Shown: positions 1 through 53,067 of the stretch, one piece after another | How positions within the stretch are numbered: position 1 is the stretch's first letter | How the letters are laid out: each line of letters opens with the position of its first letter | Assembly: GCA_001795735.1 (NCBI GenBank) | Contig: MGKQ01000014.1 | Span: forward strand, 5,625-58,691 | Reading direction: 5' to 3' | Origin: Candidatus Yanofskybacteria bacterium RIFCSPLOWO2_02_FULL_41_13 | GTDB taxonomy: Bacteria; Patescibacteriota; Minisyncoccia; 2-02-FULL-40-12; GWA2-44-9 | DNA: 53,067 bases | Made by a program: the position numbers and the translations under genes | Notes under the pieces: generated by a model | The model's database searches: none | Told to the model about the DNA's origin: nothing | What the model saw: only the letters and a program-made list of their open reading frames with translations

Positions 1-458
1 GCGATTAATTCGGCCTGATTGAATCCCCGCCAGTTATAGCGGTATTTATGAAGGGGGATAGGTACGATTATGGGGTTTTCTGTTAAAACATTGAATTTTT
101 TACTTATACTAAGCCAGATAACGTACTTTTTTATCAGCAACGAGATGGGAACGGCCATCTCCTTAATAAAGCGGTATTTTAAGGTCTTTACAATTTTAAT
201 TACTGCGGGATTTTTATAGTCTGAAACGACCAGAAGCTGGTCAACCGGATTTGATTGTCGGCAGGTAAGGCAGGTTTTTCCGAGAATAGTTACCCTATTA
301 CATCCTATGCATTCAAATTTTTTGTTAATTGGGATCAAGCCGGCGCATTTTTTGCAAAGATACCCCAGCCGAAGTGAACAAAATTTACCGCAAGATACGC
401 ATCGGATAGGGAAGATTAGGTCAAGAATCCAGCTAGATATAATCTGGGGATAATTCAT
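1..458 (-). CDS. comF: ComF family competence protein (phosphoribosyltransferase-like), runs off the window edge
   Basis: Not in ORF track. Manual translation from ATG at 458: MNYPQIISSWILDLIFPIRCVSCGK...CKKC...CIGC...CLTC (zinc-finger Cys pairs) and VPIPLHKYRYNWRGFNQAELI, the ComF signature. Confidence 0.9.
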   Translation of the reverse strand, partial: MNYPQIISSWILDLIFPIRCVSCGKFCSLRLGYLCKKCAGLIPINKKFECIGCNRVTILGKTCLTCRQSNPVDQLLVVSDYKNPAVIKIVKTLKYRFIKEMAVPISLLIKKYVIWLSISKKFNVLTENPIIVPIPLHKYRYNWRGFNQAELI

Positions 459-598
459 GATTATTGCTTAATTTATGTGGTATAATTAGCTAGGAGATAT
501 TAAAACTATCTCACTATACTGATCTTTCGGTTAATGCACAAATCGTTTTTTACTTTTAGAGCCGGCAGTTAACGGATTTTTTGGGTTATAGAACAAAA

Positions 599-1684
599 AT
601 GGCTTTTAATCTTTTCAAAACAATTCAATCGGGAGGAACCCTGGGGCTTGATATCGGTACTTCTTCCATTAAAATTGTCGAGCTTGAAAAAAAAGGCGGA
701 CGGTTTCACCTGACTAACTACGCGATTTTTGAACTTAGAAATAATGAACCCTCAATCAGCCAAAGTAGCAATTGGCAAAGTATTTTAAAAATGCCAGACG
801 AAGAAATAGCGGATGGAATCAAACAGCTGATCAAAAAAGCTGAAATCGGGTCCACCGATATAATCTCGGCGATTCCGTCCTTCTCGACCTTTGCAACAGT
901 AATCGAGATGCCGTATGTATCAAATGAAGATCTAGCCAGATCAATTCAGTTTGAAGCTAAGAAGTACGTTCCGATTCCGCTCGAGGAAGTAATTCTGGAT
1001 TGGTCAATTGTCGGAGTTGTTGACGGCCAAGTTTCTAAAGGAGGCAGTCCATCAACCGTAGAAGTTTTTTTAGCTGCCGTACCGAAGGATGAAACAGTTC
1101 GCTACCAGAACATTATGAAAAATTCAGGCTTAAAACTAAAAGCCCTAGAGTTGGAAAACTCTGCCCTGATAAGGGCTCTTCTGGGCAATGATCTTAGTCC
1201 GACCGTAATTGTTAATATTGGAGGGCGAAGCACATCCATCATTATCGTTAATAGGGGATACGAGCGTGTAAGCCATAATTATGAGATCGGCGGTTTTGAA
1301 ATAACAAAAGCTATAGCCCAATCGTTAAATGTCAGCCTGGAAAAGGCGGAGGAGCTAAAGCGAAAATTCGGTCTTAAAAAAACCGAAGAAAATATTATTA
1401 ACGAATCCATGATCTCTCTTATTGACATGATGGTCTTTGAAACTAAAAGGACAATTTTAAACTACGAGGAACTGAAGAAGGAAAAAATAGCTAATGTTAT
1501 TTTAATTGGTGGCCTGACTAATATGCCCGGTTTGGGAGATTACTTTAAAGAAAAGATGGGGAGAAGCGTGGTAATAGGGAACCCTTTCTCAAGAATAGTC
1601 TACCCAAACGAGCTTCAGCCAATAATACCCGAGCTAAGCAGTATGCTGGCCGGAGCTATAGGATTAGCTATGAGGGAGGTTTAG
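599..1684 (+). CDS. pilM: Type IV pilus assembly protein PilM
   Basis: LGLDIGTSSIKIVEL actin-like motif, QFEAKKYVPIP, VNIGGRST; ATG at 599 preferred over TTG at 581. Confidence 0.92.
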   Translation: MAFNLFKTIQSGGTLGLDIGTSSIKIVELEKKGGRFHLTNYAIFELRNNEPSISQSSNWQSILKMPDEEIADGIKQLIKKAEIGSTDIISAIPSFSTFATVIEMPYVSNEDLARSIQFEAKKYVPIPLEEVILDWSIVGVVDGQVSKGGSPSTVEVFLAAVPKDETVRYQNIMKNSGLKLKALELENSALIRALLGNDLSPTVIVNIGGRSTSIIIVNRGYERVSHNYEIGGFEITKAIAQSLNVSLEKAEELKRKFGLKKTEENIINESMISLIDMMVFETKRTILNYEELKKEKIANVILIGGLTNMPGLGDYFKEKMGRSVVIGNPFSRIVYPNELQPIIPELSSMLAGAIGLAMREV

Positions 1685-1779
1685 GTCGCAAAATCATATA
1701 CATACATCGTGTAACAATAAAGAGAGGCAGGGGTGATTGATAATTGATATGTGATGTATGGTATGTGATACGTAAAGAA

Positions 1780-2340
1780 ATGGACAGAAGAGACCAGCTA
1801 CAATTACTGCCCGGTACTAAAAAAAGACTCGGAATTAAGGTCAAGGGGGAGAACAGGTTTCTATATATCGGAAGCGCCATTTTGGGTGCAGTGATTGTCT
1901 CTATGTTTGCTCTCGGACGCTATCAGACAAATCTGGAAGATCAGCTGACGCAAGTAAATGATCAGATATCTATAGTCGAAAAATCTAGAAAAAAATCAGA
2001 GGAGGTTGGCCTTAAAGTACTTCAACAGCGCCTTAGCTTAATATCCGAACTAATTGACAGCCATACTTATTGGACTAAGGGCCTAACTTCTATAGCCGGA
2101 CTAATGCAAAATGACGTTCGTCTAGAATCATTTTCGGGAGACGCTAATTTAGGCTCAATTGGAATTGCCGTTCAGGCTTCTAGCTACGCCGCATTAGCAA
2201 GGCAGGTAGCATCTTTTTTAACAGAGTCGGCTATATCAGATTTATCCTTTGGAAAAACCAATACAACTTCTGAAGGATTGGTTGAAACAAGTATAACCAT
2301 TAAATTTAATCGTGAATTTATTAAAAATAGCAAGAAGTAA
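1780..2340 (+). CDS. pilN: PilN-like pilus alignment protein
   Basis: Single N-terminal TM, coiled coil, ferredoxin-like C-terminus; position after pilM. ATG 1780 (MDRRDQ) follows a heptamer repeat tract. Confidence 0.7.
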   Translation: MDRRDQLQLLPGTKKRLGIKVKGENRFLYIGSAILGAVIVSMFALGRYQTNLEDQLTQVNDQISIVEKSRKKSEEVGLKVLQQRLSLISELIDSHTYWTKGLTSIAGLMQNDVRLESFSGDANLGSIGIAVQASSYAALARQVASFLTESAISDLSFGKTNTTSEGLVETSITIKFNREFIKNSKK

Positions 2341-2895
2341 ATGGTACAAAGTATCAAAAACCTTATAGCCGCGACCCTTGTTGCAATTAGCGGTTTTTTA
2401 CTTTGGACACAAATCTTACCGATATACGAGCTTACCTCGAGCTTAAAACCTAAAATAACTGAGAGGCTGGAATTTCTTAAAACAAGGATAGAGTTAACTG
2501 CAAAAATTGAAAGTTTAAAAAAGGAGAGAGATAATAGGCACGCAGAATTTCAAAGATTAGCCATAGTTGTGCCTGAAACTAAAAGCTTGCCGGAACTAAT
2601 TTCTATGCTTGAAAAAATGTTTTCTCAAACAGGTAATATTCTATCAGGCTTTACTATCGGGGAAGTCACTAATGAGAAATCTCTTAAGAATATCTTCCTA
2701 GATATAAGCTCCAGCGGATCCTATGAAAGTGTTTTAAATATTTTAAATGCCATTGAGAACAGTCTTCGCTTGTTTGATATAACCTTTTTATCAATATCCG
2801 AAGACTCGGGGCCTAGCAACAATAACAGGTTAGACTTTCAAATAAAAGGTTATATTTATTGGTTATCAAAGGAAGACGATTCTTTAAAGAAATAA
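2341..2895 (+). CDS. pilO: PilO-like pilus alignment protein
   Basis: TM + coiled coil + GSYESVLNILNAIENSLRLFDI; abuts pilN. Confidence 0.75.
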   Translation: MVQSIKNLIAATLVAISGFLLWTQILPIYELTSSLKPKITERLEFLKTRIELTAKIESLKKERDNRHAEFQRLAIVVPETKSLPELISMLEKMFSQTGNILSGFTIGEVTNEKSLKNIFLDISSSGSYESVLNILNAIENSLRLFDITFLSISEDSGPSNNNRLDFQIKGYIYWLSKEDDSLKK

Positions 2896-2915
2896 TCTCG
2901 GATGATTAGTATATT

Positions 2916-3200
2916 ATGGACAGATTAGTAGCACAACTTGGTCGGAGTAAAATTATACTCGTATTTATTGTCGGGATCGGCTTTATTTTGGGCTATTTAA
3001 ATTATTCCGGACAAGAAAAACCCGTTATTTTAAGCCAAGAAGAGCCGACAAAAAAAGATGGCTTAGACTTTTTTAAAGACTTCAGCCTAGATCTGAGTAT
3101 ATTTAATAATGAAACTTACAAAAAGCTTGAAATCTTCGGAGAGAATCCTGTTTACCCCGATTTTACCGGAGAAAGAAAAAATCCTTTCGCACCGTTTTAA
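2916..3200 (+). CDS. Small membrane protein in the PilP position
   Basis: N-terminal TM, ends GERKNPFAPF (RNPF-like motif seen in PilP-type proteins); synteny. Confidence 0.6.
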   Translation: MDRLVAQLGRSKIILVFIVGIGFILGYLNYSGQEKPVILSQEEPTKKDGLDFFKDFSLDLSIFNNETYKKLEIFGENPVYPDFTGERKNPFAPF

Positions 3201-3211
3201 ATAAAATCGTC

Positions 3212-4957
3212 ATGCCGATTAAAATTCCAACAACTTTAGTCGAAGAGCTGATAAAACTGGGGCTTTTATCTAAGAGGGATGTTAAGTCCTATGAAGACTT
3301 GGCCAAGAAAGAAGATAAAGAGCTTGGCCAGATTTTAATTGAAAAAGATGTCGTCTCGGCCAGTGACCTTTTGGAAATTAAGTCAAGACTCTATAGGTTG
3401 CCGATAGTAAAACTGGAAGAAATTAAGCTTGATAGCGAAGCATTGAAAGAAATAGCTGAAGATGTGGTAAATTTTTACAAGATGGCCCCGTTTGCCAAGG
3501 AGGGGGATATCCTGAAGGTGGGCGTTATAAATCCCGAAGACATTGATGCCCTGGAAGCCCTCAAGTTTATAGCCTCCGACAAGGGGTTAAAAATTGACAA
3601 ATATATTATTGATTACCGTGATTTTGAGGGCATATTAAAAAATTACCGTTCCTTAACTGCTGAAGTCGGCAAAGCGCTTGAATCTCTTTCCGAAGAAGCT
3701 GAAAAAGAGGTTATCACCCAGAAGAAAATAGAAGAAATCAGCGCCGAAGGAGCGGTTACCCGTATTGTAGCCTCGATTGTTAAGTATGCAGTTGAGTCTC
3801 GCGCTTCCGATATTCACATTGAAGCTTTCGAAGAAAAAGTAAATGTCCGGTTCAGAATTGATGGGGTTTTAATTATCGCCCTAACCCTGCCCAAGAACGT
3901 CCATTCGGCCGTACTAACCAGAATTAAGGTTCTTTCAAACCTAAAAATCGACGAAACCAGACTGGCTCAAGACGGAAGATTCTCGACAATGCTCAATAAG
4001 CGGAGGATAGATTTTAGAGTTTCGACTTTTCCGACTAAAAACGGCGAGAAAGTCGTTATGCGTATTTTAGATCCACTTACAAACAAAATTGACCTTCCGG
4101 ATTTAGGAATTGACGGCAGATCTCTGGAGGTTCTTGAGCGGGCAATGACTAAACCGTTCGGAAGCATACTGATTACCGGTCCTACCGGTTCGGGTAAGTC
4201 TACTACTTTAGCCGGAATGCTTAAGCGTTTAAACAACGAGGAGGTGAATATCGTAACCCTTGAAGATCCGATTGAGTATTTTGTCGAAGGCGTTAATCAA
4301 TCTCAAATCCACGAAGAGATCGGATATACTTTTGCCTCCGGCTTGCGCCACATTCTAAGACAGGACCCGGATATTATCATGGTCGGAGAGATCAGAGATA
4401 AAGAAACGGCGGCCTTGGCTACTCAAGCGGCGTTAACCGGCCATATCGTCTTATCAACTCTCCACACGAATGATGCCATGGGTGTTGTTCCTCGTTTGAT
4501 TGATATGGGAGTTGAGAAGTACCTTATACCACCGACTCTTAATGTTGCGGCCGCTCAGCGCTTGCTGAGACGTCTATGTCCTGATTGTAAAATAAAAGCA
4601 AAAGCCAATGTTGCCGAAGAGGGGATCATCAATAAAGCTATTCTGGGTATGCCGGAAAAGTATCAAAAAGAGCTCTTGTCTCAGAGTGGTTATCAAATCC
4701 ACAAACCTAACATTGAAAACCCGTGCAAAAAATGTTCAGGAAAGGCTTTTAAGGGCCGAATGGGTATATTTGAAATGCTTGAGATGACCGATGAATTTGA
4801 GAAAATTATACTGGCTGACTTTTCCGAATCGGCAACGAGAGAGGAAGCTCGACGCCAAGGCATGATAACAATGTTTCAGGACGGAATATTAAAAGTGCTG
4901 AGGGGTGTTGTCTCTATTGATGAGTTACTTGAGGTAGCTGAAGCAGATAAGAAATAG
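3212..4957 (+). CDS. pilB: Type IV pilus extension ATPase PilB/GspE
   Basis: ASDIHIE, GPTGSGKSTT, RQDPDIIMVGEIRD, GHIVLSTLHTN, tetracysteine motif. Confidence 0.95.
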   Translation: MPIKIPTTLVEELIKLGLLSKRDVKSYEDLAKKEDKELGQILIEKDVVSASDLLEIKSRLYRLPIVKLEEIKLDSEALKEIAEDVVNFYKMAPFAKEGDILKVGVINPEDIDALEALKFIASDKGLKIDKYIIDYRDFEGILKNYRSLTAEVGKALESLSEEAEKEVITQKKIEEISAEGAVTRIVASIVKYAVESRASDIHIEAFEEKVNVRFRIDGVLIIALTLPKNVHSAVLTRIKVLSNLKIDETRLAQDGRFSTMLNKRRIDFRVSTFPTKNGEKVVMRILDPLTNKIDLPDLGIDGRSLEVLERAMTKPFGSILITGPTGSGKSTTLAGMLKRLNNEEVNIVTLEDPIEYFVEGVNQSQIHEEIGYTFASGLRHILRQDPDIIMVGEIRDKETAALATQAALTGHIVLSTLHTNDAMGVVPRLIDMGVEKYLIPPTLNVAAAQRLLRRLCPDCKIKAKANVAEEGIINKAILGMPEKYQKELLSQSGYQIHKPNIENPCKKCSGKAFKGRMGIFEMLEMTDEFEKIILADFSESATREEARRQGMITMFQDGILKVLRGVVSIDELLEVAEADKK

Positions 4958-5042
4958 TAAAATAGTCATTAGGTATTAGTCATTAGCTGTTAGTTACTAA
5001 TCACACTAAAAGCTAGAGGCTAAAAGCTAAAAGCTAAATAAT

Positions 5043-6110
5043 ATGTCAGACTTTAAACAACAGCTAGAAGACTTATTAATGGCTGCCGGCCAAAACGGCG
5101 CTTCCGATATTCACTTATCTCCGGGAAACTATCCTATTCTGAGAATCGATGGCCGCTTAATTCCGCTTTCTAACAAAAAAATCCTTGATTCTGAAATTCT
5201 CGAAGGGTTAGCTTCGGTATTATTGGGCGATGAAAGAAAAACCAGATTTGTCTCAGAGAAAGAAATTGATTTTTCTTATGAATCCAGCCAGGGAACCCGC
5301 TTCAGGGTGAACGTTTATTATACTCAAGGAAGAGTAGCGGCAACCTTGAGGTTAGTGCCAAATCAGATTAAAAGCATCGAGGATTTAAATCTACCTGAGA
5401 TTATAAAAGTTTTTGCGAAGCTTTCTCAAGGATTTGTGCTAGTTGTCGGTCCAAACGGTCATGGCAAATCAACTACTCTTGCCGCAATCATTGATCTTAT
5501 CAACAAAGAGCGGTCAGAAAAAATTATTACCATTGAAGATCCGATCGAATATATCTTTAATCCGGAAAAAAGCATTATTGACCAGCGTGAAGTTTATCAG
5601 GATACGTTTTCATTCCATAAAGCTCTTCGATCTGCTTTCAGGGAGAACGTTAATGTCGTTATGGTGGGAGAGATGAGAGACTACGAGACCATGAGCGCCG
5701 CTGTTACGGCCGCTGAAACCGGACATTTGGTTTTTGGATCCCTCCATACCAACAGCGCCTCTCAAACGGTTGAAAGAATCATTGATACTTTTCCACCCAA
5801 TCAACAGTCTCAAATAAGAAACCAACTGGCTAATACAATATCGGGTATTATTTCGCAAAGATTAATTCCCAGAATTAAGGGCGGCCTGATACCGGCAGTC
5901 GAAGTAATGATTGCTAATCCGGCAGTCAGAACTCTCATCAGAGACAACCGGCCCAGACAGCTGGACTTAGTTATAGAGACCAGCCAGGAATCAGGCATGA
6001 TTTCGCTTAACCGTTCATTAGCTGATTTGGTCAGAAGAAAAGAGATAAGCCTTGAAAGAGCCCAGTTTTACTCTCAAGACCCTTCAGAACTCAAGGAACT
6101 TATAAGGTAA
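5043..6110 (+). CDS. pilT: Type IV pilus retraction ATPase PilT
   Basis: ASDIHL, GPNGHGKSTT, AAETGHLVFGSLHTN, AVRTLIRD (AIRNLIRE-like). Confidence 0.93.
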   Translation: MSDFKQQLEDLLMAAGQNGASDIHLSPGNYPILRIDGRLIPLSNKKILDSEILEGLASVLLGDERKTRFVSEKEIDFSYESSQGTRFRVNVYYTQGRVAATLRLVPNQIKSIEDLNLPEIIKVFAKLSQGFVLVVGPNGHGKSTTLAAIIDLINKERSEKIITIEDPIEYIFNPEKSIIDQREVYQDTFSFHKALRSAFRENVNVVMVGEMRDYETMSAAVTAAETGHLVFGSLHTNSASQTVERIIDTFPPNQQSQIRNQLANTISGIISQRLIPRIKGGLIPAVEVMIANPAVRTLIRDNRPRQLDLVIETSQESGMISLNRSLADLVRRKEISLERAQFYSQDPSELKELIR

Positions 6111-6220
6111 TTTCCAATTTCCAATTTCCAATTTCCAATTTCCAATGAATTTTAAAGTAGTTCATTGATGCATTGATTAAATCAATGAGGATTGCGAATT
6201 GCTAATTGATAGTTAGCTCT

Positions 6221-7432
6221 TTGGCTGAATATAGCTACCAATCTAAAACAAGAGAGGGCTACATAGTCGAAGGTGTCGTTGATGCCCCGAATCAGAATTC
6301 GGCCGTTGATATTTTGCATAGTAAGGGCTATGTAATTTTATCGTTAGAGCCATTGCAGGGCAGTCTTTTCGAATATGACTTGGGGGGATTTTTATCAAGA
6401 CCGAATTCCAAAGACCTGACGATTTTCACCAGACAGCTCTCAACCCTTATTGACGCCGACATGCCTCTCAGCGAGGGTTTAAGAACCCTGGCTAAGCAGG
6501 TTGAGAAGCCGGCTTTTAAAAAAATTATTTCCGAGATAGCTGAATCAGTTGAAGGGGGATCTTTGCTCTCCGCCTCTATCGCCCAATTTCCAAATTTATT
6601 TTCTCCTTTCTACGTCAGACTGGTTCAGTCCGGTGAAATATCGGGTAAACTTCATGAATCCCTGCTTTATCTGGCTGACTACGTCGAAAGAACGCAAAGT
6701 ATCAATTCTAAAATAAAAGGAGCTTTGACCTATCCGGCCTTTATCGTTTTTTCATTGGCTGGTGTCGGTATCTTGATGATTGTCTATGTACTACCACAAC
6801 TGTTGGCTATATTTGAAGAGGTTGGCAATGTAGATTTACCGTTCACCACGATAGCACTCATCTGGATTACAAATTTTGTTAACGGCAATTTAATTTTAAT
6901 GGGCCTTATTTTCTTTATAGCAACATTCTTAGCAACCTATTTCATCAGAAGTCCCGAAGGAAAGATCTGGCTGGATAACTTAAAAATAAAAATTCCGTCT
7001 CTCGGACCGATAGTCAGGAATCTGTACCTAGCCAGAATTGCCGAAAGTCTATCAACTTTAATGAAGGCGGGGATCCCGATCATAGATGCCTTAAAAATAA
7101 CCTCTGATTTGGTCGGTAACTCGGTTTACAGAGACATAGTGTTAGACGCCGAGGAAAGCGTTAAGAGCGGAGGGACAATATCAAGCGCTCTCTCAAAATA
7201 CAAAGAGATACCGCCTCTTTTTTCATCAATGATAACTATAGGGGAGAGGACGGGTAAGATGGATTTTATCCTAGAACATGTTGCGAATTTCTACAAAAAC
7301 GAGTCAGAGAGTTCGATCCAGAACATATCCCAGATCATTGAACCTTTTCTTATATTAGTACTGGGTGTTGCCGTAGCCGGCTTAATATCCAGTATATTAT
7401 TGCCTATTTACAACATAGTCGGCGGGGGATAA
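6221..7432 (+). CDS. pilC: Type IV pilus platform protein PilC/GspF
   Basis: FTRQLSTLIDA, GEISGKL, GERTGKM, three TMs; TTG at 6221 (MAEYSY) is the more plausible start. Confidence 0.93.
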   Translation: MAEYSYQSKTREGYIVEGVVDAPNQNSAVDILHSKGYVILSLEPLQGSLFEYDLGGFLSRPNSKDLTIFTRQLSTLIDADMPLSEGLRTLAKQVEKPAFKKIISEIAESVEGGSLLSASIAQFPNLFSPFYVRLVQSGEISGKLHESLLYLADYVERTQSINSKIKGALTYPAFIVFSLAGVGILMIVYVLPQLLAIFEEVGNVDLPFTTIALIWITNFVNGNLILMGLIFFIATFLATYFIRSPEGKIWLDNLKIKIPSLGPIVRNLYLARIAESLSTLMKAGIPIIDALKITSDLVGNSVYRDIVLDAEESVKSGGTISSALSKYKEIPPLFSSMITIGERTGKMDFILEHVANFYKNESESSIQNISQIIEPFLILVLGVAVAGLISSILLPIYNIVGGG

Positions 7433-7452
7433 TAATTGTGGATATCTGTACT

Positions 7453-7481
7453 TTGCCAGTTAACCTAGAAGAATATATAAT
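7453..7481 (+). promoter_or_regulatory. Sigma70-type promoter upstream of major pilin
   Basis: TTGCCA (7453-7458), 17-bp spacer, TATAAT (7476-7481). Confidence 0.6.
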
Positions 7482-7602
7482 AATCATAGGATTTTGGCGG
7501 TTTTTTTTAAACTCCTAATTAAACGTTTTTAGTCAGTGGTAGGGAGTATTTAGCAGTCGATTACTAAATACTAAATACTAAATACTAAAATACTAAACAA
7601 AA

Positions 7603-8154
7603 GTGTCGATTCTAAAAAAATTAAGAAGAACAGCCTCTTCAAAGGGTTTTACCCTTATTGAGTTGTTGGTCGTTATAGCAATTATTGGTGTCTTGGCAAC
7701 ACTTGTTTTGCTTCAGCTGGGTACGGCTCGAGCCAAGGCAAGAGATGCTAAGAGAATTGCTGATGTAAGCCAGCTAAGAACAGCGTCGGAATTATTCTTT
7801 GATGATCATGGGGGTGATTATCCGGTTGGTCCTCTTTGTAACATTCCTCCCGGAACTGCTTTATGCGGCGGTACCACTGATGGTAATATTGGTGCATATA
7901 TGTCAGCCCCTGCTATGCCATTAGATCCTTTAACTGCGACTGCTTATGGATATGCTTGGACTAATACTGCTACCGATCCGAATAACTTTCATATATGGGC
8001 TAACTTGGAGAGGAGTAATGCTAGCGCTTTTGCAGCCGATGCGGATATTGACTCCAACACTGCTCCAACTTGGTCAGGTGTACCAGTAGTGGGTGCTACT
8101 GAAACATGTACTACTGTAGCTAATACCTGTGTTTACGATCAAGGTCAGAACTAA
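7603..8154 (+). CDS. pilA: Major type IV pilin
   Basis: Class III signal SSKG|[14 protein letters not shown]; [10 protein letters not shown]; own promoter and downstream hairpin. Confidence 0.9.
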
Positions 8155-8171
8155 TTAGTCTTTGCTAAATG

Positions 8172-8207
8172 TTAATCAAAAATCCCCCTAGGGGGATTTT
8201 TGATTAA
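8172..8207. terminator. Perfect 36-bp palindrome, probable intrinsic terminator after pilin
   Basis: TTAATCAAAAATCCCCCTAGGGGGATTTTTGATTAA equals its own reverse complement; T-run on both strands. Confidence 0.75.
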
Positions 8208-8223
8208 ATGCTAAAATTGTTGA

Positions 8224-8985
8224 ATGGATTATATTTACGTTTTTTCAACTTTAGCTACGGGGCTTATTCTAGGAAGTTTTATGAGCGTTCTTGTTTTTAG
8301 GCTTGATGTAAGGTCGGGTATAATCTCCGGACGGTCGGAATGTCCCCGATGCCTGACTCGCCTAAAATGGTATGATTTGGTTCCCCTTCTTAGCTTTATC
8401 TATCTGGGCGCTAAATGCCGTTACTGCAAAAACAAAATATCGGCAGTTTATCCCGCCATGGAACTGGCAACAGCCGGTGTCTTTGTTACGTATTCTTTTT
8501 TAAACGGATACTCTTCTCTAAACAGTTTTTACGAGCTGGCGATTATTTTTATACTGCTGGCCCTTCTTTTTTCTGATTATATTTTTTACATTTTGCCGGA
8601 TAAACTGATTATTGCCGGTTTTTTAATATCTCTAGCTTATTTTTTGTTGTTTAAGTTTGAAATAGTCGGCAGTTCACTGATAACCGGCTTGGTCTTAAGT
8701 GCTACTTTTGCTATACTGAATATAGTTTCTGGGGGCAGATGGATGGGTCTCGGAGATGCCAAGTTGGCATTTTTTATCGGATTTGTCCTGAGTTATCCGT
8801 CCGGAGTTTGGGCTATCTTAATATCAATTTGGATAGGCGCTATTTGGGGCATAGTTCTGGTTTTGTTGAAGAGGGCGAATCTAAAAACCCACCTGCCCTT
8901 CGGTTCTTTTATGGCCGCAGTAGCAGTGCTGTTAATTATCTTTCAAAAACATGAAATTTGGATTCCACTTATTCCCCGCTTATAA
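8224..8985 (+). CDS. pilD: Prepilin peptidase
   Basis: GRSECPRC...LKWYDLVPLLS...KCRYC, MGLGDAKL, LPFGSF. Confidence 0.95.
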   Translation: MDYIYVFSTLATGLILGSFMSVLVFRLDVRSGIISGRSECPRCLTRLKWYDLVPLLSFIYLGAKCRYCKNKISAVYPAMELATAGVFVTYSFLNGYSSLNSFYELAIIFILLALLFSDYIFYILPDKLIIAGFLISLAYFLLFKFEIVGSSLITGLVLSATFAILNIVSGGRWMGLGDAKLAFFIGFVLSYPSGVWAILISIWIGAIWGIVLVLLKRANLKTHLPFGSFMAAVAVLLIIFQKHEIWIPLIPRL

Positions 8986-9370
8986 ATTAAGGGGATTGGT
9001 TATGCTGGCCATGGGCTTAGCGGCTATTTTTATTTTAATAATCTTAAGCCTGACGTTCAGCATAAAAAATAAGCCGGCTCAGCTGGAGCTTTATATCGGA
9101 GAAAATAGACGTTTGTTCGAGGGTAGAACAACTGACAATATGACCGTTCTTGACGCCCTAAATGCGTCCTCTCTGGCTGGCGAGATAAGCCTTAAATATA
9201 CTCTTGATCCGATCAGAGATGAAGCAAAAATTTTAAGTCTGGATGGTTACAACTACGAAACAAACGGGAAAAATCTGGAAATTTATCTTAATTCAAATAA
9301 AATCAGCCCGAGAAAGATACACTCAATATATATAAAGCCGGGGGATGTAATTTTAGTTAAAACAGAATAG
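8951..9370 (+). CDS. Membrane-anchored protein with beta-grasp-like (DUF4430-like) C-terminus
   Basis: TM then TVLDAL...ILSLDG...IYLN...IKPGDVILV pattern; start uncertain. Confidence 0.55.
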   Translation: MKFGFHLFPAYKLRGLVMLAMGLAAIFILIILSLTFSIKNKPAQLELYIGENRRLFEGRTTDNMTVLDALNASSLAGEISLKYTLDPIRDEAKILSLDGYNYETNGKNLEIYLNSNKISPRKIHSIYIKPGDVILVKTE

Positions 9371-9374
9371 TCAT

Positions 9375-10040
9375 ATGAGATTACTTAAAGCTAATTTTAA
9401 AAAGGGGTTTACCCTGATTGAAATTTTAATAGTGTCCGGTATTACTATTTTTTTAACCCTTAATCTAATCAGCAATGTTATAAGGTCAAGGTTGAATATT
9501 ACTGAAGTAGCAAGAATAGTTGTTTCAGATATCAGAACTGCTCAAGCCAATGCCCTCTCTTCCAAACAGTATAAAGATCCGATTACAGGGTTGGTTACAT
9601 ATCGATGCGGATATGGACTTCATAAACTAGACTCATCAGAATCAGCGGCTCAAAATCCGCCAGTACCGGCAAATTCTTCATATTTTATTTTTGTGGGTCG
9701 GGATGCTCAATCTTCAGGTTGTCCGGCTGCCAATAATGCATATCAGTCTTCTCAGGATATGGCCGTTGTTTTTACTAGAGTTCTTGATTCACGGCTGGAA
9801 CTACTCAGCCCAACTACTGGAAATAATCCCAGATTTGACGATATATACTTCAAGGTTCCTGACGGCAAGATTTTTATTAATAATCTACACGATCTAGGTC
9901 CCAATCCCCCCAGGAAAAACAAAGTCCAAATAATAGTAAGAAAAATAGGCGTAAACTGTCCTTCGTCCGACTGTGTCTATATATGTGTCTATGCGAGCGG
10001 CAAAATAGAAACTAGAAGTAACGTTTGCGATCCATTATGA
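9375..10040 (+). CDS. Minor pilin (FimT/GspH-like)
   Basis: KKG|FTLIEILIV signal; SDIRTAQANA. Confidence 0.85.
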   Translation: MRLLKANFKKGFTLIEILIVSGITIFLTLNLISNVIRSRLNITEVARIVVSDIRTAQANALSSKQYKDPITGLVTYRCGYGLHKLDSSESAAQNPPVPANSSYFIFVGRDAQSSGCPAANNAYQSSQDMAVVFTRVLDSRLELLSPTTGNNPRFDDIYFKVPDGKIFINNLHDLGPNPPRKNKVQIIVRKIGVNCPSSDCVYICVYASGKIETRSNVCDPL

Positions 10041-10543
10041 TGATTTTTAATAGATCAAAAGAGCGGGGGTTCACCTTAATAGAAGCAATAGTTGCTATAT
10101 TTATTTTAAGCCTGGGAATAATCCCCTCACTATCGATAGTTCTGTATGCCAATAGTTTCACTTCAGTTTTAAAAAATAATTTAATTGGCACTAATCTTGC
10201 TCAGGAGGGCGCGGAAGTTGTCAGGGCCCTAAGAGACTCAAACTGGTTTAACGGCCGGGCCTTTGACTTCGGTCTTGCCAACGGGACTTATAGGTTAGAG
10301 TGGAACTCCGCATCATTGATCACTGAGTTCGGTTCCAATCCGGTATTAAAAATAGATTCAAACGGCCTTTATAACTATACCAGCGGAACAGATACCCCCT
10401 TTCACAGAAGGATTTTTATTGTTAAGGATCCGACTGCTCCGGGATGCGATTGTGAGTTAAGAGTTGTGGTCGAAGTCAGTTGGGTCGAGAGGAAAAGCAC
10501 CAGGGTAATAACAGTAGAGTCACATTTATTTGATTGGAACTAA
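10025..10543 (+). CDS. Minor pilin (PilV-like)
   Basis: ERG|FTLIEAIVAI; LAQEGAEVVRALRD; RVVVEVSW. Confidence 0.85.
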   Translation: MRSIMMIFNRSKERGFTLIEAIVAIFILSLGIIPSLSIVLYANSFTSVLKNNLIGTNLAQEGAEVVRALRDSNWFNGRAFDFGLANGTYRLEWNSASLITEFGSNPVLKIDSNGLYNYTSGTDTPFHRRIFIVKDPTAPGCDCELRVVVEVSWVERKSTRVITVESHLFDWN

Positions 10544-11088
10544 TAATGAAGAAATTTTCAATTAAATTACCAAATCAGAGAGGGTTTACCGTGATTGAAA
10601 TGCTAGTAACAGTATTTGTTTTTTCAGTTATGGCCATAATTACTGCGGCTATTTTTGTCAGGGCATTGGAGGTAGAAAGAAAATCCTTTTCTGCCCAGGT
10701 TGTTCAAGAGAATACCCTTGCCGTTTTTGGGCTTATGTCAAAAGAAATTAGGGTTAGCGATGTAGCTGGGCCTAATAGTAATTGCTTAGCCAGTAGCTTA
10801 AATATAACCGTTTATAACTCTTCTGGTAATGCTATAGCCACTACATATCAGCTAAACTCAACTACCGGGATAGTCGAAAGAAACTATGGAGGTCAAATAT
10901 ATCAGGTTAGCTCACCGGATGTGATATTTAATAGTTTGAAGTTTTGTATTCTAAATTCAGGTCTGGATGATGAGCCGGTAAGAGTTACTATTCTGGCATC
11001 AATTTCTGACCGGACTAACCAGAGCTCAACCATCAGTCTACAAACCACTACTACGTCAAGAAATGTAGCCGATGAGCTTCAAAATTAA
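10534..11088 (+). CDS. Minor pilin (PilW-like)
   Basis: QRG|FTVIEMLVTV; MSKEIRVS. Confidence 0.85.
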   Translation: MELIMKKFSIKLPNQRGFTVIEMLVTVFVFSVMAIITAAIFVRALEVERKSFSAQVVQENTLAVFGLMSKEIRVSDVAGPNSNCLASSLNITVYNSSGNAIATTYQLNSTTGIVERNYGGQIYQVSSPDVIFNSLKFCILNSGLDDEPVRVTILASISDRTNQSSTISLQTTTTSRNVADELQN

Positions 11089-11491
11089 TAATCAAATGAG
11101 GTTTAATAGTCAAAAAAATTTAAGAGCAAAATGTAAGCAGAGCGGTTCTGTGATAATATTTACTTTGCTTATAATGCTTTCCGTTATGGTTATATCCATT
11201 GCTCTTATGAGATTACTTATCCCCAAGTTTAAAATAATCAGGGAGTCAATTTATTCGGTAGTTGCTGTTTATGCCGCTGATAGCGGTATGGAGTGGTGCA
11301 TCTTCGCCAATAGAAACGACCTGAGCGCAATGTCAATTGCTCCAGGTCAGCCGGTAAATCTTCAGACTATTCCAGGCGTAACAATTCAGATATATGGCCC
11401 TTCAGGAGCTACATGCCTATATAGTGAATCTTCAGACTATAGAACCGTAGGCTCTTATAATGGTATTAGCCGGTCCTTAGAAGTTTTTTAG
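11072..11491 (+). CDS. PilX-like minor pilin (no Glu5)
   Basis: QSG|SVIIFTLLI; AVYAADSGMEW; ends RSLEVF. Confidence 0.75.
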   Translation: MSFKINNQMRFNSQKNLRAKCKQSGSVIIFTLLIMLSVMVISIALMRLLIPKFKIIRESIYSVVAVYAADSGMEWCIFANRNDLSAMSIAPGQPVNLQTIPGVTIQIYGPSGATCLYSESSDYRTVGSYNGISRSLEVF

Positions 11492-11507
11492 GTTTGTACT
11501 GGCAAAG

Positions 11508-11553
11508 TAACAAAGGGCGTCTTTGCATTTGAATGCAAAGACGCCCTTTGTTA
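11508..11553. repeat. REP-like palindrome, 22-bp perfect arms
   Basis: TAACAAAGGGCGTCTTTGCATT-TG-AATGCAAAGACGCCCTTTGTTA; sister copy at 51699-51742. Confidence 0.9.
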
Positions 11554-13661
11554 TGATGGAAATCATGAAGTCTGAAGTAAAACAACGAATACACAAGCTC
11601 CGTGAAGTAATTAACCATCACCGATATCTTTACCATGTCTTGGATAAGCAGGAGATATCCGATTCGGCTCTGGATGCTTTAAAAAAAGAACTTTTTGATC
11701 TGGAGCATAAATATCCAGAATTTATAACCGTCGATTCTCCAACTCAACGGGTCGGAGGAAAACCACTGAAAGAATTCAAGAAGTTCAGGCATCCGGAGCC
11801 GATGATATCTTTTAACGATGCTTTTAACGCTCAGGATATGGAAGAGTGGGTTGAACGAATGGCCAACGTTATCGGCGTTGATAGAAAACACGGGTTAGCC
11901 CGTTTAGATTTTGCGGAACAAAAGTTGGGAGGATACTACGCTGAGTTGAAGATAGATGGCTTGGCAATCGAGCTTATCTACGAAGAGGGGACGCTAAAAA
12001 TCGGCTCGACCAGAGGTGATGGCATTATCGGCGAAGACGTCACTCAAAATCTTAAAACTGTTGAGGCAATTCCGCTGAAATTGTTGAGTGAAGAAGAGGT
12101 GGTAAAAAATCTTGAGAAAGAGGAGCTTGAACGGTTTGTTCCTGAAATCAAAAAGGCTCTTGGTAAAACTTTAGTTGTTAGGGGAGAGGTATTTATTACC
12201 AGAAAGGACTTTGACCGGATTAATAAAGAGCAGGAGGGGGGAGGGCTAAAGATTTATGCCAACCCCCGTAATCTTGCCGCCGGGTCGGTTCGTCAGCTCG
12301 ATCCCTCAGTAACTAGATCCCGCAAGATGGATTCATTTGCCTATGCCCTTAAAACAGATATTGGGCAGGACACTCACGAAGAGGAGCATCTTATTCTGAA
12401 AGCGCTTGGGTTTAAGACTAACCCTCATAATAAATTCTGCAAAGATCTTAAGGCCGTTCAGGAGTTACGTGACTATTGGGAAAAACACAGGGAGAAATTA
12501 AACTACGAAATAGACGGCATTGTCGTGGCGGTTAATGACAATAAGACTTTTAAAAAGTTAGGGGTCGTCGGCAAAGCACCAAGAGGAGCAATCGCTTACA
12601 AATTTTCGCCGAAAGAATCAGAAACAATCGTTGAAGATATTATTGTGCAAGTCGGCCGGACTGGCACTCTTACTCCCGTGGCCGTTCTAAGGCCGGTAAA
12701 TATAGGGGGGGTTACTGTTTCCAGGGCGACCCTGCATAACCTCGATGAAATAAAAAGATTGGATGTAAAGATAGGGGATACAGTAATTGTCGGAAGGGCA
12801 GGAGATGTCATACCCGATATCAGGCAGGTTATTAAAGAGCTCAGGATCGGCAAGGAGAAACAGTTCCGCATGCCCAAGAAATGTCCCATTTGTGATAGTC
12901 CGGTAGAACAGATATCAGGCCAAGTCGCCTTTAAATGTACAAACAAAAACTGTCCGGCTATCAAGCGTGAGGCTGTTTATCATTTTGTTTCAAGAAAGGC
13001 CTTTAATATCGACGGAGTGGGCCCCAGAATAATAGACCAGCTAATGGAGGCGGGGCTTATCCGTGACGCAGCCGATTTATTCAGCCTCAAAGAGCAAGAC
13101 CTACTTAATTTGGAACGTTTTGCTGAAAAATCTGCCCAAAACACCATTAATGCGATTCGGTCAAAAAAGAAGGTGGCTTTGGAGAAGTTCATTTATTCTC
13201 TCGGTATAGAACATGTCGGAGAAGAAACAGCTTTTGCCCTTGCTCGAAAATTTGGAAAGTTTAAAAACCTTACCCGAGCCTCAGCCGAAGAGCTTGAAAA
13301 CATTCTTGATGTAGGGCCGATTGTTGCCAAGAGCATATATGATTGGTTTCAGAAAGGTTACAACCAAAAACTTATAGCCAGATTTAAAAGGGCCGGCGTG
13401 GTTATTCGGCAAGAGAAGCGGATAAAAGGATCGACCAAGCTTACCGGGAAAACATTTGTAATTACCGGATCTCTCGAATCAATGACCAGGGATGAAGTAA
13501 AAGACCGAATTCGTGATTTGGGCGGAGATATTTCTTCCAGTGTTTCCCAAAATACCGATTACGTTATTGTCGGATCTGAACCGGGATCAAAATATGAAAA
13601 CGCCAAGAAACTCGGAATCAAAACTATAGACGAGAAGGGGCTCCTTAAGCTTATTGAATGA
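11553..13661 (+). CDS. ligA: NAD-dependent DNA ligase
   Basis: ELKIDGLA adenylation motif, EIDGIVV, VGRTG, Zn finger, C-terminal BRCT; start at ATG 11553-11565, not TTG 11523 inside the palindrome. Confidence 0.97.
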   Translation: MMEIMKSEVKQRIHKLREVINHHRYLYHVLDKQEISDSALDALKKELFDLEHKYPEFITVDSPTQRVGGKPLKEFKKFRHPEPMISFNDAFNAQDMEEWVERMANVIGVDRKHGLARLDFAEQKLGGYYAELKIDGLAIELIYEEGTLKIGSTRGDGIIGEDVTQNLKTVEAIPLKLLSEEEVVKNLEKEELERFVPEIKKALGKTLVVRGEVFITRKDFDRINKEQEGGGLKIYANPRNLAAGSVRQLDPSVTRSRKMDSFAYALKTDIGQDTHEEEHLILKALGFKTNPHNKFCKDLKAVQELRDYWEKHREKLNYEIDGIVVAVNDNKTFKKLGVVGKAPRGAIAYKFSPKESETIVEDIIVQVGRTGTLTPVAVLRPVNIGGVTVSRATLHNLDEIKRLDVKIGDTVIVGRAGDVIPDIRQVIKELRIGKEKQFRMPKKCPICDSPVEQISGQVAFKCTNKNCPAIKREAVYHFVSRKAFNIDGVGPRIIDQLMEAGLIRDAADLFSLKEQDLLNLERFAEKSAQNTINAIRSKKKVALEKFIYSLGIEHVGEETAFALARKFGKFKNLTRASAEELENILDVGPIVAKSIYDWFQKGYNQKLIARFKRAGVVIRQEKRIKGSTKLTGKTFVITGSLESMTRDEVKDRIRDLGGDISSSVSQNTDYVIVGSEPGSKYENAKKLGIKTIDEKGLLKLIE

Positions 13662-14442
13662 GTATTTTTCCTTCATTTCCTATCGAAAATTCCACCCCCA
13701 AAGGACTTATCGGTACATTTTTAATTATTTTTCCGTTAACCAAATCGTCCGTTGATTTAGGATAGAAACCATACTTTTGCTTATAAATTGCTATGGCTTT
13801 GTTTAGTATCTCTACTATTTCGATATGGATGATATTGCGCTTGGCTCTTTCAAGCACAATCTCGTCATCAGAAGTCTCATAAATTGAGGTCCATATTCTC
13901 TTGGTCTCTTCCAGGTGACCGGCTATACCGTATCTGGCAGATATTGATTTTATTTTCTCCGGTGCCCCGGGAGTATCTGCGGCAATGTTAAAATATAAAG
14001 TCGCCTTACTGCGATCTTTTAGAAAAATATGATAAGAGGTGGCCATATAATATGCGATCCGCCAATCCGGATCGGCATTCCTTAAGCCTTTTATGCCTAT
14101 CTTAAACGCTTCTTCTTGGAATCCCAGCGGCGGTAAGACAAGGGCTGCAAAAGCATAAGGATAGCTGAATTTTTGATCTATATCGGTTACTGTCATGATT
14201 AATTCCGGAATCTTTTTCGGCCAAGTAGCCATCTCTTGGATCGAGTAAATCCACATTAAAACCGACGAGGCCGAATGGAGCCCAAGGTTGCCGAGTCTCA
14301 TTGCCTGAGCCGGTAGTATCACCGGGGGCGCCAAGGGACGATCTTCTTTTTCAATATCGAAATAATATTGAGAGAAAGCTACTCCTGCCAGAAGCATAAC
14401 TATAAACAACGGCTTTGCCATATTTGATAGAACGGAAAGCAT
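13651..14442 (-). CDS. Membrane-anchored TPR-like helical protein with pilin-like C-terminal motif
   Basis: Helical repeats (WRIAYYMATSYHIF); C-terminal AIAIYKQKYGFYPKSTDDLV resembles the GspG/pilin core; in operon with ABC genes. Confidence 0.6.
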   Translation of the reverse strand: MLSVLSNMAKPLFIVMLLAGVAFSQYYFDIEKEDRPLAPPVILPAQAMRLGNLGLHSASSVLMWIYSIQEMATWPKKIPELIMTVTDIDQKFSYPYAFAALVLPPLGFQEEAFKIGIKGLRNADPDWRIAYYMATSYHIFLKDRSKATLYFNIAADTPGAPEKIKSISARYGIAGHLEETKRIWTSIYETSDDEIVLERAKRNIIHIEIVEILNKAIAIYKQKYGFYPKSTDDLVNGKIIKNVPISPLGVEFSIGNEGKILIQ

Positions 14443-15203
14443 CAGAGCTCTTTTTTATTTAGAAGCAGTTGGGCTAAATAAACAACTAAAACTACATATA
14501 TTACGGCGTAGCCCACTGAAATAGCCGACTCTTTAAAAGATACCTGTATCTGATGAACAATCAGGTTCCTGATGTCAAATTTTTCTAAATTAGGGAAAAT
14601 ATAATAAACGGCCGTGAGAATATATTTTGCTACCAATCCCGAGTTTAAAGCGTATTGTTTTATCAGCGGTAACAGATGGCCGATATAGAGTATTAATATG
14701 GTGTATATCGTTGCCGCTAGGGGAGTGGTAAAAACAGAAAAAAGTATTAAAATCGCAATTAAAACCGCCATTTCCATAATTTGGAGAAATACTGCTCCAA
14801 TTGATAAGTAATCAAAATTGCCCCCGCTTAAAACAACGGTCAGTAAGTAAGCTCCTAGCATAAGTAAAGTGGTTATGCTCACTGCCGCAAGCAGCCCTAA
14901 AAACTTTCCCATAACTACATCGGCCCGACTTACCGGTTTTGACAGCAAAAAGTAAGTAGTTCTTTTTTCCACCTCATCATAAACTATTGTTGCGCCAAGA
15001 AATATGGTGATAATAAGCCCGAATATGTAAATACCAGCTAAGCCAAGGTTTCTTATCACAAAAACTTCCTCTCCGAGCGATAGTGAACCTAAAACAACTG
15101 TTGAACCGAGAAATATCAAGGCAAAGACTACAATACCATATAGAATCTTGTCTCTGATAGTCTGCCGAAAAGTACTTTTTGCAATAACTAATGTATTCTT
15201 CAT
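14442..15203 (-). CDS. ABC-2 type exporter permease
   Basis: Six TMs, EVEKRTTYFLLSKPVSRADVVMGKFLG. Confidence 0.9.
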   Translation of the reverse strand: MKNTLVIAKSTFRQTIRDKILYGIVVFALIFLGSTVVLGSLSLGEEVFVIRNLGLAGIYIFGLIITIFLGATIVYDEVEKRTTYFLLSKPVSRADVVMGKFLGLLAAVSITTLLMLGAYLLTVVLSGGNFDYLSIGAVFLQIMEMAVLIAILILFSVFTTPLAATIYTILILYIGHLLPLIKQYALNSGLVAKYILTAVYYIFPNLEKFDIRNLIVHQIQVSFKESAISVGYAVIYVVLVVYLAQLLLNKKEL

Positions 15204-15212
15204 AAGGAAAAT

Positions 15213-15920
15213 TTATAGTGATTTAATCGTCTTAACAAATTGGTCCTCAAGGGACATGTCTTTTCTAAACTGGTTTACCGGTCCTGAATAAATAAGCCTG
15301 CCTTTATGTATAATACCTATCTGGTCGCACAGAGCCTCAACGTCGGCAAGAATATGAGAGTTAAAAAATATAGTCTTGCCTTCTTCTTTTATCGTCTCGA
15401 TTATCTTTTTTATTTCCCTTCTTCCTATCGGGTCGAGGCCCTCCAGCGGTTCATCCAGGAATATATAAGTCGGGTCGTTAACAATAGCTTGGGCAAAACC
15501 CAACCTCTGCTTCATTCCTTTTGAATAGGTTCTGATCTTACTGTGCCTTGCTTCGTAAATATTAACTTTTTTTAGTATTTCTTCGAGTTCTGTCTTGGAT
15601 TTACCGCGGCTATTTTTAAAAAGGTCGCTAGAAAATTCTAAAAACTCTAAGCCCGTAAGCTGATCATAAAAGTGAGGCTCTTCCGGCATAAAACCTATAT
15701 TCTCCCTTGTAGAGACAGCGAGAGGAGATTCGTCTCCGATCATTATACTGCCGGCGTCCGGCGTGTTTATTCCAACAAGCATCTTTATAGCTGTCGTCTT
15801 GCCGGCTCCATTGGGACCTAAAAAGCCAAATACAGAACCTGACTGTATCGTAAGGGAGAGGTTGTCGACGGCATTAGTGATTCCATCGTACGTTTTTGAT
15901 ATATTTTTTATTAGGATCAT
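15213..15920 (-). CDS. ABC exporter ATP-binding protein
   Basis: GPNGAGKTT, YSKGMKQR, FLDEPLEGLDP. Confidence 0.93.
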   Translation of the reverse strand: MILIKNISKTYDGITNAVDNLSLTIQSGSVFGFLGPNGAGKTTAIKMLVGINTPDAGSIMIGDESPLAVSTRENIGFMPEEPHFYDQLTGLEFLEFSSDLFKNSRGKSKTELEEILKKVNIYEARHSKIRTYSKGMKQRLGFAQAIVNDPTYIFLDEPLEGLDPIGRREIKKIIETIKEEGKTIFFNSHILADVEALCDQIGIIHKGRLIYSGPVNQFRKDMSLEDQFVKTIKSL

Positions 15921-16020
15921 ATACGCTTATGAGTAGGTATCTTTTTGTGTAATTCTAGCGAAAAATAATTTTAAAATAAAGCTCCTTTATAAACACCGGG
16001 GATTATGATAATTTATATAG

Positions 16021-16320
16021 ATGGATATTAAAACCGTAAATAAGATATCTGCCCTAGCCAGAATCGCTATTAGTCCGGAGGAGGAAGTAAAGATAAAAAA
16101 CGAACTATCCTCTATTCTAGACTATATCGGACAGTTAAATAAGGTGAATACCGAAGAAGTAGAGCCTTTTTACCAAACAACGGGTATTGTTAATTCGACT
16201 CGGCCGGATAAGTACCGGGAAGATTTTAAAATAGATGGAGATCTGAATAAAAAATTAATCGATCAAGCGCCCGATAGGCAGGATAACTTTATTAAAGTAA
16301 AATCAATTTTGAGCAGATAG
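16021..16320 (+). CDS. gatC: Asp/Glu-tRNA amidotransferase subunit C
   Basis: ISALARI...LSSILDYIGQLNKVNT; precedes gatA. Confidence 0.9.
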   Translation: MDIKTVNKISALARIAISPEEEVKIKNELSSILDYIGQLNKVNTEEVEPFYQTTGIVNSTRPDKYREDFKIDGDLNKKLIDQAPDRQDNFIKVKSILSR

Positions 16321-16372
16321 ATTCGGCTGTTACAAATTAAAATACGTAACACGTAATTCGCAATTATATTCC

Positions 16373-17785
16373 GTGAATCGAAATTACACAATCAGAGATA
16401 TCGTCGGGGGCATAGCTAAAAAGGAATTCTTGCCTGAAGAAATTTTTCAGCATTATTTGACGCGTATTGGTCTCAAGAACGAAAAGCTTAACGCCTATCT
16501 TTCAACTTTTGACTTTCAGTCCTCAGCTTTCAAGTCGCAAACTCCGCTTGCCGATGTTCCGTGTGCTATAAAGGATAATATTCTTATTGAAGGCACCGTT
16601 GTTACTGCCGGTTCTAAAATCCTGGAAAATTATGTTTCTGCCTACGACGCGACTGTAATCCAGAAACTTAGAAAGTCAGGAGTCCAGTTCTTAGGAAAGA
16701 CAAACATGGATGAGTTTGCGATGGGTTCATCAACCGAAAATTCAGCTTTTGGTCCGACTAAAAATCCTCACGACCATAGCCGTGTTCCCGGGGGCTCTTC
16801 CGGCGGTTCAGCGACAGCGGTAGCAGCCGACCTCTGTGTTTTCGCTCTCGGCTCTGACACGGGAGGGTCTATTCGTCAGCCGGCCAGTTTTTGCGGTGTT
16901 GTAGGCTTGAAACCAACTTACGGCAGAGTTTCAAGGCACGGCCTGATAGCCATGTCTTCTTCTTTGGACCAGATAGGCTCACTTACTAAGAATGTATACG
17001 ATGCGGCTCTTGTCTTGAATTCTATCGTGGGTAAGGATAAGTTTGATTCAACTACGGTTGATATGCCTGAGTATGATTTTACTGAAAATCTGAATAGGCC
17101 GATAAAAGGGCTCAGGGTCGGCGTACCTAAAGAATACTTCAGCAAAGGCGTCTCAACCGAGGTCAGAGATAGGGTTGAAGAGGGGATATCAAAATTAAAA
17201 CAGATGGACTGTCATGTAATTGACATCTCAATGCCCCATTCCGAATACGCCATAGCCGTGTATTATATTGTTATGTCTTCTGAGATTTCTTCCAACTTAG
17301 CTCGTTATGACGGGATTCGGTACGGATACTCATCAAAAAACAGCGAGAACTTATTTGATGTATACTCCAGGTCAAGAGCTGGGGGATTCGGACCGGAGCC
17401 AAAAAGAAGAGTAATGCTTGGAACCTACTCCCTATCCTCGGGTTACTATGACGCATATTACCTGAAAGCCGAAAAAGTTAAGGCACTCATAAGAAAAGAT
17501 TTTGATGATGCCTTTAAGAATGTGGATGTAATTGTTGGACCGACTGCACCGACAACAGCTTTTAAAATAGGGGATAAGTCGGCTGATCCGCTTTCAATGT
17601 ATCTATCCGATATTTACACCGTTCCGGTTAATCTTGCCGGATTGCCGGGGATATCAATTCCCTGCGGCCGGGGCGATAACAGTAATATGCCGGTTGGGTT
17701 CCAAATTATCGGCAAACCGTTCGATGAGGAAACAATCCTTAGAGCTGCTCACCAGCTTGAGCAGGTCTTAAATCCTAAATCTTAA
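16373..17785 (+). CDS. gatA: Asp/Glu-tRNA amidotransferase subunit A
   Basis: GKTNMDEFAMGSSTE, PGGSSGGS, GSDTGGSIRQPA. Confidence 0.97.
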   Translation: MNRNYTIRDIVGGIAKKEFLPEEIFQHYLTRIGLKNEKLNAYLSTFDFQSSAFKSQTPLADVPCAIKDNILIEGTVVTAGSKILENYVSAYDATVIQKLRKSGVQFLGKTNMDEFAMGSSTENSAFGPTKNPHDHSRVPGGSSGGSATAVAADLCVFALGSDTGGSIRQPASFCGVVGLKPTYGRVSRHGLIAMSSSLDQIGSLTKNVYDAALVLNSIVGKDKFDSTTVDMPEYDFTENLNRPIKGLRVGVPKEYFSKGVSTEVRDRVEEGISKLKQMDCHVIDISMPHSEYAIAVYYIVMSSEISSNLARYDGIRYGYSSKNSENLFDVYSRSRAGGFGPEPKRRVMLGTYSLSSGYYDAYYLKAEKVKALIRKDFDDAFKNVDVIVGPTAPTTAFKIGDKSADPLSMYLSDIYTVPVNLAGLPGISIPCGRGDNSNMPVGFQIIGKPFDEETILRAAHQLEQVLNPKS

Positions 17786-17802
17786 ACCTAGCATCCATAA
17801 CC

Positions 17803-18312
17803 ATGGCTCAACTAATCAATTTCTTTGACGCTAATATTGCCGAAATATTAATTCGCCTTAAGCTGACGTCAGTAATTTTTTCTGTTATTTTCTTTGCAAT
17901 TGCTTTTTACTTTATTTACGAATTTAGAAAACTGTCACGCTTTAAACTGCTAAAAGCTAAATCTTTAATAAGACCTCCCAAGGCCGCATATGGAGGAGCG
18001 AGTCAATCCAGATGGGAAGAGGTGGTCAGACATATTGAGTCATCCAGTGAAGCTGAGTGGAAACTGGCACTTATAGAGGCTGATAAGCTCGTTGATAACC
18101 TTCTTAAATCGGCGGGTTTTACCGGTGACACCATGGGCGAAAGGCTAACTAATGTGGAGAAAGGCCAGTTAGCAAATCTGGAGGGACTTTGGGAGGCTCA
18201 TAAGATACGAAACAAAATAGTTCACGATGTTAATTATTTTCTTCGCTACGGCGAGGCCAAACGGGCTGTAGAGCTCTATGAGAAAATCTTGGAAGAACTT
18301 GGCGGTATTTAG
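17803..18312 (+). CDS. Hypothetical membrane protein with RxxxxH motif
   Basis: N-terminal TM; WEAHKIRNKIVH; typical codon usage. Confidence 0.7.
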   Translation: MAQLINFFDANIAEILIRLKLTSVIFSVIFFAIAFYFIYEFRKLSRFKLLKAKSLIRPPKAAYGGASQSRWEEVVRHIESSSEAEWKLALIEADKLVDNLLKSAGFTGDTMGERLTNVEKGQLANLEGLWEAHKIRNKIVHDVNYFLRYGEAKRAVELYEKILEELGGI

Positions 18313-18362
18313 CTCACGGTTTAGTTATATTTTCTGACGTGCTATAATCAACCTATAAATCA

Positions 18363-18845
18363 ATGAATAAAAAATATATTTATCTGATTACTGTGGCGGC
18401 GGTTTTTCTGATGGTATTCGTTTTTATCAATAGAAAGAACGACACGGATACCAGTCCAGACATTTCACCTGTTCCAACGGTAAGCCTAGAACCTAGCCCA
18501 ACACCAACCCCTAAAATAACTGTAGAATCTACGCCTGAACTTATCTTTGAAGAACTGCCAAACTATTATACTCTGGCTGTTTCTTTAGACAAAGAAAACC
18601 GATATTTTGCTATAGATGCTGATTGTATGAGTATTAATCCTTCAAACGTAGTCTACAAAAACAATACTCAGATTATGCTTGATAACGCCGCTTCAGATAA
18701 AGCGCGCGTTCTAAAGATTGGCGGCCGTGAGTACAGCCTTGATGCTCACGCTTGGATTCTGGCTACGCTTTCAAGCACAGAACTTCCCATACGACTTCCG
18801 ATATTTTGCGGATCAATGGAGCTAGGCCAGATCGAGCTTCAGTAA
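18363..18845 (+). CDS. Hypothetical secreted/membrane-anchored protein
   Basis: N-terminal TM, Pro/Thr linker, two Cys. Confidence 0.7.
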   Translation: MNKKYIYLITVAAVFLMVFVFINRKNDTDTSPDISPVPTVSLEPSPTPTPKITVESTPELIFEELPNYYTLAVSLDKENRYFAIDADCMSINPSNVVYKNNTQIMLDNAASDKARVLKIGGREYSLDAHAWILATLSSTELPIRLPIFCGSMELGQIELQ

Positions 18846-18865
18846 GCAAAACGTCTCCTCCCGAC

Positions 18866-18893
18866 TTGATTTTTAGAAGATCAATGATATAAT
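18866..18893 (+). promoter_or_regulatory. Putative promoter of typA
   Basis: TTGATT, 16-bp spacer, TG-extended TATAAT (18888-18893). Confidence 0.45.
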
Positions 18894-18905
18894 CAAGATA
18901 ACGAT

Positions 18906-18940
18906 AAATGGAGCCCCGACATTACGTCGGGGCTCCATTT
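18906..18940. repeat. REP-like hairpin, 15-bp perfect arms
   Basis: AAATGGAGCCCCGAC-ATTAC-GTCGGGGCTCCATTT. Confidence 0.85.
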
Positions 18941-19065
18941 CGCCAACTGAAATGAATCCCGTACGAAGTGGTAAAAACCTTGGACGGGATAATTATAAAG
19001 TTCTTGCATAGATATGAATGGCAAACACTTGACCTTTATGCACTGCAAGGGCCACTTCGTACAGG

Positions 19066-20907
19066 ATGAAGCGTTCCGATATAAGAAACATTGCTATTAT
19101 AGCCCACGTTGACCACGGAAAAACCACTCTCGTGGATTTTCTGTTGAAACAATCAAACACATTTCATGCAAAAGCCGAAGAACTGGGTCAGAATTTAATA
19201 ATGGATTCAAATGACTTGGAGCGGGAGAGGGGAATAACGATTTTAGCGAAAAACACCTCAGTTAAATTTGGGAAAATAAAGATAAATATAGTTGATACTC
19301 CCGGCCATGCTGATTTTGGAGGAGAGGTTGAGCGAACATTGAATATGGTTGATGGAGCCCTGCTTCTGGTTGACGCACAAGAAGGGCCGATGCCCCAAAC
19401 TAAATTTGTGCTTAAAAAAGCTATTGAAGCCAACCTTAAAATAATTGTAGTAATAAATAAAATAGATAAATCCGGGGCGGACATTAAACGGACAAATAAC
19501 GAGATAGCTAATTTATTTTTAAATCTTTCGCAAGATGAACACCACTTAGATTTTCCGACTATCTATACTATCGGCAGAGAAGGAAAGGCTTGGGATCATA
19601 TACCAACCGAGAAAGAGAAAGATGAACCGGCCAATCTCGAACCTTTATTTAAAAAGGTAATAGAATATATTCCTGCGCCAGAAGTTAGCACAGAAGCTCC
19701 TTTTCAACTTTTAGTTACTAATTTAGATAGGGATAATTATCAGGGCAAATATACCATCGGAAGAATTGCCAGAGGTAAGATAAAAAGAGGTCAGTCCGTT
19801 GTAGTTGTTGATTTTACCGGCAATAAAAATATCGGCAGAGTAGAAAAAATATTTACATTCGACGGCCTCAAAAGAACTGAAGTTGAGAAGATATCGGCAG
19901 GGGATATTGTGGCATTAACTGGAGTACCCAACGTTCATATCGGTATGACAGTTGCTGATGCAGTTTCTCCAGAAGCTTTACCCCCGATAACTGTGGAAGA
20001 ACCAACATTAAGAATAAAGCTTGGACCCAATACCTCGCCCTTTAAAGGTAGGGAAGGGACATTGCTTACCTCAAGACAGATTTCAGAAAGACTGCACCGC
20101 GAAGTAGAAACTAATATCGGCATGCACCTTGAAGAATTAGGAGGAACGGATTTTCTTGTATCTGGCAGGGGAGAGCTTCATCTCGCAATTCTAATTGAAA
20201 CTTTGCGTCGCGAGGGCTTTGAGCTAGAAATATCAAAACCAGAAGTAATAGTAAAAGAAATGGATGGAAAACAAATGGAGCCGTTCGAAGAAATTACGGT
20301 TGATATTCCGGAAGAGCATGTCGGGGTTATCACAACCGAATTTGGCAAAAGAAAAGCCGACCTCATTGATATGATCAATCACGGCAATGGCTATTCAAGA
20401 ATGGTCTACAATATAAGTACTCAAAACTTTCTTGGATTGAGAAATGATCTCATGACCAGCACTAGGGGTACGGCGGTGATCAACGGTATCCTACTTGGTT
20501 ATCGTGAGATGAAAGGAAGTTTGCCCAGAATCAGAAACGGCGCCTTGATTGCTTCAGAAACCGGCAAAGCAGTTGCTTTCGGTTTAGATGTAGCCCAGGG
20601 CAGGGGAGTGGTTTTTATTTCTCCGACAACGCAAGTTTACGAAGGAATGATTGTCGGGCTTAACTCCCGGAAAGAGGATCTGGAGATAAATGTCTGCAAA
20701 GGAAAAGAACTGACTAATATGCGTTCGAAAAGCGCTGACGAAGCAATAATATTAGCTCCACCGTTGGTGCTCTCGCTTGAGCAAGCGATAGATTTCGTAG
20801 AAGACGATGAACTTTTGGAGGTAACCCCGCAGTCTCTTCGGTTAAGAAAAAAATATCTGACAAAGAATGATCGGGTCAAGATTAAAAGAGAAAGCAAGGA
20901 GAATTAA
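19066..20907 (+). CDS. typA: Translational GTPase TypA/BipA
   Basis: IRNIAIIAHVDHGKTT, VSGRGELHL, C-terminal LSLEQAIDF...EVTPQSLRLRK. Confidence 0.97.
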   Translation: MKRSDIRNIAIIAHVDHGKTTLVDFLLKQSNTFHAKAEELGQNLIMDSNDLERERGITILAKNTSVKFGKIKINIVDTPGHADFGGEVERTLNMVDGALLLVDAQEGPMPQTKFVLKKAIEANLKIIVVINKIDKSGADIKRTNNEIANLFLNLSQDEHHLDFPTIYTIGREGKAWDHIPTEKEKDEPANLEPLFKKVIEYIPAPEVSTEAPFQLLVTNLDRDNYQGKYTIGRIARGKIKRGQSVVVVDFTGNKNIGRVEKIFTFDGLKRTEVEKISAGDIVALTGVPNVHIGMTVADAVSPEALPPITVEEPTLRIKLGPNTSPFKGREGTLLTSRQISERLHREVETNIGMHLEELGGTDFLVSGRGELHLAILIETLRREGFELEISKPEVIVKEMDGKQMEPFEEITVDIPEEHVGVITTEFGKRKADLIDMINHGNGYSRMVYNISTQNFLGLRNDLMTSTRGTAVINGILLGYREMKGSLPRIRNGALIASETGKAVAFGLDVAQGRGVVFISPTTQVYEGMIVGLNSRKEDLEINVCKGKELTNMRSKSADEAIILAPPLVLSLEQAIDFVEDDELLEVTPQSLRLRKKYLTKNDRVKIKRESKEN

Positions 20908-20961
20908 CTGATTGTAATGGATTTTTATTGGTTAGTGTATTAGAATCTATTGTAAGGTTAA

Positions 20962-22557
20962 TTATATCGCGGGGTGGAGAAATGGCATCTTGCAGGGCTC
21001 ATAACCCTGAGTTCCGGGTTCGAATCCCGGCCCCGCAACTAAGTCAGACCCATTGCCTGAATATGCTTGAGAAAGCGTGAATACAGGCGACAAAACAGCG
21101 GTGCCAATAGTTTCTGTTTTTCTATCAAAGATAATACCCTTTGGTAGCACCAGACGTTGGAATCGCTGTTTTTGTTTTGGGTCCATATCCTGCCATTGCC
21201 TAGAGATATTGCGCATAAACTTTGTTGCATAAGTTATCGCAGTTTCCATATCATACCCGTCAAGCTTTGTTTCGTTAGACGATATTTGCACGCCTGTAAT
21301 TTTATTATCCAACTCGTCCTTTAGGCGGCTAAATTCCTCTTTACTAATCTCGCCACCAATTCGCAGGTCCAATAGGCGCTGTTTTTTATTTAGTAAACTA
21401 TTCAGCTCTTTTTCATAGACAGTATTTAATCTCTGACTGTTATCGTGTTCTTTTTTCCATACTTCAATAACGGCTGTCTCAAAAATATTTAAAAAATCAT
21501 TGGTGGGACTAATTTTTTTCAGAAATGCGACAAATATTTCCTCTAGCTTATCGCGTGATATATTCCGGTTATAGTTTTGACACCCCCGAGTGTTGCACCT
21601 ATAGTATGAGTACCGTTTACTCCTACCAGACTGCCAGCTGCCAGTATATTTACCTCCGCACGTACAGGATACAAGTCCCCTTAAAACAAAGTCTGGGTTT
21701 AATTTTAATCGGGGTTTAGTGGCATTATTAGACAAACCAGATTTATAAAATTGTATTTGATTATGTTCCTCTGGTGAGATTGCCGGCTGGTGAAGCCCTT
21801 GGTGCCCCTCACTTGTCCACGGATTTATTAGGATACCGGAATAATATTTGTCGCGAAGCATTTTCTCAACCAGTTGCTTGTATATAGGCCTACCTGTCCG
21901 CGTTTTTAGTCCCCACTCTTGAAATGCTCCCGTAAGCGTTGTAATGGTGTGCTCACCGCGCGCAAATGCTTTTAAGCCCCTCTGGATTAAATAGAAACGT
22001 TCAGGGTCTATTTCGTCAGGACTATTTTTCCGTCGGTCACTTAATTTTTTACCGTGAATATAGCCAATGGGTGGCTGCCAAGGCCAAATACCTTCGATTA
22101 TTTTTCGCTGCATACCACCCTCACACCTCATTTTTCTTACGTCGTTCTCGAATTGAGCAAAAGTCGCTAACATACCCTCCATTGCCTTACCAGTAGCCCC
22201 TATCCCTATCATTGGCTCCATTACGGAATATAAAACGGTGCCATATTTTAAAAGTTGTGCCTGAAGCGCATAATGGTCAATCATATTGCGAGAAAACCTG
22301 TCCAACTTAAATACAATAAAATAATTAATTTTATCTTTATGTTCGCAACAGTAGGCTAAAGCCTTCGTAAGCTCAGTTCTATTAGCCGCCGTTGCGCTTT
22401 CCCCCTCCTCAATAAAGACCCTATCAACAGAAATACCATTGCGTTCAGCATATTCCAAACAAGCGATTTTTTGACTGGCAAGACTTGTTCCCTTTACTTG
22501 GTCTTGTGACGAAACCCTACAATAAATTATTCCGCGTGTTTTCATTTTGCTATTCAA
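20962..22557 (-). CDS. Large serine recombinase (element 1)
   Basis: YCRVSSQDQ nucleophile motif, recombinase domain, Zn ribbon (CTCG...YRCNTRGC), coiled coil; last 23 aa are read from the antisense of tRNA-fMet. Confidence 0.93.
   Translation of the reverse strand: MNSKMKTRGIIYCRVSSQDQVKGTSLASQKIACLEYAERNGISVDRVFIEEGESATAANRTELTKALAYCCEHKDKINYFIVFKLDRFSRNMIDHYALQAQLLKYGTVLYSVMEPMIGIGATGKAMEGMLATFAQFENDVRKMRCEGGMQRKIIEGIWPWQPPIGYIHGKKLSDRRKNSPDEIDPERFYLIQRGLKAFARGEHTITTLTGAFQEWGLKTRTGRPIYKQLVEKMLRDKYYSGILINPWTSEGHQGLHQPAISPEEHNQIQFYKSGLSNNATKPRLKLNPDFVLRGLVSCTCGGKYTGSWQSGRSKRYSYYRCNTRGCQNYNRNISRDKLEEIFVAFLKKISPTNDFLNIFETAVIEVWKKEHDNSQRLNTVYEKELNSLLNKKQRLLDLRIGGEISKEEFSRLKDELDNKITGVQISSNETKLDGYDMETAITYATKFMRNISRQWQDMDPKQKQRFQRLVLPKGIIFDRKTETIGTAVLSPVFTLSQAYSGNGSDLVAGPGFEPGTQGYEPCKMPFLHPAI
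20968..21038 (+). tRNA. tRNA-fMet (CAT), initiator; integration target
   Basis: C1:A72 mismatch, anticodon stem CAGGG/CCCTG with three G:C pairs, loop CTCATAA, TTCGAAT; no encoded CCA. Confidence 0.95.
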
Positions 22558-22567
22558 TTTATCCTTT

Positions 22568-22702
22568 CTAATAACCGTTATCGCATTTAATTTCTAGTCC
22601 AAAGGGCGTAAAAAACTCTACCTCATTAAAATCTTTATCTCGGAATTGAAAGGTCGCAAAGCTAGTGGGCTCATTACTTTTAAGGTTATTTGAGCTTTCC
22701 AC
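22568..22702 (-). CDS. Possible 44-aa small ORF directly upstream of recombinase 1
   Basis: Manual: GTG...MESSNNLKSNEPTSFATFQFRDKDFNEVEFFTPFGLEIKCDNGY; stop is followed by AAGGA and the recombinase start. Confidence 0.3.
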   Translation of the reverse strand: MESSNNLKSNEPTSFATFQFRDKDFNEVEFFTPFGLEIKCDNGY

Positions 22703-22775
22703 GGATTTTTATAAATAAAAATCCAATACTGTTCTCACTTTATCTAGCTTTTTTACTGGGGCTATTTTGCACTGG

Positions 22776-23285
22776 TTATTTATATACTTTTATATCACCT
22801 AAAAACGACGTAACCTCGCCGACTTTTTCGTCAGAGTAAGCGTCTTTTACTTCAAAATGCTGGTAGCCAGTAATAGCTTTTTTAAGCGTGGCTATTTTTG
22901 CCATAAAGTCTTTTTTAAATGCAACGGTTTGGGTATACCACGTAGCACCTGCATATACTACGGACGCTCTGTCGGAAAACTCGTAAGAGATAACTAAACC
23001 AGCTCGTTTTGCTAAGTCCATTACCTCATTAAGTTCTTTTTGTGCTGCCTCTTTAGACATTGTTGGACTAGCTGTCGGGGTTGCTGTTGGCTGGGATACG
23101 GTGTTAACTGGCTGATTTTGGACTGGTGAGATATTTTTACTATCGTCTGTAGCAGCACCAATTATGCCAATAAAAATAGTCACGGCTATCGTTGTTACAG
23201 TAACCCTTTTTCTAAAGCTCCAGCTTTTGTATTTTTGAATCCACGACCCCAAGCCTGTACCTGACATTTGTGTTTGTTGTTCCAT
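22776..23285 (-). CDS. Hypothetical membrane-anchored protein
   Basis: TM, Pro/Thr linker, small globular domain. Confidence 0.75.
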   Translation of the reverse strand: MEQQTQMSGTGLGSWIQKYKSWSFRKRVTVTTIAVTIFIGIIGAATDDSKNISPVQNQPVNTVSQPTATPTASPTMSKEAAQKELNEVMDLAKRAGLVISYEFSDRASVVYAGATWYTQTVAFKKDFMAKIATLKKAITGYQHFEVKDAYSDEKVGEVTSFLGDIKVYK

Positions 23286-23344
23286 TTTTTTAAATTATTT
23301 TTTATTTTTATGTCGCTCGACCTAACGACATTACACTACTATTT

Positions 23345-23502
23345 GGGCGGGCTTATTTAAACACAAAACCCGCCACAGGTGCGCCTTGCGGCGCATACAG
23401 GCCTTTCGACCTGCAACGTTCGACACGCCCTATGACGGGGTTAATATGTCGAACGGTTTTTTGCCATACCCACAAGAAAAAACCTGTGGGGTTAGGCAAC
23501 TC
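23345..23502 (-). ncRNA. Candidate multi-stem structured RNA or leader
   Basis: Minus-strand stems CGTTCGACA/TGTCGAACG, CAGGTC-GAAA-GGCCTG, TGCGCC-GCAA-GGCGCA (GNRA loops), CCCACAGG/CTTGTGGG. Confidence 0.55.
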
Positions 23503-23673
23503 TAATTTGTAGTTATTATAGCACATTTTAGGGTTCAGAGGTTTTAAGATTAATATTTTGGTTAATTTTGGTATTTAAAATTGATAAAAAATGGCTAATT
23601 ACCTAACAAATATGTGTTTTGTTCCCCCGTTTTTTAGTAATTTACTCAAAGTAACCCATATAAAACCTCATTT

Positions 23674-24516
23674 TCACTGGATTAATCTTCGGATAATATT
23701 GTTTATGTAAGCAGCAGGGTTATCAATTTTTTCTTTTGTTTTTAGTTCGTCAAAATGCTTGTAAGCTTGCTCTATTACTTTTAAACCGTGTTTATCGAGA
23801 ACTGAAAGTAAAAACTTCATATCTTGTTCCTCAACCTCTTGTGCTATAAGCCAAATCCTTTCCTCGTCCTTATTTTGTGGGTAAAAGCCATTATTGGTTA
23901 AAAGATTACGATTATTTAGTTTATTAAAAGGCGGCTTTGCCGCTCTTAATATATCGTAAGATATATTAAGAGTATTATTATCTTTTTTCTTATGGGTATG
24001 AGTATCCGTATTGTAACCTCTGACTTGGTTGGGTTTGAAAGGAAAAGAAAACATAGATAAAATGTCGTCTTTTTGCTTTTCCAACTTGTGACTAGCGGCT
24101 TCAACTTCGGGTTTAACCTCTGACTGGTTTGGGCTGTTTGTACTGTCCTCACTCGTGACCATTTCGGGATTAAAATACTTATCCAATGTTCTGATAATAT
24201 TATTAGGCATTATAAAATCACCAAAGTTCACCTCAAACGAACCTTTGCTACCCTGGCGGTCTTGATACCATATCAACTTTTTACCCCGTAATGACAGTAA
24301 TAATTTGTTAACGTAGTTCCCGCTAACCTTTCCGCCAAAAACGTCATTATTTATATCGCTTATACTTGTCACGGCTACCCCGTAGGGACTGCAATTAAGC
24401 CGTAAGTGCAGATACATAAAATACTCATTGCGGCTTATAACTTTCTTACGATAGAGCGACAAAATATCTCTTTGAAAATTAATCCAATTTTTAATTTTAT
24501 TTGGGCTGCTGCTCAT
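23674..24516 (-). CDS. Replication-initiator-like protein (putative wHTH N-terminus)
   Basis: YFMYLHLRLNCSPYG...VNKLLLSLRGKKLIWY wHTH-like; C-terminal KIDNPAAYINNII as in Rep/DnaD-type tails. Function inferred. Confidence 0.55.
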   Translation of the reverse strand: MSSSPNKIKNWINFQRDILSLYRKKVISRNEYFMYLHLRLNCSPYGVAVTSISDINNDVFGGKVSGNYVNKLLLSLRGKKLIWYQDRQGSKGSFEVNFGDFIMPNNIIRTLDKYFNPEMVTSEDSTNSPNQSEVKPEVEAASHKLEKQKDDILSMFSFPFKPNQVRGYNTDTHTHKKKDNNTLNISYDILRAAKPPFNKLNNRNLLTNNGFYPQNKDEERIWLIAQEVEEQDMKFLLSVLDKHGLKVIEQAYKHFDELKTKEKIDNPAAYINNIIRRLIQ

Positions 24517-24673
24517 AATTTTTTATGTTTTTGGTATTTTTATCTACAGGATTTTTAAGCCGGTACTCCGAGATAAATTCAGCAAGCGCAAGACAAGCGT
24601 CATAAAGCTGCTTATTTTTTTCTTTTTCACCCGTTTTATCGTCTAGGGTTTTATTTAACTTTCTATTTCTCAA
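24497..24673 (-). CDS. Possible 58-aa ORF overlapping the Rep-like start
   Basis: Manual: TTG...MRNRKLNKTLDDKTGEKEKNKQLYDACLALAEFISEYRLKNP...QQPK. Confidence 0.4.
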   Translation of the reverse strand: MRNRKLNKTLDDKTGEKEKNKQLYDACLALAEFISEYRLKNPVDKNTKNIKNYEQQPK

Positions 24674-24740
24674 ATTTAAATACCCCCAAGCAGCAGCCCC
24701 GCCGTTTGAGGGTATTTAAATGGGGCTGCAAACTTGTTTT

Positions 24741-24811
24741 AAACAAAAAACCCAGGTGATAAACACATAAACGCACGCAAAAAACGCGTATTTATGTGTT
24801 TACTACCTGGG
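24741..24811 (-). terminator. Long hairpin with U-tract upstream of Rep-like operon (attenuator-like)
   Basis: Minus strand CCCAGGT-AG-TAAACACATAAA...TTTATGTGTTTA-TC-ACCTGGG then TTTTTTGTTT. Confidence 0.6.
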
Positions 24812-25076
24812 TACTTAGGCCGTTTTAGGCATTATTTTGCCAAAAGATTGGATTGACCCCTATTGAGTGCCGCTAGGTTCCGTACTAAGTGGTATATGAT
24901 AACGGGTTTTGGTTATTTCCGTGTTTATACATTAACTTCACCGTGGGCAACGTGCAGTAAAACACTAAGGTATTTTGTGCCCTTTGGGACGGGCAACTTT
25001 GTTAATACGCAGATAATAGCACCCTGGTTTTGTAAGTCAACTATTTTAAGATATAATTAAAGCTAACACAGCCCCA

Positions 25077-25982
25077 ATGGCAAATCTATTTTTTATATTA
25101 TTACTAGTCTCTTTTGCGTCTTTAGTCGCCGGTCTTGTTAAACCGTCTCTATTTACTCGCATAAAACTACCAACAAGAAAACTCGTTGGACTAGTTTTTG
25201 GTGGAATAATGTTTGTGTCCCTTATCGGTATTGGTGCTACTGCACCCTCAAAACCTGAAACTGAATTAAAAAATGAGCAGCCACAGACAACTGTAACTGC
25301 AGCGCCAACTACAAAGGCCGCCCCGCTAAATCAGCAAGATACTAACGAGCAAGCCGACTTGTTTTTAGTAACCCGAGTAATCGACGGCGATACAATTGAA
25401 ATTGAGGGTGGGCAACGAATTAGATATATCGGTATAGATACACCTGAAACTGTTGACCCAAGAAAGCCGGTTCAATGTTTTGGAGTTGAAGCGTCTAATA
25501 AAAATAAAGAGCTGGTTTTAAATAAAAAGGTACGCCTTGAAAAAGACGTTAGTGAAGCTGATAAATACGGACGCTTACTGCGCTACGTTTATATTGGAAA
25601 TACTTTTGTAAATCTTGAGCTTGTACAACAGGGCTATGCTTACGCTTCAAGCTATCCACCTGACATTAAGTACCAAAACCAATTTACTAGCGCCCAGAGC
25701 GAAGCCAGAGAGCAAAACAAAGGGCTTTGGGGTGGCTGTCCTGTTGTTACTCAAACGACCACACCAATAGCCACACCAACGTTTACACCGCAACAGACAC
25801 AGCCACCCTCGTCTTGCGATATTAAAGGCAATATAGCTTCAGACGGCGAGAAAATATATCACGTAATTGGTTGTGCCTCATATAACGTAACAAAAATAGA
25901 CGAAGCACGCGGCGAGCAATGGTTCTGCACCGAGCAGGAAGCAGTGACGGCTGGCTGGCGAAAAGCATATAATTGTCCGTAG
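25077..25982 (+). CDS. Thermonuclease (SNase) family secreted nuclease with C-terminal Cys/His metal-binding domain
   Basis: RVIDGDTI, RYIGIDTPE, DKYGRLLRYV, AREQNKGLW; CDIKGNI...IYH...C...WFCTEQEA..AGWRKA. Confidence 0.92.
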   Translation: MANLFFILLLVSFASLVAGLVKPSLFTRIKLPTRKLVGLVFGGIMFVSLIGIGATAPSKPETELKNEQPQTTVTAAPTTKAAPLNQQDTNEQADLFLVTRVIDGDTIEIEGGQRIRYIGIDTPETVDPRKPVQCFGVEASNKNKELVLNKKVRLEKDVSEADKYGRLLRYVYIGNTFVNLELVQQGYAYASSYPPDIKYQNQFTSAQSEAREQNKGLWGGCPVVTQTTTPIATPTFTPQQTQPPSSCDIKGNIASDGEKIYHVIGCASYNVTKIDEARGEQWFCTEQEAVTAGWRKAYNCP

Positions 25983-26073
25983 TATGAACTATTATTTAGA
26001 GCTGATTAATCTTACAAGGCCTGCCCTAAAATAGGTGTGCCCATAAACTCTGTAAACCTAATAATATCAGCTA

Positions 26074-27744
26074 TTATTTGGTGCCAACTGCGTAACACTT
26101 CCGCAACAGAGAAGGAGAAGCAGACACAAAAGTGTCTGTTTTTCTTGTAATAGAGCCATTACTTAGCGGTTCGAAAGTGTAATTATTGGCTTTTAGGTCT
26201 TCCGAGATTATTTGGAGTGGGAAAAGCACATTATCTAAGGAAATGCTCAGCTTTTTGTCTTTTAATATGAAGTTCGAACCTAAAACCGAAAGTATCTGTC
26301 TTTTCACTTGAAGATCCTTGGTTGTATCAAATTTCTTCTTAGCATTTTCGGCAAACCTAAATACATCCTCAGCTAGTTCGAGCCAGTGTTCAACTCTCTT
26401 CCCAATATTCTGCATCCCGTTCTCTAGGCGCTCTTTTTCTCTTAATGTCTCGGATTTCTTAGTCAGATACTCTTGTTCAGTTAGTTCTTTGGCAGCTCTC
26501 ATATCAATTAAACCATCCAGCTTTTTAAGACATAGGTCGTAAGCTCTTTCTTGAGTAGCTAAAATCTGACCGCGTTCTTCTGATTCTTTAGCATTTTCAG
26601 ATTTTAACCATTTCATCGCAAATTCGTGGAAATCAGTTGGTATTTCAATTTTTTCTATAATTGAAGCAACCTGCTCGTTTAGAACATGCTCCTGGATTGC
26701 GTGCTGAGTGCAGTTTCGATTTTTACTCTTAGTGCAACGATAAATAATATAGTGGTGGATCGTGCCATTTTTTTGTTTCTTATATTTATCCTCAATGGTT
26801 ATCTGGCTGGTACACTCCCCGCATTTTATTATCCCACCACCGTAAGTAAACATTTTATCTTTCCTTGGTTTGGCTTTTAGCTTACTTCCCAATAAGAATT
26901 GAACTCGATTAAAAGTTTCTTCGCCTATCATTGGTTCGTGAGATCCTTTATAAAAACTACCGCTGCCTCTCGGATATTCGAAATAGCCGTAATAAAAACT
27001 ATCGTTGAATATTTTATATAGCGTACTCATAGACATTGGGCGACCGCCCTGTCTTTTGGAAGCTCTACTTTTATAACCCCAATCGTCATTCATCATTTTT
27101 TGAATTCGCCTTACACTGTAAGTTCCCATCGCCATCAGCTCCCAAGCTTTTTTAATTAAATCAAATCTTTCTAAATCTTTTTTGATATATCTTGAACCAC
27201 CGGCTAATTCGGGAGTATTTAGATAACCTGCCGGAGCAACACCGGGCATAGAACCTCGTTCACATTTAGTGGTTAAACCTCTTTTAACAACTTTGCTTTT
27301 ATCATCTGAATCTTTTTTGGCTATACCAAACTCTAACTGTAAAAAGAATTTATCGTCAGATTCGTTATAGTAGGTTTTGGTTACTGTTTTTACTTCTTTG
27401 ACAGTGCCTTCGTCCATAGCAGTAATAATCCAACCACCATCAAAAGCATTCCGGGCCAAACGATTTCCATGCCAAGTTAAAATCGAATTTGCCTCTCCTC
27501 TCTCAAGTCCAGCCATCATAGTTCCAAATATTTTTCGGCCGCGAGTATGAGCTGATTTCTCTTCTCTAAAAATCTTAACGACATGGAGTCCTTGATCCTC
27601 GGCTAATCTCTTTAGCTCCTTTTCTTGAGATTCAATGGACTGCATTTGCCGCTCCTTATTATCCTCGGAACTCTTACGACAATACATGTAGTATTTAACC
27701 CTGTCAGTATTAGTATGTTTCATAAATTTGCTATATTTTACCAC
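26074..27744 (-). CDS. Large serine recombinase (element 2)
   Basis: YCRKSSED, RLARNAFDGG, GVAPAGYLN, Zn ribbon (CGEC...YRCTKSKNRNC), coiled coil. Confidence 0.93.
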   Translation of the reverse strand: MVKYSKFMKHTNTDRVKYYMYCRKSSEDNKERQMQSIESQEKELKRLAEDQGLHVVKIFREEKSAHTRGRKIFGTMMAGLERGEANSILTWHGNRLARNAFDGGWIITAMDEGTVKEVKTVTKTYYNESDDKFFLQLEFGIAKKDSDDKSKVVKRGLTTKCERGSMPGVAPAGYLNTPELAGGSRYIKKDLERFDLIKKAWELMAMGTYSVRRIQKMMNDDWGYKSRASKRQGGRPMSMSTLYKIFNDSFYYGYFEYPRGSGSFYKGSHEPMIGEETFNRVQFLLGSKLKAKPRKDKMFTYGGGIIKCGECTSQITIEDKYKKQKNGTIHHYIIYRCTKSKNRNCTQHAIQEHVLNEQVASIIEKIEIPTDFHEFAMKWLKSENAKESEERGQILATQERAYDLCLKKLDGLIDMRAAKELTEQEYLTKKSETLREKERLENGMQNIGKRVEHWLELAEDVFRFAENAKKKFDTTKDLQVKRQILSVLGSNFILKDKKLSISLDNVLFPLQIISEDLKANNYTFEPLSNGSITRKTDTFVSASPSLLRKCYAVGTK

Positions 27745-27795
27745 ATTTTGTGAGTAAAATATAGGATTAATTGATTTCTGCGAAACGAACCCATT

Positions 27796-28701
27796 TTACC
27801 GGTCATTGCCTATATCTACGTCGATGGCGAATGGTATAGGAGGCCTTTCACCTCGACGAAGCGACTGCAATCTTTGTAATTCATGTATCGCCCTATAAAG
27901 ACCTTTTTCCAAGGAGGCCTCATAACGAGTAAGTTTTTCGAGAGTTTTATCATCCGGGATACTCTTTGCCATCAAGTCACTTTCGTCTTCGAGATGTTCT
28001 TTTTCTTCAATGTTTTTGAGGAAACTGCCAAATAATTCTTTTTGTTCCTGAACCAATTTAAGGAAAGCCTCCTTGGCAGCTTCTTTCGGAACCAGACAAG
28101 GTTCACCATCTATTTCCTCCTGCTTCATCATCACATTCATAGTCGCAGCCATAATAGCAAAATTGTTTCCTTCTTCACCGAACTGATTATGGATAAGATC
28201 TATAGTTTCATCAGATATAAAACCTTGGCTTTTAACCTCATCCTCGGCAGTTTCAACTAGCCCAATTAAACTTTGAATACCGAAAGATGCCTGAAACCTT
28301 TTAGAACGAAAAATATCTATAAGCTTCTGGTGTTGATTCTCTTGTTCTGCTCGCTTGGTAATACTATTAATCATGTGACTATCCTGCAATTTCCTGACTT
28401 CGCCTACTTCAGCCCTCATAACCCGTTGCAAGCGCCAATAGGAGCTGATAATGCGGTCTACGAGCATTTCCTCGGCTAATCCGATGGGCTGAAAATCCTC
28501 GACTAATCTTTCGGTGATAACTTCAAACATTTCTAAATCCTCTTCACCGTCGCCGGTGGTAATGATTGATGACTTAGATAAAATGCCGTGCTTCAAAGAA
28601 TTTAATTTACTGATTGATTTGCCATCATCTGAAGTTGGACCTGTCGATTTAAGGGCATTCTGCTGATTAGCAATAATTTGTTTTTCTGATATTTCGCTCA
28701 T
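27796..28701 (-). CDS. Hypothetical protein with N-terminal ANxxNAxKSTGP...N(S/A)LKHG motif
   Basis: ANQQNALKSTGPTSDDGKSISKLNSLKHGILS; LEKLTRYEASLEKGLYRAIHELQRLQ; co-oriented just upstream of recombinase 2. Confidence 0.8.
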   Translation of the reverse strand: MSEISEKQIIANQQNALKSTGPTSDDGKSISKLNSLKHGILSKSSIITTGDGEEDLEMFEVITERLVEDFQPIGLAEEMLVDRIISSYWRLQRVMRAEVGEVRKLQDSHMINSITKRAEQENQHQKLIDIFRSKRFQASFGIQSLIGLVETAEDEVKSQGFISDETIDLIHNQFGEEGNNFAIMAATMNVMMKQEEIDGEPCLVPKEAAKEAFLKLVQEQKELFGSFLKNIEEKEHLEDESDLMAKSIPDDKTLEKLTRYEASLEKGLYRAIHELQRLQSLRRGERPPIPFAIDVDIGNDR

Positions 28702-29163
28702 GCTAGTTAACTTTGTAGACTTCTATTTCCGACTTATCTTGATCGACCTTGTAAACTCTCCACCGGTCCTCGGGTAATATCCAATCGTGGTGAATAAAAT
28801 GTTTGGCATCATCTAATGTAAGAAAGCATCCTCGTTCTTTAAATTCTTTTTGATAGGAATTTTCATTTTTCCAGATAACCTTATAATGCGGGAATACATT
28901 TTTGGCATTTTTATTTGCTTCAAGTAATTCGTTGAACTCAATAACTTCGTCTGTCGTTCTGGCTATAAATTCCCACAAGTTATCCGAGATTTTATAGAAG
29001 ATAGTTTCTAATTCTTCAGCGGTCAGATTTCGCTCAAGGTATCCTTCTCCTGCTAATTCTTGAATGAAGTCAAAATCTATTATTATTTGTTCCTTATTAT
29101 TTATTGTATTTTCCATAGTTTTGGTTTTAGTTATTTTTTAATTTTTTCTGACATTTCGCTCAT
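28681..29163. repeat. 21-bp direct repeat (20/21) flanking a single gene
   Basis: TTTTTCTGATATTTCGCTCAT (28681-28701) and TTTTTCTGACATTTCGCTCAT (29143-29163). Confidence 0.85.
28703..29116 (-). CDS. Hypothetical protein (137 aa)
   Basis: Acidic ORF between the 21-bp repeats. Confidence 0.7.
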   Translation of the reverse strand: MENTINNKEQIIIDFDFIQELAGEGYLERNLTAEELETIFYKISDNLWEFIARTTDEVIEFNELLEANKNAKNVFPHYKVIWKNENSYQKEFKERGCFLTLDDAKHFIHHDWILPEDRWRVYKVDQDKSEIEVYKVN

Positions 29164-29180
29164 TTTTCCTATGTTATTAG

Positions 29181-29252
29181 CGCGACACAAACTCCGAATG
29201 TATCACTTAAAAGGTGTTCTCTACCGTCCTATCATTCGGAGTTTCTGTCGCG
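29181..29252. repeat. Inverted pair of the CGACAGAAACTCCGAATG motif
   Basis: CGCGACACAAACTCCGAATG (29181-29200, +) and CGCGACAGAAACTCCGAATG (29233-29252, -), 32-bp spacer. Confidence 0.9.
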
Positions 29253-30622
29253 TCAAATAAGTTTGGTGGGGGTAGTTCTTTTACCTCTTCTTCCACCTGA
29301 GGCATATTCTCAATGCCGTATGCCTTGGTTAGGGCATTCTGAATATCTTCTCTCAGGAACCAATGCCACGGTTGATTAGGTGGGCCATCAGGTTCTTTGT
29401 AGGCATCAACCATTTTAAGCGCTTCGAGCTCTTTAAACAGGCGCTGGAAGGTTCTATGAGACCGATGAGGTAACAAGGCCTGCAACTCCTTACTGGTTAA
29501 GGAAGGGCGGGTATTTAATTGCTTAAACAACTGCTGGACGGCTTCGGCCCGATCAACAGGCATTGTTGAAAGACCGATTTCAGCTAATGTTTTCATCTCG
29601 TCCGTGGTTACAGTTTCCTTGCCCCGGACTATGGCTAAGTAACGGCTCAGCCCCCTTAGCTGAAGTAACGCCCGCCAAGGTTCCTCGACTTGAACATCTT
29701 CGACCTCGTAATAGGTTCTGTCCTTGCCTTCATCATCTTTGAATGACTGCTGTTTGGTTAAAACAGTGCCCCTCCCCCTAGATACCAATACCGCCAAGCC
29801 ATTTAATATCTCCTGAATATTTACATCTTCCGGCAATAGGATTGGATTTTTGCCATCAATTTGGGTTATATATGAATACATAATCTCTCGGGCATATTTA
29901 ATTAATCCTTTACGCTTTTCACTCTGCCAAGCGATACCGAAACCTTTTCTTTCCCGTTCAGAAGTAAGTTCTGGCAACCTGATAAACAAAAATCTGGCTC
30001 CGATCATATCGATATATCGGCGATGTTTATTTAATGCTGCCGGAGTGATACATCCTAATAAAGAAAACTTAGCTTTATATGACTTCAGTCCTCTTGTCGG
30101 AGAAAACTTGGCAAATTCCTCGTCGTAAATTGCGACGAGTTCTCCTAAAAGTTTTTTAACCGTCTCCTCGTTTAAGGAAAATAGGGTGGTCATATCTCGA
30201 ATGACAAGACACTTATTATCCAACTCATCCAATAGGTCATAGCTTTTACGACCTTTAGGAGCTACATAGCCGGACGAGAAAGGATTGCTTGTCAGGGTAT
30301 CGAGATAATAGATATGCGATAATCCACGAAGTGCTTTAACGAGCTCCGTTTTCATTGATGATGGTGGTCCAACAAGAACACCCCAAAGTGGCACATCAGC
30401 AAGGTCAGATTTAAGCGAGGAGTAAGCAATTGCCATTGCAATATCAATTACTTCACGGCTAACGGCTCCGATTTTCTCAAAAGCTTGATATACTTCCTCA
30501 AGCTCAATGTGTCGGGTTATTAATTCAACATCAGGATCCTTTTTATTATCCTTAATCTCAGATTCAATTTTCTGAAACTCTTTTTCAATCTGAGGTTCTA
30601 CTTTTGTATAATCTTGTTCCAT
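29207..30622 (-). CDS. AAA+ ATPase, putative replicative helicase
   Basis: Walker A-like LVGPPSSMKT, Walker B-like CLVIRD, RFL motif, C-terminal wHTH-like; downstream of primase-like and SSB-like genes. Confidence 0.7.
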   Translation of the reverse strand: MEQDYTKVEPQIEKEFQKIESEIKDNKKDPDVELITRHIELEEVYQAFEKIGAVSREVIDIAMAIAYSSLKSDLADVPLWGVLVGPPSSMKTELVKALRGLSHIYYLDTLTSNPFSSGYVAPKGRKSYDLLDELDNKCLVIRDMTTLFSLNEETVKKLLGELVAIYDEEFAKFSPTRGLKSYKAKFSLLGCITPAALNKHRRYIDMIGARFLFIRLPELTSERERKGFGIAWQSEKRKGLIKYAREIMYSYITQIDGKNPILLPEDVNIQEILNGLAVLVSRGRGTVLTKQQSFKDDEGKDRTYYEVEDVQVEEPWRALLQLRGLSRYLAIVRGKETVTTDEMKTLAEIGLSTMPVDRAEAVQQLFKQLNTRPSLTSKELQALLPHRSHRTFQRLFKELEALKMVDAYKEPDGPPNQPWHWFLREDIQNALTKAYGIENMPQVEEEVKELPPPNLFDATETPNDRTVENTF

Positions 30623-30723
30623 CGTCAGTGAGTACCGTCTCCAGTTCGGATCCTTGATAGCGGGGACTCACTGGAAGCCTTTCGCTACAAGAACCCGAAC
30701 TGATTACAAAGGCGGTCATTAGA

Positions 30724-31023
30724 TTAATCGTTTTCCCAAGTTTCAATTTCAAAGTTTTTATATTCTCTGCCGGTTTTCTCGGACATAACGAAACCAAGAA
30801 ACTTAATCTGAAGTTTCGTTCCGACAGCCATTTCTTTTAAGTGATTATCGAGCAAGGTATTCCCCCAAAACGAAACCTCTTTACCGTCTTCTTTTTTGAC
30901 AAAATACATATTGGAACCATTCTTGCCCTGATTTTCCTTAACGCCCACATATTCACCTTCTAAATCACCATTCTCTTCAAAGTTCCAAATATCTGACTTC
31001 TTAATTAATTTCTTCCAAGCCAT
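30724..31023 (-). CDS. Small OB-fold ssDNA-binding-like protein
   Basis: WNFEENGDLEGEYVG...VSFWGNTLLDNHL...LQIKFLG...YKNFEI; function inferred. Confidence 0.55.
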   Translation of the reverse strand: MAWKKLIKKSDIWNFEENGDLEGEYVGVKENQGKNGSNMYFVKKEDGKEVSFWGNTLLDNHLKEMAVGTKLQIKFLGFVMSEKTGREYKNFEIETWEND

Positions 31024-31030
31024 TTCTATT

Positions 31031-31654
31031 TTAAATTCCGTTAAGAAATCTTACGGCGTCAGGAAATTTGAGACCGTTTAATTCCATAACGAAACTGATT
31101 GCGTCGCCTTTTTTGCCACATCCATAACAGTGAAAACGATTTTCAGGATAAACATAAAATGAAGGCGTTTTCTCATTATGAAAGGGGCATAAGGCAACTG
31201 ATTTATTTCCTAATTTTTTAAACTGCCCATTAACTACATTTTCTATTGGTGCTACCCTCGCTCTCTCTATATCTTCCTCGGTAAGCCGTCCTTTGGGGAC
31301 TCGACCTCGACTTACCGACTTTAATCGTTTCAACCGCTCAATATTCTGATTTATTTTTAATAACTCCGGACCATCAAATACCTTTACAATCTCCCGCCAG
31401 AACCATTGATTCTCTGGAGCTGATTTTTGGCTAATTACTGACAATTTTCTTTTTATAATGACGGCCACCCTATCTCCTTCTTCCTGCCATTCGGCAATCT
31501 TTTCTGGTATGATTTCTCGGGCTTCTGGAAATATGTTGAGTAGCTCACTATCCGAAAGTTTCGGCTGAACACTTCGCCATTGTTTTTCTAAATCCCAGGC
31601 ATAATTCAAAAAATCCAAATCAATATTTTCAGTTTTGTTTTGTATTTGGTTCAT
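31031..31654 (-). CDS. CHC2 zinc-finger (DnaG N-terminal-like) protein
   Basis: CPFHNEKTPSF...FHCYGCGKKGDAISFVMEL; no TOPRIM domain follows. ATG 31654 or GTG 31675. Confidence 0.88.
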   Translation of the reverse strand: MNQIQNKTENIDLDFLNYAWDLEKQWRSVQPKLSDSELLNIFPEAREIIPEKIAEWQEEGDRVAVIIKRKLSVISQKSAPENQWFWREIVKVFDGPELLKINQNIERLKRLKSVSRGRVPKGRLTEEDIERARVAPIENVVNGQFKKLGNKSVALCPFHNEKTPSFYVYPENRFHCYGCGKKGDAISFVMELNGLKFPDAVRFLNGI

Positions 31655-31805
31655 TTTCTTTTTGTTCTTTGCCACTAATGTAAACGGCTTTGTATAAATT
31701 CACTAAGTTATTGGCCCTTAGTGCCGCCTCTTCAACGGAAAGCTCAATGCCATAATGGCGAAGGTATAGTTCCCGGTATTCTTTTATGGCTTCTGGTGGT
31801 AACAT
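31629..31805 (-). CDS. 58-aa hypothetical protein (missed by ORF track)
   Basis: Manual: MLPPEAIKEYRELYLRHYGIELSVEEAALRANNLVNLYKAVY...; fills the gap and overlaps both neighbours' boundaries as in an operon. Confidence 0.7.
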   Translation of the reverse strand: MLPPEAIKEYRELYLRHYGIELSVEEAALRANNLVNLYKAVYISGKEQKENEPNTKQN

Positions 31806-31806
31806 T

Positions 31807-32082
31807 TTAAAAGTTATCTTGATAAAGTTTTTCCTTTAAAATCTTTATTGACTGGATTAGCTTCCTTGAATCGACCATCACCTCGGAATTATTTTCTCTG
31901 CCAAAATTAAAACTCTCCGTTAGCGTCATTCGCTCTGGAGAATCATTAAAGATAAATGCCGATCGTCTCGGATCAGTAATCTTATCGATATTTAGTAGCT
32001 CAATTCCTTTTGCAAATAGAAAAACCGCAAGATAAAAACTTGTGGTTCTGAAATGTTCTTTTTGATGTGGATCCTTATTCAT
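31807..32082 (-). CDS. DUF5659-like small protein
   Basis: FRTTSFYLAVFLFAKGIELLNID...RSAFIF; ATG 32082 preferred. Confidence 0.65.
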   Translation of the reverse strand: MNKDPHQKEHFRTTSFYLAVFLFAKGIELLNIDKITDPRRSAFIFNDSPERMTLTESFNFGRENNSEVMVDSRKLIQSIKILKEKLYQDNF

Positions 32083-32144
32083 ATGCTTATAGGGGCTGCC
32101 TCCCCTCAATACATAATGGGTCCACATCTGTCAGCTAAAACTAA

Positions 32145-32167
32145 AAGACCCCTTATTGGGGGGTCTT
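32145..32167 (-). terminator. Hairpin after the 501-aa gene
   Basis: AAGACCCC/GGGGTCTT stem followed on the minus strand by TTAGTTTT. Confidence 0.5.
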
Positions 32168-32185
32168 GGTCTTTATTAAATATTT

Positions 32186-33691
32186 TTATTTCCGGCGATA
32201 CTTGCTGCGTTTTTTAATTAGCTCTTGAGCTGAATTGAAATCGTCTTCTGTGTAACAACGATACAAACCAACTCTTCGGGGACTCAAGATCTTATTTAGG
32301 TCCCATCTTTTGAGAGTAGTCCTTGAAACTCCGGTCATAGTTATGAATGTATCTCTTTTCCAACCCACTTTTTCCCCATTTTTATCTTTTAGATCATAGG
32401 GTGACAATGTTCCTAGATTTTCATCTATATCTTTCTGTGATATGTCGTCGAAGCCAAACAGAGATGTGTTACTTTTATATTTGGATGTCCCTAGCCTTTT
32501 TGGATTTAGATCTTTTAAAGCTTCCTCACTAAATATAGATGAATCACCCTCATATTCCGAGCCTCCTAGCTTTTTGCGCATTAAATCTTTTAAAGCTCTT
32601 TCATAAAATGCGGTAAACGGATATTCGTCTGAATCTGTAACTAAACCCAACCGGGTTAATAATCCGCCGCGACCGATAAGAGAAAATAATTTAGGTTCGT
32701 GGAAATTTTTTTCAAGCTTTTTTGCAGATGCGTAGAAAAAATCGAAAGATTTTAATTTTGGTGCTATTTCTTGTTTTATCCACTCTGTCATTTCTGCCTT
32801 CTTATCTTCGCTAAAATACGTCCCCGATCGTTTCTCGTACTGATTAATACCCGATCTTAATAATGGCTCATACATCAAGAAAAGCTGTTCACGAAATGCC
32901 GGCCCCAATTTCGGATGGGGTAAGGGTTTAAAGAATGCCATGGCAACTATATAATTATTAACTTGCTGATATTCTTTGGTATTTTTTAGTTGAGAAAAGG
33001 TTTTATTATTAAACGGTAACTTTAAATATCGAAAATAATCATCCCACTGAAGTAGGGGTAAAACTTCAAATCCGTAGAAGCCATCTTGATATAAGCAAAG
33101 TCTTTTCCACTCTTCTTCGAATGATTTTTTGAATTTATCATCGGATTTAATGGTATATAGCTCAAGATGTTTTAGATTAAGAAAACTGAATGATACGTAT
33201 TGAAATTTATCTAAAAATGAAACAACAAAATCGGGATAACCCTCTTCTTTAACATACTCCTTACTGTTTATTTTTAATGTTTCGAGTAGGACTTTTAAGG
33301 TTAGCCTCTTTAATGTCTCCTCGTCATTGCTTAAATATACACGCCAATATTCTAAATTTTTTAATATTTTAGATTCGAGACCGGGAATTAATATATCCAA
33401 TAAAAACGTTAAGACCTCCTCTCCCGGTCTTTTTATTATCTCCTCTCGCAAATTATAAAAATCCTCATCATCTAATGAGTAGCCGGGAGCTGGTTTTTGG
33501 CTCAAGATCCATTTTTTATAAATTTTAAGGAGGGCGGGGTGTAATTTAAGATATTCGACATACTCCTCCTCAAATACTGGTGTCACAGTAAAACTATCTA
33601 GCGCTATATTTCTAGTTCTACTGCTCAGACAATCGCGAACAGACTCCTCCCGTAGGGCCTGATAAAAAGGTTTTGTATTCTTATTTTCCAT
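32186..33691 (-). CDS. 501-aa protein with C-terminal MerR/excisionase-like HTH
   Basis: C-terminal MTGVSRTTLKRWDLNKILSPRRVGLYRCYTEDD. Confidence 0.7.
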   Translation of the reverse strand: MENKNTKPFYQALREESVRDCLSSRTRNIALDSFTVTPVFEEEYVEYLKLHPALLKIYKKWILSQKPAPGYSLDDEDFYNLREEIIKRPGEEVLTFLLDILIPGLESKILKNLEYWRVYLSNDEETLKRLTLKVLLETLKINSKEYVKEEGYPDFVVSFLDKFQYVSFSFLNLKHLELYTIKSDDKFKKSFEEEWKRLCLYQDGFYGFEVLPLLQWDDYFRYLKLPFNNKTFSQLKNTKEYQQVNNYIVAMAFFKPLPHPKLGPAFREQLFLMYEPLLRSGINQYEKRSGTYFSEDKKAEMTEWIKQEIAPKLKSFDFFYASAKKLEKNFHEPKLFSLIGRGGLLTRLGLVTDSDEYPFTAFYERALKDLMRKKLGGSEYEGDSSIFSEEALKDLNPKRLGTSKYKSNTSLFGFDDISQKDIDENLGTLSPYDLKDKNGEKVGWKRDTFITMTGVSRTTLKRWDLNKILSPRRVGLYRCYTEDDFNSAQELIKKRSKYRRK

Positions 33692-33742
33692 TCTTATTTT
33701 TACTGAAAGTAGCTTAATTTAAGCATTTTCTCAAGACCTATC

Positions 33743-33764
33743 AGCACGACAGAAACTCCGAATG
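33743..33764 (+). repeat. 22-bp motif, direct-repeat copy A
   Basis: AGCACGACAGAAACTCCGAATG, identical to 38217-38238. Confidence 0.95.
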
Positions 33765-33822
33765 TTGCCTATAGCTCGGAAATGTATTACCCTATATCCA
33801 GCATTATTAACAAGGAGCTGTC

Positions 33823-34221
33823 ATGGCCGATCACGTAGAAAAAGATAGCTATTTCCAAAGATTACTAAAATCCTATCTGGATTATCGTCCTGGAAGCGAA
33901 CGAGAACTCGCCGATGAGTTTAGGACGGCGGTTGGTACCATAACCAGATGGGCAAATGGACATTCTCGTCCTGCTCAAAAAGCAGAACAAGCAATCGTCT
34001 CAGCTCTTCAGGAGAAAATATACCGAGAATTACAAGATACATTAATTAATCATCTTATGGATAATAACGACCACCTTACAGTTGATTTTGCATCGGAACT
34101 TGCTTCTGAGTTTGAAGTAGCTAAATCGACAGTAAGGCGTTGGGCAAACGGAACGGCTCGTCCACATCCGCGACTTGCCCTGATGATTATTGGATATGTG
34201 AAAAATAGGGAGACAAAGTAG
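33823..34221 (+). CDS. Tandem XRE-like HTH protein
   Basis: Two repeats: ELADEFRTAVGTITRWANGHSRP and ELASEFEVAKSTVRRWANGTARP; SD AAGGAG. Confidence 0.75.
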   Translation: MADHVEKDSYFQRLLKSYLDYRPGSERELADEFRTAVGTITRWANGHSRPAQKAEQAIVSALQEKIYRELQDTLINHLMDNNDHLTVDFASELASEFEVAKSTVRRWANGTARPHPRLALMIIGYVKNRETK

Positions 34222-34223
34222 TC

Positions 34224-34508
34224 ATGACCATCAAATCAATTCCTCGTTCTGCTCCAAAGCAGATGCTTCCAGGTCTGAAGTTATCCGACTTAGTCCAATT
34301 ACGGACTGCCGATTATTCTCAAGACAAAAGAGATGCGTCAACAAAATATCTGCCAGCCAATACAGTCGGTAAAGTCAAAAATATTTACGACATGGGAGGA
34401 CTAAAACGACATCTGAGGCATCATCGTTTCCTAATCTATCTCCGAATTCCCGGACATCCTGAAACCAATTTCTGGTCTGAAGAATTAACCAAAGTGAGAG
34501 TACGATAA
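34224..34508 (+). CDS. Hypothetical protein
   Basis: Operonic spacing with neighbours. Confidence 0.55.
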   Translation: MTIKSIPRSAPKQMLPGLKLSDLVQLRTADYSQDKRDASTKYLPANTVGKVKNIYDMGGLKRHLRHHRFLIYLRIPGHPETNFWSEELTKVRVR

Positions 34509-34690
34509 TGAGTTTATCTAAAGGACCCGGTTTCTTTCTTCGATTAGAGGAACGACTTGAAGAAAAAGAACCGCCCAAACCGACATGCTGCAAAATTACT
34601 GATCCATGTGTTGAGTCGTGTGTGGATGACTGGATAGAATGGGAAAGATATCAATCTAATTTATCAAGGGGAGAAGATAAAAATGTTTGA
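34508..34690 (+). CDS. Small hypothetical protein
   Basis: Stop/start overlap with both neighbours. Confidence 0.4.
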   Translation: MSLSKGPGFFLRLEERLEEKEPPKPTCCKITDPCVESCVDDWIEWERYQSNLSRGEDKNV

Positions 34691-34868
34691 CCTGATAATT
34701 GTTTGGGTTGGCATAATTCTAAAAATTATTTACGCATTAATGCTATCAGTTGTAATCTATAGCCTGCAGTGGATTATATATCCTCTTCGTCTCCTAACCG
34801 CACAATGTCTGGGGAATGATTTTCCTCATGCACCAGTATACCCACCGAAATGCTCCCAGATTCTATAA
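34683..34868 (+). CDS. Small hydrophobic hypothetical protein
   Basis: One long TM; overlaps previous stop. Confidence 0.4.
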   Translation: MFDLIIVWVGIILKIIYALMLSVVIYSLQWIIYPLRLLTAQCLGNDFPHAPVYPPKCSQIL

Positions 34869-34971
34869 GGAGTCTAATGAAGCAGCCGACTGATCGTCGG
34901 TTTTTTGTTGAAATAAAAGAGCCCCGGCAGAGGTCGTGCATTCTACACGGGGCTCTCTGTCGGGGCTTACT

Positions 34972-35721
34972 TCACCACTTCACCATAAATGGTGGCGGGA
35001 TATTCACGAGGCTCAATCGAGCGGCTTCGAGGAAGCCGAGAATTGCTCCAAAGTGACTCAGGTTGGCTTCCGAAGGAAGCCTGTGTCCTCTCAGCTTGAG
35101 CATATGTTGGATCATGGGTTGGCTGAGGTGATTCTCTCGACCCTCCTCCACGATGCCACGGAACATACAACCAAGCATAGCCTGAATGCACCTGACCTCT
35201 TCGAAAACGTCGAAGCCACGTTTCGATCTCCCTGGATTTACTTCGAGCTCTCGTTGAAGTGTATCTTTCATCCAGCGTACCGCATGAATGGCCAACCGAT
35301 CACTTGCGGCGGCGACGATCTTTCTGGCTATGTGATCCTGATAGCCGACGGCTCGTAAATGGTCGATAACGGCAGGATGGAGGTATTTCCGTTGGCCGTC
35401 CTCTTTGTCATTCTTGAGCAGTTGGTACCAATGAGCCGCACCAAGAATTGCGTCACGCATTCCCCAGTGGCTAGGATCGTAGTCGCTGATCAGATCCTTG
35501 AGCTCATCACGAAGTTCTGTCGGAAGCTGGGCGAGAAAATCCTCGTCCGAGAGTTCCGACAAATGCTTACGAAGCCCACCCTTTAGAAGTGGCTGACTGA
35601 TGATCATTTCCACGATCCTCAGATCAGTCAAATCCTGACGAGTGGGGGTGTATGGATTTGCCAGAGTGGATACTGGCACCTCCAGGGACCGAATTATTGC
35701 TTCGATTGTGTACTGAAACAT
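34972..35721 (-). CDS. Hypothetical protein (249 aa), GC-rich
   Basis: SD GGAGG upstream; consensus promoter at 35926-35954 on the minus strand. Confidence 0.75.
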   Translation of the reverse strand: MFQYTIEAIIRSLEVPVSTLANPYTPTRQDLTDLRIVEMIISQPLLKGGLRKHLSELSDEDFLAQLPTELRDELKDLISDYDPSHWGMRDAILGAAHWYQLLKNDKEDGQRKYLHPAVIDHLRAVGYQDHIARKIVAAASDRLAIHAVRWMKDTLQRELEVNPGRSKRGFDVFEEVRCIQAMLGCMFRGIVEEGRENHLSQPMIQHMLKLRGHRLPSEANLSHFGAILGFLEAARLSLVNIPPPFMVKW

Positions 35722-35925
35722 GACTTTCCTCCTGGTCCAACCGCTGGACCACTTGCATGTCAGGATCCTACTATCCGTGACGGTTTGTGCGGTTTGTGTT
35801 CTCTGCGAAGTAGGTCGCTGAGAGGGAGGAAAGAAAGGTCTTCTCCCTACAAAATACTCACATTGGATATAAGGACTTTGCAGGAAGAAGACTAGATATT
35901 ATGTTAAAAAGCAGTGTGTTTCTAT

Positions 35926-35977
35926 ATTATACCAAAAAATCACTACTATTGCAAGGGGTATAAAAATATGGTATAAT
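35926..35977. promoter_or_regulatory. Symmetric bidirectional sigma70 promoter sharing one -35 hexamer
   Basis: Palindromic TTGCAA (35949-35954) with TGG-TATAAT 17 bp away on both strands (35972-35977 plus; 35931-35926 minus). Confidence 0.8.
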
Positions 35978-36024
35978 ATCGGGGTAGTTGGGATTTCCCC
36001 AACCTACACTCAGGAGGTATCTCG

Positions 36025-36471
36025 ATGAGTACCTTAACAGAAAAGATTCGACAGGCAGTTGCGGAGATGAAAGATCGTCGGTACGGCGTGAAGGGCGAGA
36101 TTGTTTTCGTGTTCAAACCACCGCTGGAGAACCCCGATCTGGATGCACTTCGAAGTTCCATCAAGGAAGTCGACAAGCTCTTTCCCTGGAAAGAGGACGA
36201 TGTTCCCGATGGAGCCGAGAAGCCACCGAGTATCTTTTATCTCGGTAATGGCCAGGTGGTCGTTCACAACTTCCATCCGAAGGAACAGCACATCTGGTTC
36301 TCGGTCCATCCTCGATACGATTCGATGCGACGAGGTCAGATCTATGCATACGAAAAGTATCTCGCCAAGTTGGCGGAAGAGTTGATGAAGCCGAAGCAGA
36401 ACAACTACTGGCCGGCCTCGGTCAGGAGTGTGATCACGATTAAAGCGGTAACCAGTTTCAAGGCCTTTTAG
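36025..36471 (+). CDS. Hypothetical protein (148 aa)
   Basis: SD AGGAGGT; downstream of consensus promoter. Confidence 0.75.
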   Translation: MSTLTEKIRQAVAEMKDRRYGVKGEIVFVFKPPLENPDLDALRSSIKEVDKLFPWKEDDVPDGAEKPPSIFYLGNGQVVVHNFHPKEQHIWFSVHPRYDSMRRGQIYAYEKYLAKLAEELMKPKQNNYWPASVRSVITIKAVTSFKAF

Positions 36472-36488
36472 GTCAGGAGGAGCGAACA

Positions 36489-36998
36489 ATGAAGACACCA
36501 TGGCTCATTCAGCGTTGCGAACTTGGCAACGGGAAACTCAAGTACGACTACATGGGTTCCACGGAGTTTGAGGTCGGTGACCAATCAAAGTCCCTCAAGC
36601 GAATCTTCGCCCAAGGGATCGAGACAGGTGTAACGACGATCAATGTCGAATCGGCGCAGACCACGTTAAGCGCGGGCGGTGGCATGACATCGCAGTCAAC
36701 CTATCGTCAGTTCGCCGACGTCCGTGTCTATATGGTGGCCGGCAAGGGATTCAATTTCGCCGACTACCAGACCTATCTGCAGCAGCTCGCAGACCACAAG
36801 TTGCGTCTGCAGGAAGGGACCTATTTCGATTACAGGGTCAAGGCACAAGTGGGCAACAAGCCTGAACTTCGTTCCTTCTCGCTGACCAACGCCTGGTTCG
36901 ATTTCCAGAACGATGTCCTCTGGACCCTTACGGAGGACGACCAGAAAAACCTCCTCTCGGTCCTCGAGGATATCAAGCAGACCTGGGCGTCGAAGTAG
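36489..36998 (+). CDS. Hypothetical protein with DYMGSxEFE motif
   Basis: SD AGGAGG; YDYMGSTEFEVG. Confidence 0.75.
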   Translation: MKTPWLIQRCELGNGKLKYDYMGSTEFEVGDQSKSLKRIFAQGIETGVTTINVESAQTTLSAGGGMTSQSTYRQFADVRVYMVAGKGFNFADYQTYLQQLADHKLRLQEGTYFDYRVKAQVGNKPELRSFSLTNAWFDFQNDVLWTLTEDDQKNLLSVLEDIKQTWASK

Positions 36999-37012
36999 TA
37001 AGCGGTAGTTAA

Positions 37013-37067
37013 AAGCTCCGCACAGAGAAGTTCCAAACTTCGTCTTGTGCGGAGCTTCTTTGTTTTT
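37013..37067 (+). terminator. Intrinsic terminator
   Basis: AAGCTCCGCACA/TGTGCGGAGCTT stem followed by CTTTGTTTTT. Confidence 0.75.
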
Positions 37068-37111
37068 ATTATCTGTTCAATTTACCTAATTTCTGTTAAT
37101 TTCTAATAATT

Positions 37112-37570
37112 ATGAGTAATTCAAAACAAAAATTAATCGAACTTCAAAAAGAGGACAAATATTTATTCCATGGTTCACCAGCTAAAGATATAAAGGAGTT
37201 GGAGCCTCGTCAGTCATATACTATTCCAAAAGGTAAAACAGAGCCAATTAAAGATGGGCCGTCATCAGTATCAGCCACTCCTTATTTAGAGGTGGCAATT
37301 TTTAGGGCAATAGTAGTTAATGGCAGGAGCAGTTTTAGCGTGTCGGCGAATACAATAGAAGATGCTGTAATAAAATTTACTGCTAACCAAGAGGCAATCG
37401 AGGATGCTAAAAATAGAACGAGCTATATATATGTTTTGGATAGAAAAGATTTTACACCGAGAACCGGTAATGCTCATGCTATGGAATGGATATGTGAAAA
37501 CCCGGTAAAACCTATTTCAGTTTTTGAAGTTAATTTCAGCGATCTCTCTAGCGAGATTGAAATTATATAA
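37112..37570 (+). CDS. Putative ADP-ribosyltransferase-fold protein
   Basis: YLFHGS...ELEPR...VSATPYLEVA...YIYVL pattern resembling H-G-S/T ART-fold proteins; inference. Confidence 0.5.
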   Translation: MSNSKQKLIELQKEDKYLFHGSPAKDIKELEPRQSYTIPKGKTEPIKDGPSSVSATPYLEVAIFRAIVVNGRSSFSVSANTIEDAVIKFTANQEAIEDAKNRTSYIYVLDRKDFTPRTGNAHAMEWICENPVKPISVFEVNFSDLSSEIEII

Positions 37571-38239
37571 ATGATTACAAAAGAAGAATTTTACGAACGC
37601 TATGTAAATCATTGGATGAGGAGCGATATTAACTCCATGCGAAATCATGGTAATAATTTCCCCTTGGCTCTATGTACCCTTTCATATATAGAATTCTTAG
37701 GAAGTATTCTTACGGGCAATGGAAAACTCTATAGAGATAATGTAAAAAAATATATAGATGAATGCTTTAATAAGAAAGATTATGACATAAACATACTTTG
37801 GGACGTATTTAGAAATGGACTAGCTCATGACTATTTTCCAAGGGGAGGAGTAAGTAAGGAGGGTCCTGGTCCTATGCTTAAAATTGATAACAAAATGGTA
37901 TTGAATATTATGGATTTTTCGAAAGAATTCTTAGATTCATTAGATCAATTTAAAATCACTTTAGACAAGGAAGAAAATATAAAAAACTTTGGTGCCAGAA
38001 TAAAAGAAATGACGGATCGGACAGCAGAACTTGAGACAGATCATTTACATAAATTAACCGAGTTTATTTTTCCTGTACAAGCAAGAGACTCGACTGGGTC
38101 TATTTTTACCGAAATCGCTCCTTCATCGGGTCCAACTAAACTCGTCTCTCAAACTATTGCAGGTTATCCTATGGCCATTTCCGCTTTAGATAATGGCGTA
38201 GTAATAAAAGAACAGGAGCACGACAGAAACTCCGAATGA
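37571..38239 (+). CDS. Putative HEPN-domain protein
   Basis: Helical protein with FRNGLAH (RxxxxH); abuts previous ORF (TAA|ATG). Confidence 0.6.
   Translation: MITKEEFYERYVNHWMRSDINSMRNHGNNFPLALCTLSYIEFLGSILTGNGKLYRDNVKKYIDECFNKKDYDINILWDVFRNGLAHDYFPRGGVSKEGPGPMLKIDNKMVLNIMDFSKEFLDSLDQFKITLDKEENIKNFGARIKEMTDRTAELETDHLHKLTEFIFPVQARDSTGSIFTEIAPSSGPTKLVSQTIAGYPMAISALDNGVVIKEQEHDRNSE
38217..38238 (+). repeat. 22-bp motif, direct-repeat copy B
   Basis: AGCACGACAGAAACTCCGAATG; forms the last codons of the HEPN-like ORF. Confidence 0.95.
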
Positions 38240-38316
38240 CGTTACCAAGTCCTAACAAATTGAAATGGCCAATAGCCGGAAACTGCCATAATTGCGGAAT
38301 GTAAGTCCTTCAACCC

Positions 38317-38482
38317 CCGCAACAGAGTAGGGCTAATGGACGAGAAGTCGCCCGTTTGTCTTTTGCCAGTGCGGTTTTTTGACAGGTCCCAACCGACCAT
38401 TACTAGATTTCGACTCTTTTACAATGGTTTGAACCGGGAATATCACGTTATCCAAGTCCAACGTGAGTTTCTTATAGAAAAA
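38317..38482 (-). pseudogene. C-terminal remnant of a third serine recombinase
   Basis: Manual: KKLTLDLDNVIFPVQTI...LGPVK[+1 frameshift in A6]NRTGKRQTGDFSSISPTLLR, matching recombinase 2 KKLSISLDNVLFPLQII...FEPLS...TDTFVSASPSLLR; crosses the third core. Confidence 0.85.
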
Positions 38483-38530
38483 GAAAAAGGGACCTGACCC
38501 CTTTTATTTTTCGATAAAAAATGTTGACTG

Positions 38531-38612
38531 CGGAGGGTGCAGGACTTGAACCTGCAAGGGATTGCTCCCGCTGGTTTTCGAAACCAGTGCCATACCATTA
38601 GGCGAACCCTCC
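38531..38612 (-). tRNA. tRNA-Ser (CGA)
   Basis: GGAGGGT/ACCCTCC, G73, anticodon arm CTGGT-TTCGAAA-ACCAG, long variable arm. Confidence 0.95.
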
Positions 38613-38662
38613 CTATGACTAAACTTAATTCAAATTAAAAATATCATTACCCCCACATAAAG

Positions 38663-38686
38663 AAAAGGCCTCTCCGAAGAGAGGCT
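38663..38686 (-). terminator. Terminator after tRNA-Arg
   Basis: Minus strand GCCTCTC-TTCG-GAGAGGC then CTTTT. Confidence 0.7.
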
Positions 38687-38763
38687 TGGCGAACCAGACA
38701 GGATTTGAACCTGTGACCCTCGGCTTAGAAGGCCGATGCTCTATCCAGCTGAGCTACTGGTTC
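38687..38763 (-). tRNA. tRNA-Arg (TCT)
   Basis: GAACCAG/CTGGTTC, loop CTTCTAA, encoded CCA. Confidence 0.95.
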
Positions 38764-38775
38764 GCAAAAGAGAAA

Positions 38776-38847
38776 TGGGCCGCGCAGGGATCGAACCTGC
38801 GACTCTCCGGTTAAAAGCCGGGTGCTCTACCGCTGAGCTAGCGACCC
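38776..38847 (-). tRNA. tRNA-Lys (TTT)
   Basis: GGGTCGC/GCGGCCC, loop CTTTTAA. Confidence 0.95.
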
Positions 38848-38859
38848 ATGAGAGAGAAA

Positions 38860-38944
38860 TGCCGGAGATCGGACTCGAACCGATACGCCCTTTCGGACAG
38901 GGAGTTTTAAGCCCCCTTTGTCTGCCATTCCAATACACCCCGGC
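38860..38944 (-). tRNA. tRNA-Leu (TAA), atypical acceptor-D linker
   Basis: GCCGGGG/CTCCGGC, loop CTTAAAA, long variable arm. Confidence 0.88.
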
Positions 38945-38953
38945 ACAAGAAAG

Positions 38954-39247
38954 CTACTTACGACCGCCAAACCGTACGTTTATCTGCCACTTATCGTGAT
39001 AGATCACGTTCAGTCGAGGATCGTTTTCTTTCAGAGAGATAACTCGGGCAATCACACCCATGGAACGAAGTGCGCTCAAAGTTCTGTGACCATACTTCTG
39101 CCACCCAGCCTCGGTAAAGAAGAAGCGGGCACTCTTGTTTTCGAGGCGCTTCCACTTCCTGTTTTGCACCGGCAAGCCGGCATCACATAGAGCTTCCCAC
39201 AAATCAAGACGGTTCATCCAGTCGCTCGATTCGATACGCCTATACAT
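38954..39247 (-). CDS. 97-aa hypothetical protein inside the tRNA array
   Basis: ATG at 39247 preceded by GGAGGAGGAG; the longer ORF-track start lies inside a tRNA. Confidence 0.7.
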   Translation of the reverse strand: MYRRIESSDWMNRLDLWEALCDAGLPVQNRKWKRLENKSARFFFTEAGWQKYGHRTLSALRSMGVIARVISLKENDPRLNVIYHDKWQINVRFGGRK

Positions 39248-39297
39248 CTCCTCCTCCCAAAGATTAAAAGAACAATTACACCCTTCTAAAAGAAGGG

Positions 39298-39374
39298 TGG
39301 TGGGCCCAGCAGGGGTCGAACCTGCAACCAACCGGTTATGAGCCGGACGCTCTGCGCTATTGAGCTATGGGCCC
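39298..39374 (-). tRNA. tRNA with CAT anticodon, most likely Ile2 (lysidine type)
   Basis: GGGCCCA/TGGGCCC, loop CTCATAA, encoded CCA, no initiator features; D-loop lacks GG. Confidence 0.85.
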
Positions 39375-39413
39375 CCTCCCCAGTTTTTTTCTAAAACTGG
39401 GGAGGGGGCCCAT
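39367..39413. repeat. Perfect 21-bp inverted repeat overlapping the tRNA 5' end
   Basis: ATGGGCCCCCTCCCCAGTTTT-TTTCT-AAAACTGGGGAGGGGGCCCAT. Confidence 0.9.
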
Positions 39414-39416
39414 CAA

Positions 39417-40970
39417 CTACTTAACCGGTTGAAAAATATCTGACCGGCCCATCGGTGGATCAATCTTCTCAAACGTCGGAGGAATTCCAACAAAACCATA
39501 AATATCTTTTTCTTTGTCCTGATTTCTGCCATTTCTCATCGATACGAATTTATATGCTAACAAAGCGATTAAGACAATGAGGCCAAGAACTACCAGCCAA
39601 GTTGAAGCCGAATCGGAAAGAAAGCCAAGTAAAGAAACTTGTTCACCGGAATCAAGTTCTTCGACAATGGCAGTTAGATATGAGGTAGTGGCAAGCTGAG
39701 TTCCTAATCTATCTTTATACCCCAGAACAGAAGTAAATATAATATTAGCTCCGGATTTAGTCGTCTCTTTAACTTTTACTACAACTATAACTGATCCTCG
39801 GCTTCCGGGAGAAATATGGCCTAGGTTAAATTCAACGACATTTCCGGATACTCTAACCTGTTCAATGCTGGCGCTGACAAAATCAGCTTCAATCGGAACA
39901 ATAGCTTTTAGAGCGGTCTCATTAAAAGAAGAAGTGCCGTCGTTTTTATAAACTATCGTATAGCTGAACTCTTCTCCCGGTTTAGGCTTGGCGTTATCAG
40001 CTTCAACCACCAGAGCTCCTTCGTCGGCCAAGGAGTATTCCAGAGATATAAAAGATGGCCGCTGATTTACCTGATTTACTCCAGAATTAATTGAGGTTTC
40101 AACATTGCCGGAGGTAGCTGTGCTAGTTGATGCCTGCGAACCATTTCCATTTCCATTCCCTGACACTGCACCCAGAACCTGGCCTTGACCACTACTAGAT
40201 GATTGGCTCAAGCCAGATCCATTAGCTCCGGTAGTGAAACTTTTAACCTCACCTCGATTTACACCATAGACATTCTGGGCAACAGTCCGATAATAATATG
40301 TTTTGCCGTTTTCAAGACCCGATAAATTGCCGGTTACAAGCAACCAAGAACTTCCGCTTCCGGCAGACTGAATGGTTGTAGTCTGACTCAAAATTTGAGT
40401 AGTCCCAAATTCAAACCAAAAAGTTGTTAAAGCTCCATTAGGATTAACACTGCCGTTTATAACCGCTGAATTAGTAGAAACAGAGGCGGGACCATTTGTA
40501 GCCACTAGGGGAGCACCCTGCGAAGATGAAGTATTAATACCGGAGCCGGAAGAAGTATTAGTATTGTTTGAATCGCTAAAATTACCCGATCCGCTATTTC
40601 CATAGGTGGTAAATGTATTAGTACTTCCGGTAGTTGAGCCATAAGAATTCCTGGCAAAAACCTGATAGGAATACGTGGTTCCCTCGAGTAAGTTAATTAA
40701 GCCCACCTCAACTCTGGACGTTCCACTTACGCCAAAATAGATTTTTTCTTTGAATATAGAGCCGGTCCAGTATTTAAAGTGAAGTTCCGTAGTGCCGCCG
40801 TTAGAATTCACAAAGACGCTTAAAGTAGCATTACGAGAACCAGCCACATTTGCAGACTCACCGCTTAATGAGGGTGCACCTTGAGCATGGGCAGGCAACG
40901 CACCAAAAACCAAAGAAAGACTTAAAAAAGCTAGTAAAATCGGGGTTAAAATTGTGTATTTAATAAACAT
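39417..40970 (-). CDS. Cell-surface protein with two FnIII-like repeats, DUF11-like domain and C-terminal TM anchor
   Basis: Signal peptide; YSYQVFARNSYG and YYYRTVAQNVYG; PKPGEEFSYTIVYKNDG; ATG 40970 preferred. Confidence 0.85.
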   Translation of the reverse strand: MFIKYTILTPILLAFLSLSLVFGALPAHAQGAPSLSGESANVAGSRNATLSVFVNSNGGTTELHFKYWTGSIFKEKIYFGVSGTSRVEVGLINLLEGTTYSYQVFARNSYGSTTGSTNTFTTYGNSGSGNFSDSNNTNTSSGSGINTSSSQGAPLVATNGPASVSTNSAVINGSVNPNGALTTFWFEFGTTQILSQTTTIQSAGSGSSWLLVTGNLSGLENGKTYYYRTVAQNVYGVNRGEVKSFTTGANGSGLSQSSSSGQGQVLGAVSGNGNGNGSQASTSTATSGNVETSINSGVNQVNQRPSFISLEYSLADEGALVVEADNAKPKPGEEFSYTIVYKNDGTSSFNETALKAIVPIEADFVSASIEQVRVSGNVVEFNLGHISPGSRGSVIVVVKVKETTKSGANIIFTSVLGYKDRLGTQLATTSYLTAIVEELDSGEQVSLLGFLSDSASTWLVVLGLIVLIALLAYKFVSMRNGRNQDKEKDIYGFVGIPPTFEKIDPPMGRSDIFQPVK

Positions 40971-41050
40971 GGTTAATGTAATATAAAATAGCTTCTCAGC
41001 TACTTTATATGATACCATATTCAGTTTAAAAAGTCAATAGTGCCCTCGGC

Positions 41051-41085
41051 ACTTCGTAGCTCCGAGCGTTAGCGAGGAGCGAAGT
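41051..41085. repeat. REP-like hairpin at the 3' side of tRNA-Ala(GGC)
   Basis: ACTTC...GCTCC-N12-GGAGC-GAAGT bulged stem. Confidence 0.55.
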
Positions 41086-41087
41086 AG

Positions 41088-41158
41088 TGGACCTACGGGG
41101 AGTCGAGCCCCGACTTCAACCATGCCATGGTCGCGTGATACCGTTTCACTATAGGCCC
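41088..41158 (-). tRNA. tRNA-Ala (GGC)
   Basis: G3:U70 pair, loop ATGGCAT; T-loop reads CTCGACT. Confidence 0.9.
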
Positions 41159-41184
41159 CTTTCTCTGTATTCTACGATACTCTG

Positions 41185-41256
41185 TGCCCTCGCCATGAGT
41201 CGAACATGGATCCAGACGCTAGGAGTGTCTTGTTCTATCCATTGAACTACGAGGGC
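41185..41256 (-). tRNA. tRNA-Arg (CCT)
   Basis: GCCCTCG/CGAGGGC, loop CTCCTAG, TTCGACT. Confidence 0.9.
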
Positions 41257-41310
41257 ATAATAGTAAATTCTTTGTAAAAATACCAGAAAAATGCTAATTT
41301 ATCAATTGTT

Positions 41311-42744
41311 ATGACTCTACCGAAAGAAATAAAAAATATATTAGGAAAGTTATCTAGGGCCGGATATGAAGGCTATATTGTGGGCGGATGCGTTAGGGAT
41401 TTACTTATGGATCGAGAACCAAAAGACTGGGATATTACTACTAATGCTAAGCCTGAAGAAATTCAGAAAATTTTCCCTGACAATGTGTATGAGAATACCT
41501 TTGGTACGGTCGGAGTAAAGACAAGCTCAGAAGACCGTGCTATTTCAATTGTCGAGATTACTCCTTACCGAATTGAAGGTAGGTACACCGACAAAAGGCA
41601 TCCTGATGAAATTAAATTTGCTGAAACGCTAGAGGAAGATTTGTCACGCAGAGATTTCACCGTAAATTCTCTGGCTATGGATGCCAAAGGAAAGCTAGTT
41701 GATTTGTTCAATGGCCAGAAAGATATAAAGTCAAAACTTATCAGAACCGTCGGACAACCTAAGGATAGATTTATGGAAGATGCGTTAAGATTATTAAGGG
41801 CAGTGAGATTTGCCACAACGTTAGATTTCAAATTAGAAGAAGGGACGCTCATGGCAGTAAAAGACAACTCTGAATGGCTGAGAGCCATATCAAAAGAAAG
41901 GGTAAGAGATGAATTCGTTAAGATAATAGAATCGGATAATGCATACGAAGGTGTTCTGCTTCTCGAAGAAACAAGTCTCCTTCAACATATTATTCCTGAG
42001 CTAAGAGAGGGGATAGATGTCGGCCAAAACTTACATCATATATATACTGTCTGGGAACATAACACTCGAGCCCTTAAATATACAGCCGATAAAAAATATT
42101 CTCTGGCCGTCCGCCTTGGAGCATTGTTCCATGACGTAGGTAAGCCCAGAACAAAAAGAGGGGACGGTAAATATTCGACCTTCTATGGCCACGACGTAGT
42201 CGGAGGTAAAATAACCGCTCAGATAATGGAAAGACTGAAATTCCCTAATGATATTTCAGAAAAAGTCATCAAGTTGGTCCGCTATCATCTTTTTTACTAC
42301 AACGTCGATGAGGTTACTGAATCTTCCGTCAGAAGGCTGATGGTAAATGTTGGCCCGGAAAATATGGAAGACCTGATCAAAATACGAGAAGCCGATAGAA
42401 TTGGCTCGGGCACCCCGAAGGCCGTGCCATATAAGCTCAGACACCTTAAATACATAATCGACAAAGTTTCTCATGATCCAATCTCGGCAAAGATGCTGAA
42501 AGTTAATGGGGAAGACGTAATGAAAGAATTAAAAACCAAGCCGGGACCGAAAATCGGCCTGATATTAAACTCTCTCCTGGCTGAAGTTCTGGATGATCCG
42601 ACAAAAAATAAAAAAGAATACCTAAGGAAAAGGGTGCATGAGTTAGATAAAAAATCTCCGGAAGAATTGAAAAAGGCCTTGGAAAAAATTGAAAAAGCAG
42701 TTGAAGAGGAAGAAAAGGAAAGAATGAAAAAATACTACGTGTAG
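41311..42744 (+). CDS. cca: CCA tRNA nucleotidyltransferase with HD domain
   Basis: VGGCVRDLL...DWDITT, EDLSRRDFTVN, EDALRLLRAVRF, LFHDVGKP. Confidence 0.92.
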   Translation: MTLPKEIKNILGKLSRAGYEGYIVGGCVRDLLMDREPKDWDITTNAKPEEIQKIFPDNVYENTFGTVGVKTSSEDRAISIVEITPYRIEGRYTDKRHPDEIKFAETLEEDLSRRDFTVNSLAMDAKGKLVDLFNGQKDIKSKLIRTVGQPKDRFMEDALRLLRAVRFATTLDFKLEEGTLMAVKDNSEWLRAISKERVRDEFVKIIESDNAYEGVLLLEETSLLQHIIPELREGIDVGQNLHHIYTVWEHNTRALKYTADKKYSLAVRLGALFHDVGKPRTKRGDGKYSTFYGHDVVGGKITAQIMERLKFPNDISEKVIKLVRYHLFYYNVDEVTESSVRRLMVNVGPENMEDLIKIREADRIGSGTPKAVPYKLRHLKYIIDKVSHDPISAKMLKVNGEDVMKELKTKPGPKIGLILNSLLAEVLDDPTKNKKEYLRKRVHELDKKSPEELKKALEKIEKAVEEEEKERMKKYYV

Positions 42745-42745
42745 T

Positions 42746-43180
42746 ATGGATAAAATCAAGATCAAAAGATTTGATAAAGAATTACCATTGCCGGAATATA
42801 AAACCGCCGGAGCGGCCGGTTTTGATTTATATGCCAGAGAGAAAACCACAATAAATCCAGGGGCGGTTGGTTATGTGCCATTAAATGTCGCCCTTGAAAC
42901 ACCTAGAGACCATTTTTTAATCTTGGCCGTCCGAAGCTCAACTCATAAACTCGGCTTAATGCCGGCCAATGGAATTGGGATAGGGGATTCTGATTTTCGG
43001 GGAGATGAAGATGAGTACAAGATAGTTTTGCTAAATTTCACAAAAAAATCTGTTACAGTAGAGCGTGGCTCCAGAATAGCCCAGGGATTATTTGTTAAAA
43101 TCACAAAAGCTAAGTGGCAAGAAGTGGATAAAATGAGTTCAAAAACCCGCGGTGGGTTTGGTTCAACGGGAAAAAAGTAA
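42746..43180 (+). CDS. dut: dUTP diphosphatase
   Basis: AAGFDL, RSS, GIGDSDFRG, RIAQG, RGGFGSTG. Confidence 0.95.
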   Translation: MDKIKIKRFDKELPLPEYKTAGAAGFDLYAREKTTINPGAVGYVPLNVALETPRDHFLILAVRSSTHKLGLMPANGIGIGDSDFRGDEDEYKIVLLNFTKKSVTVERGSRIAQGLFVKITKAKWQEVDKMSSKTRGGFGSTGKK

Positions 43181-43183
43181 ATT

Positions 43184-43254
43184 CGGGCCGGAGTATGCCG
43201 GTAGTACGCGCCCTTCGGGTGGGTGAAGACCGTGTTCGATTCACGGCGGCCCGA
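43184..43254 (+). tRNA. tRNA-Pro (CGG)
   Basis: CGGGCCG/CGGCCCG, loop TTCGGGT, TTCGATT. Confidence 0.92.
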
Positions 43255-43346
43255 CTATAAGAGATGAGCCGAGTTTTTCATTAATAACAAGGGCCCGTAG
43301 TAAAGTGGCATTACGCGGCATTCGTCCCGATTTATAAAATTTTGAA

Positions 43347-43601
43347 ATGTTTTATTGCTATATCCTTCAATCTAAACTAAATGGCGCATATTATATAGGT
43401 AGCTGTCAGAACATTGATGTGAGGGTTAAACAACATAATAAGTTTTTAGTCCCAGCTACGAAAAGATATGCTCCGTAGGTTGTTGTTTATAGACAGGAAT
43501 TTAATACCCTTAAAGATGCCGGAGAAAAAGAACTAAAAATTAAATCTTGGAAGAAAAGAAGCGCCATTGAAAAATTAATTAAAACATTTCAAAATTTTTA
43601 A
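43347..43601 (+). pseudogene. Small GIY-YIG nuclease with one in-frame TAG
   Basis: Manual: MFYCYILQS...YYIGSCQNIDVRVKQHN...TKRYAP*VVVYRQEF...EKELKIKSWKKRSAIEKLI; TAG 43476-43478 where this family usually has Trp (PW). Confidence 0.88.
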
Positions 43602-43629
43602 TAAATCGTGGATCCGCGATAACTCTGGT

Positions 43630-43700
43630 GGGCCCGTAGTTAAGTGGTATAACGCGACATTCGCATTGTCGAGGCGGGAGTTCGATTCTCCCCGGGTCCA
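43630..43700 (+). tRNA. Intact tRNA-Ala (CGC) nested in the insert
   Basis: GGGCCCG/CGGGTCC with G3:U70, CGACA-TTCGCAT-TGTCG, GGGAG-TTCGATT-CTCCC. Confidence 0.95.
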
Positions 43701-43744
43701 CATGGGCCCACCAGAGTTATCGGGACATTGCTGAGACGCGGTTT

Positions 43745-43786
43745 TCCAGACTTTATCAAAAATCCGCGATAGCATAGCTATCGGGA
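43745..43786. repeat. 42-bp palindromic insert in the T-loop of the split tRNA
   Basis: TCCAGACTTTATCAAAAA-TCCGCGATAGC-ATA-GCTATCGGGA; same right-hand module as the large insert. Confidence 0.85.
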
Positions 43787-43820
43787 CGATTACCGCCGGG
43801 TCCACTGATTTAAATTTAAT

Positions 43821-46346
43821 TTACTTAATATCCTCCGTAGTCAGACCAAAGACCATTCCTTTATTAATACTTCCGTCTAGGATTTTCTTGGCAATGGCGC
43901 TTTCGACTTTATCTCGAATAACTCGCTCCATCGGACGGGCTCCGAACTGGGGATCAAAGCCGGCTTTAGCCACGTAGTCGGCAATATCTTGAGTCGGTTT
44001 AAAGAAGTAGCCCTGATCTTTTAGCCTGGCGGCCAGAGAGTCAAGAAGAATTATTGTAATTTTACCAACCTGATCCTGCGATAGGGGATGGAACGTCACT
44101 ATCTCATCGAAACGGTTAAGCAGTTCGGGTTTAAAATGATGCTCTTTAATCAATACATCTATCAGCTTCTCTTTCTCGATAGATGGATCTAGTCCTTGCT
44201 TTATTAAGTCGCGGATAAAATCAGCTCCGGCATTAGAAGTAGCAATAATTATATTCTGTTCAAAATTTATTCTTCTACCAAAAGCGTCAGTCAGGTGGCC
44301 CTCATCAAAAACCTGCAAAAATATATTAAGGACATTCTTATCCGCTTTTTCTATTTCATCCAGAAGAATCAAAGAAAATGGGTTGTCTCGAACTTGAGTC
44401 ACAAACTGTCCCGGTTCGTTACTTCTAGCCGAACCGATGAATCTATCGAGCGATTCCTGGTTTTGGTATTCCGACATATCAAACCTTAGCATCCTGTCAG
44501 CGGAACCAAAATAGATTTTAGCGAGTATCTTTGCCGTCAGGGTTTTCCCGACTCCCGTCGGACCGATGAAAAGAAAAACTCCGGCCGGCTTGCCACGCTT
44601 GGCAAAGCCTGCTCTTAAGCGCCTCATCGTTGAGGACACAACCTCAACCGCCCGATCTTGGCCGATTATTTCTTTATGCATGAACTCCTCCAAACGAATC
44701 AGTTTATCTTTCTCTTCTCCGATTACCGGCCCCAGCGGTATGCCTGTTTTTTGACTTATAACCTCGTGTACGTCTTTTTTGGTCACGATCCGGTCTTTTC
44801 GGTTCACGACATGAGAGATAACTTCAGTTAAAAGATCAAATGCCTTTTCGGGGAATGGCGCCGTTCTTATAAACTTATCCGCTCCGGTGACAATTTCCTT
44901 TATCGCTCCATAGGTAACGAGTATACTTTGCTTTGACTCAAATGCCGGCACTGCCTCCTCTAGAATTTTGATCGTTTGTACAGCGCTTGGTTCGACAATG
45001 TTAATTCTTTCAAAAACATTTGTCAGCTCAGATCTCTGCTCTATGAATTTATGAAAATTTATAGGATTGGTGATCGCTATCACCTGAATTTTGCTTGATC
45101 TTAGATAGGGAACCAGTACTTCTGAAACATCAATCCTCCCCATCCCACCGATTTCGCCTATAAAATTATGGAGATCTTTAAGAACCAATATGACGTTGCC
45201 TGCTTTTACAGCTTCGTTAAATGTGGCTATCAAAATATTCTGAACATCGGTAATTTCTTTTGACGCACTTGCAACCAGCGATAAATTAAGATCAAAAACC
45301 TTTTTGTAATTAAGCTGTGGCAAAGCCCGGCCCTTGGCAATCATTTCCGCAAAATCAAGAATTATATTTTCCCGACCTACACCCTCTTCTCCGACAAGAA
45401 GAACGTTATTTTCTCCCGAGCGGGCAAGAATCTGTTCCATCTGATCCATCTCTTTCTTTCTTCTTATCAGACGCATTTTAGGTCGGGCAAGTTCCATCTT
45501 GTCAGTCAAATTTACTGCAAAAGCAGTAAGGTGACGGGCATAACCATAAATCCAATCCCGGCCGATCGGCGGCTGACGTAAAAGATTCTCCAAGCTCCAG
45601 AACTTCCTGTAGTTTCTCCAGAATGTCCAGATATGCTCGTACCATTCGGCAAGCTCCTCCATATCTTCTTTATTTAAATCCTGGTTTAAAATAAACTGTT
45701 TGAACTCATTGCTATAGTCAAATAACGAAGCCATGATATCGAGAACTGATATTTTCCGGCTTCCGTGCTTATCGCGAATAGCCAGAGCGTCTTTCAGCAA
45801 CTCCAGAATTTCGGGGGTAATTTCCTGAGTTGTAAATAAAGAAAATTTGACAGAAAAAAGTTTCCGTCTGCCAAGATTCTCTTCTAGGTGCTTCTTAATT
45901 GAACCGAAGCTAGGAATAATTCTCATGAAAAGCTTTTCCATTATGCCATCTTCAATCAGGGCAGTTAGCAAAGTTTTTGTTGAAAGAGCTTTCTCTCCAA
46001 GTCCACGAGACAGCTCAAAAGCCCGGTCAAAAACTTTTGCCGCTTCATATTCAATCAAGTCTGCAATATTACTAGTGTTTTTGACTTTAGGGTATTTGAG
46101 ATAATAATTGCCGAATAACTCGAATATGGAGACGGCAATAGCAAAAGGTAAAACAATAAATGTCCAGCCGACATTTATGTAAATCTGGGTTTCGTAGGCC
46201 ATGTTAATAACCGCGAAGCCAATCGGCACGAGAGCGAGAACAAAAAGTAAAACACGGTAAAACTTTAAAATTCCGGCCGGAAAATAGCGGTAGAAAAGAA
46301 CAGCCTTGTAGATCTCCGAATTTCTTAAGTTGAATGTCATATACAA
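43821..46346 (-). CDS. ClpA/ClpB-family ATPase with N-terminal TMs and degenerate first ATPase domain
   Basis: NBD2 intact (GPTGVGKT, LLDEIEKA, PELLNRFD, GARP); NBD1 reads GEEGVGRE and LVLKDLH. Confidence 0.9.
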   Translation of the reverse strand: MYMTFNLRNSEIYKAVLFYRYFPAGILKFYRVLLFVLALVPIGFAVINMAYETQIYINVGWTFIVLPFAIAVSIFELFGNYYLKYPKVKNTSNIADLIEYEAAKVFDRAFELSRGLGEKALSTKTLLTALIEDGIMEKLFMRIIPSFGSIKKHLEENLGRRKLFSVKFSLFTTQEITPEILELLKDALAIRDKHGSRKISVLDIMASLFDYSNEFKQFILNQDLNKEDMEELAEWYEHIWTFWRNYRKFWSLENLLRQPPIGRDWIYGYARHLTAFAVNLTDKMELARPKMRLIRRKKEMDQMEQILARSGENNVLLVGEEGVGRENIILDFAEMIAKGRALPQLNYKKVFDLNLSLVASASKEITDVQNILIATFNEAVKAGNVILVLKDLHNFIGEIGGMGRIDVSEVLVPYLRSSKIQVIAITNPINFHKFIEQRSELTNVFERINIVEPSAVQTIKILEEAVPAFESKQSILVTYGAIKEIVTGADKFIRTAPFPEKAFDLLTEVISHVVNRKDRIVTKKDVHEVISQKTGIPLGPVIGEEKDKLIRLEEFMHKEIIGQDRAVEVVSSTMRRLRAGFAKRGKPAGVFLFIGPTGVGKTLTAKILAKIYFGSADRMLRFDMSEYQNQESLDRFIGSARSNEPGQFVTQVRDNPFSLILLDEIEKADKNVLNIFLQVFDEGHLTDAFGRRINFEQNIIIATSNAGADFIRDLIKQGLDPSIEKEKLIDVLIKEHHFKPELLNRFDEIVTFHPLSQDQVGKITIILLDSLAARLKDQGYFFKPTQDIADYVAKAGFDPQFGARPMERVIRDKVESAIAKKILDGSINKGMVFGLTTEDIK

Positions 46347-46374
46347 ATACGGTTTAAATTGGTAAATGGTAAAT

Positions 46375-46758
46375 TTACAGCATCGCCAGTCCTCTCATGA
46401 TGCTGTATACCGCTATTACCGGCCAAGCCAGCCAGATAACGAATAACAGCCCAAAACAGATGAGCAAAATAACCTGCCAAATCAAGCCCATAAAAACTAT
46501 ACTCAACCGTACTCCAGCGGCGATAAGTCTGATATAAAGATCAGCGACAGAATCCATTATCTTGTCACTGAAAGTCTTTTGTCTGACGCTAAAATCTGAT
46601 GGGTTCTGGCGATGCCATGGAGAAAATAGGGTTTTGAGATGCTGGACTATCAGAAACTGATGTCTGGCGGCTTTTAAGTAATCTCCGGCAATTTTGAGTA
46701 TCTCAAAAGGAGCGACTGTAAAATGCCAATAGAAATACTCTAGGAAAATAGTCACCAT
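46375..46758 (-). CDS. Hypothetical membrane protein upstream of Clp ATPase
   Basis: YWHF...LKTLFSPWHR, C-terminal TMs. Confidence 0.75.
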   Translation of the reverse strand: MVTIFLEYFYWHFTVAPFEILKIAGDYLKAARHQFLIVQHLKTLFSPWHRQNPSDFSVRQKTFSDKIMDSVADLYIRLIAAGVRLSIVFMGLIWQVILLICFGLLFVIWLAWPVIAVYSIMRGLAML

Positions 46759-46789
46759 TATAAATAATATAGCATAATAATTTAAAAAT

Positions 46790-46980
46790 ATCGCTCAGAG
46801 ACTATACCCAGACTCGGACCACATTCGGTTTCTGAGGCGATTCCAGAAGCGGCTAAAGCACGCTTCTAAAACCTTCGCCTTTATCCAGCGAGAAACCGAA
46901 TCTTAAGTACTCGGCAAAATTGCAGAACCAAGCCAATTTTGCCTGCGTGTTTCCTCCCTAGGGTATAGTCTCCTCGCGAT
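46790..46980. other. About 190-nt nested inverted-repeat structure (ncRNA or MITE-like)
   Basis: Perfect stems of 12, 11, 10 and 7 bp in a multibranch arrangement. Confidence 0.6.
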
Positions 46981-47024
46981 AAATTGTCTTAAATTTAAAA
47001 TTCGTGATAAAGTCTTATAAAATG

Positions 47025-49019
47025 TCTGATAAAATATTCGAAAATCTGAACACCAAGCAGGTTGAGGCCGTTAAGATTATTGACGGGCCGGTCTTGGTTA
47101 TTTCCGGACCCGGTTCCGGCAAAACAAGATGCCTGACCCATAGGGTCGCTTACCTGATGTCTCAAGGGATTTCTCCCCAGAGTATCCTCGCCGTAACATT
47201 CACTAACAAAGCCGCCGGGGAAATGCACGGCCGCATTCTTAATCTCCTCGAGGTTGAACCTCAATATCGAGGTTCAACCTCGATAGGTTCGATAATGCCG
47301 CTAATCGGCACTTTCCACTCGATCGGCCTCCGAATCTTACGCAATGAGATTCTCCAGCTAGGCTACCGCCGAAATTTCACCATTTTTGACGAAGACGATC
47401 AGCTGAGTCTTGTGAAAAGAGTGATGACCGATCTTGAGATAGACACAAAGAGCTTTAATCCCAAAATAATTTTGTATAAAATTTCTGAATTAAAAACCCA
47501 GCTCGTCTTTCCTGAGAATTACGAACCGCAGGAATTCTATCCAAATATCGTAGCTAAAATATATATAAAATATCAGCAGGAATTAAAAAACCTAAATTCA
47601 CTCGATTTCGATGATCTGATTGTTTTACCAATCAGAATTTTTCAGCAGAATCCAGAGATACTGCAAAAATATCAAGAAACTTGGAAATATACTTTAGTTG
47701 ATGAATATCAGGATACCAGCCATGATCAGTATGTTTTTATTAACCTCCTTGCCAAAAAATACCGCAACCTTTTCGCAATAGGGGACGATGCTCAATCTAT
47801 CTATCAATTCCGCCGAGCCGATATCAGAAACATTCTTAATTTCCAGAAAGATTACCCGGAAGCAAAAATAGTGATGCTCGAACAAAATTACCGTTCGACT
47901 AAGAACATCATAACCGCCGCTCAGGAAATAATCTCAAAAAACAAAAACCAGATTCCTAAATCTCTCTGGACAAACAATAACCATGGCGAGAAAATCCCCG
48001 TCATCGAAACGCTAAATGAGCGCCATGAAGCCAGTTTTGTCGTTTCCAAGATAGAAGACTTTCTGGCCAAAGGATTTTCACCTAAAGACTTTGCCGTTTT
48101 ATACCGCACCCATGCCCAGTCACGAGCAATCGAAGAAGCGCTGATAATGAGCGGCCATCCCTATCAAATAGTAGGCGGACTGAAATTTTACGAAAGAAAG
48201 GAAATTAAAGACATCATCAGCTATCTAAAACTAGCAGTAAATTCAGCCGATTCGTTGGCCCTTGAAAGAATATACAATATACCGGCAAGAGGAATCGGAA
48301 AATCAACTTTGGAAAAAATCAGAAACTTAAAAGCCAACGTACTAAAAGCTCTTGAAGCGACAGTTAAGGAAAAGATGATGCCCTCAAAACAGCTGACGGC
48401 CGTTTCTGAATTTTACAAAACCCTAAGCGATATTATTAAAACTGCCGAGAAAAAGAATCTCCGCGAAACAATAAAATACATAATTAAAAAAATAGGCTAT
48501 GAGGAATATCTTAAAGAATTCAGTCTGGCTAAACAAGGTGACTATGAAAATTTTGAAGACAGAATAGAAAATTTAAAAGAGCTGCAAACTGTCGCCTCAA
48601 AATATGACGAGTTCGAAGGCAAAGAGGGGATAGAAAGATTTCTGGAAGAGGTCTCGCTCCTTCAACATACAGATAAACTAAGAGACAACCCCAACCGTAT
48701 AACACTCATGACCATCCATGCTTCTAAGGGGCTAGAGTTTCCGGCCGTATTTATTGTCGGAATGGAAGAAGGTCTTTTTCCTCACAGCCGAACCGTGATA
48801 AACCCTCAGGAGTTGGAAGAAGAGCGCCGGCTTTGCTACGTGGCCATAACCAGAGCCAAAGAACATCTTATTCTAACTTATGCAAAATATCGCCGGATAT
48901 TCGGTTCGTCATCAGCAACATTGCCCTCCAGATTTATCGGAGAGATTCCGGCAAAATTAGCCGACTGGCAGATAATAGAGGATTATAGCGATGATAATGA
49001 AGAAAAAATTTACTACTAA
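47025..49019 (+). CDS. pcrA: PcrA/UvrD ATP-dependent DNA helicase
   Basis: SGPGSGKTR, TFTNKAA, VDEYQDT, GDDAQSIY, LEQNYRST, TIHASKGLEF, YVAITRAK. Confidence 0.96.
   Translation, partial: SDKIFENLNTKQVEAVKIIDGPVLVISGPGSGKTRCLTHRVAYLMSQGISPQSILAVTFTNKAAGEMHGRILNLLEVEPQYRGSTSIGSIMPLIGTFHSIGLRILRNEILQLGYRRNFTIFDEDDQLSLVKRVMTDLEIDTKSFNPKIILYKISELKTQLVFPENYEPQEFYPNIVAKIYIKYQQELKNLNSLDFDDLIVLPIRIFQQNPEILQKYQETWKYTLVDEYQDTSHDQYVFINLLAKKYRNLFAIGDDAQSIYQFRRADIRNILNFQKDYPEAKIVMLEQNYRSTKNIITAAQEIISKNKNQIPKSLWTNNNHGEKIPVIETLNERHEASFVVSKIEDFLAKGFSPKDFAVLYRTHAQSRAIEEALIMSGHPYQIVGGLKFYERKEIKDIISYLKLAVNSADSLALERIYNIPARGIGKSTLEKIRNLKANVLKALEATVKEKMMPSKQLTAVSEFYKTLSDIIKTAEKKNLRETIKYIIKKIGYEEYLKEFSLAKQGDYENFEDRIENLKELQTVASKYDEFEGKEGIERFLEEVSLLQHTDKLRDNPNRITLMTIHASKGLEFPAVFIVGMEEGLFPHSRTVINPQELEEERRLCYVAITRAKEHLILTYAKYRRIFGSSSATLPSRFIGEIPAKLADWQIIEDYSDDNEEKIYY
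47248..47283. repeat. In-frame palindrome in pcrA, 15-bp perfect arms
   Basis: TCGAGGTTGAACCTC-AATATC-GAGGTTCAACCTCGA, encodes EVEPQYRGSTS. Confidence 0.9.
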
Positions 49020-49021
49020 AT

Positions 49022-49834
49022 ATGGTAACGCCTAAAAAATCTCTGGGTCAAAATTTTTTAATAAACCCCCACATCCTTGAAAGAATCGTTGATGCCGCTG
49101 AGGTTAGTAAAGATGATATAGTTTTAGAGGTTGGTCCGGGAACAGGTAACCTTACGAAAGAGCTGGCCAAAAAGGCCGGCAAAGTTATTGCTATTGAAAA
49201 AGATAGACGACTTGTAAACTATCTAAAAAATGAATTTTCAATAAAATATGCTACCGCTAAAAACGTTGAAATTATTGAAGCAGATATATTACGATGGGTA
49301 CCATCGCAGCTGCGATGGTACCCATCGTATAAGGTGGTGGGTAACATTCCTTACTACATCACTTCGCACTTTTTGCGTAAAGTTTTTGAAGAATGGCCAA
49401 CTCCAAAGTTGATTGTCCTGACAATTCAAAAAGAAGTTGCTCAGAGAATAATGGCTCCTTCGACAAGCTCAGGACAAGCAAAACCTCTTCATACAAATCT
49501 TCTCGCTTTATCGGTTCAGTATTATTCGGAACCTGAAATAGTCGCTTATATTTCAAAAAATAACTTCCGGCCAGTACCAAAAGTTGATTCGACGATCATA
49601 AGATTAAAAGTAAAAAGCAAAGCGCAAAACGAAAAACAAACAGAAACTATTTTTAAAATCACAAGAGCTGGGTTTTTAGGGAAGAGGAAGCAACTGGCCG
49701 GAAATCTGTCCAAACATCTTAAGATATCCAAAGAAGAAGTCATTAGATCTCTAGCCAAGCTTAGTTTAAACCCAACCGTGAGAGCAGAAGAATTATCTCT
49801 CGACCAGTGGCAAGAACTGTCAAAAATATTATAA
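49022..49834 (+). CDS. rsmA: 16S rRNA dimethyladenosine transferase RsmA/KsgA
   Basis: KKSLGQNFL, LEVGPGTG, NIPYYIT, FRPVPKVDS, RAEELS. Confidence 0.96.
   Translation: MVTPKKSLGQNFLINPHILERIVDAAEVSKDDIVLEVGPGTGNLTKELAKKAGKVIAIEKDRRLVNYLKNEFSIKYATAKNVEIIEADILRWVPSQLRWYPSYKVVGNIPYYITSHFLRKVFEEWPTPKLIVLTIQKEVAQRIMAPSTSSGQAKPLHTNLLALSVQYYSEPEIVAYISKNNFRPVPKVDSTIIRLKVKSKAQNEKQTETIFKITRAGFLGKRKQLAGNLSKHLKISKEEVIRSLAKLSLNPTVRAEELSLDQWQELSKIL
49290..49329. repeat. Perfect 40-bp palindrome in frame within rsmA
   Basis: TACGATGGGTACCATCGCAGCTGCGATGGTACCCATCGTA equals its reverse complement; encodes RWVPSQLRWYPS. Confidence 0.95.
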
Positions 49835-49841
49835 TTAATGG

Positions 49842-50798
49842 ATGCTCAGAAGAAGACTGCCGATAATTATGTCGCTATTGTTCTTCTTCTTTTTGGTTAC
49901 CTTCTCCCTCGCAGCTGACCCGACCCCTGACCCAGCCACAATAGCAAGAGCAACGGCCGAGTTCCTAGCTAAAATATGCTCAGGCCATGGAGGGGTCAAC
50001 TGTTCAATAATAAACAAGGATGCTTCCATAGTCTGCAATGACGGGACGATTGATACATCACTATCCACTATCTACGCTGTTCCGCAATGTCAAAAGATTA
50101 TAGAAGCCAGAGCTGATGCAGAATCCGACTTTATGGCCGAGAGCGGCTGTTTTCCGCCAAGTGAACTGCGTTGTATAGATGAAAACTCCTATCGAAGACT
50201 CTACACAAAACTTTCCCAGAATAGCTTGGCCGATTCAGAATTAGGAAGGGGAGAGTTAGTTGAATGCCGCGAACAAATGAAGGAATATGATACGGAGACC
50301 AGCAACTACAAACAATGCTTAACCGACAATGGGAAACCTAATTTTGAACCGTCAGGAAAAATTATCCTGCCTATTTTAAAAACCTTATTTTGCCCCTTAT
50401 TCTACGGTAATAACTCTTCGTATGACCTTGAGACAAATCTATGCCTATGCGATACCGGATATTTTTTACAAAACGGCCAGTGCGTTCAAGCTGACAAGAT
50501 ATGTAAATCAAAATACGGTTCCCGATCATCAGCCAAAAATGGCAGCTGTATTGAGCTGACTCCAACACCAACTCAGGTATTGCGGACACCCACACCCTCA
50601 AAAATTAATTTTACTCAGCCGCCAGTGGTAACACGGGTGCCAAATCTAAACTCAAATTATGAGCCTGGATTATCCTCTTCACCGGAAGATAGATACATTG
50701 AATTAGTTAGCCCCACAGAAGAAAAGAGAACCGGAGTTATTCAAAATATAATAAATTCTATAATGTCCAGATTTAAAAAAATGCTAAACTTATTCTAA
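49842..50798 (+). CDS. Cys-rich secreted hypothetical protein
   Basis: Signal peptide, CSGHGGVNC, EGF-like CLCDTGYFLQNGQC. Confidence 0.8.
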   Translation: MLRRRLPIIMSLLFFFFLVTFSLAADPTPDPATIARATAEFLAKICSGHGGVNCSIINKDASIVCNDGTIDTSLSTIYAVPQCQKIIEARADAESDFMAESGCFPPSELRCIDENSYRRLYTKLSQNSLADSELGRGELVECREQMKEYDTETSNYKQCLTDNGKPNFEPSGKIILPILKTLFCPLFYGNNSSYDLETNLCLCDTGYFLQNGQCVQADKICKSKYGSRSSAKNGSCIELTPTPTQVLRTPTPSKINFTQPPVVTRVPNLNSNYEPGLSSSPEDRYIELVSPTEEKRTGVIQNIINSIMSRFKKMLNLF

Positions 50799-51658
50799 TG
50801 GCTAGAAACTTTTTAGTTACAATTATCTTCTTTTCAGTATTAGCTCTAATTATTACCCAATACGCCTCTGGGTTTTACAGGCCTCCTTCCGACTTTGGTT
50901 CCACCGGCCCATATCTCCCCAACGGCCCCGTCAGCTCCGGGCCAAGCAACTTAAGCTGCAACATCCCTATTATAGGGAAGATACTTTGTATAGTAAAAAA
51001 GGTCTATGACTGGTTACAATCTATTCAGAAGATCACCCAAGTACTGGATTACACACCTCATCAATTTTCATTTGGAGGACCTATACTAGTGAGTGAGCGT
51101 GCTTGCACCTTTAAGTTCGACGAGTATACTTTTGCTTACACAATTTGTACTCCCCTTGGTTGCTATACACCAGCTATTGGTCCTATAACCGTACCTATCC
51201 CTTTGGTCGGGAGAGGAATTATAGTGGGTCCGCCAGTACCTACTTATACCGGCTCTTTTGATCCCACTAACCCGACGGTAATTCCTCCGGGTGGTAAGGT
51301 TATTGCCTTTCCTTGGATTTCCAGAATATTTGAGCAACACACCGAAAACAGAGCCGGACCCTGGGCTCTTGGTCTTGGGTTTACCCCATTTCCGCTAGGA
51401 GAAATAAACACCGCCCTAGATAGTATAAGAATTAGGATTCCACCAAACGTTTTAGATCTAGCTAACACACCCTGCTGGGTTCCAGTACCTGGCTATTACA
51501 CGGGAGTTTGTTTTGACAATCTGCGCTTTGACTGCTCCGCATCCGGGGAACTCGATCCCATCACCGGCCTTGAAATATATAAAGTAATCAGACTACTCGG
51601 TACCAGTAAGGATAACGCTCCGGCATCGGCTTTTCCAACGGGTTTTCCGGTTCCCTAA
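50798..51658 (+). CDS. Pro/Gly/Cys-rich secreted hypothetical protein
   Basis: N-terminal TM; overlaps previous stop. Confidence 0.75.
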   Translation: MARNFLVTIIFFSVLALIITQYASGFYRPPSDFGSTGPYLPNGPVSSGPSNLSCNIPIIGKILCIVKKVYDWLQSIQKITQVLDYTPHQFSFGGPILVSERACTFKFDEYTFAYTICTPLGCYTPAIGPITVPIPLVGRGIIVGPPVPTYTGSFDPTNPTVIPPGGKVIAFPWISRIFEQHTENRAGPWALGLGFTPFPLGEINTALDSIRIRIPPNVLDLANTPCWVPVPGYYTGVCFDNLRFDCSASGELDPITGLEIYKVIRLLGTSKDNAPASAFPTGFPVP

Positions 51659-51698
51659 CTTCCCGGTTTTCTGTGGCTTTAAAAACACAAAAAAACTT

Positions 51699-51742
51699 AT
51701 CACAAAGGGCATCTTTGCGTTTGCAAAGATGCCCTTTGTGAT
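51699..51742. repeat. REP-like palindrome, 20-bp perfect arms
   Basis: ATCACAAAGGGCATCTTTGC-GTTT-GCAAAGATGCCCTTTGTGAT between convergent genes. Confidence 0.9.
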
Positions 51743-51745
51743 TAC

Positions 51746-52069
51746 TTACTCAGTTCGGAATTTTTTCCCGCCGACATCCCGAAGAACATCCAGAGATAAC
51801 TTCGCAGACAGGTTGGTGACATTGCGCAAAACTAGACGATCTCCAAATCTATTCTGCAACGGAGTAAGAACCTCGTCCAGCCAGGAAGTTGAACAGGATT
51901 TTAAACCCTTAAAATCGACTATGATTTCTTCGTCGCTTCTAATATCTCCGAGGCGTGCAATAATAGAGTCATATGCATCCTTACCTTGCGGTCTACCATG
52001 TAAATCTTCTCCAAATTTTATAAATTCAATTATCATAATTTTATTTAAAATTCTACAATTGCCAGACAA
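51746..52069 (-). CDS. STAS-like (DUF4325-type) protein
   Basis: IIVDFKGLKSCSTSWLDEVL. Confidence 0.75.
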   Translation of the reverse strand: MSGNCRILNKIMIIEFIKFGEDLHGRPQGKDAYDSIIARLGDIRSDEEIIVDFKGLKSCSTSWLDEVLTPLQNRFGDRLVLRNVTNLSAKLSLDVLRDVGGKKFRTE

Positions 52070-52794
52070 CCCTGAACGGAGCTGTCCACTTCGTCGATAT
52101 ACAGATTTTTGTCATTTGCCAGAATCTCAAGACGAGCATTGCCGGTTTGATAGACCAGACACCTCAAGTATCCCATTTCAACAGCTCTGCGTATAAATTT
52201 CAGTCCATATCCGCGATGACCCTCCAAGCCCCGACTTGATATCTGCTCAGTAAACGCAAGCTTAAGCGCCTCTGCATGACTGGCAAGGTTCTTTTTTACA
52301 AGCCTAAGATTTTTGAGCAACCCGACGCCTCGATCCGCAATAATCATCTTTCTCTCTATCCTGTCCAGAACATAAAATGCCCCTTCAATATCTGGCCACT
52401 GACCCTGATTGTGATAGAAAACATTACCGGCCAGCTCCATCGCAGAATTAATAATTACCGAAATCCCTTCATCTGATATAAGCCCCTCCAGCGACGCCCT
52501 CTCCATAATTATCTTGCCCGTTAAGCTTGCTTCGACCGGATAATAGAAATCTTTAATTTTTTTCTCGATCTTTCGATGGCCTGGCTTTGTCCACTCTCTG
52601 ACTAGTTTGTAACTCTTGTATTTCAAGCTCAACAAATCTGCTTTAAAAAAGTAGCGCTTTCCGTTTTTAACGTTGCGTACTGAAGCAATAATCCCTTTAT
52701 CATCCATGCGTCTAAGCGTAGATGCGCTAACATCAAGCAATTGTGTTGCATCTCCGATCGATAACAGCAGGTTTTTATTGATGATTTTACTCAT
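52045..52794 (-). CDS. MerR-type HTH fused to HATPase_c-like domain
   Basis: LSIGDATQLLDVSASTLRRMD; ELAGNVFYHN, IADRGVGL, GYGL. Confidence 0.8.
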   Translation of the reverse strand: MSKIINKNLLLSIGDATQLLDVSASTLRRMDDKGIIASVRNVKNGKRYFFKADLLSLKYKSYKLVREWTKPGHRKIEKKIKDFYYPVEASLTGKIIMERASLEGLISDEGISVIINSAMELAGNVFYHNQGQWPDIEGAFYVLDRIERKMIIADRGVGLLKNLRLVKKNLASHAEALKLAFTEQISSRGLEGHRGYGLKFIRRAVEMGYLRCLVYQTGNARLEILANDKNLYIDEVDSSVQGCLAIVEF

Positions 52795-52885
52795 ATTCTA
52801 TACTGATACATTAAGTATAGCAGATTTTAATTTAAAAATCAATACCTATGCAATATTATTATAAAAATCATAAAATATGTCAAAA

Positions 52886-52916
52886 TATAGCCTAATTACA
52901 GCCTAATTAGGCTATA
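52886..52916. promoter_or_regulatory. 13-bp perfect inverted repeat, candidate operator
   Basis: TATAGCCTAATTA-CAGCC-TAATTAGGCTATA upstream of the HTH-HATPase gene. Confidence 0.4.
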
Positions 52917-53067
52917 TATAAACTTATGCAAATTTTAACAAAAACCTACCAAATAAGATGTGAACAGTTACATAGCCACCCTTAAAAGGGACTATGATAT
53001 AATAAATGAGTATAAAACTAATTTTATTGATAAGTTTTAGGTCAAGATGAATCACCGAATCAAACTT

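Follow-up and report, generated by a model that had tools for sequence, protein, structure and literature searches.

Large serine integrases of phages, exemplified by A118/LI, phiC31, Bxb1 and SPbeta, combine a Resolvase catalytic domain with recombinase and zinc-ribbon domains and act on short att sites that share a small block of identity and carry a distal motif which, in attP, stands 5 bp farther from the centre than it does in attB. The enzymes and sites described here are alike in these respects. The phage enzymes target the interior of a protein-coding gene, whereas here integration takes place at a tRNA gene, at its 3′ end; the distal motif common to the sites appears to be the tRNA T-loop, attP would lie within the integrase ORF, occupied sites seem to be re-used to form stacks, and no RDF was identified.

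Integration at tRNA 3′ ends with restoration of the tRNA is also a property of islands and prophages that rely on tyrosine integrases and of tandem arrays (SXT/R391, phage-ICE), in which the int gene adjoins the tRNA and elements accrete head to tail at one site. The enzyme family is different here: no tyrosine integrase was found. No long flanking direct repeats were found; the identity block measures 5-9 bp, against tens of bp in the tyrosine systems, and arm-type sites are not expected. Attachment sites within a gene whose product is altered by integration are exemplified by intP/intX of Myxococcus phage Mx8 (tRNA-Asp) and by integration-dependent immunity in mycobacteriophages. As here, the element has its attachment site within the 3′ end of one of its genes, and the C-termini of integrated and excised forms differ; these systems use tyrosine integrases, and their functional consequence is documented, whereas for the present elements one is suggested solely by the conserved tail of the excised form.

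Integration of serine recombinases into tRNA genes has been termed 'rare', with phiRSM1 and a Mycobacterium AICE group as examples (PMC3218068). The phiRSM1/3 Int acts at tRNA-Ser and the AICE recombinases at tRNA-Leu (PMC4471427; PMC3218068). The phiRSM enzyme, small and of the resolvase/invertase type, has a core of 13 bp, and the AICE recombinases concern one tRNA in one genus, whereas the present case involves two large families, at least 15 tRNA species, and Patescibacteria together with some other phyla. Both families are unusual for their enzyme class in having tRNA gene ends as targets. The initial annotation considered tRNA targeting a trait of tyrosine integrases, which is fair but not absolute, given the serine cases of phiRSM1 and the Mycobacterium AICEs (PMC3218068).

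The host is a Patescibacteria (Parcubacteria-type) bacterium in which 17.5 kb separate tRNA-fMet from a tRNA-Ser cluster. Two small, intact mobile elements follow each other head to tail behind the initiator tRNA gene, and a third survives as a stump beyond them. This interval very probably grew by accretion of three integrative elements at the same tRNA 3′ end, each inserted by its own large serine integrase. Its features are the following.

20962-22557, minus strand: SR1, large serine recombinase, 531 aa (Pfam, PHROG and PDB matches)
20968-21039, plus strand: initiator tRNA-Met(CAT) (ARAGORN; Rfam tRNA, 59.3 bits)
21017-21024, plus strand: T-loop GGTTCGAA, starting 23 nt from the core end
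21033-21039, plus strand: core 1, CCGCAAC, tRNA nucleotides 68-74
21040-26107: element 1, 5.07 kb (boundaries from offset analysis, attR-like sites and tail reconstruction)
23380-23498, minus strand: LOOT RNA (Rfam RF03000; 84.8 bits against a gathering score of 46.4)
23674-24516, minus strand: 280-aa protein with N-terminal winged helix, conserved partner of the recombinase gene in both families
25077-25982, plus strand: staphylococcal-nuclease-like protein, cargo (Pfam SNase 9.9e-28; PHROG nuclease 2.9e-39)
26074-27744, minus strand: SR2, large serine recombinase, 556 aa (Pfam, PHROG, family alignment A1)
26080-26107, plus strand: right end of element 1, P1 arm GGTGCCAActgcgtaacactt and core 2, attP-type spacing
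26101-26107, plus strand: core 2, CCGCAAC
26108-38323: element 2, 12.2 kb
27796-28701, 28703-29116, 29207-30622 and 30724-31023: ORFs of element 2
31031-31675: CHC2 primase zinc-finger protein, element 2
31807-32127: DUF5659 ORF, element 2
32186-33691: 501-aa ORF, element 2
33823-34221: repressor-like HTH, element 2
34.5-37 kb: GC-rich block, element 2
37112-37570 and 37571-38239: distal ORFs of element 2
38296-38323, plus strand: right end of element 2, P2 arm GGAATGTAAGTCCTTCAACCC and core 3
38317-38323, plus strand: core 3, CCGCAAC
38324-38476, minus strand: relic of an SR2-type recombinase gene, ~55 C-terminal codons with one frameshift (KKLTLDLDNVIFPVQTIVKESKSSNGRLGPV / GKRQTGDFSSISPTLLRG)
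38477-38612, minus strand: host DNA resumes, with an A-rich stretch, a putative terminator-like hairpin read from the sequence, then tRNA-Ser(CGA) at 38530-38612

The tRNA gene displays initiator hallmarks that can be read directly (C1xA72 mismatch, GGG/CCC in the anticodon stem) and does not encode CCA. The three cores located by the initial annotation are all present, and the first, as it proposed, is the acceptor end of this tRNA, which is the B arm of the attachment site. Its description of a leftward recombinase 3′ end to the right of each core, intact twice and then a remnant, also holds, except that both intact ORFs read on past the cores. SR1 runs antisense through the whole tRNA to its stop at 20962, its conserved part ending in ..GSDLVA and its final 25 codons being the antisense tRNA strand; SR2 extends 8 codons (KCYAVGTK) beyond its conserved end ..SPSLLR into the P arm of element 1, with its stop at 26074. 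The similar continuation of cores 2 and 3 (AGAGAAGG / AGAGTAGG), noticed earlier, codes for the conserved ..SP(S/T)LLR end of SR2-type proteins. Junction J1 consists of the tRNA (B arm), the core and the SR1 3′ end (P1′), J2 of an SR1-family P arm, the core and the SR2 3′ end (P2′), and J3 of an SR2-family P arm, the core and the relic 3′ end (P3′). As this composition is the one predicted by serial integration at one tRNA site, it supports site-specific accretion at tRNA-fMet, the original proposal of one attB, which is further backed by the association of both families with tRNA genes and by unoccupied sites.

SR1 and SR2 share only 23% identity and therefore fall into two families, both carrying intact catalytic motifs. 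SR1 matches the Pfam domains Resolvase (2.6e-27) and Zn_ribbon_recom (3.7e-9), the Recombinase domain remaining below cut-off, as well as PHROG 95 integrase (5.9e-72), and its residues 201-430 match the PDB structure of the A118 integrase CTD; R14/S16 and D86-R87..R90 are invariant in family alignment A2. In SR2, Resolvase (1.7e-16), Recombinase (1.5e-7, above cut-off) and Zn_ribbon_recom (1.5e-7) are all found, with a PHROG 95 match at 1.3e-51.

The 7-mer by itself is not beyond chance: CCGCAAC occurs 7 times in the window (the whole stretch, 53,067 nt) against 3.4 expected, and 7 copies were reached in 5 of 100 shuffles. Its significance comes from position and flanks. The earlier reservation that only 7 bp are shared raises no obstacle, since serine integrases require a crossover of just 2 bp; at the end of element 2, identity with the tRNA extends to 9 bp (CCCCGCAAC). 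The missing enrichment would suit the idea that the three copies are coincidental and that the recombinases, as invertases or resolvases, have nothing to do with the tRNA, but this is extremely unlikely and contradicted by the comparative data. SR1 and SR2 have 152 relatives in other genomes, chiefly those of Patescibacteria; in 88 of them the ORF ends at a tRNA gene on the opposite strand, compared with 4 of 853 other long ORFs from the same loci, used as control. The window cores coincide with family junction codons (R548 in SR2, V507 in SR1), the P-arm motifs stand at fixed offsets, and both enzymes have the domain layout of large serine integrases.

The tRNA association concerns both families. 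For SR2, the 3′ end of the ORF meets or overlaps such a gene in 48 of 78 evaluable genome loci, with the targets Asn, Gln, Ser, Trp, His, Lys, Asp, Glu, Leu, Ala, Phe, Met and Gly; for SR1, the count is 40 of 74 loci. Relatives of SR1 with at least 50% identity are nearly all at tRNA-Met(CAT), with CCCCGCAAC to the left of the junction and AAGTYCRGAC to its right; in the window, TAAGTCAGAC follows the core at the SR1 junction. Close relatives of SR1 and of SR2 occupy tRNA-fMet with an identical core, and tails of database homologues (..LLRGxDSNPRPxGYEP..) are the antisense of the T-arm and the CAU anticodon loop.

The distance between a T-loop-like GGTTC and the core end is 23 nt in tRNAs but 28 nt in P arms. 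By this same 5 bp attB and attP of serine integrases are known to differ, the ZD motif lying at positions 16-24 in attP and 5 bp nearer the centre in attB (Rutherford et al. 2013; PMC3783163). Across the SR1 family, 32 of 41 tRNA junctions have GAACC +18 nt from the anchor codon, whereas 13 of 25 non-tRNA junctions have it at +23 nt; the corresponding SR2-family values are +14 nt (24/28) and +19 nt (5/19). The T-loop GGTTCGAA is proposed, from its sequence, a PWM consensus and attB-type spacing, as a candidate zinc-ribbon-domain (ZD) motif. The GGTNC motif of the P1 arm begins 28 nt from the end of the core and, at this fixed offset, agrees with GGTTCCAA in 7 of 8 positions. Eight other loci, seven with SR1-family elements and one with an SR2-family element (L094), contain attR-like sites 6-10 kb from tRNA-fMet (GGTTCCAA at -28 and [CT]GCAAC), with cores as short as GCAAC and A-rich downstream flanks. 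The crossover probably occurs inside GCAAC, most likely at CA (tRNA nucleotides 71-72); with the centre set there, P arms have the motif at positions 25-18 and tRNAs at 20-13. At locus L022, a C/T difference between the two junctions immediately left of CGCAAC places the crossover to the right of that base. A dyad-symmetry estimate of the centre was weak (0.33, against 0.31 for the next-best position) and failed for the SR2 family, with 5 junctions only.

Element 1 comprises SR1, a 169-aa ORF, the LOOT RNA, the 280-aa winged-helix protein, the secreted SNase-like nuclease (with a hydrophobic segment at its N-terminus), the P1 arm and core 2. LOOT RNA is present in 6 of 7 related tRNA-fMet elements. 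When P1′ is joined in silico to the reverse complement of the P1 arm, SR1 acquires the tail VAEVLRSWHQIIADIIRFTEF, which aligns without gaps to the tails of 16 relatives, e.g. VAEVRSHWNQIIQDIRNISAL; restoration of this conserved C-terminus indicates that the two ends of element 1 belong together. Judging from these sequences, SR1 would end in a conserved helix-like tail ..SWHQIIADIIRF in the excised form and in an antisense-tRNA translation in the integrated form, and conservation of the former suggests that the swap may have a functional role. For element 2, the P2 arm read in the SR2 frame gives LLRGLKDLHS.., resembling family P-type tails LLRxLN[DE]VRT.., but its outer part (GGAAT) matches GGTTC poorly, which counts against the preferred explanation. 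The relic is 45% identical to the SR2-type C-terminus over 31 aa (tblastn, E 8e-6) and matches family HMM A1 in collinear pieces, 484-523 (E 7e-4) and 515-541 (E 0.33), with one frameshift between them. Nothing else of element 3 remains, and the original B′ arm is likewise gone; as the true distal end (P3 arm and B′) has been deleted, there is no complete attR against host DNA here.

In the mechanism that we propose, the integrase gene would lie at the left end of the element and point toward the tRNA, with attP inside its 3′ end. Integration would join the conserved end of the gene (P′ arm) to the tRNA (B arm) by a 2-bp exchange, replacing the C-terminal tail of the integrase; the few tRNA bases past the crossover would be swapped for identical bases of the element, so that the tRNA is kept intact. 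The enzyme would read the universal T-loop as ZD motif, and the far end of each element would offer a mimic, GGTNC(C/T)AA, whose extra 5 bp agree with the known attP spacing. To our knowledge, attL is not used as a substrate by canonical serine integrases, so that integration at an occupied site needs the assumption of a loosely specified B′ or a heterologous enzyme. Only the tRNA half of attB seems well specified, and the tRNA-proximal junction of a resident may thus remain attB-like to an incoming integrase of different specificity. Newcomers would enter beside the tRNA and push older elements outward.

Similar stacks exist in at least nine other loci (L022, L032, L054, L068, L073, L077, L140, L148 and L050, the last with three recombinase genes). 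The mechanism and the decay gradient suggest that the relic arrived first, then element 2, and that element 1, adjoining the tRNA, is the newest. The same elements and enzymes could have accumulated in reverse, newcomers entering the distal junction of the resident and element 1 being the oldest intact unit: the composition of the junctions (P1+P2′, P2+P3′) is equal under both orders, and the T-loop-like motif of the P arms might serve as a target. This order is nevertheless unlikely, as the spacing of that motif is of the attP type and attP-like sites are not partners that serine integrases synapse with attP (PMC3783163), the tRNA is the only B-type arm in all stacks seen, the unit furthest from the tRNA is the most decayed, and it is SR2, not SR1, that is split in a strain variant 99.86% identical.

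Comparison with empty tRNA-fMet sites, recommended by the initial annotation, bears out integration at the tRNA end: two genomes of other genera (L191 and L192, non-syntenic loci) read ..GCAAC followed by ATAAGTAAAT.. and then a terminator, and depart from the window exactly after ..GCAAC; the downstream sequence is A-rich and not conserved. The other recommendation, a search for reads across predicted circle junctions, gave only a chance match in one metagenome scan. The same array is present in all 23+23 contigs read, from many samples, and this population showed neither an excised circle nor an empty site nor any other arrangement. Such uniformity would fit an array that came as one composite block, or a now fixed island with inactive, fossil att-like sites. 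This is very unlikely: a composite block would itself have to be assembled elsewhere by such serial integration, other genomes have single elements of each type alone at tRNA genes, the junction arms are intact and family-typical, and both recombinases have intact catalytic motifs. The intact elements of the array may still be mobile today.

The array begins at a gene called by ARAGORN as tRNA-Met(CAT) (59.3 bits with the Rfam tRNA model; CCA not encoded), and direct reading shows a C1xA72 mismatch and an anticodon stem closed by three G-C pairs, the marks of the initiator, tRNA-fMet. Three copies of CCGCAAC, at 21033-21039, 26101-26107 and 38317-38323 (cores 1, 2 and 3), are positioned as the initial annotation had them, and the 3′ end of a leftward large serine recombinase (LSR) indeed lies to the right of each: full ORFs, SR1 and SR2, at cores 1 and 2 and a stump at core 3. 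The 3′ ends were also said to adjoin the cores; the genes are found there, but both ORFs read on across the cores. Since four further copies of CCGCAAC occur in the window beyond the three cores, with 3.4 copies expected, the heptamer by itself carries no meaning.

Main features of the array (window positions, strand, description)
20962-22557, - strand, SR1, LSR of element 1, 531 aa
20968-21039, + strand, tRNA-Met(CAT)
21040-26107, element 1, 5.07 kb, with SR1, a 169-aa ORF, LOOT RNA, a 280-aa winged-helix protein and a staphylococcal-type nuclease
23380-23498, - strand, LOOT RNA (RF03000) at 84.8 bits (gathering score 46.4), within element 1
23674-24516, - strand, gene of the 280-aa winged-helix protein, element 1
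26074-27744, - strand, SR2, LSR of element 2, 556 aa
26108-38323, element 2, 12.2 kb, with SR2, a CHC2 primase zinc-finger protein, DUF5659 and a repressor-like HTH protein
31807-32127, - strand, DUF5659 gene, element 2
38530-38612, - strand, tRNA-Ser, right border of the array, after an A-rich terminator-like stretch

The tRNA end and the far cores share only 7-9 bp of identity, and no longer flanking repeats were found around the elements; a long 3′ tRNA segment repeated at the far end, a trait of tyrosine-integrase islands, is thus not what is seen here. No tyrosine recombinase (PF00589) was found among the 19 ORFs of at least 94 aa scanned between 20.9 and 38.5 kb. To the right of the array lie five opposite-strand tRNA genes (38530-39374, - strand; Ser, Arg, Lys, Leu and Met) and, within 5 kb, four more (41087-43701); none of these nine has an adjoining recombinase.

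SR1 and SR2 have the domain structure of LSRs, with only 23% identity between them. The resolvase domain PF00239 is detected in both (E 2.6e-27 and 1.7e-16, respectively). Catalytic residues R14, S16 and D86-R87..R90 of SR1 are invariant in the alignment of its family; in SR2, R23/S25 were read from the sequence aligned with SR1, and R95/R98 are invariant in the SR2-family alignment. The recombinase domain PF07508 scores 32.1 bits in SR2 (cut-off 21.1) and 17.4 bits, below the cut-off, in SR1, and is taken as present in both; residues 201-430 of SR1 align to the A118 integrase C-terminal domain structures 4kis and 6dnw. The zinc ribbon PF13408 reaches 37.3 (SR1) and 32.2 bits (SR2) for a cut-off of 25.3, with Cys columns invariant in both family alignments, and both proteins match PHROG 95, ‘integrase’. 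In LSRs, a coiled-coil motif inserted in the zinc ribbon controls directionality; the A118 alignment of SR1 extends through residue 430. The attP x attB reaction of LSRs runs in one direction and is reversed by an RDF; none was identified here.

The reading of ORFs into neighboring DNA recurs in both families. SR1 ends ..GSDL/VAGPGFEPGTQGYEPCKMPFLHPAI-stop and reads through the whole tRNA on the antisense strand, and SR2 ends ..SPSLLR/KCYAVGTK-stop, its last 8 codons lying left of core 2. SR2 has 1187 database homologues at E <= 1e-10; their C-terminus is conserved as ..SPTLLRG, in many followed by xDSNPRPxGYEPxELPLLYPAI. This tail is an antisense translation of tRNA, in which DSNP comes from GGTTCGAATCC and GYEP from CTCATAA, the CAU anticodon loop. 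By our translation, SR2 would have read ..SPSLLRGRDSNPELRVMS.. into tRNA-fMet before the arrival of element 1, which is the family consensus. Patescibacteria MAGs supplied almost all of the 80 SR2-family loci retrieved; in 48 of the 78 evaluable ones ARAGORN places an opposite-strand tRNA at, or overlapping, the ORF 3′ end (Asn 15, Gln 13, Ser 6, Trp 3, His 3, and Lys, Asp, Glu, Leu, Ala, Phe, Met and Gly once each). For the SR1 family, whose loci came from alignment-based searches, as SR1 alone matched nothing in genome contigs, the count is 40 of 74 genes. The control frequency is far lower: of the 853 other long ORFs that these 160 loci contain, only 4 have such a tRNA at their stop. Relatives with at least 50% identity to SR1 lie nearly all at tRNA-Met(CAT), with the junction CCCCGCAAC/AAGTYCRGAC (CCCCGCAAC/TAAGTCAGAC in the window), and more distant ones at Ala, Glu, Leu, Lys, Arg and Tyr tRNAs. 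The cores of the window fall at the codons where relatives meet the tRNA, V507-A508 in SR1 and L547-R548 in SR2. In six loci (L105, L108, L111, L122, L123 and L163), SR1-family 3′ ends continue into a T-arm and an acceptor end spaced as in a tRNA, yet none is called there by ARAGORN (anticodon region, e.g., GGTTATGCATACC); these ends could be broken, unusual or relic half-tRNAs.

The stump at core 3 is of SR2 type. It has 45% identity to SR2 over 31 aa by tblastn, and the SR2-family profile matches it in two collinear pieces, at profile positions 484-523 (E 7e-4) and 515-541 (E 0.33), separated by one frameshift; the second piece, GKRQTGDFSSISPTLLRG, fits the family consensus RKTDDFSSVSPTLLRG better than the C-terminus of SR2 itself does, and the stump ends at ~38476. 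Another feature of the SR2-type C-terminus is a conserved FEP/LEP motif (the ‘LEPL/FEPL’ column of the family alignment), encoded by a T-loop-like GGTTCGAA at 26169-26176 (+ strand). This could be chance, a protein-level constraint or the trace of an older tRNA junction; the tRNA-derived origin is left unproven, and the motif, ~60 nt from the core, falls beyond any plausible half-site.

Relatives without a tRNA at the junction have conserved tails of their own, ..V(x)6 SWNQ(I/L)(I/V)xE(L/I).. in the SR1 family and ..LLRxLN(D/E)VRT(Y/F).. in the SR2 family. The DNA encoding them, GGTTCCAAC and GGTTCTAAC, respectively, mimics the T-loop. Counted from the anchor codon, GAACC (the reverse complement of the T-loop motif GGTTC) lies at +18 nt in 32 of 41 tRNA junctions of the SR1 family and at +23 nt in 13 of 25 non-tRNA junctions; for the SR2 family, the offsets are +14 nt (24/28) and +19 nt (5/19). 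The same 5-bp shift appears in position-weight consensus strings and within the array.

T-loop motifs left of the three cores
starts 21017, T-loop GGTTCGAA in the tRNA, 23 nt from the core end
starts 26080, GGTGCCAA left of core 2, 28 nt from the core end
starts 38296, GGAATGTA left of core 3, 28 nt from the core end

Among LSR sites, attP is longer than attB. Rutherford et al. placed the zinc-ribbon domain (ZD) motif at positions 16-24 of an attP half-site and 5 bp nearer the center in attB (PMC3783163), and at the sequence level the displacement between the predicted sites here is this same signature of serine integrases. The flank of core 2 agrees with an SR1-type P arm, one of the two attP halves, at 7 of 8 motif positions; that of core 3 agrees with an SR2-type arm in its inner part (LKDLHS vs LNDVRT) and has diverged in its outer part. 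Each such junction thus consists of the left element's P arm, the core and the right element's P′ arm, as serial integration predicts.

The point of crossover can be narrowed by comparing junctions. In the window, the junctions at cores 1 and 2 diverge directly after ..CAAC, which places the predicted crossover within GCAAC. In the stack of L022, the tRNA-side junction CCCCCGCAAC/AAGG and the far junction ..TGTCGCAAC/AGAG differ at C/T, so the predicted crossover lies to the right of that base. A dyad-symmetry scan of SR1-type P+P′ junctions centers on CA (tRNA nt 71-72), with a weak margin of 0.33 vs 0.31; this center puts the motif at positions 25-18 in the P arms and 20-13 in the tRNA, near the A118 values. 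The same search in the SR2 family, with 5 P-type junctions only, gave no usable center.

An attP located inside the integrase ORF would have consequences for the protein. In a simulated circle of element 1, where the SR1 gene continues at core 1 into the reverse-complemented left flank of core 2, SR1 gains VAEVLRSWHQIIADIIRFTEFMGTPILGQAL-stop, a tail that aligns gap-free with those of 16 SR1-family members (e.g., VAEVRSHWNQIIQDIRNISALVAEQ-stop) and follows the pattern SW[NH]Q[IL][IV]x[DE][IL]xx[WF]xx[LF]. The excised form would end in ..VAEVLRSWHQIIADIIRF.., the integrated form ends in ..VAGPGFEPGTQGYEP.., and integration would exchange the excised-form tail for antisense-tRNA sequence. Since the tail pattern outruns any plausible half-site and has a helix-like periodicity, it is read as selection on the excised-form protein, whose tail would form a conserved amphipathic helix.

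Comparison with unoccupied sites, which the initial annotation had proposed for relatives with an empty tRNA-fMet, gave a partial answer. Two loci from other Patescibacteria, L191 and L192, carry the same tRNA-fMet 3′ half without a recombinase downstream (..CCCCGCAAC/ATAAGTAAATAAAAGGCACCC.., then a terminator) and diverge from the window right after GCAAC, in line with the proposed boundary, but they are not syntenic with it. No syntenic empty locus was found; the closest TypA relatives, from Parcubacteria/Minisyncoccia MAGs at 75-80% identity, which place the host among the Patescibacteria, lack a tRNA-fMet downstream. The natural flank of L191 and L192 is A-rich and carries no mirror of the T-loop motif, and the flanks of candidate attR sites are alike. 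A symmetric ZD motif in this flank (the B′ half of attB) was considered and rejected, as only 3 of 8 positions agree; B′ therefore looks unspecific rather than symmetric, and tight specification is proposed for the tRNA half of attB only. Candidate attR sites, composed of GGTTCCAA at -28 and a core, occur 6-10 kb from tRNA-fMet in L116, L118, L121, L104, L162, L119, L110 and L094; their cores go down to TGCAAC. A motif score of 7-8/8 at a fixed offset is expected ~0.002 times per locus by our own estimate. L191 also holds, at 3340-3354, ~230 bp past its unoccupied tRNA-fMet, a second copy of the last 15 nt of the tRNA (CCCGGCCCCCGCAAC), and a GGGATTCGAAAGSCGGAGC stretch downstream of the tRNA is common to L191 (~3445-3465) and L192 (~3993-4013), in L191 between the two copies. 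An earlier occupant may have left these features as a scar.

The elements in the window are organized as a tandem array, with units in the same orientation, integrases of their own, att-type junctions and the target gene at one end. Six loci from other genomes (L022, L032, L054, L068, L073 and L077) have the same layout, and in these and L140 at least two same-orientation recombinase genes end at a tRNA; L148 (two genes) and L050 (three) have same-orientation recombinases with no call for the adjoining tRNA. Spacings in the stacks are 7-9 kb within the 10 kb of flank examined. By itself, the composition of the predicted junctions is compatible with proximal or distal accretion. We infer that the newest element lies next to the tRNA, because the only B-type arm (the tRNA side of attB) in any stack is the tRNA, because the outermost unit is the most decayed and because a variant strain has a broken SR2 but an unbroken SR1. 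In such accretion, the tRNA together with the resident element's P′ would serve as attB for the newcomer.

This variant strain (L188) is 99.86% identical; its 280-aa gene (~24174-24183) and SR2 (~26650) are each split in two, and SR1 is intact. Exact-protein matches are found on contig MGJR01000025.1 (GCA_001794375.1); contigs nearly identical to it come from many aquifer metagenomes, and Rifle aquifer samples with this population include those behind ERZ27254842, ERZ28563557 and JGI 3300002105. No other arrangement was seen in this population, all contigs read (23 by TypA, 23 by SNase) having the same array. A metagenome scan with CCGCAACAGAGAAGGAGAAGC, the tRNA/P2′ or attP2 junction of element 2, returned one unrelated GC-rich match from a collection evidently without the source contig.

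In the textbook view, serine integrases insert inside protein genes with a 2-bp crossover and leave an inert attL, and tRNA genes are the territory of tyrosine integrases. Reviews likewise describe site-specific serine-recombinase elements as inserting in, and disrupting, protein genes, and assign tRNA genes to tyrosine integrases (PMC5704250; PMC10484663). Ghinet et al. called serine-recombinase integration into tRNA genes ‘rare’ and reported that eight AICE recombinases from Mycobacterium use a single tRNA-Leu (PMC3218068); they also cited phiRSM1, with a small resolvase-type enzyme at tRNA-Ser (PMC3218068; PMC4471427). The phiRSM-type integrase is a resolvase/invertase-type protein of ~200 aa with a C-terminal HTH, whereas SR1 and SR2, at 531 and 556 aa and with a recombinase domain and a zinc ribbon, do not belong to that type. 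The predicted chemistry and site geometry are those of canonical LSRs; the differences are that tRNA gene ends are targeted, that attP lies inside the int ORF and that occupied sites are re-used. No description of the SR1 and SR2 clades was found in the literature searched; that search was incomplete, and large integrase surveys may list cases uncommented.

It is proposed, tentatively and with more doubt than conviction for the whole, that these undescribed clades, mostly from Patescibacteria, jointly combine three linked properties: T-loop recognition with core retargeting, a tail-swap switch and receptive occupied sites. tRNA genes would be recognized via the universal T-loop as ZD motif and retargeting over at least 15 tRNA species achieved by a change of the short core; with attP in its own ORF, integration would swap the C-terminal tail, a built-in switch of activity or directionality; and with tight specification of the tRNA half only, an occupied attB would stay receptive, leading to stacks. 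Two large serine-integrase families here act like tRNA-targeting integrases and keep canonical serine site geometry, which accounts for recombinase ORFs so often running into tRNA genes in Patescibacteria. The recognition model is testable, with the T-loop as ZD motif, the 5-bp shift as attP/attB discrimination and the short core as tRNA specificity. Integrases with a conserved tRNA-end attB and an apparently easily shifted specificity could become landing-pad-free tools in bacteria.

The contents of the elements suggest a small-element family for Patescibacteria, whose mobile elements are poorly known, with DUF5659, a winged-helix protein, an integrase and often LOOT RNA. In at least 12 loci from both families, the gene directly upstream of the recombinase encodes a homologue of the 280-aa protein, usually preceded by DUF5659 (for example L129, L134, L155, L142, L127 and L125, at ~8-9.8 kb), so the predicted DUF5659, winged-helix and recombinase genes form a conserved three-gene module. 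A fold search with the 280-aa protein gave only a generic N-terminal winged helix (E 0.03-0.1); the protein may act in replication initiation, as an RDF or in regulation. LOOT RNA occurs in 6 of 7 SR1-type tRNA-fMet elements of other genomes (L162 7595-7715, L104 7147-7264, L119 8204-8320, L109 5999-6120, L116 6845-6960 and L121 7724-7840); its orientation relative to the integrase gene in the window differs from that in the other loci. From this recurrence, the orphan RNA motif appears to be a component of this integrative-element family. Elements 1 and 2 belong to the same broad class of small integrative elements. The label ‘prophage’ was dropped for both, as PHROGs revealed no virion genes in either. 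SR1-like recombinase genes are located at the very ends of the predicted viral IMG/VR contigs L193, L194, L197 and L198 (38-53 kb), and some family members are therefore probably integrases of full-size Patescibacteria (pro)phages.

The nuclease of element 1 has an N-terminal hydrophobic segment. Element 2 contains several ORFs without any match and a GC-rich block at 34.5-37 kb (34500-37000), with 49-53% G+C inside an element and genome of ~39% G+C. The ORFs of this block (249, 148 and 169 aa) match nothing in Pfam or PHROG and lack homologues in all fetched loci; the block resembles an insert that element 2 acquired separately. Finally, a 22-nt motif, AGCACGACAGAAACTCCGAATG, occurs in four copies with at most 3 mismatches, all in element 2 (0 expected): 29179-29200 (+), 29233-29254 (-), 33743-33764 (+) and 38217-38238 (+). 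One copy is in the divergent promoter region of the 501-aa ORF and the HTH gene, an inverted pair is at the 3′ end of the 471-aa ORF and one copy is ~80 bp from the right end of the element; the motif could be an operator or an iteron.

What the first reader, a model, noticed from the sequence alone, without database searches (positions are those of the whole stretch)
20962..26107. att site inside the recombinase gene: integration swaps the C-terminal tail
Seen: integrated recombinase 1 ends ...VA-GPGFEPGTQGYEPCKMPFLHPAI, read from tRNA antisense. Joining its frame to the sequence left of core 2 (circular form) gives ...VA-EVLRSWHQIIADIIRFTEFMGTPILGQAL* (26100-26012), an open amphipathic-looking helix. 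Recombinase 2 likewise changes from ...LR-KCYAVGTK* to ...LR-GLKDLHSAIMAVSGYWPFQFVRTW* (38316-38242). Known: attP within a gene alters protein ends in SSV1 integrase and some mycobacteriophage repressors. Inference: the tail switch may control directionality or stability without a separate RDF, and neighbouring elements supply each other's tails. The integrated gene is also transcribed antisense through the initiator tRNA.
Basis: partly seen in the sequence, partly recalled or inferred. Interest (0 to 1): 0.85.

Follow-up and report, generated by a model that had tools for sequence, protein, structure and literature searches.

The report
Recombinase tail swapped by integration
Two small mobile elements sit in tandem at an initiator-tRNA gene, and each is moved by a serine recombinase whose crossover site lies inside the end of its own gene, so integration or excision exchanges the enzyme's last ~25 amino acids; hundreds of relatives share this design, and I found no description of it for this enzyme class.

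Summary
A 7-nt core (CCGCAAC, the 3' end of tRNA-fMet) occurs at 21033, 26101 and 38317. It bounds two tandem elements of 5.1 kb and 12.2 kb. Each element has a large serine recombinase (LSR) gene that reads across a core.

In 120 rec1 homologs, 79 end in tRNA-antisense peptide and 29 in a conserved helix-like tail (xVGRNW[NH]QIIxDIKEI). The rec2 family does the same in another frame.

- 57 of 80 genome loci overlap an opposite-strand tRNA.
- About 25 integrated elements carry the missing tail, in frame, at their far end.
- A 9,885-bp circle carries a helix-type gene.

The tail is dual-coded. Codons 5-8 (GATTGGAACC) copy the tRNA T-arm, 4-5 bp farther from the core, which matches the known attP/attB register shift. 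Codons 9-20 show protein-level selection (pN/pS 0.41). AlphaFold gives a confident helix for the circular form and disorder for the integrated form.

Not shown: any effect on directionality or stability, or excision of these two particular elements.

The closest analogue is phage Mx8 IntP/IntX, a tyrosine integrase. I rate this a new variant of a known kind.

The parts
20968..21039 (+). Initiator tRNA-Met(CAT) gene. This is the integration target (the B' half of attB). It remains intact after integration.
   Evidence: ARAGORN and Rfam tRNA at 59 bits. C1/A72 mismatch and GGG/CCC anticodon stem read.
21033..21039 (.). Core copy 1 (CCGCAAC): the junction between the tRNA and element 1. The crossover lies somewhere within these 7 nt.
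20962..22557 (-). rec1, a large serine recombinase in its integrated form (531 codons; gene callers start at M5, giving 527 aa). Codons after ...LVA (20962-21033) are antisense to the tRNA.
   Evidence: Pfam Resolvase E 2.6e-27 and Zn_ribbon_recom. AlphaFold and Foldseek match SPbeta, Bxb1, phiC31 and A118 integrases. Translation.
21040..26100 (.). Element 1, about 5.1 kb. It holds rec1, two unknown ORFs, a LOOT RNA and an SNase-like nuclease ORF (25077-25982, +).
   Evidence: bounded by core copies 1 and 2
26012..26101 (-). Orphan 3' coding segment of rec1, which is also the P' arm of its attP. It encodes EVLRSWHQIIADIIRFTEFMGTPILGQAL* once joined to rec1 in the circular form. It contains the T-arm-like motif CAGTTGGCACC.
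   Evidence: Joined translation. Family tail profile hit at 26101, 21.8 bits. Helix at pLDDT 85-87.
26101..26107 (.). Core copy 2: a hybrid junction between the right end of element 1 and the left end of element 2 (an attP-type P1-core-P'2 arrangement).
26074..27744 (-). rec2, a second large serine recombinase, 23% identical to rec1. Its last 8 codons plus stop (26074-26100, KCYAVGTK*) are encoded by element 1 DNA.
   Evidence: Pfam Resolvase, Recombinase and Zn_ribbon_recom. Translation, comparison. P0193 carries the same neighbour-derived tail.
26108..38316 (.). Element 2, about 12.2 kb. It holds rec2, a DnaG-type zinc-finger primase-like ORF, HTH regulators and many unknown ORFs. No virion genes were detected.
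38242..38316 (-). Orphan 3' coding segment that would complete rec2 in the circular form (GLKDLHSAIMAVSGYWPFQFVRTW*).
   Evidence: Translation. Resemblance to the family consensus xLD[DE]VRTxIM...W* is by eye only.
38315..38327 (.). Core copy 3 with extended identity (CCCCGCAACAGAG). This is the right junction of element 2: a displaced tRNA 3' fragment followed by the original tRNA downstream flank.

Best explanation
**Shown.** The region is a tandem array of two small integrative elements inserted at the 3' end of the initiator tRNA gene. Each is moved by a large serine recombinase (LSR) whose attP is embedded in the last ~5% of its own ORF.
- The P arm is the codons before ...LVA (rec1) or ...LLR (rec2).
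- The core is the last 7 nt of the tRNA gene.
- The P' arm is the final ~25-30 codons.
- Recombination with the tRNA site therefore detaches those codons to the far end of the element and fuses the gene to tRNA-antisense sequence, or to the next element's end in an array.
- Excision, or a same-family neighbour, restores the native tail.
- This is the normal architecture of two LSR families. They target Met, Glu, Ala, Lys, Arg, Ile and Asn tRNA genes in Patescibacteria/CPR and several other phyla.

**Shown by sequence statistics.** The P' arm is dual-coded.
- Codons 5-8 (consensus GATTGGAACC) copy the antisense tRNA T-arm (GATTCGAACC), placed 4-5 bp farther from the core. This is the register difference by which LSR zinc-ribbon domains tell attP from attB.
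- Codons 9-20 are selected as an amphipathic helix.

**Inferred.**
- Element 2 integrated first, and element 1 then inserted between it and the tRNA.
- The free or array-internal enzyme carries a folded C-terminal helix next to the zinc-ribbon/coiled-coil region. The tRNA-proximal integrated enzyme carries a disordered substitute. The element's state is therefore written into its recombinase.
- The most likely consequence is a change in activity, partner preference or stability of the integrated copy, as for Mx8 IntX.

**My estimates.** Architecture and tail swap 0.95. The tail is a functional protein element 0.7. The swap has a regulatory consequence 0.4.
For: **Window**
- Anatomy.
- LSR identity: Pfam, AlphaFold plus Foldseek to SPbeta 9dxh, Bxb1 9iu2, phiC31 9rah and A118 4kis, PDB profile search.

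**Bimodal C-termini**
- rec1 family: 79 tRNA-antisense, 29 helix-type, 12 fragments or other, out of 120.
- rec2 family: at least 61 tRNA-antisense and 18 helix-type.
- Clusters at 90% identity hold both forms of one recombinase.

**Genome survey**
- 57 of 80 loci have the ORF end overlapping an opposite-strand tRNA, and at least 6 more have tRNA-like tails.
- The tail profile finds an orphan tail on the same strand at 28 sites in about 25 integrated elements, 2.5-10 kb upstream. In the junctions checked, it is in frame behind a 5-10-nt core identical to the tRNA end.

**Circular form**
- A 9,885-bp circle was recovered as three exact rotations from three sequencing runs. It carries a helix-type rec2-family gene.

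**Dual coding**
- Third-position conservation in codons 5-8.
- Invariant second-position T with free first and third positions at codons 9, 10, 13 and 19.
- pN/pS 0.41 for codons 9-20.
- T-arm motif shifted 4-5 bp in 16 of 22 junction pairs. This matches the 5-bp ZD register shift stated in the phiC31 structure preprint.

**Structure prediction**
- Tail helix at pLDDT 85-87 against coil at 32-42.

**Order of insertion and arrays**
- L136, a host 79% identical in flanking DNA, has a rec2-family gene directly on tRNA-fMet with no element 1.
- Neighbour-supplied tails and arrays.
Against: - There is no direct evidence that either window element still excises. The predicted attP1 junction is absent from the JGI metagenome contigs. 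No member of the rec1 90% cluster has the circular tail.
- No circular contig was found for the rec1 family.
- The one same-recombinase pair examined at DNA level (L010 against L132) could be a k-mer assembly switch across an 83-bp repeat.
- Seven helix-type genes lie in long contigs with no tRNA or array visible within 10 kb, for example L024 in 614 kb and L141 in 337 kb. The equation 'helix tail = free circle' is therefore too simple.
- Part of the tail conservation is a DNA-site constraint.
- Tails vary in length (17-53 aa) and diverge after about 20 residues.
- The rec2 circular tail in the window fits its family only weakly.
- No functional test of either isoform was possible.
Confidence: 0.6

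Rival explanations
1. Neutral by-product. The ORF runs across attP only because compact elements place the site at the gene's end. The tail is dispensable, its apparent conservation comes from the DNA half-site, and the swap has no consequence.
For: - Codons 5-8 are conserved at third positions, as expected of a DNA motif.
- Tails differ in length and in sequence beyond about 20 residues.
- Integrated genes with arbitrary tRNA-derived tails stay intact across many lineages.
- By a hand count of one pair, the five closely related tail copies in L006 differ with only weak purifying signal.
Against: - Hydrophobic positions 9, 10, 13 and 19 have invariant second-codon T with free first and third positions. 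They lie 27-57 bp from the core, beyond a usual LSR half-site.
- pN/pS is 0.41 for codons 9-20.
- Orphan tails at the far ends of integrated elements, and in recombinase-less cassettes, keep the frame and the helix pattern although they belong to no ORF there.
- AlphaFold gives a confident helix.
- Two families only 23% identical, using different tRNA-antisense frames, have each kept a family-specific conserved tail.
Confidence: 0.3
2. Built-in directionality switch. The helix acts in cis like an RDF or anti-RDF on the zinc-ribbon/coiled-coil hinge. The free form would integrate only and the tRNA-tailed form would excise (or the reverse), with no separate RDF needed.
For: - The tail follows directly after the last zinc-ribbon strands and extends a helix that starts at residue 499.
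- In phiC31 the extreme C-terminus of the integrase contributes to the RDF-binding surface on the ZD.
- Element 1 has only three other ORFs, none recognisable as an RDF.
Against: - Nothing tests it.
- RDFs are too diverse to be excluded by annotation.
- In arrays, internal integrated copies regain a helix tail. The isoform therefore does not report 'integrated' against 'free' unambiguously.
Confidence: 0.12
3. Stability switch. The native tail carries a C-terminal degradation signal that integration removes, as in mycobacteriophage integration-dependent immunity. Alternatively, the integrated form is destabilised by its disordered tail, or by head-on or antisense conflict with tRNA transcription.
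For: - 11 of 29 helix-type tails in the rec1 family end in -AA against 0 of 91 others. They are spread over subclades with otherwise different tail ends.
- Two rec2-family tails end in -IAA.
- The integrated tail is predicted to be disordered.
- The integrated stop codon lies beyond the whole antisense tRNA.
Against: - The window's own tails end in -QAL and -RTW.
- None of 28 far-end tails from genome loci ends in -AA.
- No protease data exist for these hosts.
Confidence: 0.15
4. Chance or mis-delimitation. The 26101 and 38317 cores are coincidental 7-mers and the ORF extensions are accidental read-through.
For: CCGCAAC occurs 7 times in the window, about the chance expectation. Open frames of 24-29 codons are common.
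Against: The position, strand and frame are exactly as predicted by a family profile. The same layout recurs in dozens of independent genomes. There is extended identity at 38315-38327.
Confidence: 0.02

Closest known systems
Myxococcus phage Mx8 integrase IntP/IntX (Tojo 1996; Magrini 1999; summarised in PMC6070905; noted in Islander PMC4383910)
   Same: attP lies inside the integrase coding sequence. Integration creates a gene with a new 3' end, and the prophage form stays active but with changed properties. It has been called 'regulation by reversible covalent modification'. From memory, the Mx8 target also overlaps tRNA genes.
   Different: Mx8 Int is a tyrosine recombinase with arm-type sites and an excisionase (uoi). 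Here the enzyme is a large serine recombinase with a short site. The swapped segment doubles as the P' half-site and mimics the tRNA T-arm. The design is family-wide rather than a single phage.
SSV-type ('suicidal') archaeal integrases (PMC7253208)
   Same: The recombination site lies within the integrase ORF, so integration rearranges the integrase gene. tRNA genes are the targets.
   Different: SSV integration splits the tyrosine integrase into two inactive halves. Here about 95% of the serine recombinase, with all recognised domains, stays intact and only the last 17-53 residues change.
Integration-dependent immunity of mycobacteriophages BPs/Brujita, clusters G, I, N and P (PMC4557955)
   Same: An intragenic attP means integration replaces a protein's C-terminus and removes an ssrA-like tag. 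The integrase there also has a C-terminal proteolysis signal.
   Different: There the attP is in the repressor gene and the integrase is a tyrosine enzyme. Here the recombinase itself is edited, and an -AA end is seen only in a subset, not in the window.
Canonical large serine integrases (phiC31, Bxb1, A118/LI, SPbeta SprA)
   Same: Same domain order and fold. Short att sites. The attP half-site motif sits about 5 bp farther from the centre than in attB.
   Different: In the examples I know (from memory), attP is intergenic next to int and targets are protein-coding genes. The Islander paper states that serine integrases were not known to target tRNA genes. Here the target is a tRNA 3' end and attP is inside the ORF.
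Tandem accretion of integrative elements and cis-mobilizable elements (CIMEs/IMEs) at one att site; integron cassette arrays as a layout analogy
   Same: Arrays of elements, some without a recombinase, share one target and are bounded by repeated att-type sites (window; L006; L055).
   Different: Each unit here also carries a spare C-terminal coding segment for the recombinase. Integrons use a tyrosine IntI and folded attC sites. No membership is implied.
Tycheposons of Prochlorococcus (preprint 10.1101/2020.12.28.424599)
   Same: Small tRNA-associated integrative elements with replication genes. 27 of 937 carry a large serine recombinase.
   Different: The passages matching 'serine recombinase' in that text say nothing about an intragenic attP or a tail swap. 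Whether their LSR elements share this design was not tested.

Membership tests
Large serine recombinases (serine integrases) | N-terminal resolvase-type catalytic domain with the serine nucleophile | tested here: met
   Pfam PF00239, E 2.6e-27 (rec1) and 1.7e-16 (rec2). The R10-V11-S12 motif is invariant in 35 homologs.
Large serine recombinases (serine integrases) | Recombinase domain followed by a zinc-ribbon domain with an inserted coiled-coil | tested here: met
   PF13408 hits in both proteins. PF07508 is met for rec2 and below cut-off for rec1 (17.4 against 21.1 bits). AlphaFold shows long paired helices at 349-396 and 402-426 between zinc-ribbon strands. Foldseek E 1e-15 to 1e-18 against SPbeta, Bxb1 and phiC31 integrases.
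Large serine recombinases (serine integrases) | Short attP and attB in which the ZD-binding motif lies about 5 bp farther from the crossover in attP than in attB | tested here: met
   The T-arm motif GAACC lies at nt 19-23 (tRNA side) against nt 24-28 (tail side), counted from the G of GTTGC. A shift of 4-5 bp is seen in 16 of 22 junction pairs. The rule is quoted from the phiC31 preprint.
Large serine recombinases (serine integrases) | 2-bp staggered cleavage at a central dinucleotide, and RDF-dependent excision | not testable with these tools
   Only a shared core of about 5-10 nt (7 nt most often) can be defined. No RDF was identified.
Mx8-type integrase with intragenic attP | Tyrosine recombinase catalytic domain | tested here: not met
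   There is no Phage_integrase domain in rec1 or rec2; both are resolvase-type. It works like Mx8 in the gene-editing sense but is not a member.
Mx8-type integrase with intragenic attP | attP inside int, so integration gives an integrase with a different C-terminus | tested here: met
SSV-type suicidal integrases | Integration splits the integrase gene into two non-functional parts | tested here: not met
   The integrated ORFs keep all three recognised domains. Only the last 26 (rec1) or 8 (rec2) codons are foreign.
Integration-dependent immunity (BPs-like) | [quoted passage not shown] | tested here: not met
   The edited gene is the recombinase, not a repressor. The window tails end in -QAL and -RTW. 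An -AA end is present in 11 of 29 homolog tails only.
Integrons | IntI tyrosine recombinase, an attI site and attC-bounded promoterless cassettes | tested here: not met
   The recombinase is of the serine type. The repeated sites in L006 are attP-like duplex sites that include a tail-coding arm.

The most novel reading that the evidence does not exclude
The recombinase's C-terminus is a physical record of the element's state, and the enzyme reads it. With the native helix (free circle, or internal position in an array) it behaves as an integrase. With the tRNA-derived tail it becomes excision-competent, inert or short-lived. That would give directionality control without a dedicated RDF. Because every element, and every recombinase-less cassette, carries a spare tail behind an attP-like site, the system would also work as an LSR-driven cassette platform at tRNA genes, in which each newcomer re-completes its neighbour's recombinase.
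Probability: 0.15. Interest if true: 0.85.

Novelty: new variant of a known kind. Interest (0 to 1): 0.65.

Why it matters
1. A 2015 reference paper on tRNA-linked islands states that serine integrases were not known to target tRNA genes. Here two LSR families do so systematically, in at least seven tRNA isotypes and several phyla, and they look like a main integration system of Patescibacteria.

2. The att site is readable from the protein. The universal T-arm supplies one recognition motif, and the tail codons W-N-Q are its copy shifted by 4-5 bp. This gives a natural, interpretable example of how LSRs tell attP from attB, and of how specificity moves between targets by changing a short core. 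Both points bear on engineering integrases for new sites.

3. It extends 'integration edits the integrase gene', known from Mx8 and SSV tyrosine enzymes, to serine recombinases. It supplies many natural isoform pairs for testing whether a C-terminal swap tunes directionality or stability.

4. Practical point: gene callers and LSR/att-site mining pipelines will mis-annotate these C-termini, and will miss attP if they search only intergenic DNA.

Tried and rejected
**Searches for a free form of the window's elements**
- An exact scan for the predicted element 1 circular junction in JGI metagenome contigs found nothing.
- The rec1 90% cluster has only integrated forms.

**Searches for circular contigs in the rec1 family**
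- I tested L005, L007, L009, L047, L137-L139 and L145-L147 for terminal overlaps and found none.

**L010 as proof of excision**
- I first read L010 (P0188) as proof of an excised form. All four of its mismatches to the integrated copy lie in an 83-bp repeat and match the far-end copy. A k-mer assembly switch or an array junction therefore cannot be excluded.

**'Helix tail = free circle'**
- I rejected this as a general rule after finding such genes in 337-614 kb contigs and in an array.

**Viral contigs**
- The IMG/VR scan gave only distant or partial relatives and no informative complete genome.

**rec2 tail profile**
- It is too short to detect the window's rec2 tail.

**C-terminal -AA degron**
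- I considered it as a general explanation and rejected that, because it is absent from the window and from 28 far-end tails.

**D1 repeats in element 2**
- I checked whether the 27-nt D1 repeats mark sub-element boundaries. No core or tail lies next to them, so they look like operator-type sites.

**Literature**
- Searches found no description of tRNA-targeting LSRs with an intragenic attP. Subscription-only papers could not be searched.

Full report
**1.

The window carries tRNA-Met(CAT) at 20968-21039 (+). The sequence shows the initiator hallmarks: a C1/A72 mismatch and a GGG/CCC anticodon stem.

A 531-codon ORF (20962-22557, -) ends ...DLVA-GPGFEPGTQGYEPCKMPFLHPAI*. Its last 26 codons are the antisense of that tRNA.

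The 7-mer CCGCAAC, the last 7 nt of the tRNA gene, recurs at 26101 and 38317. The 26101 copy lies nine codons before the stop of a second ORF (26074-27744, -). The 38317 copy shares 9 nt with the tRNA end and 11 nt with the 26101 copy.

Open frames of this length are not significant in themselves. However, a profile built from 36 homolog tails without the window hits the rec1 'circular' tail at exactly nucleotide 26101, in the right strand and frame. It scores 21.8 bits (E 5e-4) and is the only significant hit in the window.

**2. What the genes are**

Both proteins are large serine recombinases.
- Both have the Resolvase and Zn_ribbon_recom domains. rec2 also meets the Recombinase domain cut-off; rec1 falls below it.
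- The predicted fold matches SPbeta, Bxb1, phiC31 and A118 integrases.
- They are only 23% identical to each other.
- They read the tRNA antisense in different frames: GFEP for rec1 and DSNP for rec2 relatives.

The DNA between the cores forms two elements.
- Element 1 (21040-26100, 5.1 kb) holds rec1, two unknown ORFs, a LOOT RNA and an SNase-like nuclease.
- Element 2 (26108-38316, 12.2 kb) holds rec2, a primase-type zinc-finger ORF, HTH proteins and unknowns.
- Neither has virion genes.

**3.

| Family | Hits examined | tRNA-antisense tail | Conserved helix-type tail | Other |
|---|---|---|---|---|
| rec1 | 120 | 79 (...LVAG[AVP]G[FI][EA]P...) | 29 (xVGRNW[NH]QI[IL]xDIKEIxxL) | 12 fragments or odd ends |
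| rec2 | 120 | at least 61 (LLRG[RWQ]DSN...), plus about 30 that stop one or two codons after the core | 18 (LLRxLD[DE]VRTx[IL]..., often ending in W) | remainder |

Many rec1-family tRNA-antisense tails stop at L* = TTATGA, the antisense of the CAT anticodon loop. The window's circular tail fits the rec1 helix-type consensus.

Clusters at 90% identity contain one recombinase with both kinds of tail. In two clusters, one recombinase is fused to many different tRNAs.

**4. Genomic survey**

Of 80 loci from species-representative genomes:
- 57 have the recombinase ORF end overlapping an opposite-strand tRNA: 25 Glu, 15 Met, 8 Ala, 3 Lys, 3 Arg, 2 Ile and 1 Asn.
- At least 6 more have tRNA-like tails that ARAGORN did not call.
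- 7 have helix-type tails.
- 5 run off the contig.

The hosts are mostly Patescibacteria/CPR. They also include Verrucomicrobiota, Acidobacteriota, Omnitrophota, Myxococcota and Nitrospira.

The tail profile finds an orphan tail-coding segment at 28 sites in about 25 integrated elements. Each lies 2.5-10 kb upstream on the recombinase strand. In the junctions checked, it stands in frame behind a 5-10-nt core identical to the tRNA 3' end. These segments belong to no ORF in the integrated state, yet they keep the frame. The window's layout is therefore the family norm.

**5. Is the helix form the free form?**

Direct support comes from the rec2 family. Three 9,915-nt contigs from three sequencing runs each have a 30-nt terminal overlap. 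They are exact rotations of one 9,885-bp circle that carries a helix-type gene, P0245.

For the rec1 family I found no circle. The apparent excised form L010 could be an assembly switch across an 83-bp repeat.

Helix-type genes also occur inside long chromosomal contigs. Arrays explain at least some of these.
- In the window, rec2 takes its last 8 codons from element 1. P0193, 86% identical to rec2, shows the same neighbour-derived tail in another sample.
- In L006 a helix-type recombinase is followed by four recombinase-less cassettes (GIY-YIG, a 717-aa unknown, PIN, CBASS). Each is bounded by an attP-like site that includes a full tail-coding arm.
- So the helix tail marks 'free, or followed by a same-family element'. 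The tRNA tail marks 'tRNA-proximal'.

L136 is a host 79% identical in the flanking BipA-tRNA region. It has a rec2-family gene directly on tRNA-fMet with no element 1. This fits element 2 having integrated first and element 1 having inserted between it and the tRNA.

**6. The tail is dual-coded**

In 45 distinct tail DNAs, codons 5-8 are conserved even at third positions, with consensus GAT TGG AAC C. Codons 9, 10, 13 and 19 have an invariant second-position T with free first and third positions. That is the signature of selection for hydrophobic residues in a helix.

For codons 9-20, which lie 27-60 bp from the core, pN/pS is 0.41.

The DNA motif GATTGGAACC is a near copy of the antisense tRNA T-arm GATTCGAACC. 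It sits 4-5 bp farther from the core: GAACC at nt 24-28 against nt 19-23. This holds in 16 of 22 junction pairs. It equals the 5-bp register shift of the zinc-ribbon domain between attP and attB half-sites described for LI and phiC31 integrases (the LI work is from memory).

The conserved 'W-N-Q' is therefore largely the attP half-site written in codons, and the distal helix is a protein feature.

AlphaFold2 agrees. The circular isoform's residues 499-523 are helical with pLDDT 85-87. The integrated isoform's residues 504-527 are coil with pLDDT 32-42.

**7. How it most likely works**

Shown:
- The site is inside the gene.
- The tail is exchanged.
- The tRNA gene stays intact because the core is its own 3' end.
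- The tail-coding arm mimics the T-arm in the attP register.

Inferred: the exchange alters the enzyme.

Precedents:
- Mx8 IntP to IntX, which is active but has changed specificity.
- BPs gp33, where integration removes an ssrA-like tag.
- In phiC31 the extreme C-terminus contributes to the RDF-binding surface of the ZD.

A hint for stability control comes from the tail ends. 11 of 29 helix tails end in -AA against 0 of 91 others. The window's tails do not, and nor do 28 far-end tails.

I estimate:
- 0.95 for the architecture.
- 0.7 that the tail is a functional protein element.
- 0.4 that the swap has a regulatory effect.
- About 0.12-0.15 each for the specific RDF-free directionality reading and the specific degron reading.

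**8. Relation to what is known**

It works like Mx8 IntP/IntX, and more loosely like SSV integrases and BPs integration-dependent immunity. It is a member of none of them, because it fails the tyrosine-recombinase, split-gene and repressor criteria.

It is a member of the LSR family by domains, fold and att-site register.

The Islander paper states that serine integrases were not known to target tRNA genes, and cites only Mx8 and SSV for integrases that extend across attP. The large LSR mining paper does not contain the word tRNA. The tycheposon preprint mentions 27 LSR-bearing elements among tRNA-associated islands without further detail.

I found no description of this design, but non-open literature was not searchable. 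My verdict is a new variant of a known kind.

**9. Limits**
- No experiment was possible, and no read-level data were available.
- The window's host was not identified. Patescibacteria is inferred from the homologs.
- The rec2 tail in the window matches its family only weakly.
- The reason for helix-type genes in some long contigs is unresolved.

Noticed in passing
L006:11400-18800: A helix-type recombinase is followed by four recombinase-less cassettes (DUF6884 with GIY-YIG; a 717-aa unknown; PIN; a CBASS CD-NTase). Each is bounded by an attP-like site with three parts: a P-like arm (GGTAATT plus an 11-nt hairpin insert), the core TTGCA, and a complete tail-coding arm (TVVRDWHRIIYDMQEM...). 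This is a defence-gene cassette array in which every unit carries a spare recombinase C-terminus.
   Followed up: partly
L132:1144-1300 and 11429-11511: The far end of an integrated element carries a 94%-identical duplicate of the last 83 bp of pre-core recombinase coding sequence ahead of the orphan tail. It is either a remnant of an earlier array member or an extended site. It makes contig L010 ambiguous as evidence for a circle.
   Followed up: partly
L142, L143, L144 (whole contigs): A 9,885-bp circular element was recovered as exact rotations from three sequencing runs. It encodes both a tyrosine integrase (Phage_integrase) and a rec2-family serine recombinase with the helix-type tail, plus a DEAD/SNF2 helicase and an N6/N4 methyltransferase.
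   Followed up: partly
L017:1685-2028 (-): The target tRNA next to the recombinase carries a group I intron (Rfam RF00028, 52 bits). This explains the long 'GAGIEPASGGSFTPAVSS...' tails and why ARAGORN called no tRNA at several loci (L012, L017, L026).
   Followed up: partly
window:23380-23498 (-): A LOOT RNA (Rfam RF03000, 84.8 bits against a gathering score of 46.4) lies inside element 1, between two unknown ORFs.
   Followed up: no
window:26121-26146: A hairpin, CAGACAC-AAAA-GTGTCTG followed by TTTTTCTT on the + strand, lies inside the end of the rec2 coding sequence, 13 nt 3' of the core. If element 2 sat directly on the tRNA, it would serve as a terminator for the tRNA. The same feature is present in the related locus L136. 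It may explain the conserved ...KTDxF[SA]S[AV]SP... residues in this family.
   Followed up: partly
P0028, P0039, P0042, P0043, P0057, P0058, P0059, P0061, P0073, P0077, P0090: 11 of 29 helix-type tails end in Ala-Ala, against 0 of 91 other family members. Their preceding residues differ otherwise. This may be an ssrA-like C-terminal degron that integration removes. It is not present in the window's tails.
   Followed up: partly
window:29175-29201, 33739-33765, 38213-38239 (inverted copy near 29232): There are three direct copies of AGCRCGACASAAACTCCGAATG spaced about 4.5 kb apart inside element 2, one with an adjacent inverted copy. They are not next to any core or tail, and they look like binding sites for a regulator.
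   Followed up: partly
window:35000-37000: G+C rises to 0.49-0.53 inside element 2 (about 0.40 elsewhere). Long overlapping ORFs lie on both strands (36025-36471 + and 36034-36501 -), with no family match.
   Followed up: no
L055:1917, 2406, 3162: Three orphan tail segments lie in tandem, 490-750 nt apart. Each stands behind the tRNA-Glu core GTGACC and a T-rich stretch. They are stacked att remnants or very small cassettes at the distal end of an integrated element.
   Followed up: no

Follow-up and report, generated by a model that had tools for sequence, protein, structure and literature searches.

A conserved DNA box at the replication gene of integrated elements in CPR bacteria, a candidate cis site of the Rep module

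A 20-bp motif present four times in an integrated element of Candidatus Yanofskybacteria is the core of a box found family-wide in integrated elements of ultra-small (CPR) bacteria; the layout of the box in the element described here is an atypical variant, and the earlier note's description of the motif as organizing this one element ("element 2") undersells it. We consider it about an even chance that the box serves both as a cis site of the Rep module, either an origin or an iteron-like site, and as a crossover point for module exchange, including exchange of the 4.45-kb cargo. The window, i.e., the whole stretch of DNA analysed, comprises 53,067 nt of Candidatus Yanofskybacteria bacterium RIFCSPLOWO2_02_FULL_41_13 (GTDB lineage Bacteria; Patescibacteriota; Minisyncoccia; 2-02-FULL-40-12; GWA2-44-9), positions 5,625-58,691 of the forward strand of contig MGKQ01000014.1 (assembly GCA_001795735.1).

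The element has an overall GC content of ~39% and carries a candidate att core in the form of an 11-bp direct repeat (CCGCAACAGAG), left at 26101-26111 and right at 38317-38327. The 3' end of a gene for a large serine recombinase (556 aa; 26074-27744, - strand) overlaps the left core. The rep gene (29207-30622, - strand) encodes a 471-aa putative MCM-like AAA+ helicase with the P-loop GPPSSMKT, a C-terminal winged helix and a disordered tail. Upstream in the same operon is the gene for a DnaG-type, primase-like CHC2 zinc-finger protein (214 aa; 31031-31675, - strand), and between the two lies a 99-aa backbone gene conserved in relatives (30724-31023, - strand). Two further backbone genes are on this strand, one for a DUF5659 protein that is recurrent in the family (106 aa; 31807-32127) and one, downstream of rep, for a 301-aa protein (27796-28701) that is also found in L004, L022, L081 and L083. 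The cargo block (33823-38239, + strand) consists of a tandem-HTH gene of 132 aa, small ORFs and genes of 148, 169, 152 and 222 aa, and includes a GC-rich stretch (49-52% GC at 35-37 kb). When protein sharing was compared with 95 related loci, no counterpart of any cargo-block protein was found; neither the tandem-HTH protein nor the 501-aa protein encoded next to the block has a homologue there, which rules these two, put forward earlier as possible binders, out as the conserved partner of the box.

A search of the window allowing up to three mismatches to a degenerate pattern returned exactly four sites of the motif (CRCGACASAAACTCCGAATG), all without mismatch and against an expectation of 0.01 from 100 shuffles. 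A 28-nt weight matrix, trained on relatives and then run over the 53-kb window, scored these copies at 28.6-32.4 bits and any other site at no more than 11.3 bits, so that the claim of four copies with none outside the element held throughout the window. Copy 1 (29181-29200, + strand; extended 28-nt box 29178-29205; 29.6 bits) is non-coding, lies 6 bp past the rep stop codon and has a homologous counterpart in L004-L007. Copy 2 (29233-29252, - strand; extended box 29228-29255; 30.6 bits) is contained in the last 15 codons of rep, within the disordered tail, where it encodes ...ATETPND... at position +1373 from the rep start. Relative to rep, copy 2 is the sense (+) arm and copy 1 the inverted (-) arm of a pair at the gene's 3' end, facing each other across a 32-bp spacer of 37.5% GC. 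Copy 3 (33745-33764, + strand; extended box 33742-33769; 28.6 bits) is located between two divergent genes, the 501-aa gene (start 33691, - strand) and that of the tandem-HTH protein (start 33823, + strand), in their shared intergenic region. Copy 4 (38219-38238, + strand; extended box 38216-38243; 32.4 bits) forms the end of the 222-aa gene (its last six codons and TGA) and is separated by 78 bp from the candidate att core, a distance measured to the right-hand 11-bp repeat. Over 22 bp, copies 3 and 4 have one and the same sequence (AGCACGACAGAAACTCCGAATG), a variant private to these two, with 4474 bp from start to start; they lie 4.5 and 9 kb from the rep-proximal pair. The earlier note had thus described correctly the facing pair, the 22-bp identity, the two gene ends formed by copies and the distance to the att core. 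The motif is also not an artefact of assembly, a possibility raised at the time, since at least 23 contigs in assemblies from NCBI, ENA and JGI carry the same Rep and contig MGJR01000025.1 of GCA_001794375.1 matches the window at 100% identity over 21.4 kb.

In relatives the motif forms the core of a non-palindromic box of ~28 bp (TAGnGG-GACA-N-AAACTCCG-…). Scanning 52 non-redundant loci (598 kb) at a threshold of at least 12 bits gave 96 matches, compared with 0-1 in shuffled controls. Among the loci scanned, the box occurs in Yanofskybacteria and Saccharibacteria, and Rep homologues are also named from Daviesbacteria and Gottesmanbacteria. Rep homologues accompanied by the box range in identity from 97% to 36%, the box core is near-invariant over this range, and Rep is the sole protein common to all box-bearing elements. 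Positions counted from the rep start are fixed: a sense box lies at +53 to +111, an antisense box at +1204 to +1348 (mostly +1279 to +1312) and another sense box ~28 nt beyond it. These are the borders of the folded AAA+/winged-helix core in the AlphaFold model, and the general plan is one box before the helicase core and an inverted box or inverted pair just past the winged helix, often within the ORF. Adjacent inverted pairs were present in 19 of 53 loci examined (the non-redundant set plus L004). Their orientation varies by lineage: the pair is convergent with its 32-bp spacer in this element and divergent in most other lineages, where the core 20-mers are 8-10 bp apart (~3 bp between the 28-bp boxes). 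Box pairs occur alike with tyrosine integrases (L008-L015) and with serine recombinases, and most boxes lie inside rep, not at the ends of elements; a reading as att or arm sites of an integrase finds no support in this.

Selection on the box acts at the level of DNA, as indicated by frozen synonymous sites, by the use of three different reading frames (rep, the 222-aa gene and the L083 recombinase) and by non-coding copies. In sequences selected by the peptide TETP, all 19 cases had the codons ACA GAA ACT and 18 of the 19 had CCG, whereas the background frequencies of these four codons are 0.32, 0.67, 0.31 and 0.23. Synonymous-site constraint would fit a role in RNA equally well, with complementary copies in the rep transcript acting as RNA or single strand and folding into a hairpin or a long-range stem that might serve processing, stability, attenuation or priming. 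In most loci the rep 3'-end copy takes part in one or more complementary pairs, and such pairs would give stems of 17-25 bp. We nevertheless regard this explanation as highly improbable. The variable position pairs in 7 of 19 adjacent pairs, which is the chance level, and there is no covariation between arms; the arms differ at up to 5 of 13 core positions, with at least one difference in 18 of the 19 pairs and C/G mismatches in the core. Unpaired single boxes are conserved (copies 3 and 4, L004 7416 and L083 12878), and orientation relative to transcription varies between lineages and between copies. With pairing at chance, no Rfam match at any of the copies and no U-tract terminator called at the box pair, a structured RNA or intrinsic terminator finds no support. 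The non-covarying arms and the existence of single copies argue for recognition of the box as duplex DNA rather than as a hairpin.

In the reading that we prefer, this double-stranded recognition box of ~28 bp would be part of the replication module in integrative elements that form a CPR-wide family, and its reader would most likely be the element's own 471-aa MCM-like initiator-helicase Rep, acting through its conserved C-terminal winged helix. The AlphaFold2 model of Rep had a pLDDT of 87.5, and among the best 50 matches listed by Foldseek against the PDB, 49 were MCM2-7 or archaeal MCM chains (E ~1e-8, probability 1.00), the lone exception, at rank 34, being a chain of the human ORC-Cdc6-Cdt1-MCM loading complex. 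TM-scores (query) against MCM chains were 0.35-0.46, and no sequence-level match to Pfam MCM was found for the protein; the model would place Rep in the MCM-type AAA+ fold by fold-level resemblance only. Its winged helix spans ~aa 340-435, and positions 331-415 gave weak profile matches to wHTH regulators. Rep homologues carry HTH_24 and MarR_2 Pfam domains and are fused to Toprim or PrimPol primases. The recognition helix of the winged helix ([KR]S.[KR]T..R.L.EL) ranks with the best-conserved parts of Rep outside the ATPase motifs, and this conservation, together with the co-occurrence of box and protein, suggests at the sequence level that Rep is the binder. Weighing against this, MCM winged-helix domains are to our knowledge not generally sequence-specific.

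We further infer that copies 1 and 2, the inverted pair on either side of the rep stop codon, form a probable origin or helicase-loading site. The earlier note had offered binding sites for an element protein in several versions, of which the iteron or origin version appears best supported from sequence, given the family-wide linkage to rep, the DNA-level constraint and the position 3' of rep with a primase gene upstream; the att-arm version is not supported, given the tyrosine integrases present in relatives. Some observations speak against an origin read by Rep. No AT-rich unwinding region was found at the boxes: the spacer has 37.5% GC against ~39% for the element, and family-wide the AT content past the boxes exceeds the average by only 3-4%. 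Iterons of known systems are short, occur in larger numbers and co-vary with their Rep, whereas two to three long, near-invariant boxes across a very diverged family could point to a conserved host factor. Differing pair orientation between lineages would be awkward for a fixed dimeric complex, and distal copies are rare outside the lineage of the window and L004.

It is accordingly worth weighing, though we think it rather unlikely, that a protein other than Rep binds the box, either a host (CPR) factor or a backbone protein such as the 301-aa or DUF5659 protein, and that the box is an operator, a partition-like site or a fork barrier instead of an origin. Near-invariance of the core across Reps only 36% identical is more typical of a host-factor site than of iterons, the absence of an AT-rich unwinding region would fit, and copy 3 lies in a divergent promoter region with a flank (TTGAGAAAAT) common to the window and L004. 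However, no box was found in the host DNA of the window or in the host flanks of the 52 non-redundant loci, and the exact 20-mer had only three matches in 185,579 species genomes, one of them adjoining a rep. Many box-bearing elements are without the 301-aa and DUF5659 proteins, boxes keep fixed positions with respect to the rep gene itself, and promoter-like matches in the region do not exceed chance frequency.

Support for Rep as the reader comes from the gene order, since the succession of primase, rep and inverted sites matches the Pri-Rep-ori order of SaPIs. SaPI Rep is a self-loading initiator-helicase, the Rep2 type being an SF6/MCM-like AAA+ protein, and its C-terminal winged helix binds iterons that lie immediately 3' of rep in opposite orientations, are 5-6 bp long and 6-12 in number, flank an AT-rich region and differ between SaPIs (PMC9371898). 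The present element is likewise a small integrative element with a primase gene upstream of or fused to rep (here the CHC2 gene, in homologues the Toprim or PrimPol fusions), a predicted AAA+ helicase with the C-terminal winged helix that in SaPI Rep recognizes the origin, and repeats directly 3' of rep in opposite orientations (copies 1 and 2). It differs in having 2-3 boxes of 20-28 bp that lack an AT-rich centre, in that boxes are often inside the rep ORF with an extra one at the 5' border of the helicase core, and in that the box sequence stays near-invariant across the family even where Reps are only 36% identical. In sequence, this Rep showed no homology to SaPI Reps; the similarity is at the level of fold, and only to MCM.

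Other replication systems offer partial parallels. The alpha protein of satellite phage P4 is an SF3 primase-helicase with a C-terminal DNA-binding domain, and P4 has an ori and a distal crr, both cis-acting, in which the same short site occurs at two loci separated by several kb, the one beside the replication gene and the other distal, as octamer iterons in multiple copies. By analogy, the rep-proximal pair and the copies at 4.5 and 9 kb may parallel ori and crr, with helicase and origin binding in one protein, although the P4 helicase is SF3, not MCM-like, and its iterons are multi-copy octamers. In phage lambda the ori lies inside gene O, with initiator-binding repeats in frame in an inter-domain linker; the four 19-bp dyads lie beside an AT-rich region and, among lambdoid phages, co-vary with the N-terminal domain of O. 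The likeness here is that repeats are embedded in the initiator's own coding sequence and that constraint on DNA overrides codon choice, but lambda O is not a helicase. MCM-like helicases are known from bacterial and archaeal mobile elements, e.g., SCCmec Cch and primase-MCM fusions, which share with this element an MCM-fold AAA+ helicase beside or fused to a primase on an integrative element, a likeness that does not imply common family membership. We know of no report of a conserved flanking DNA box in these systems.

The box also marks mosaic boundaries. Relatives cease to be homologous at the outer box edge, and the genes downstream have been repeatedly replaced: 145 of 362 homology ends fall within 10 bp of a box edge, compared with 2 at the rep stop codon, and relatives whose Reps are 85-90% identical have unrelated DNA and proteins directly beyond the box. 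Because the box is the only near-identical stretch common to otherwise diverged elements, it may have acted as the crossover point. The same boundaries raise the question of dedicated site-specific recombination or cassette-exchange sites, with an enzyme cutting at the box edge as in integron attC or a shufflon. Direct copies with the private 22-bp variant flank the cargo, ORFs run into the box and end there in both the window and L004, and the typical pair is an imperfect palindrome of ~59 bp at a gene 3' end. Integron attC sites and the linker or boundary sequences at phage mosaic junctions are likewise short conserved or palindromic sequences at gene 3' ends that coincide with points of module exchange. 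Here, however, an IntI-type integrase and a cassette array are both lacking, and box positions are fixed inside rep family-wide, which is unexpected for cassette sites. The box follows no particular recombinase, occurring with serine as well as tyrosine integrases. Homologues of the 222-aa cargo gene were found in three other contexts without a box, showing that the gene does not move with the box as a cassette, and integron-like attC cassettes find no support. Five independent assemblies, a limited sample representing 23 contigs, were colinear with the window and showed no deletion or inversion isoform, and in this sample invertible or deletable segments find no support either. Ordinary recombination at a conserved functional site that is the sole patch of homology would give the same boundaries, and we judge dedicated exchange sites distinctly unlikely. 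The earlier idea of cassette exchange or inversion is thus supported only as evolutionary history, given the homology breaks at the box edge, with no rearranged isoform among the five assemblies and no dedicated recombinase tracking the box.

If Rep is the reader, copies 3 and 4 could be auxiliary Rep sites, for instance a distal cis-replication region, copy-control sites, looping sites or fork barriers. They might instead be without present function, as recombination scars or duplications of the functional rep-proximal box. The rarity of distal copies in the family would fit this, the 22-bp variant suggests a recent common origin of the two, and the equivalent of copy 4 at the distal end of L004 (L004 3682-3709; 25.2 bits) is degenerate, with three mismatches. 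We consider scars very unlikely, however. The window and L004 share a layout of three positions (two copies paired at rep, a third ~2.6-3.1 kb upstream and a fourth at the distal end), and both layout and orientation have been kept despite complete turnover of the adjacent genes, which supports reading by Rep. The only conserved DNA around copy 3 is the 41-bp island (33725-33765) in which it sits; this island is the sole DNA similarity to L004 in that part of the element, with unrelated DNA on either side.

Within the 53-kb window, a search allowing up to three mismatches located four copies of CRCGACASAAACTCCGAATG at 29181 (+), 29233 (-), 33745 (+) and 38219 (+) and none elsewhere, where 0.01 would be expected by chance. 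Their arrangement is as the earlier note described it: copies 1 and 2 are inverted with 32 bp between them, copies 3 and 4, which lie 4474 bp apart, share an identical stretch of 22 bp, and two of the copies lie at gene ends. Copy 2 falls in the last 15 codons of rep (29207-30622, -), the element 2 gene for a 471-aa protein (Rep), where the encoded peptide is …ATETPND…, and copy 4 forms the final six codons and stop of a 222-aa gene in a frame differing from that of copy 2. The candidate att core is an 11-bp sequence (CCGCAACAGAG) repeated directly at 26101-26111 and 38317-38327, and the distance of 78 bp claimed between it and copy 4 holds. The note allowed that the motif might be an assembly artefact or common genome-wide. 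Independent assemblies in NCBI, ENA and JGI carry the same Rep on 23 contigs or more, and contig MGJR01000025.1 of GCA_001794375.1 matches the window over 21.4 kb at 100% identity. The roughly 28-bp extended form of the motif (hereafter, the box) was missing from host DNA in the window and from the flanks of related elements, so that a genome-wide repeat or uptake-sequence-like motif was rejected. The exact 20-mer had 3 matches in 185,579 species genomes, one of which adjoins a rep homologue in a Saccharibacteria MAG; viral collections gave no matches to the motif, and IMG/VR held no relatives of Rep.

The observation proved considerably more general than could be seen from the window, with the box present family-wide. 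An inverted pair straddles the 3' end of rep in three groups of related loci: L004-L007 (Rep 97% identical), L008-L015 (Rep 62-65% identical, with tyrosine integrases) and L002, a Saccharibacteria MAG recovered by exact-pattern scan. The spacers between core 20-mers are 32, 10, 10 and 8 bp, in the order L004-L007, L008-L015, L002. Metagenomes contributed another 80 loci encoding Rep homologues, and among these the core GACA-N-AAACTCCG was still present where Rep identity had fallen to 36%. When 52 non-redundant loci totalling 598 kb were scanned with a 28-nt weight matrix (TAGnGG GACAGAAACTCCG…), 96 matches scored 12 bits or more, and shuffles gave 0-1 at this threshold or higher ones; shuffles, weight matrix and independent assemblies together rule out chance or artefact as the source of the copies. 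Counted from residue 1 of the Rep encoded in the window, one copy in sense orientation lies at +53 to +111, in the linker ahead of the AAA+ core, and an antisense copy at +1204 to +1348 (mostly +1279 to +1312), directly after the winged helix. Often a further sense copy follows about 28 nt beyond the antisense copy, and the two form an imperfect palindrome of about 59 bp. Most of these stereotyped copies fall within the rep reading frame, where their translation is SGTETP and PAEFLS. An atypical layout is seen in the window and in L004/L005: the 5' copy is missing, the pair is convergent with a 32-bp spacer, and two distal copies in the same orientation lie 2.6-3.1 kb upstream of rep and at the element's far end. 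Locus L101 (Rep 81% identical) has a + - + layout at the 3' end of rep that may represent an intermediate state. The box was not found with the very distant Rep homologues of L105 and L107. L105 comes from a high-GC host, has a tyrosine integrase and encodes a Rep homologue at 28% identity; at 5375-5763 it contains three direct copies of a 13-nt repeat, CGGCTCAGTCC(T/G)C, which lie across the rep 3' end and the following 410-bp intergenic region and may be the iterons of that lineage.

Codon usage where the box is translated was assessed at TETP occurrences chosen by peptide, not DNA, in Reps less than 85% identical to one another; this test replaced a third-codon-position profile because the Rep tails misalign in a protein-guided codon alignment. 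All 19 TETP peptides use ACA GAA ACT, and 18 of the 19 use CCG, compared with background frequencies in the same genes of 0.32 (ACA), 0.67 (GAA), 0.31 (ACT) and 0.23 (CCG). Codons fixed to this degree indicate that the nucleic acid, not the peptide, is under constraint. Three genes read the box in three frames: rep as TETP, the 222-aa gene as DRNSE* and a serine recombinase of L083 as KSRHKLRIV, the last from a strong box (12878-12905, 30.9 bits) in the catalytic-domain coding sequence (…GIKSRHKLRIVETL…). Such use makes the box an unusually clean instance of a DNA signal overriding codon choice. It is also present in non-coding DNA. A role at the RNA level, for example as a hairpin of adjacent arms, is highly improbable: pairing was possible at the one freely variable position in 7 of 19 adjacent pairs, which is the chance level and argues against covariation, the arms differ from one another at up to 5 of 13 core positions (with at least one difference in 18 of 19 pairs), and single copies are conserved as well. 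An Rfam search for a known RNA family gave no match to the box. The lack of arm covariation and the conservation of single copies favor a model in which each box is recognized singly, as a DNA duplex, and weigh against a hairpin in RNA or a single strand. Scans for a sigma-70 promoter or terminator at the copies performed no better than shuffles, and in L008 and L012 the box holds the start codon of the next gene, which also speaks against a promoter.

The box occurs with serine as well as tyrosine integrases, and Rep is its only universal partner. The tandem-HTH (132 aa) and 501-aa proteins, which the earlier note put forward as possible binders, have no homologue in any related locus, and the same is true of the cargo proteins. 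We consider a binder other than Rep an unlikely, though not negligible, reader of the box. Boxes are located at the borders of Rep's folded core. The locus with the most divergent recognition helix, L069, has no detectable box, giving weak support to Rep as reader; two more box-less loci carry a normal recognition helix. A Pfam search with the 471-aa protein gave no match, and the protein has a P-loop. Its 95 homologues come from CPR/Patescibacteria wherever the source is named, and in many of them a Toprim or PrimPol primase is fused to the protein. An AlphaFold2 model (62 sequences; pLDDT 87.5) had MCM2-7 or archaeal MCM chains as all but one of its top 50 PDB matches (E about 1e-8, probability 1.0), the exception at rank 34 being a chain of the human ORC-Cdc6-Cdt1-MCM loading complex. 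The model places a C-terminal winged helix at about aa 340-435, also matched weakly by wHTH profiles, followed by a disordered tail. The MCM-like fold and winged helix led us to name the protein Rep, as a candidate initiator-helicase. The predicted recognition helix, [KR]S.[KR]T..R.L.EL, in which S388 and R394 hardly vary, is one of the most conserved segments beyond the ATPase motifs, as would fit an invariant DNA target.

On the reading we prefer, to which we give about an even chance, the MCM-like Rep module would recognize the box as its cis-acting site, the pair close to rep would serve as origin or loading site, the distal copies would be auxiliary sites, and the box would double as a crossover point in module turnover. 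Known replicons offer parallels. Phage P4 alpha acts with ori and the distal region crr, which parallels the distal copies here, and the lambda origin lies inside gene O as in-frame sites, paralleling boxes in the rep ORF. The pri gene of SaPIs precedes rep, and their origin follows directly on the 3' side of rep; oppositely oriented iterons are bound there by the C-terminal winged helix of Rep, of which one type resembles MCM (PMC9371898). The differences are nonetheless large: the boxes here are long (20-28 bp) and few, nearly invariant family-wide instead of co-varying with Rep, and often inside rep. No AT-rich unwinding region was found; the spacer between copies 1 and 2 has 37.5% GC, and DNA downstream of boxes is 3-4% more AT-rich family-wide and no more. 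Given these features, we file the box by analogy as one that works like an initiator-binding origin box, and leave it outside the SaPI iteron class.

The earlier note also suggested cassette exchange or inversion sites. In an all-against-all comparison of non-redundant loci, 145 of 362 homology segments crossing rep ended within 10 bp of the last box's 3' edge, and only 2 of the 362 ended at the stop codon of rep; at the 5' box, left ends were less sharp (22 of 147). In one group with Rep 85-90% identical, at least four unrelated kinds of sequence directly follow the box, and when four of its members (L045, L047, L051 and L052) were compared over the next 1-2.6 kb, no pair showed similarity at the protein level. 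The window and L004 have replication modules that are 88% identical, a 41-bp island is all that they have in common around copy 3, and the cargo between the distal copies is wholly different. That the distal copies are scars is very unlikely in our estimate. Since homology ends at its edge, the box is, judging by these alignments, the site of module exchange. Such a boundary is expected where a conserved functional site is the sole patch of homology between diverged elements, and by itself does not require a dedicated recombinase. Active cassette exchange has three observations against it: five assemblies of the element are colinear, with no deletion or inversion isoform among them, a variant with 99.8% identity shows no change in the motif copies, and homologues of the 222-aa gene elsewhere are without the box, for which reason movement of that gene and box as a cassette was rejected. 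Dedicated recombination sites are, in our estimate, distinctly unlikely. We regard as similarly doubtful a dedicated, family-wide module-junction signal at whose edge a recombinase-independent, for example replication-coupled, process would start or end and join arbitrary DNA. If that were true, primase domains, Rep tails, downstream genes and cargo would be exchanged as box-bounded units, and the four copies of element 2 would delimit three exchangeable modules.

CPR/Patescibacteria are uncultivated, and to our knowledge almost nothing is known of how their mobile elements replicate; the literature searched held no prior description of the box or element family. In a widespread family of CPR integrative elements, the replication module appears to be recognizable by a single searchable 28-bp box, which offers a handle to find and delimit such elements in metagenomes. 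The Rep winged helix and box make a candidate protein-DNA pair, testable in vitro without host culture, and the findings also point to a possible minimal replicon for CPR genetic tools. The coincidence of the box with mosaic junctions bears on modular exchange in mobile elements.

The genes of element 2 are all on the minus strand except the cargo. They run, in order, from a large serine recombinase (26074-27744) through a 301-aa gene, a 137-aa gene (28703-29116), rep, a 99-aa gene and a CHC2 zinc-finger primase-like gene (31031-31675) to the DUF5659 and 501-aa genes; the tandem-HTH gene (+) is divergent from the last, with about 4.4 kb of unannotatable cargo (+) beyond it. Searches of the cargo against Pfam, PHROGs, NCBIfam and PADLOC returned HTH domains only. 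Its middle (35000-37000) has 49-52% GC, against 36-42% in the remainder of element 2, holds overlapping long ORFs at 34972-35721 (-), 34936-35358 (+), 36025-36471 (+) and 36034-36501 (-), and is probably foreign DNA. The 137-aa gene is an insertion relative to L004-L007, with 441 extra bp (28702-29142) between two direct copies of a 21-bp sequence (28681-28701 and 29143-29163). This repeat is a duplication of the 301-aa gene's opening 21 nt and leaves a decapitated MSEMSEKIKK* mini-ORF directly after copy 1. The left candidate att core lies within the serine recombinase ORF, 27 nt ahead of its stop codon; if it is the real crossover site, the recombinase's last nine or so codons would be host-derived when integrated and change on excision. 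A bidirectional terminator-like hairpin, AAGACCCC…GGGGTCTT, at 32145-32167 between the 501-aa and DUF5659 genes suggests that the 501-aa gene is probably transcribed as its own unit, apart from the replication genes. Two partial echoes of the box's 3' end, CGGAAATGTA (33778-33787, 14 bp downstream of copy 3) and GCGGAATGTA (38295-38305, 57 bp downstream of copy 4), may be sub-sites or may match by chance. The window also contains another element, element 1 (20962-25000), which is smaller than element 2; it encodes a 531-aa serine recombinase with its 3' end overlapping tRNA-Met (20968-21039) and has neither a box copy nor a Rep homologue. Beyond element 2, a perfect 21-bp inverted repeat with a 5-nt loop (39367-39413) overlaps the final bases of an annotated tRNA-Met (39298-39374, -). 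Finally, L098, a 99.8% identical copy of the element from another assembly, diverges fully just past tRNA-Arg (38687-38763), with L098 1-1184 unlike the window beyond 38757, which points to a population variant or a rearrangement in the host tRNA cluster adjoining the element.

Follow-up and report, generated by a model that had tools for sequence, protein, structure and literature searches.

Two adjacent stem-loops are the defining feature of the double-hairpin elements (DHEs) of fungal mitochondria, known from Allomyces and Schizosaccharomyces (Paquin, Laforest & Lang 2000, cited in PMC10085805 and PMC2800124). DHEs are thought to be mobile, although the mechanism is unknown; they leave no flanking duplication and occur both in intergenic DNA and in genes for stable RNAs (PMC10085805, PMC2800124). 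Copies of these elements reportedly can also nest in one another (Paquin et al. 2000).

Transfer RNA genes are associated with several other kinds of inserted DNA. For example, SegB of phage T4 is a free-standing GIY-YIG homing endonuclease gene that resides in a tRNA gene cluster (PMC2330249), and group I introns, some of which encode a GIY-YIG endonuclease, occupy the anticodon loops of bacterial tRNAs (PMC3984707). Integrative elements and prophages also target tRNA genes, whose 3′ part they restore. Relying on tyrosine or serine recombinases, these integrants span kilobases and duplicate only the portion of the gene that serves as attachment site, leaving one intact tRNA plus a partial copy. 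Replacement of a disrupted sequence is not confined to tRNA genes, as endonuclease ORFs are reported to insert into the atp6 gene of Allomyces while bringing a replacement gene end. Elements of the IS200/IS605 group, which use an HUH transposase (TnpA), have hairpins at their ends, a short and specific target, seamless insertion, and palindromic derivatives. Finally, some rRNA insertions of CPR bacteria (candidate phyla radiation, Patescibacteria) contain GIY-YIG ORFs without being introns of group I or group II (Tsurumaki et al. 2024; PMC11270868).

The locus described here is a tRNA-Ala(CGC) gene split by two inserts, the larger of which carries a complete tRNA-Ala(CGC) of its own. It lies in a stretch of 53,067 nucleotides (the window) from Candidatus Yanofskybacteria bacterium RIFCSPLOWO2_02_FULL_41_13, and its features are listed in Table 1. 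Comparison with related loci indicates that insert 1 is probably a selfish element that inserts at the DNA level and brings along a rescue tRNA, a reading for which there are neither experiments nor transcript data.

Table 1. Features of the split tRNA-Ala(CGC) locus, in positions of the window (a bar marks a junction).
Feature	Position	Strand	Details
Outer tRNA-Ala(CGC), piece 1	43291..43324	+	34 nt; acceptor 5′ strand to anticodon nt 35 (...TTCG)
Insert 1, double-hairpin element, probably mobile	43325..43725	+	401 bp; terminal inverted repeats (TIRs) of 7 nt
Insert 1 TIRs	TCCCGAT 43325-43331; ATCGGGA 43719-43725	+	
Hairpin A of insert 1	43328..43608	+	arms 43328-43354 and 43580-43608; encloses the GIY-YIG gene
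GIY-YIG pseudogene (putative nuclease)	43347..43601	+	84 codons; in-frame TAG 43476-43478
Central junction ATCGTGGA|TCCGCGAT	43605..43620	+	right base of hairpin A meets left base of hairpin B; family signature
Hairpin B of insert 1	43617..43722	+	perfect 19-bp arms 43617-43635 and 43704-43722; encloses the inner tRNA
Inner tRNA-Ala(CGC), intact, element-borne	43630..43701	+	Rfam 67.5 bits; ARAGORN
Outer tRNA-Ala(CGC), piece 2	43726..43744	+	19 nt; anticodon nt 36 to T-loop nt 55 (CATTG...GGTTT)
Insert 2, degenerate miniature of the insert 1 family	43745..43786	+	42 bp
Outer tRNA-Ala(CGC), piece 3	43787..43804	+	18 nt; T-loop nt 56 to discriminator A73

Once both inserts are removed, the three outer pieces (71-72 nt) form a perfect cloverleaf tRNA-Ala(CGC) in ARAGORN, with G3:U70 present and a single G.U in the anticodon stem. 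Removal of insert 1 alone does not lead to detection of the outer tRNA by the same program, and removal of insert 2 alone yields only the inner tRNA. In the unspliced window, the inner tRNA is the sole tRNA reported in the region by either ARAGORN or Rfam. The junctions of the inserts cannot be shifted, and neither target duplications nor direct repeats are found at them. Outer and inner tRNAs differ at 13 positions: ten make up five base pairs altered in both partners, one belongs to a pair altered in a single partner, and two are unpaired. The T-stem reads GCGGT/ACCGC in the outer tRNA and GGGAG/CTCCC in the inner. The split gene has as neighbors genes for a CCA-adding enzyme and for ClpB-like and UvrD-like proteins, all of which we take to be bacterial. 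The 641 bp from the dUTPase gene to the ClpB-like gene (43181-43821) are 100% identical in four independent assemblies produced by different pipelines, and the structure is therefore real rather than the product of misassembly.

An earlier note, made without database searches, had described this arrangement, and what it observed has held in full: the lengths of the pieces and inserts, the junctions, the flawless outer tRNA obtained on rejoining the three pieces, the 13 differences in 71 positions with their five compensatory pairs, the prediction that automated tools would report only the inner tRNA, and the failure of the inserts to fit group I rules. It had also called the inner tRNA an independent allele rather than a local duplicate, which is borne out by the affinities of the two copies described below. 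The note would have been refuted by an unsupported assembly or by a lack of similar split tRNAs elsewhere; the four assemblies are identical, and a family of 74 elements was found. It required two corrections, one of which concerns the inserts: these had been treated apart, although insert 2 is a degenerate miniature of insert 1.

Insert 1 is built from one motif of 7–8 nt that occurs four times in alternating orientation, the outermost two occurrences being the TIRs. Its left half reads TCC|CGAT, hairpin A with the GIY-YIG ORF, and ATCG|TGGA; the right half follows directly with TCCG|CGATA, hairpin B with the inner tRNA, and TATCG|GGA. Hairpin A has arms of ~28 nt with a core of 19/19 paired bases (43336-43354 with 43580-43598), and both the start and the stop codon of the GIY-YIG gene fall within these arms. 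The left arm of hairpin B likewise overlaps the first 6 nt of the inner tRNA. As a whole, the split-tRNA region folds far better than shuffled sequence (z = -7.85).

Insert 2 is a decayed member of the same family that carries no cargo. One mismatch separates its left end, TCCAGA, from that of insert 1, its hairpin B is intact (TCCGCGATAGC-ATA-GCTATCGGGA), and the right arm of hairpin A is missing. The parts common to both inserts are the leader, TTTAT..AAAA, and the right half, ATCCGCGATAGC-ATA-GCTATCGGGA.

The ORF of insert 1 encodes a GIY-YIG domain (Pfam PF01541, E = 2.7e-15) that is interrupted by a single nonsense change, in which TAG stands in place of the conserved Trp of the PW motif. 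The possibility that TAG is read as an amino acid was rejected, as TAG is an ordinary stop in the window and ends 5 of its 31 long ORFs. Since its own nuclease gene is dead through this one codon, the copy in the window is now probably a fossil or else dependent on nuclease supplied elsewhere. In the family as a whole the ORF is intact in 25 of the 28 elements that bear one, which indicates that the nuclease is kept by selection. Family proteins are 81-86 aa long and consist of the catalytic domain only, without a separate DNA-binding domain, and they conserve the motifs YYIGS...HN...R.RE..IK. By sequence, their nearest solved structures are UPF0213 proteins and SLX1, the latter a structure-specific nuclease. 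GIY-YIG is the only ORF in the element: TnpA, TnpB, and tyrosine or serine recombinases are absent, and no recombinase ORF of either type was found within or beside the 401-bp insert. Nuclease activity, the substrate, and the chemistry of insertion are all inferred.

The outer tRNA-Ala(CGC) is the native gene of the lineage. The earlier note had called for a search for empty alleles, and this was done with a DNA pattern spanning the predicted healed anticodon loop and the peculiar T-arm of the outer tRNA. Uninterrupted outer-type tRNA-Ala(CGC) genes were found in 11 related genomes, which identifies the outer pieces as the native gene, split at exact positions. For 5 of the 11, the gene was shown to lie directly downstream of tRNA-Pro(CGG), as it does in the window, and genes for the CCA-adding enzyme and UvrD near the locus are common across the clade. 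The intact gene of locus L184 differs from the spliced outer tRNA of the window at 2 of 72 nt, and the first 34 nt are identical. The T-loop is likewise uninterrupted (GCGGTTTCGATTACCGC) in the related outer copies of L125 and L145, and the site of insert 2 is also empty in L174-L184. These empty sites fix the limits of both inserts to the nucleotide, with neither duplication of the target nor loss of bases from it. Among hosts of equal divergence, in which the CCA-adding enzyme is 68-82% identical, the locus is empty in about 10 cases and filled in at least 6; this patchiness points to gain and loss rather than to an ancient, fixed feature. An empty site was also sought through relatives with a dUTPase 81-91% identical, and in these the shared gene order is lost right after tRNA-Pro.

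Insert 1 belongs to a large and widespread family. A protein search with the nuclease of the window returned 15 loci, all of which have a tRNA gene beside the GIY-YIG gene. For instance, locus L006 (Parcubacteria GW2011_GWA2_48_9) shows the architecture of the window in a tRNA-Ala(TGC) and has an intact nuclease gene. The pattern of the central junction, AATCGnGGATCCnCGATARC, matched 35 loci in the genome collection and 109 in the metagenome collection, and 74 distinct elements with canonical TCCCGA...TCGGGA ends were kept after chance matches and duplicates had been dropped. These 74 non-redundant elements share a layout with ends TCCCGAT...ATCGGGA and two hairpins that abut at ATCGnGGA|TCCnCGAT; where cargo is carried, the GIY-YIG gene sits in loop A and the tRNA in loop B. 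The R of the stem motif CGATARC covaries with its partner in 69 of the 74. A tRNA is present in 43 elements (39 Ala(CGC or TGC), 2 Lys(CTT), 1 Ser(GGA), and 1 Thr(CGT)), while the other 31 are cargo-less miniatures of 42-87 bp. Hosts are almost all Patescibacteria (Yanofsky-, Portnoy-, Davies-, Sungii-, and Saccharibacteria, and Paceibacterota). The closest sampled element is just ~80% identical to insert 1, such that no very recent transfer has been caught, and no excised or circular form of the element was seen. One member, L111, is a tandem in which three left units accompany a single right end. A different insert in L062 and L063, with a CACCCCG... stem, no GIY-YIG gene, and no TCCCGAT ends, was considered as a shared ancient insertion and rejected; it belongs to another hairpin family and represents an independent strike on the same gene.

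More distant relatives of the GIY-YIG protein (~45% identical) occur in Flavobacterium, other Bacteroidota, and a Verrucomicrobiota MAG, where they are also located beside a tRNA, and the tRNA fragments near them carry TCCCGA-loop-TCGGGA hairpins. Protein and motif travel together across phyla, and it is chiefly from this that we infer an action of the putative nuclease on the TCCCGA/TCGGGA motif; none of the chemistry has been shown.

The family has a preferred target. Across 29 distinct cargo-less insertions, the consensus is (C/A)TTG|CAAT, with G at -1 in 21/29 and C at +1 in 22/29. In tRNA-Ala(UGC), the palindrome TTG|CAA forms part of the anticodon loop (TTTGCAA), and the loop of tRNA-Ala(CGC) offers TCG|CAT; insert 1 itself lies at TTCG|CAT, between nt 35 and 36 of the loop. 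The insertion point in tRNA-Ala is the same across many lineages. tRNA-Ser(GGA) was struck at TTG|GAA, which corresponds to position 34|35 rather than 35|36, and the site is therefore set by sequence and not by position in the tRNA. The target thus appears to be defined by sequence. A target defined by hairpin-loop structure is not supported for the intergenic copies: 8 of 31 junctions fall in predicted hairpin loops against 5.8 expected, and the mean fold z of intergenic targets is -0.46.

The 31 cargo-less copies are found only at many unrelated intergenic sites resembling TTG|CAA or in tRNAs that were already split. In the tRNA contexts that were inspected (L068, L116, and L120), the host outer tRNA already holds a tRNA-bearing element, and in no case was a cargo-less copy the only insert found in a tRNA. 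None lies within a long ORF, as the spliced flanks are open on both sides for no more than 53 codons.

Inner and outer copies differ in their affinities and in their state of preservation. The inner tRNA and the host allele are independent of each other, since a copy that differs by just 1 nt sits in the element of L125. Conversely, the 5′ outer piece of L089 is 97% identical to that of the window and its inner tRNA only 77% identical. Local duplication of the tRNA was rejected as the origin of the arrangement, as the inner tRNA is nearer to element-borne tRNAs elsewhere and the outer is nearest to native alleles. The anticodon stem is fully paired (5/5) in the inner tRNA of all 38 elements counted, and in only 15/38 of the outer copies; the remaining 23 outer stems are broken, 16 of them with two or more non-pairs. 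These figures rest solely on an alignment-free count. Rebuilding the outer copies by alignment to the inner ones was not used for the statistics because it misplaces bases, to the extent of giving the perfect outer tRNA of the window two bad pairs. Outer copies also gather further inserts (in D-, anticodon, and T-loops), deletions, lost loops, and changes at invariant bases, such as C56 to A in L062. Decay thus affects the outer and not the inner copies.

The identity of the outer tRNA equals that of the inner wherever it can be read (39 Ala, 2 Lys, and 1 Ser, with L051 unresolved). In every case the inner tRNA points the same way as the outer gene, inverted elements (Lys and Thr cases) included, which we read as probable dependence on transcription of the outer gene, an inference. 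The 3′ strand of the outer stem equals that of the inner in 9/38 and the 5′ strand in 2/38, and this asymmetry may be a trace of gene conversion initiated at a break. Sequences of the anticodon arm are interchangeable, in that an arm that is inner at one locus is outer at another, and inner copies retain the target motif. In a second correction to the earlier note, no sign is seen that inner alleles are immune by sequence to the nuclease. The inner tRNA of the window keeps TTCG|CAT, and how it escapes being struck is unexplained.

Two readings had been offered in the earlier note, a selfish nuclease element that supplies a substitute for the tRNA it destroys and an unknown RNA-level excision that restores the outer tRNA. 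The comparative evidence supports the former; the latter is disfavored, if not excluded for this one young copy. In the supported reading, insert 1 would have entered a native and probably single-copy tRNA-Ala(CGC) gene precisely and at the DNA level, and so inactivated it. The single-copy status is an assumption, as only 53 kb of the genome is visible. The inner tRNA, transcribed in the direction of the broken gene, would be freed by ordinary tRNA-processing enzymes and take over decoding. With such a rescue tRNA the host could tolerate the insertion and would pay a price for simply losing the element. Insert 2 would have landed later, in the T-loop of an outer gene that was already dead. The GIY-YIG protein is presumed to be the enzyme behind mobility, with either the motif TCCCGA/TCGGGA or the target TTG|CAA as its substrate. 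The element may spread by homing (break repair) or by transposition, the mode of movement not having been shown. Transposition is what the numerous ectopic copies, with their defined inverted-repeat ends, look like, and the strand asymmetry between outer and inner copies, together with L111, fits break-induced repair and recombination between inner and outer repeats. The insertion in the window is likely to be fairly young, given an outer tRNA that is still perfect, a single extra degenerate insert, and a freshly broken nuclease gene. Of note is that a flawless outer tRNA after two insertions fits a young insertion and equally fits retained function.

One rival to DNA-level insertion with a substitute is a new kind of bacterial tRNA intron. 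In this scenario, the exon ends are brought together by the terminal UCCCGA/UCGGGA helices, which are cut at the base by a host nuclease or by the GIY-YIG protein itself; rejoining by a ligase such as RtcB would then still yield the outer tRNA. In its favor are the perfect cloverleaf obtained from the window once both inserts are removed, insert ends that are exactly complementary and flush with the junctions, the strong folding of the region, and the 15 family outers with a fully paired anticodon stem. Against it stand the broken stems of the majority of outer copies, some of which have also lost loops or carry a mutated C56, and the presence of an inner copy in every interrupted tRNA, which would be needless if the outer were spliced. 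Cargo-less copies have been found neither within ORFs nor as the sole insert of a tRNA; insert 2 lacks half of hairpin A and has a mismatched terminal helix; bulges of the archaeal bulge-helix-bulge type are absent; and Rfam found no ribozyme or intron. DNA insertion with a substitute is thus favored over a spliced intron because outers decay and inners do not, and because the cargo-less copies spare ORFs, and RNA-level excision is considered unlikely. Known intron types were rejected individually. An Rfam cmscan of 42900-44100 (E <= 10) returned only tRNA and chance matches, and no intron family appeared in a gathering-threshold scan of the whole window, which speaks against a group I or group II intron or a ribozyme. 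The group I junction rule, which asks for U ahead of the 5′ splice site and G as the last base of the intron, also fails: insert 1 is preceded by G and insert 2 by T, and both inserts end in A. A bulge-helix-bulge intron, whose splice sites would lie in two 3-nt bulges flanking a 4-bp helix, was rejected from the sequence, where the TCC.../...GGA pair is flush with both junctions and leaves no bulges. A more radical version, in which young copies are additionally removed at the RNA level and would constitute a new, protein-dependent bacterial tRNA intron, is improbable but not excluded.

Classical homing alone could also be invoked, with the GIY-YIG protein as a sequence-specific homing endonuclease, the inner tRNA as an immune allele, and spread by homologous repair without transposition. 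The constancy of the insertion point in tRNA-Ala over many lineages, the patchy filled and empty alleles at one shared locus, the hybrid outer stems in which the 3′ strand matches the inner more often than the 5′ strand, and the tandem of L111 are all compatible with this. It is nonetheless an unlikely account of the whole, since it does not accommodate the 31 cargo-less copies at many unrelated intergenic sites or a protein that is a bare catalytic domain without a DNA-binding domain, and an immune allele is not evident when anticodon arms are interchangeable between loci. Artefact or local accident, that is, misassembly or a tRNA duplication followed by random insertions with no mobile element, is suggested by the origin of the sequence in a metagenome assembly with repeated tRNA-like segments. 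The identity of the four assemblies, the dozens of homologous structures in other genomes, and the distinct affinities of inner and outer tRNAs all but exclude it.

Insertion at the DNA level with a substitute tRNA has partial precedents, and in its way of working the element comes nearest to a combination of two of them, free-standing GIY-YIG homing cassettes and DHEs. Like DHEs, the elements consist of two adjacent stem-loops, lack a flanking duplication, and vary in presence between relatives, a likeness of architecture only, as sequences were not compared. Unlike DHEs, which are mitochondrial, G+C-rich, and gene-free, the present family is bacterial and A+T-rich, with defined ends (TCCCGAT/ATCGGGA), a target motif, and genes for a nuclease and a tRNA in its hairpin loops. 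Cassettes of the SegB type share the tie between a GIY-YIG gene and tRNA genes as well as signs of gene conversion beside the insertion; their enzymes, however, have a DNA-binding domain, and they possess neither terminal repeats nor miniature derivatives, whereas the present element combines a bare 84-aa catalytic domain with inverted-repeat ends and cargo-less copies. As in Allomyces atp6, a gene is interrupted and replacement sequence supplied, but here a whole tRNA is replaced instead of a gene end. The tRNA integrants resemble the element in having a tRNA gene as target and cargo that maintains tRNA function, and differ from it in that insert 1 is 0.4 kb long, has no recombinase, and nests a complete, independent tRNA in a cleanly split one. 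With IS200/IS605 it shares hairpins at the ends, a short specific target, a lack of target duplication, and small non-autonomous copies, but it has no TnpA or TnpB, its ends are true inverted repeats, its hairpins abut, and its cargo is located in the loops rather than between them. Group I tRNA introns are comparable as intervening sequences in the anticodon loop with a GIY-YIG gene; the present inserts depart from them in the lack of group I or II structure, the 42-bp size of insert 2, the site at 35|36, the replacement tRNA, and the decaying outer copies. The GIY-YIG insertions in CPR rRNA genes (PMC11270868) may belong to the same family.

The individual principles are therefore known from selfish nuclease cassettes, double-hairpin repeats, and tRNA-restoring integrants, while their combination appears to be undescribed. 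No description of these elements was found in the full-text literature searched, and a complete tRNA nested in an element within a split copy of the same tRNA is probably new. A bolder reading, to which we would give slightly less than even credence, holds jointly that these elements form a novel transposon class in prokaryotes whose sole enzyme is a minimal nuclease of the Slx1/UPF0213 GIY-YIG type, that this nuclease recognizes the bases of the element's own TCCCGA/TCGGGA hairpins and inserts the element at TTG|CAA, and that the cargo tRNA is a built-in rescue. If true, the elements would represent a natural “home-and-rescue” gene drive in tRNA genes and would provide the first function for the large family of small UPF0213-type GIY-YIG proteins.

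On the favored reading, a natural selfish element breaks an essential gene and brings the rescue with it, the same logic as that of the synthetic “cleave-and-rescue” and “home-and-rescue” drives. A very large family of uncharacterized UPF0213/Slx1-like GIY-YIG proteins is linked to a DNA motif and to tRNA genes in at least three phyla, and the biochemistry is directly testable, given that the cultivable genus Flavobacterium is among the hosts of relatives. For annotation, the consequence is that tRNA finders report the inner gene only, and both native alleles and elements go unseen in Patescibacteria genomes. The family may also serve as a living model for the origin of split and interrupted tRNA genes.

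A related Yanofskybacteria genome (L062/L063; MGKE01000014, MGIY01000012) has its native tRNA-Ala(CGC) interrupted at this same chromosomal position, by an insert other than the one in the window. The split tRNA lies about 95–290 nt past the dUTPase stop, and the insert is a single hairpin with a 13-bp stem (CCCCGTTAGACAT…) enclosing another tRNA-Ala(CGC). Both the GIY-YIG gene and the TCCCGAT ends are absent from this insert, and the outer tRNA copy carries a C56 to A change plus an acceptor mismatch. At two further loci, L054 and L024, the T-loops of the outer tRNAs hold further mini-inserts, likewise built of two hairpins but differing in their base motifs (TCACCC…GGGTGA plus CCACCC…GGGTGG; TCCGCC…GGCGGA plus CCCGCC…GGCGGG). 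Judging from these mini-inserts, the double-hairpin design may be common to several sequence families.

Tandem structure is observed at locus L111 (Ga0210057_1005504, about 5190–5660 in element orientation), where a unit composed of the tRNA-Ala(TGC) 5′ half and the left part of the element occurs three times in succession. After the third unit come a single intact tRNA, a single right end, and a single 3′ half. Outer and inner tRNAs are 100% identical in the innermost pair. The arrangement resembles what re-invasion, or unequal recombination between inner and outer repeats, could produce.

Cargo-less elements, which carry neither the GIY-YIG gene nor a tRNA, occur in several settings. In a Sungiibacteriota contig (L028; JACPMF010000019, around 4140–4320), one lies between two starts of a single gene: a 15-codon remnant of the gene start (MPHLHDDKIKFLEET…) on one flank versus a second, complete start (MSHLHEDKIKFLEETANT…) on the other. 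Conceivably, this is “interrupt and replace” acting on a protein gene. A single Parcubacteria genome (JACPLU01) possesses three identical cargo-less elements of 47 bp each (L042, L044, and L048), every one inside a longer repeat of ~200 nt that is itself bounded by terminal inverted repeats (CTTGGTGAATAATACTCTT…AAGAGTATTATTCACCAAG). This longer repeat represents either another repeat family or a three-copy RNA gene of unknown identity. Finally, eight contigs (L031, L039, L083, L098, L099, L127, L137, and L155) each have a cargo-less element at one and the same intergenic site (AAGAAAAACTTG|AAATTGTCA); this conserved site includes a TTGAAA motif, and its nature is unknown.

Other structured RNA and inverted repeats of the window
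Feature	Position	Strand	Description
LOOT RNA	23380–23498	minus	Rfam match, 84.8 bits (gathering score 46.4)
tRNA-Met	39298–39374	minus	
Inverted repeat	39367–39413		perfect, 21 bp; overlaps 5′ end of tRNA-Met
Inverted repeat	46789–46981		21 nt; ends TATCGC…/…GCGATA; encloses 151 nt
UvrD-like helicase gene	47004–49019		
Palindrome	47230–47301	plus	near-perfect, back-to-back, …TCGAGGTTGAACCTCAAT|ATCGAGGTTCAACCTCGATAG…; within helicase gene

LOOT RNA is a structured RNA of unknown function. The perfect repeat at tRNA-Met forms a leader able to pair with the acceptor strand, and it recalls hairpin B, which surrounds the inner tRNA of the element. The inverted repeat upstream of the helicase gene is intergenic and gives no match in Rfam; it could be a structured RNA with no link to the element, or else a further element of the hairpin type. 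Within the helicase gene, the palindrome contains a motif (ATCGAGG…CCTCGATAG) similar to the central junction of the element family, where the bases of hairpins A and B abut. The palindrome codes for a loop between helicase motifs, and a fresh insertion was rejected because the corresponding loop in relatives is of almost equal length.

Relatives of the GIY-YIG protein extend beyond Patescibacteria to Flavobacterium spp., other Bacteroidota, and one Verrucomicrobiota MAG (L008–L020), with 37–60% identity over the matched segment (mostly 43–48%). Immediately upstream of each homologue lies a tRNA that is intact (Ala-GGC, or Asn-GTT in the case of L020). Fragments of tRNA, arranged in tandem, flank the homologues, and in these fragments a TCCCGA-loop-TCGGGA mini-hairpin takes the place of the anticodon region. 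These hosts are cultivable and, as such, are open to experiments.
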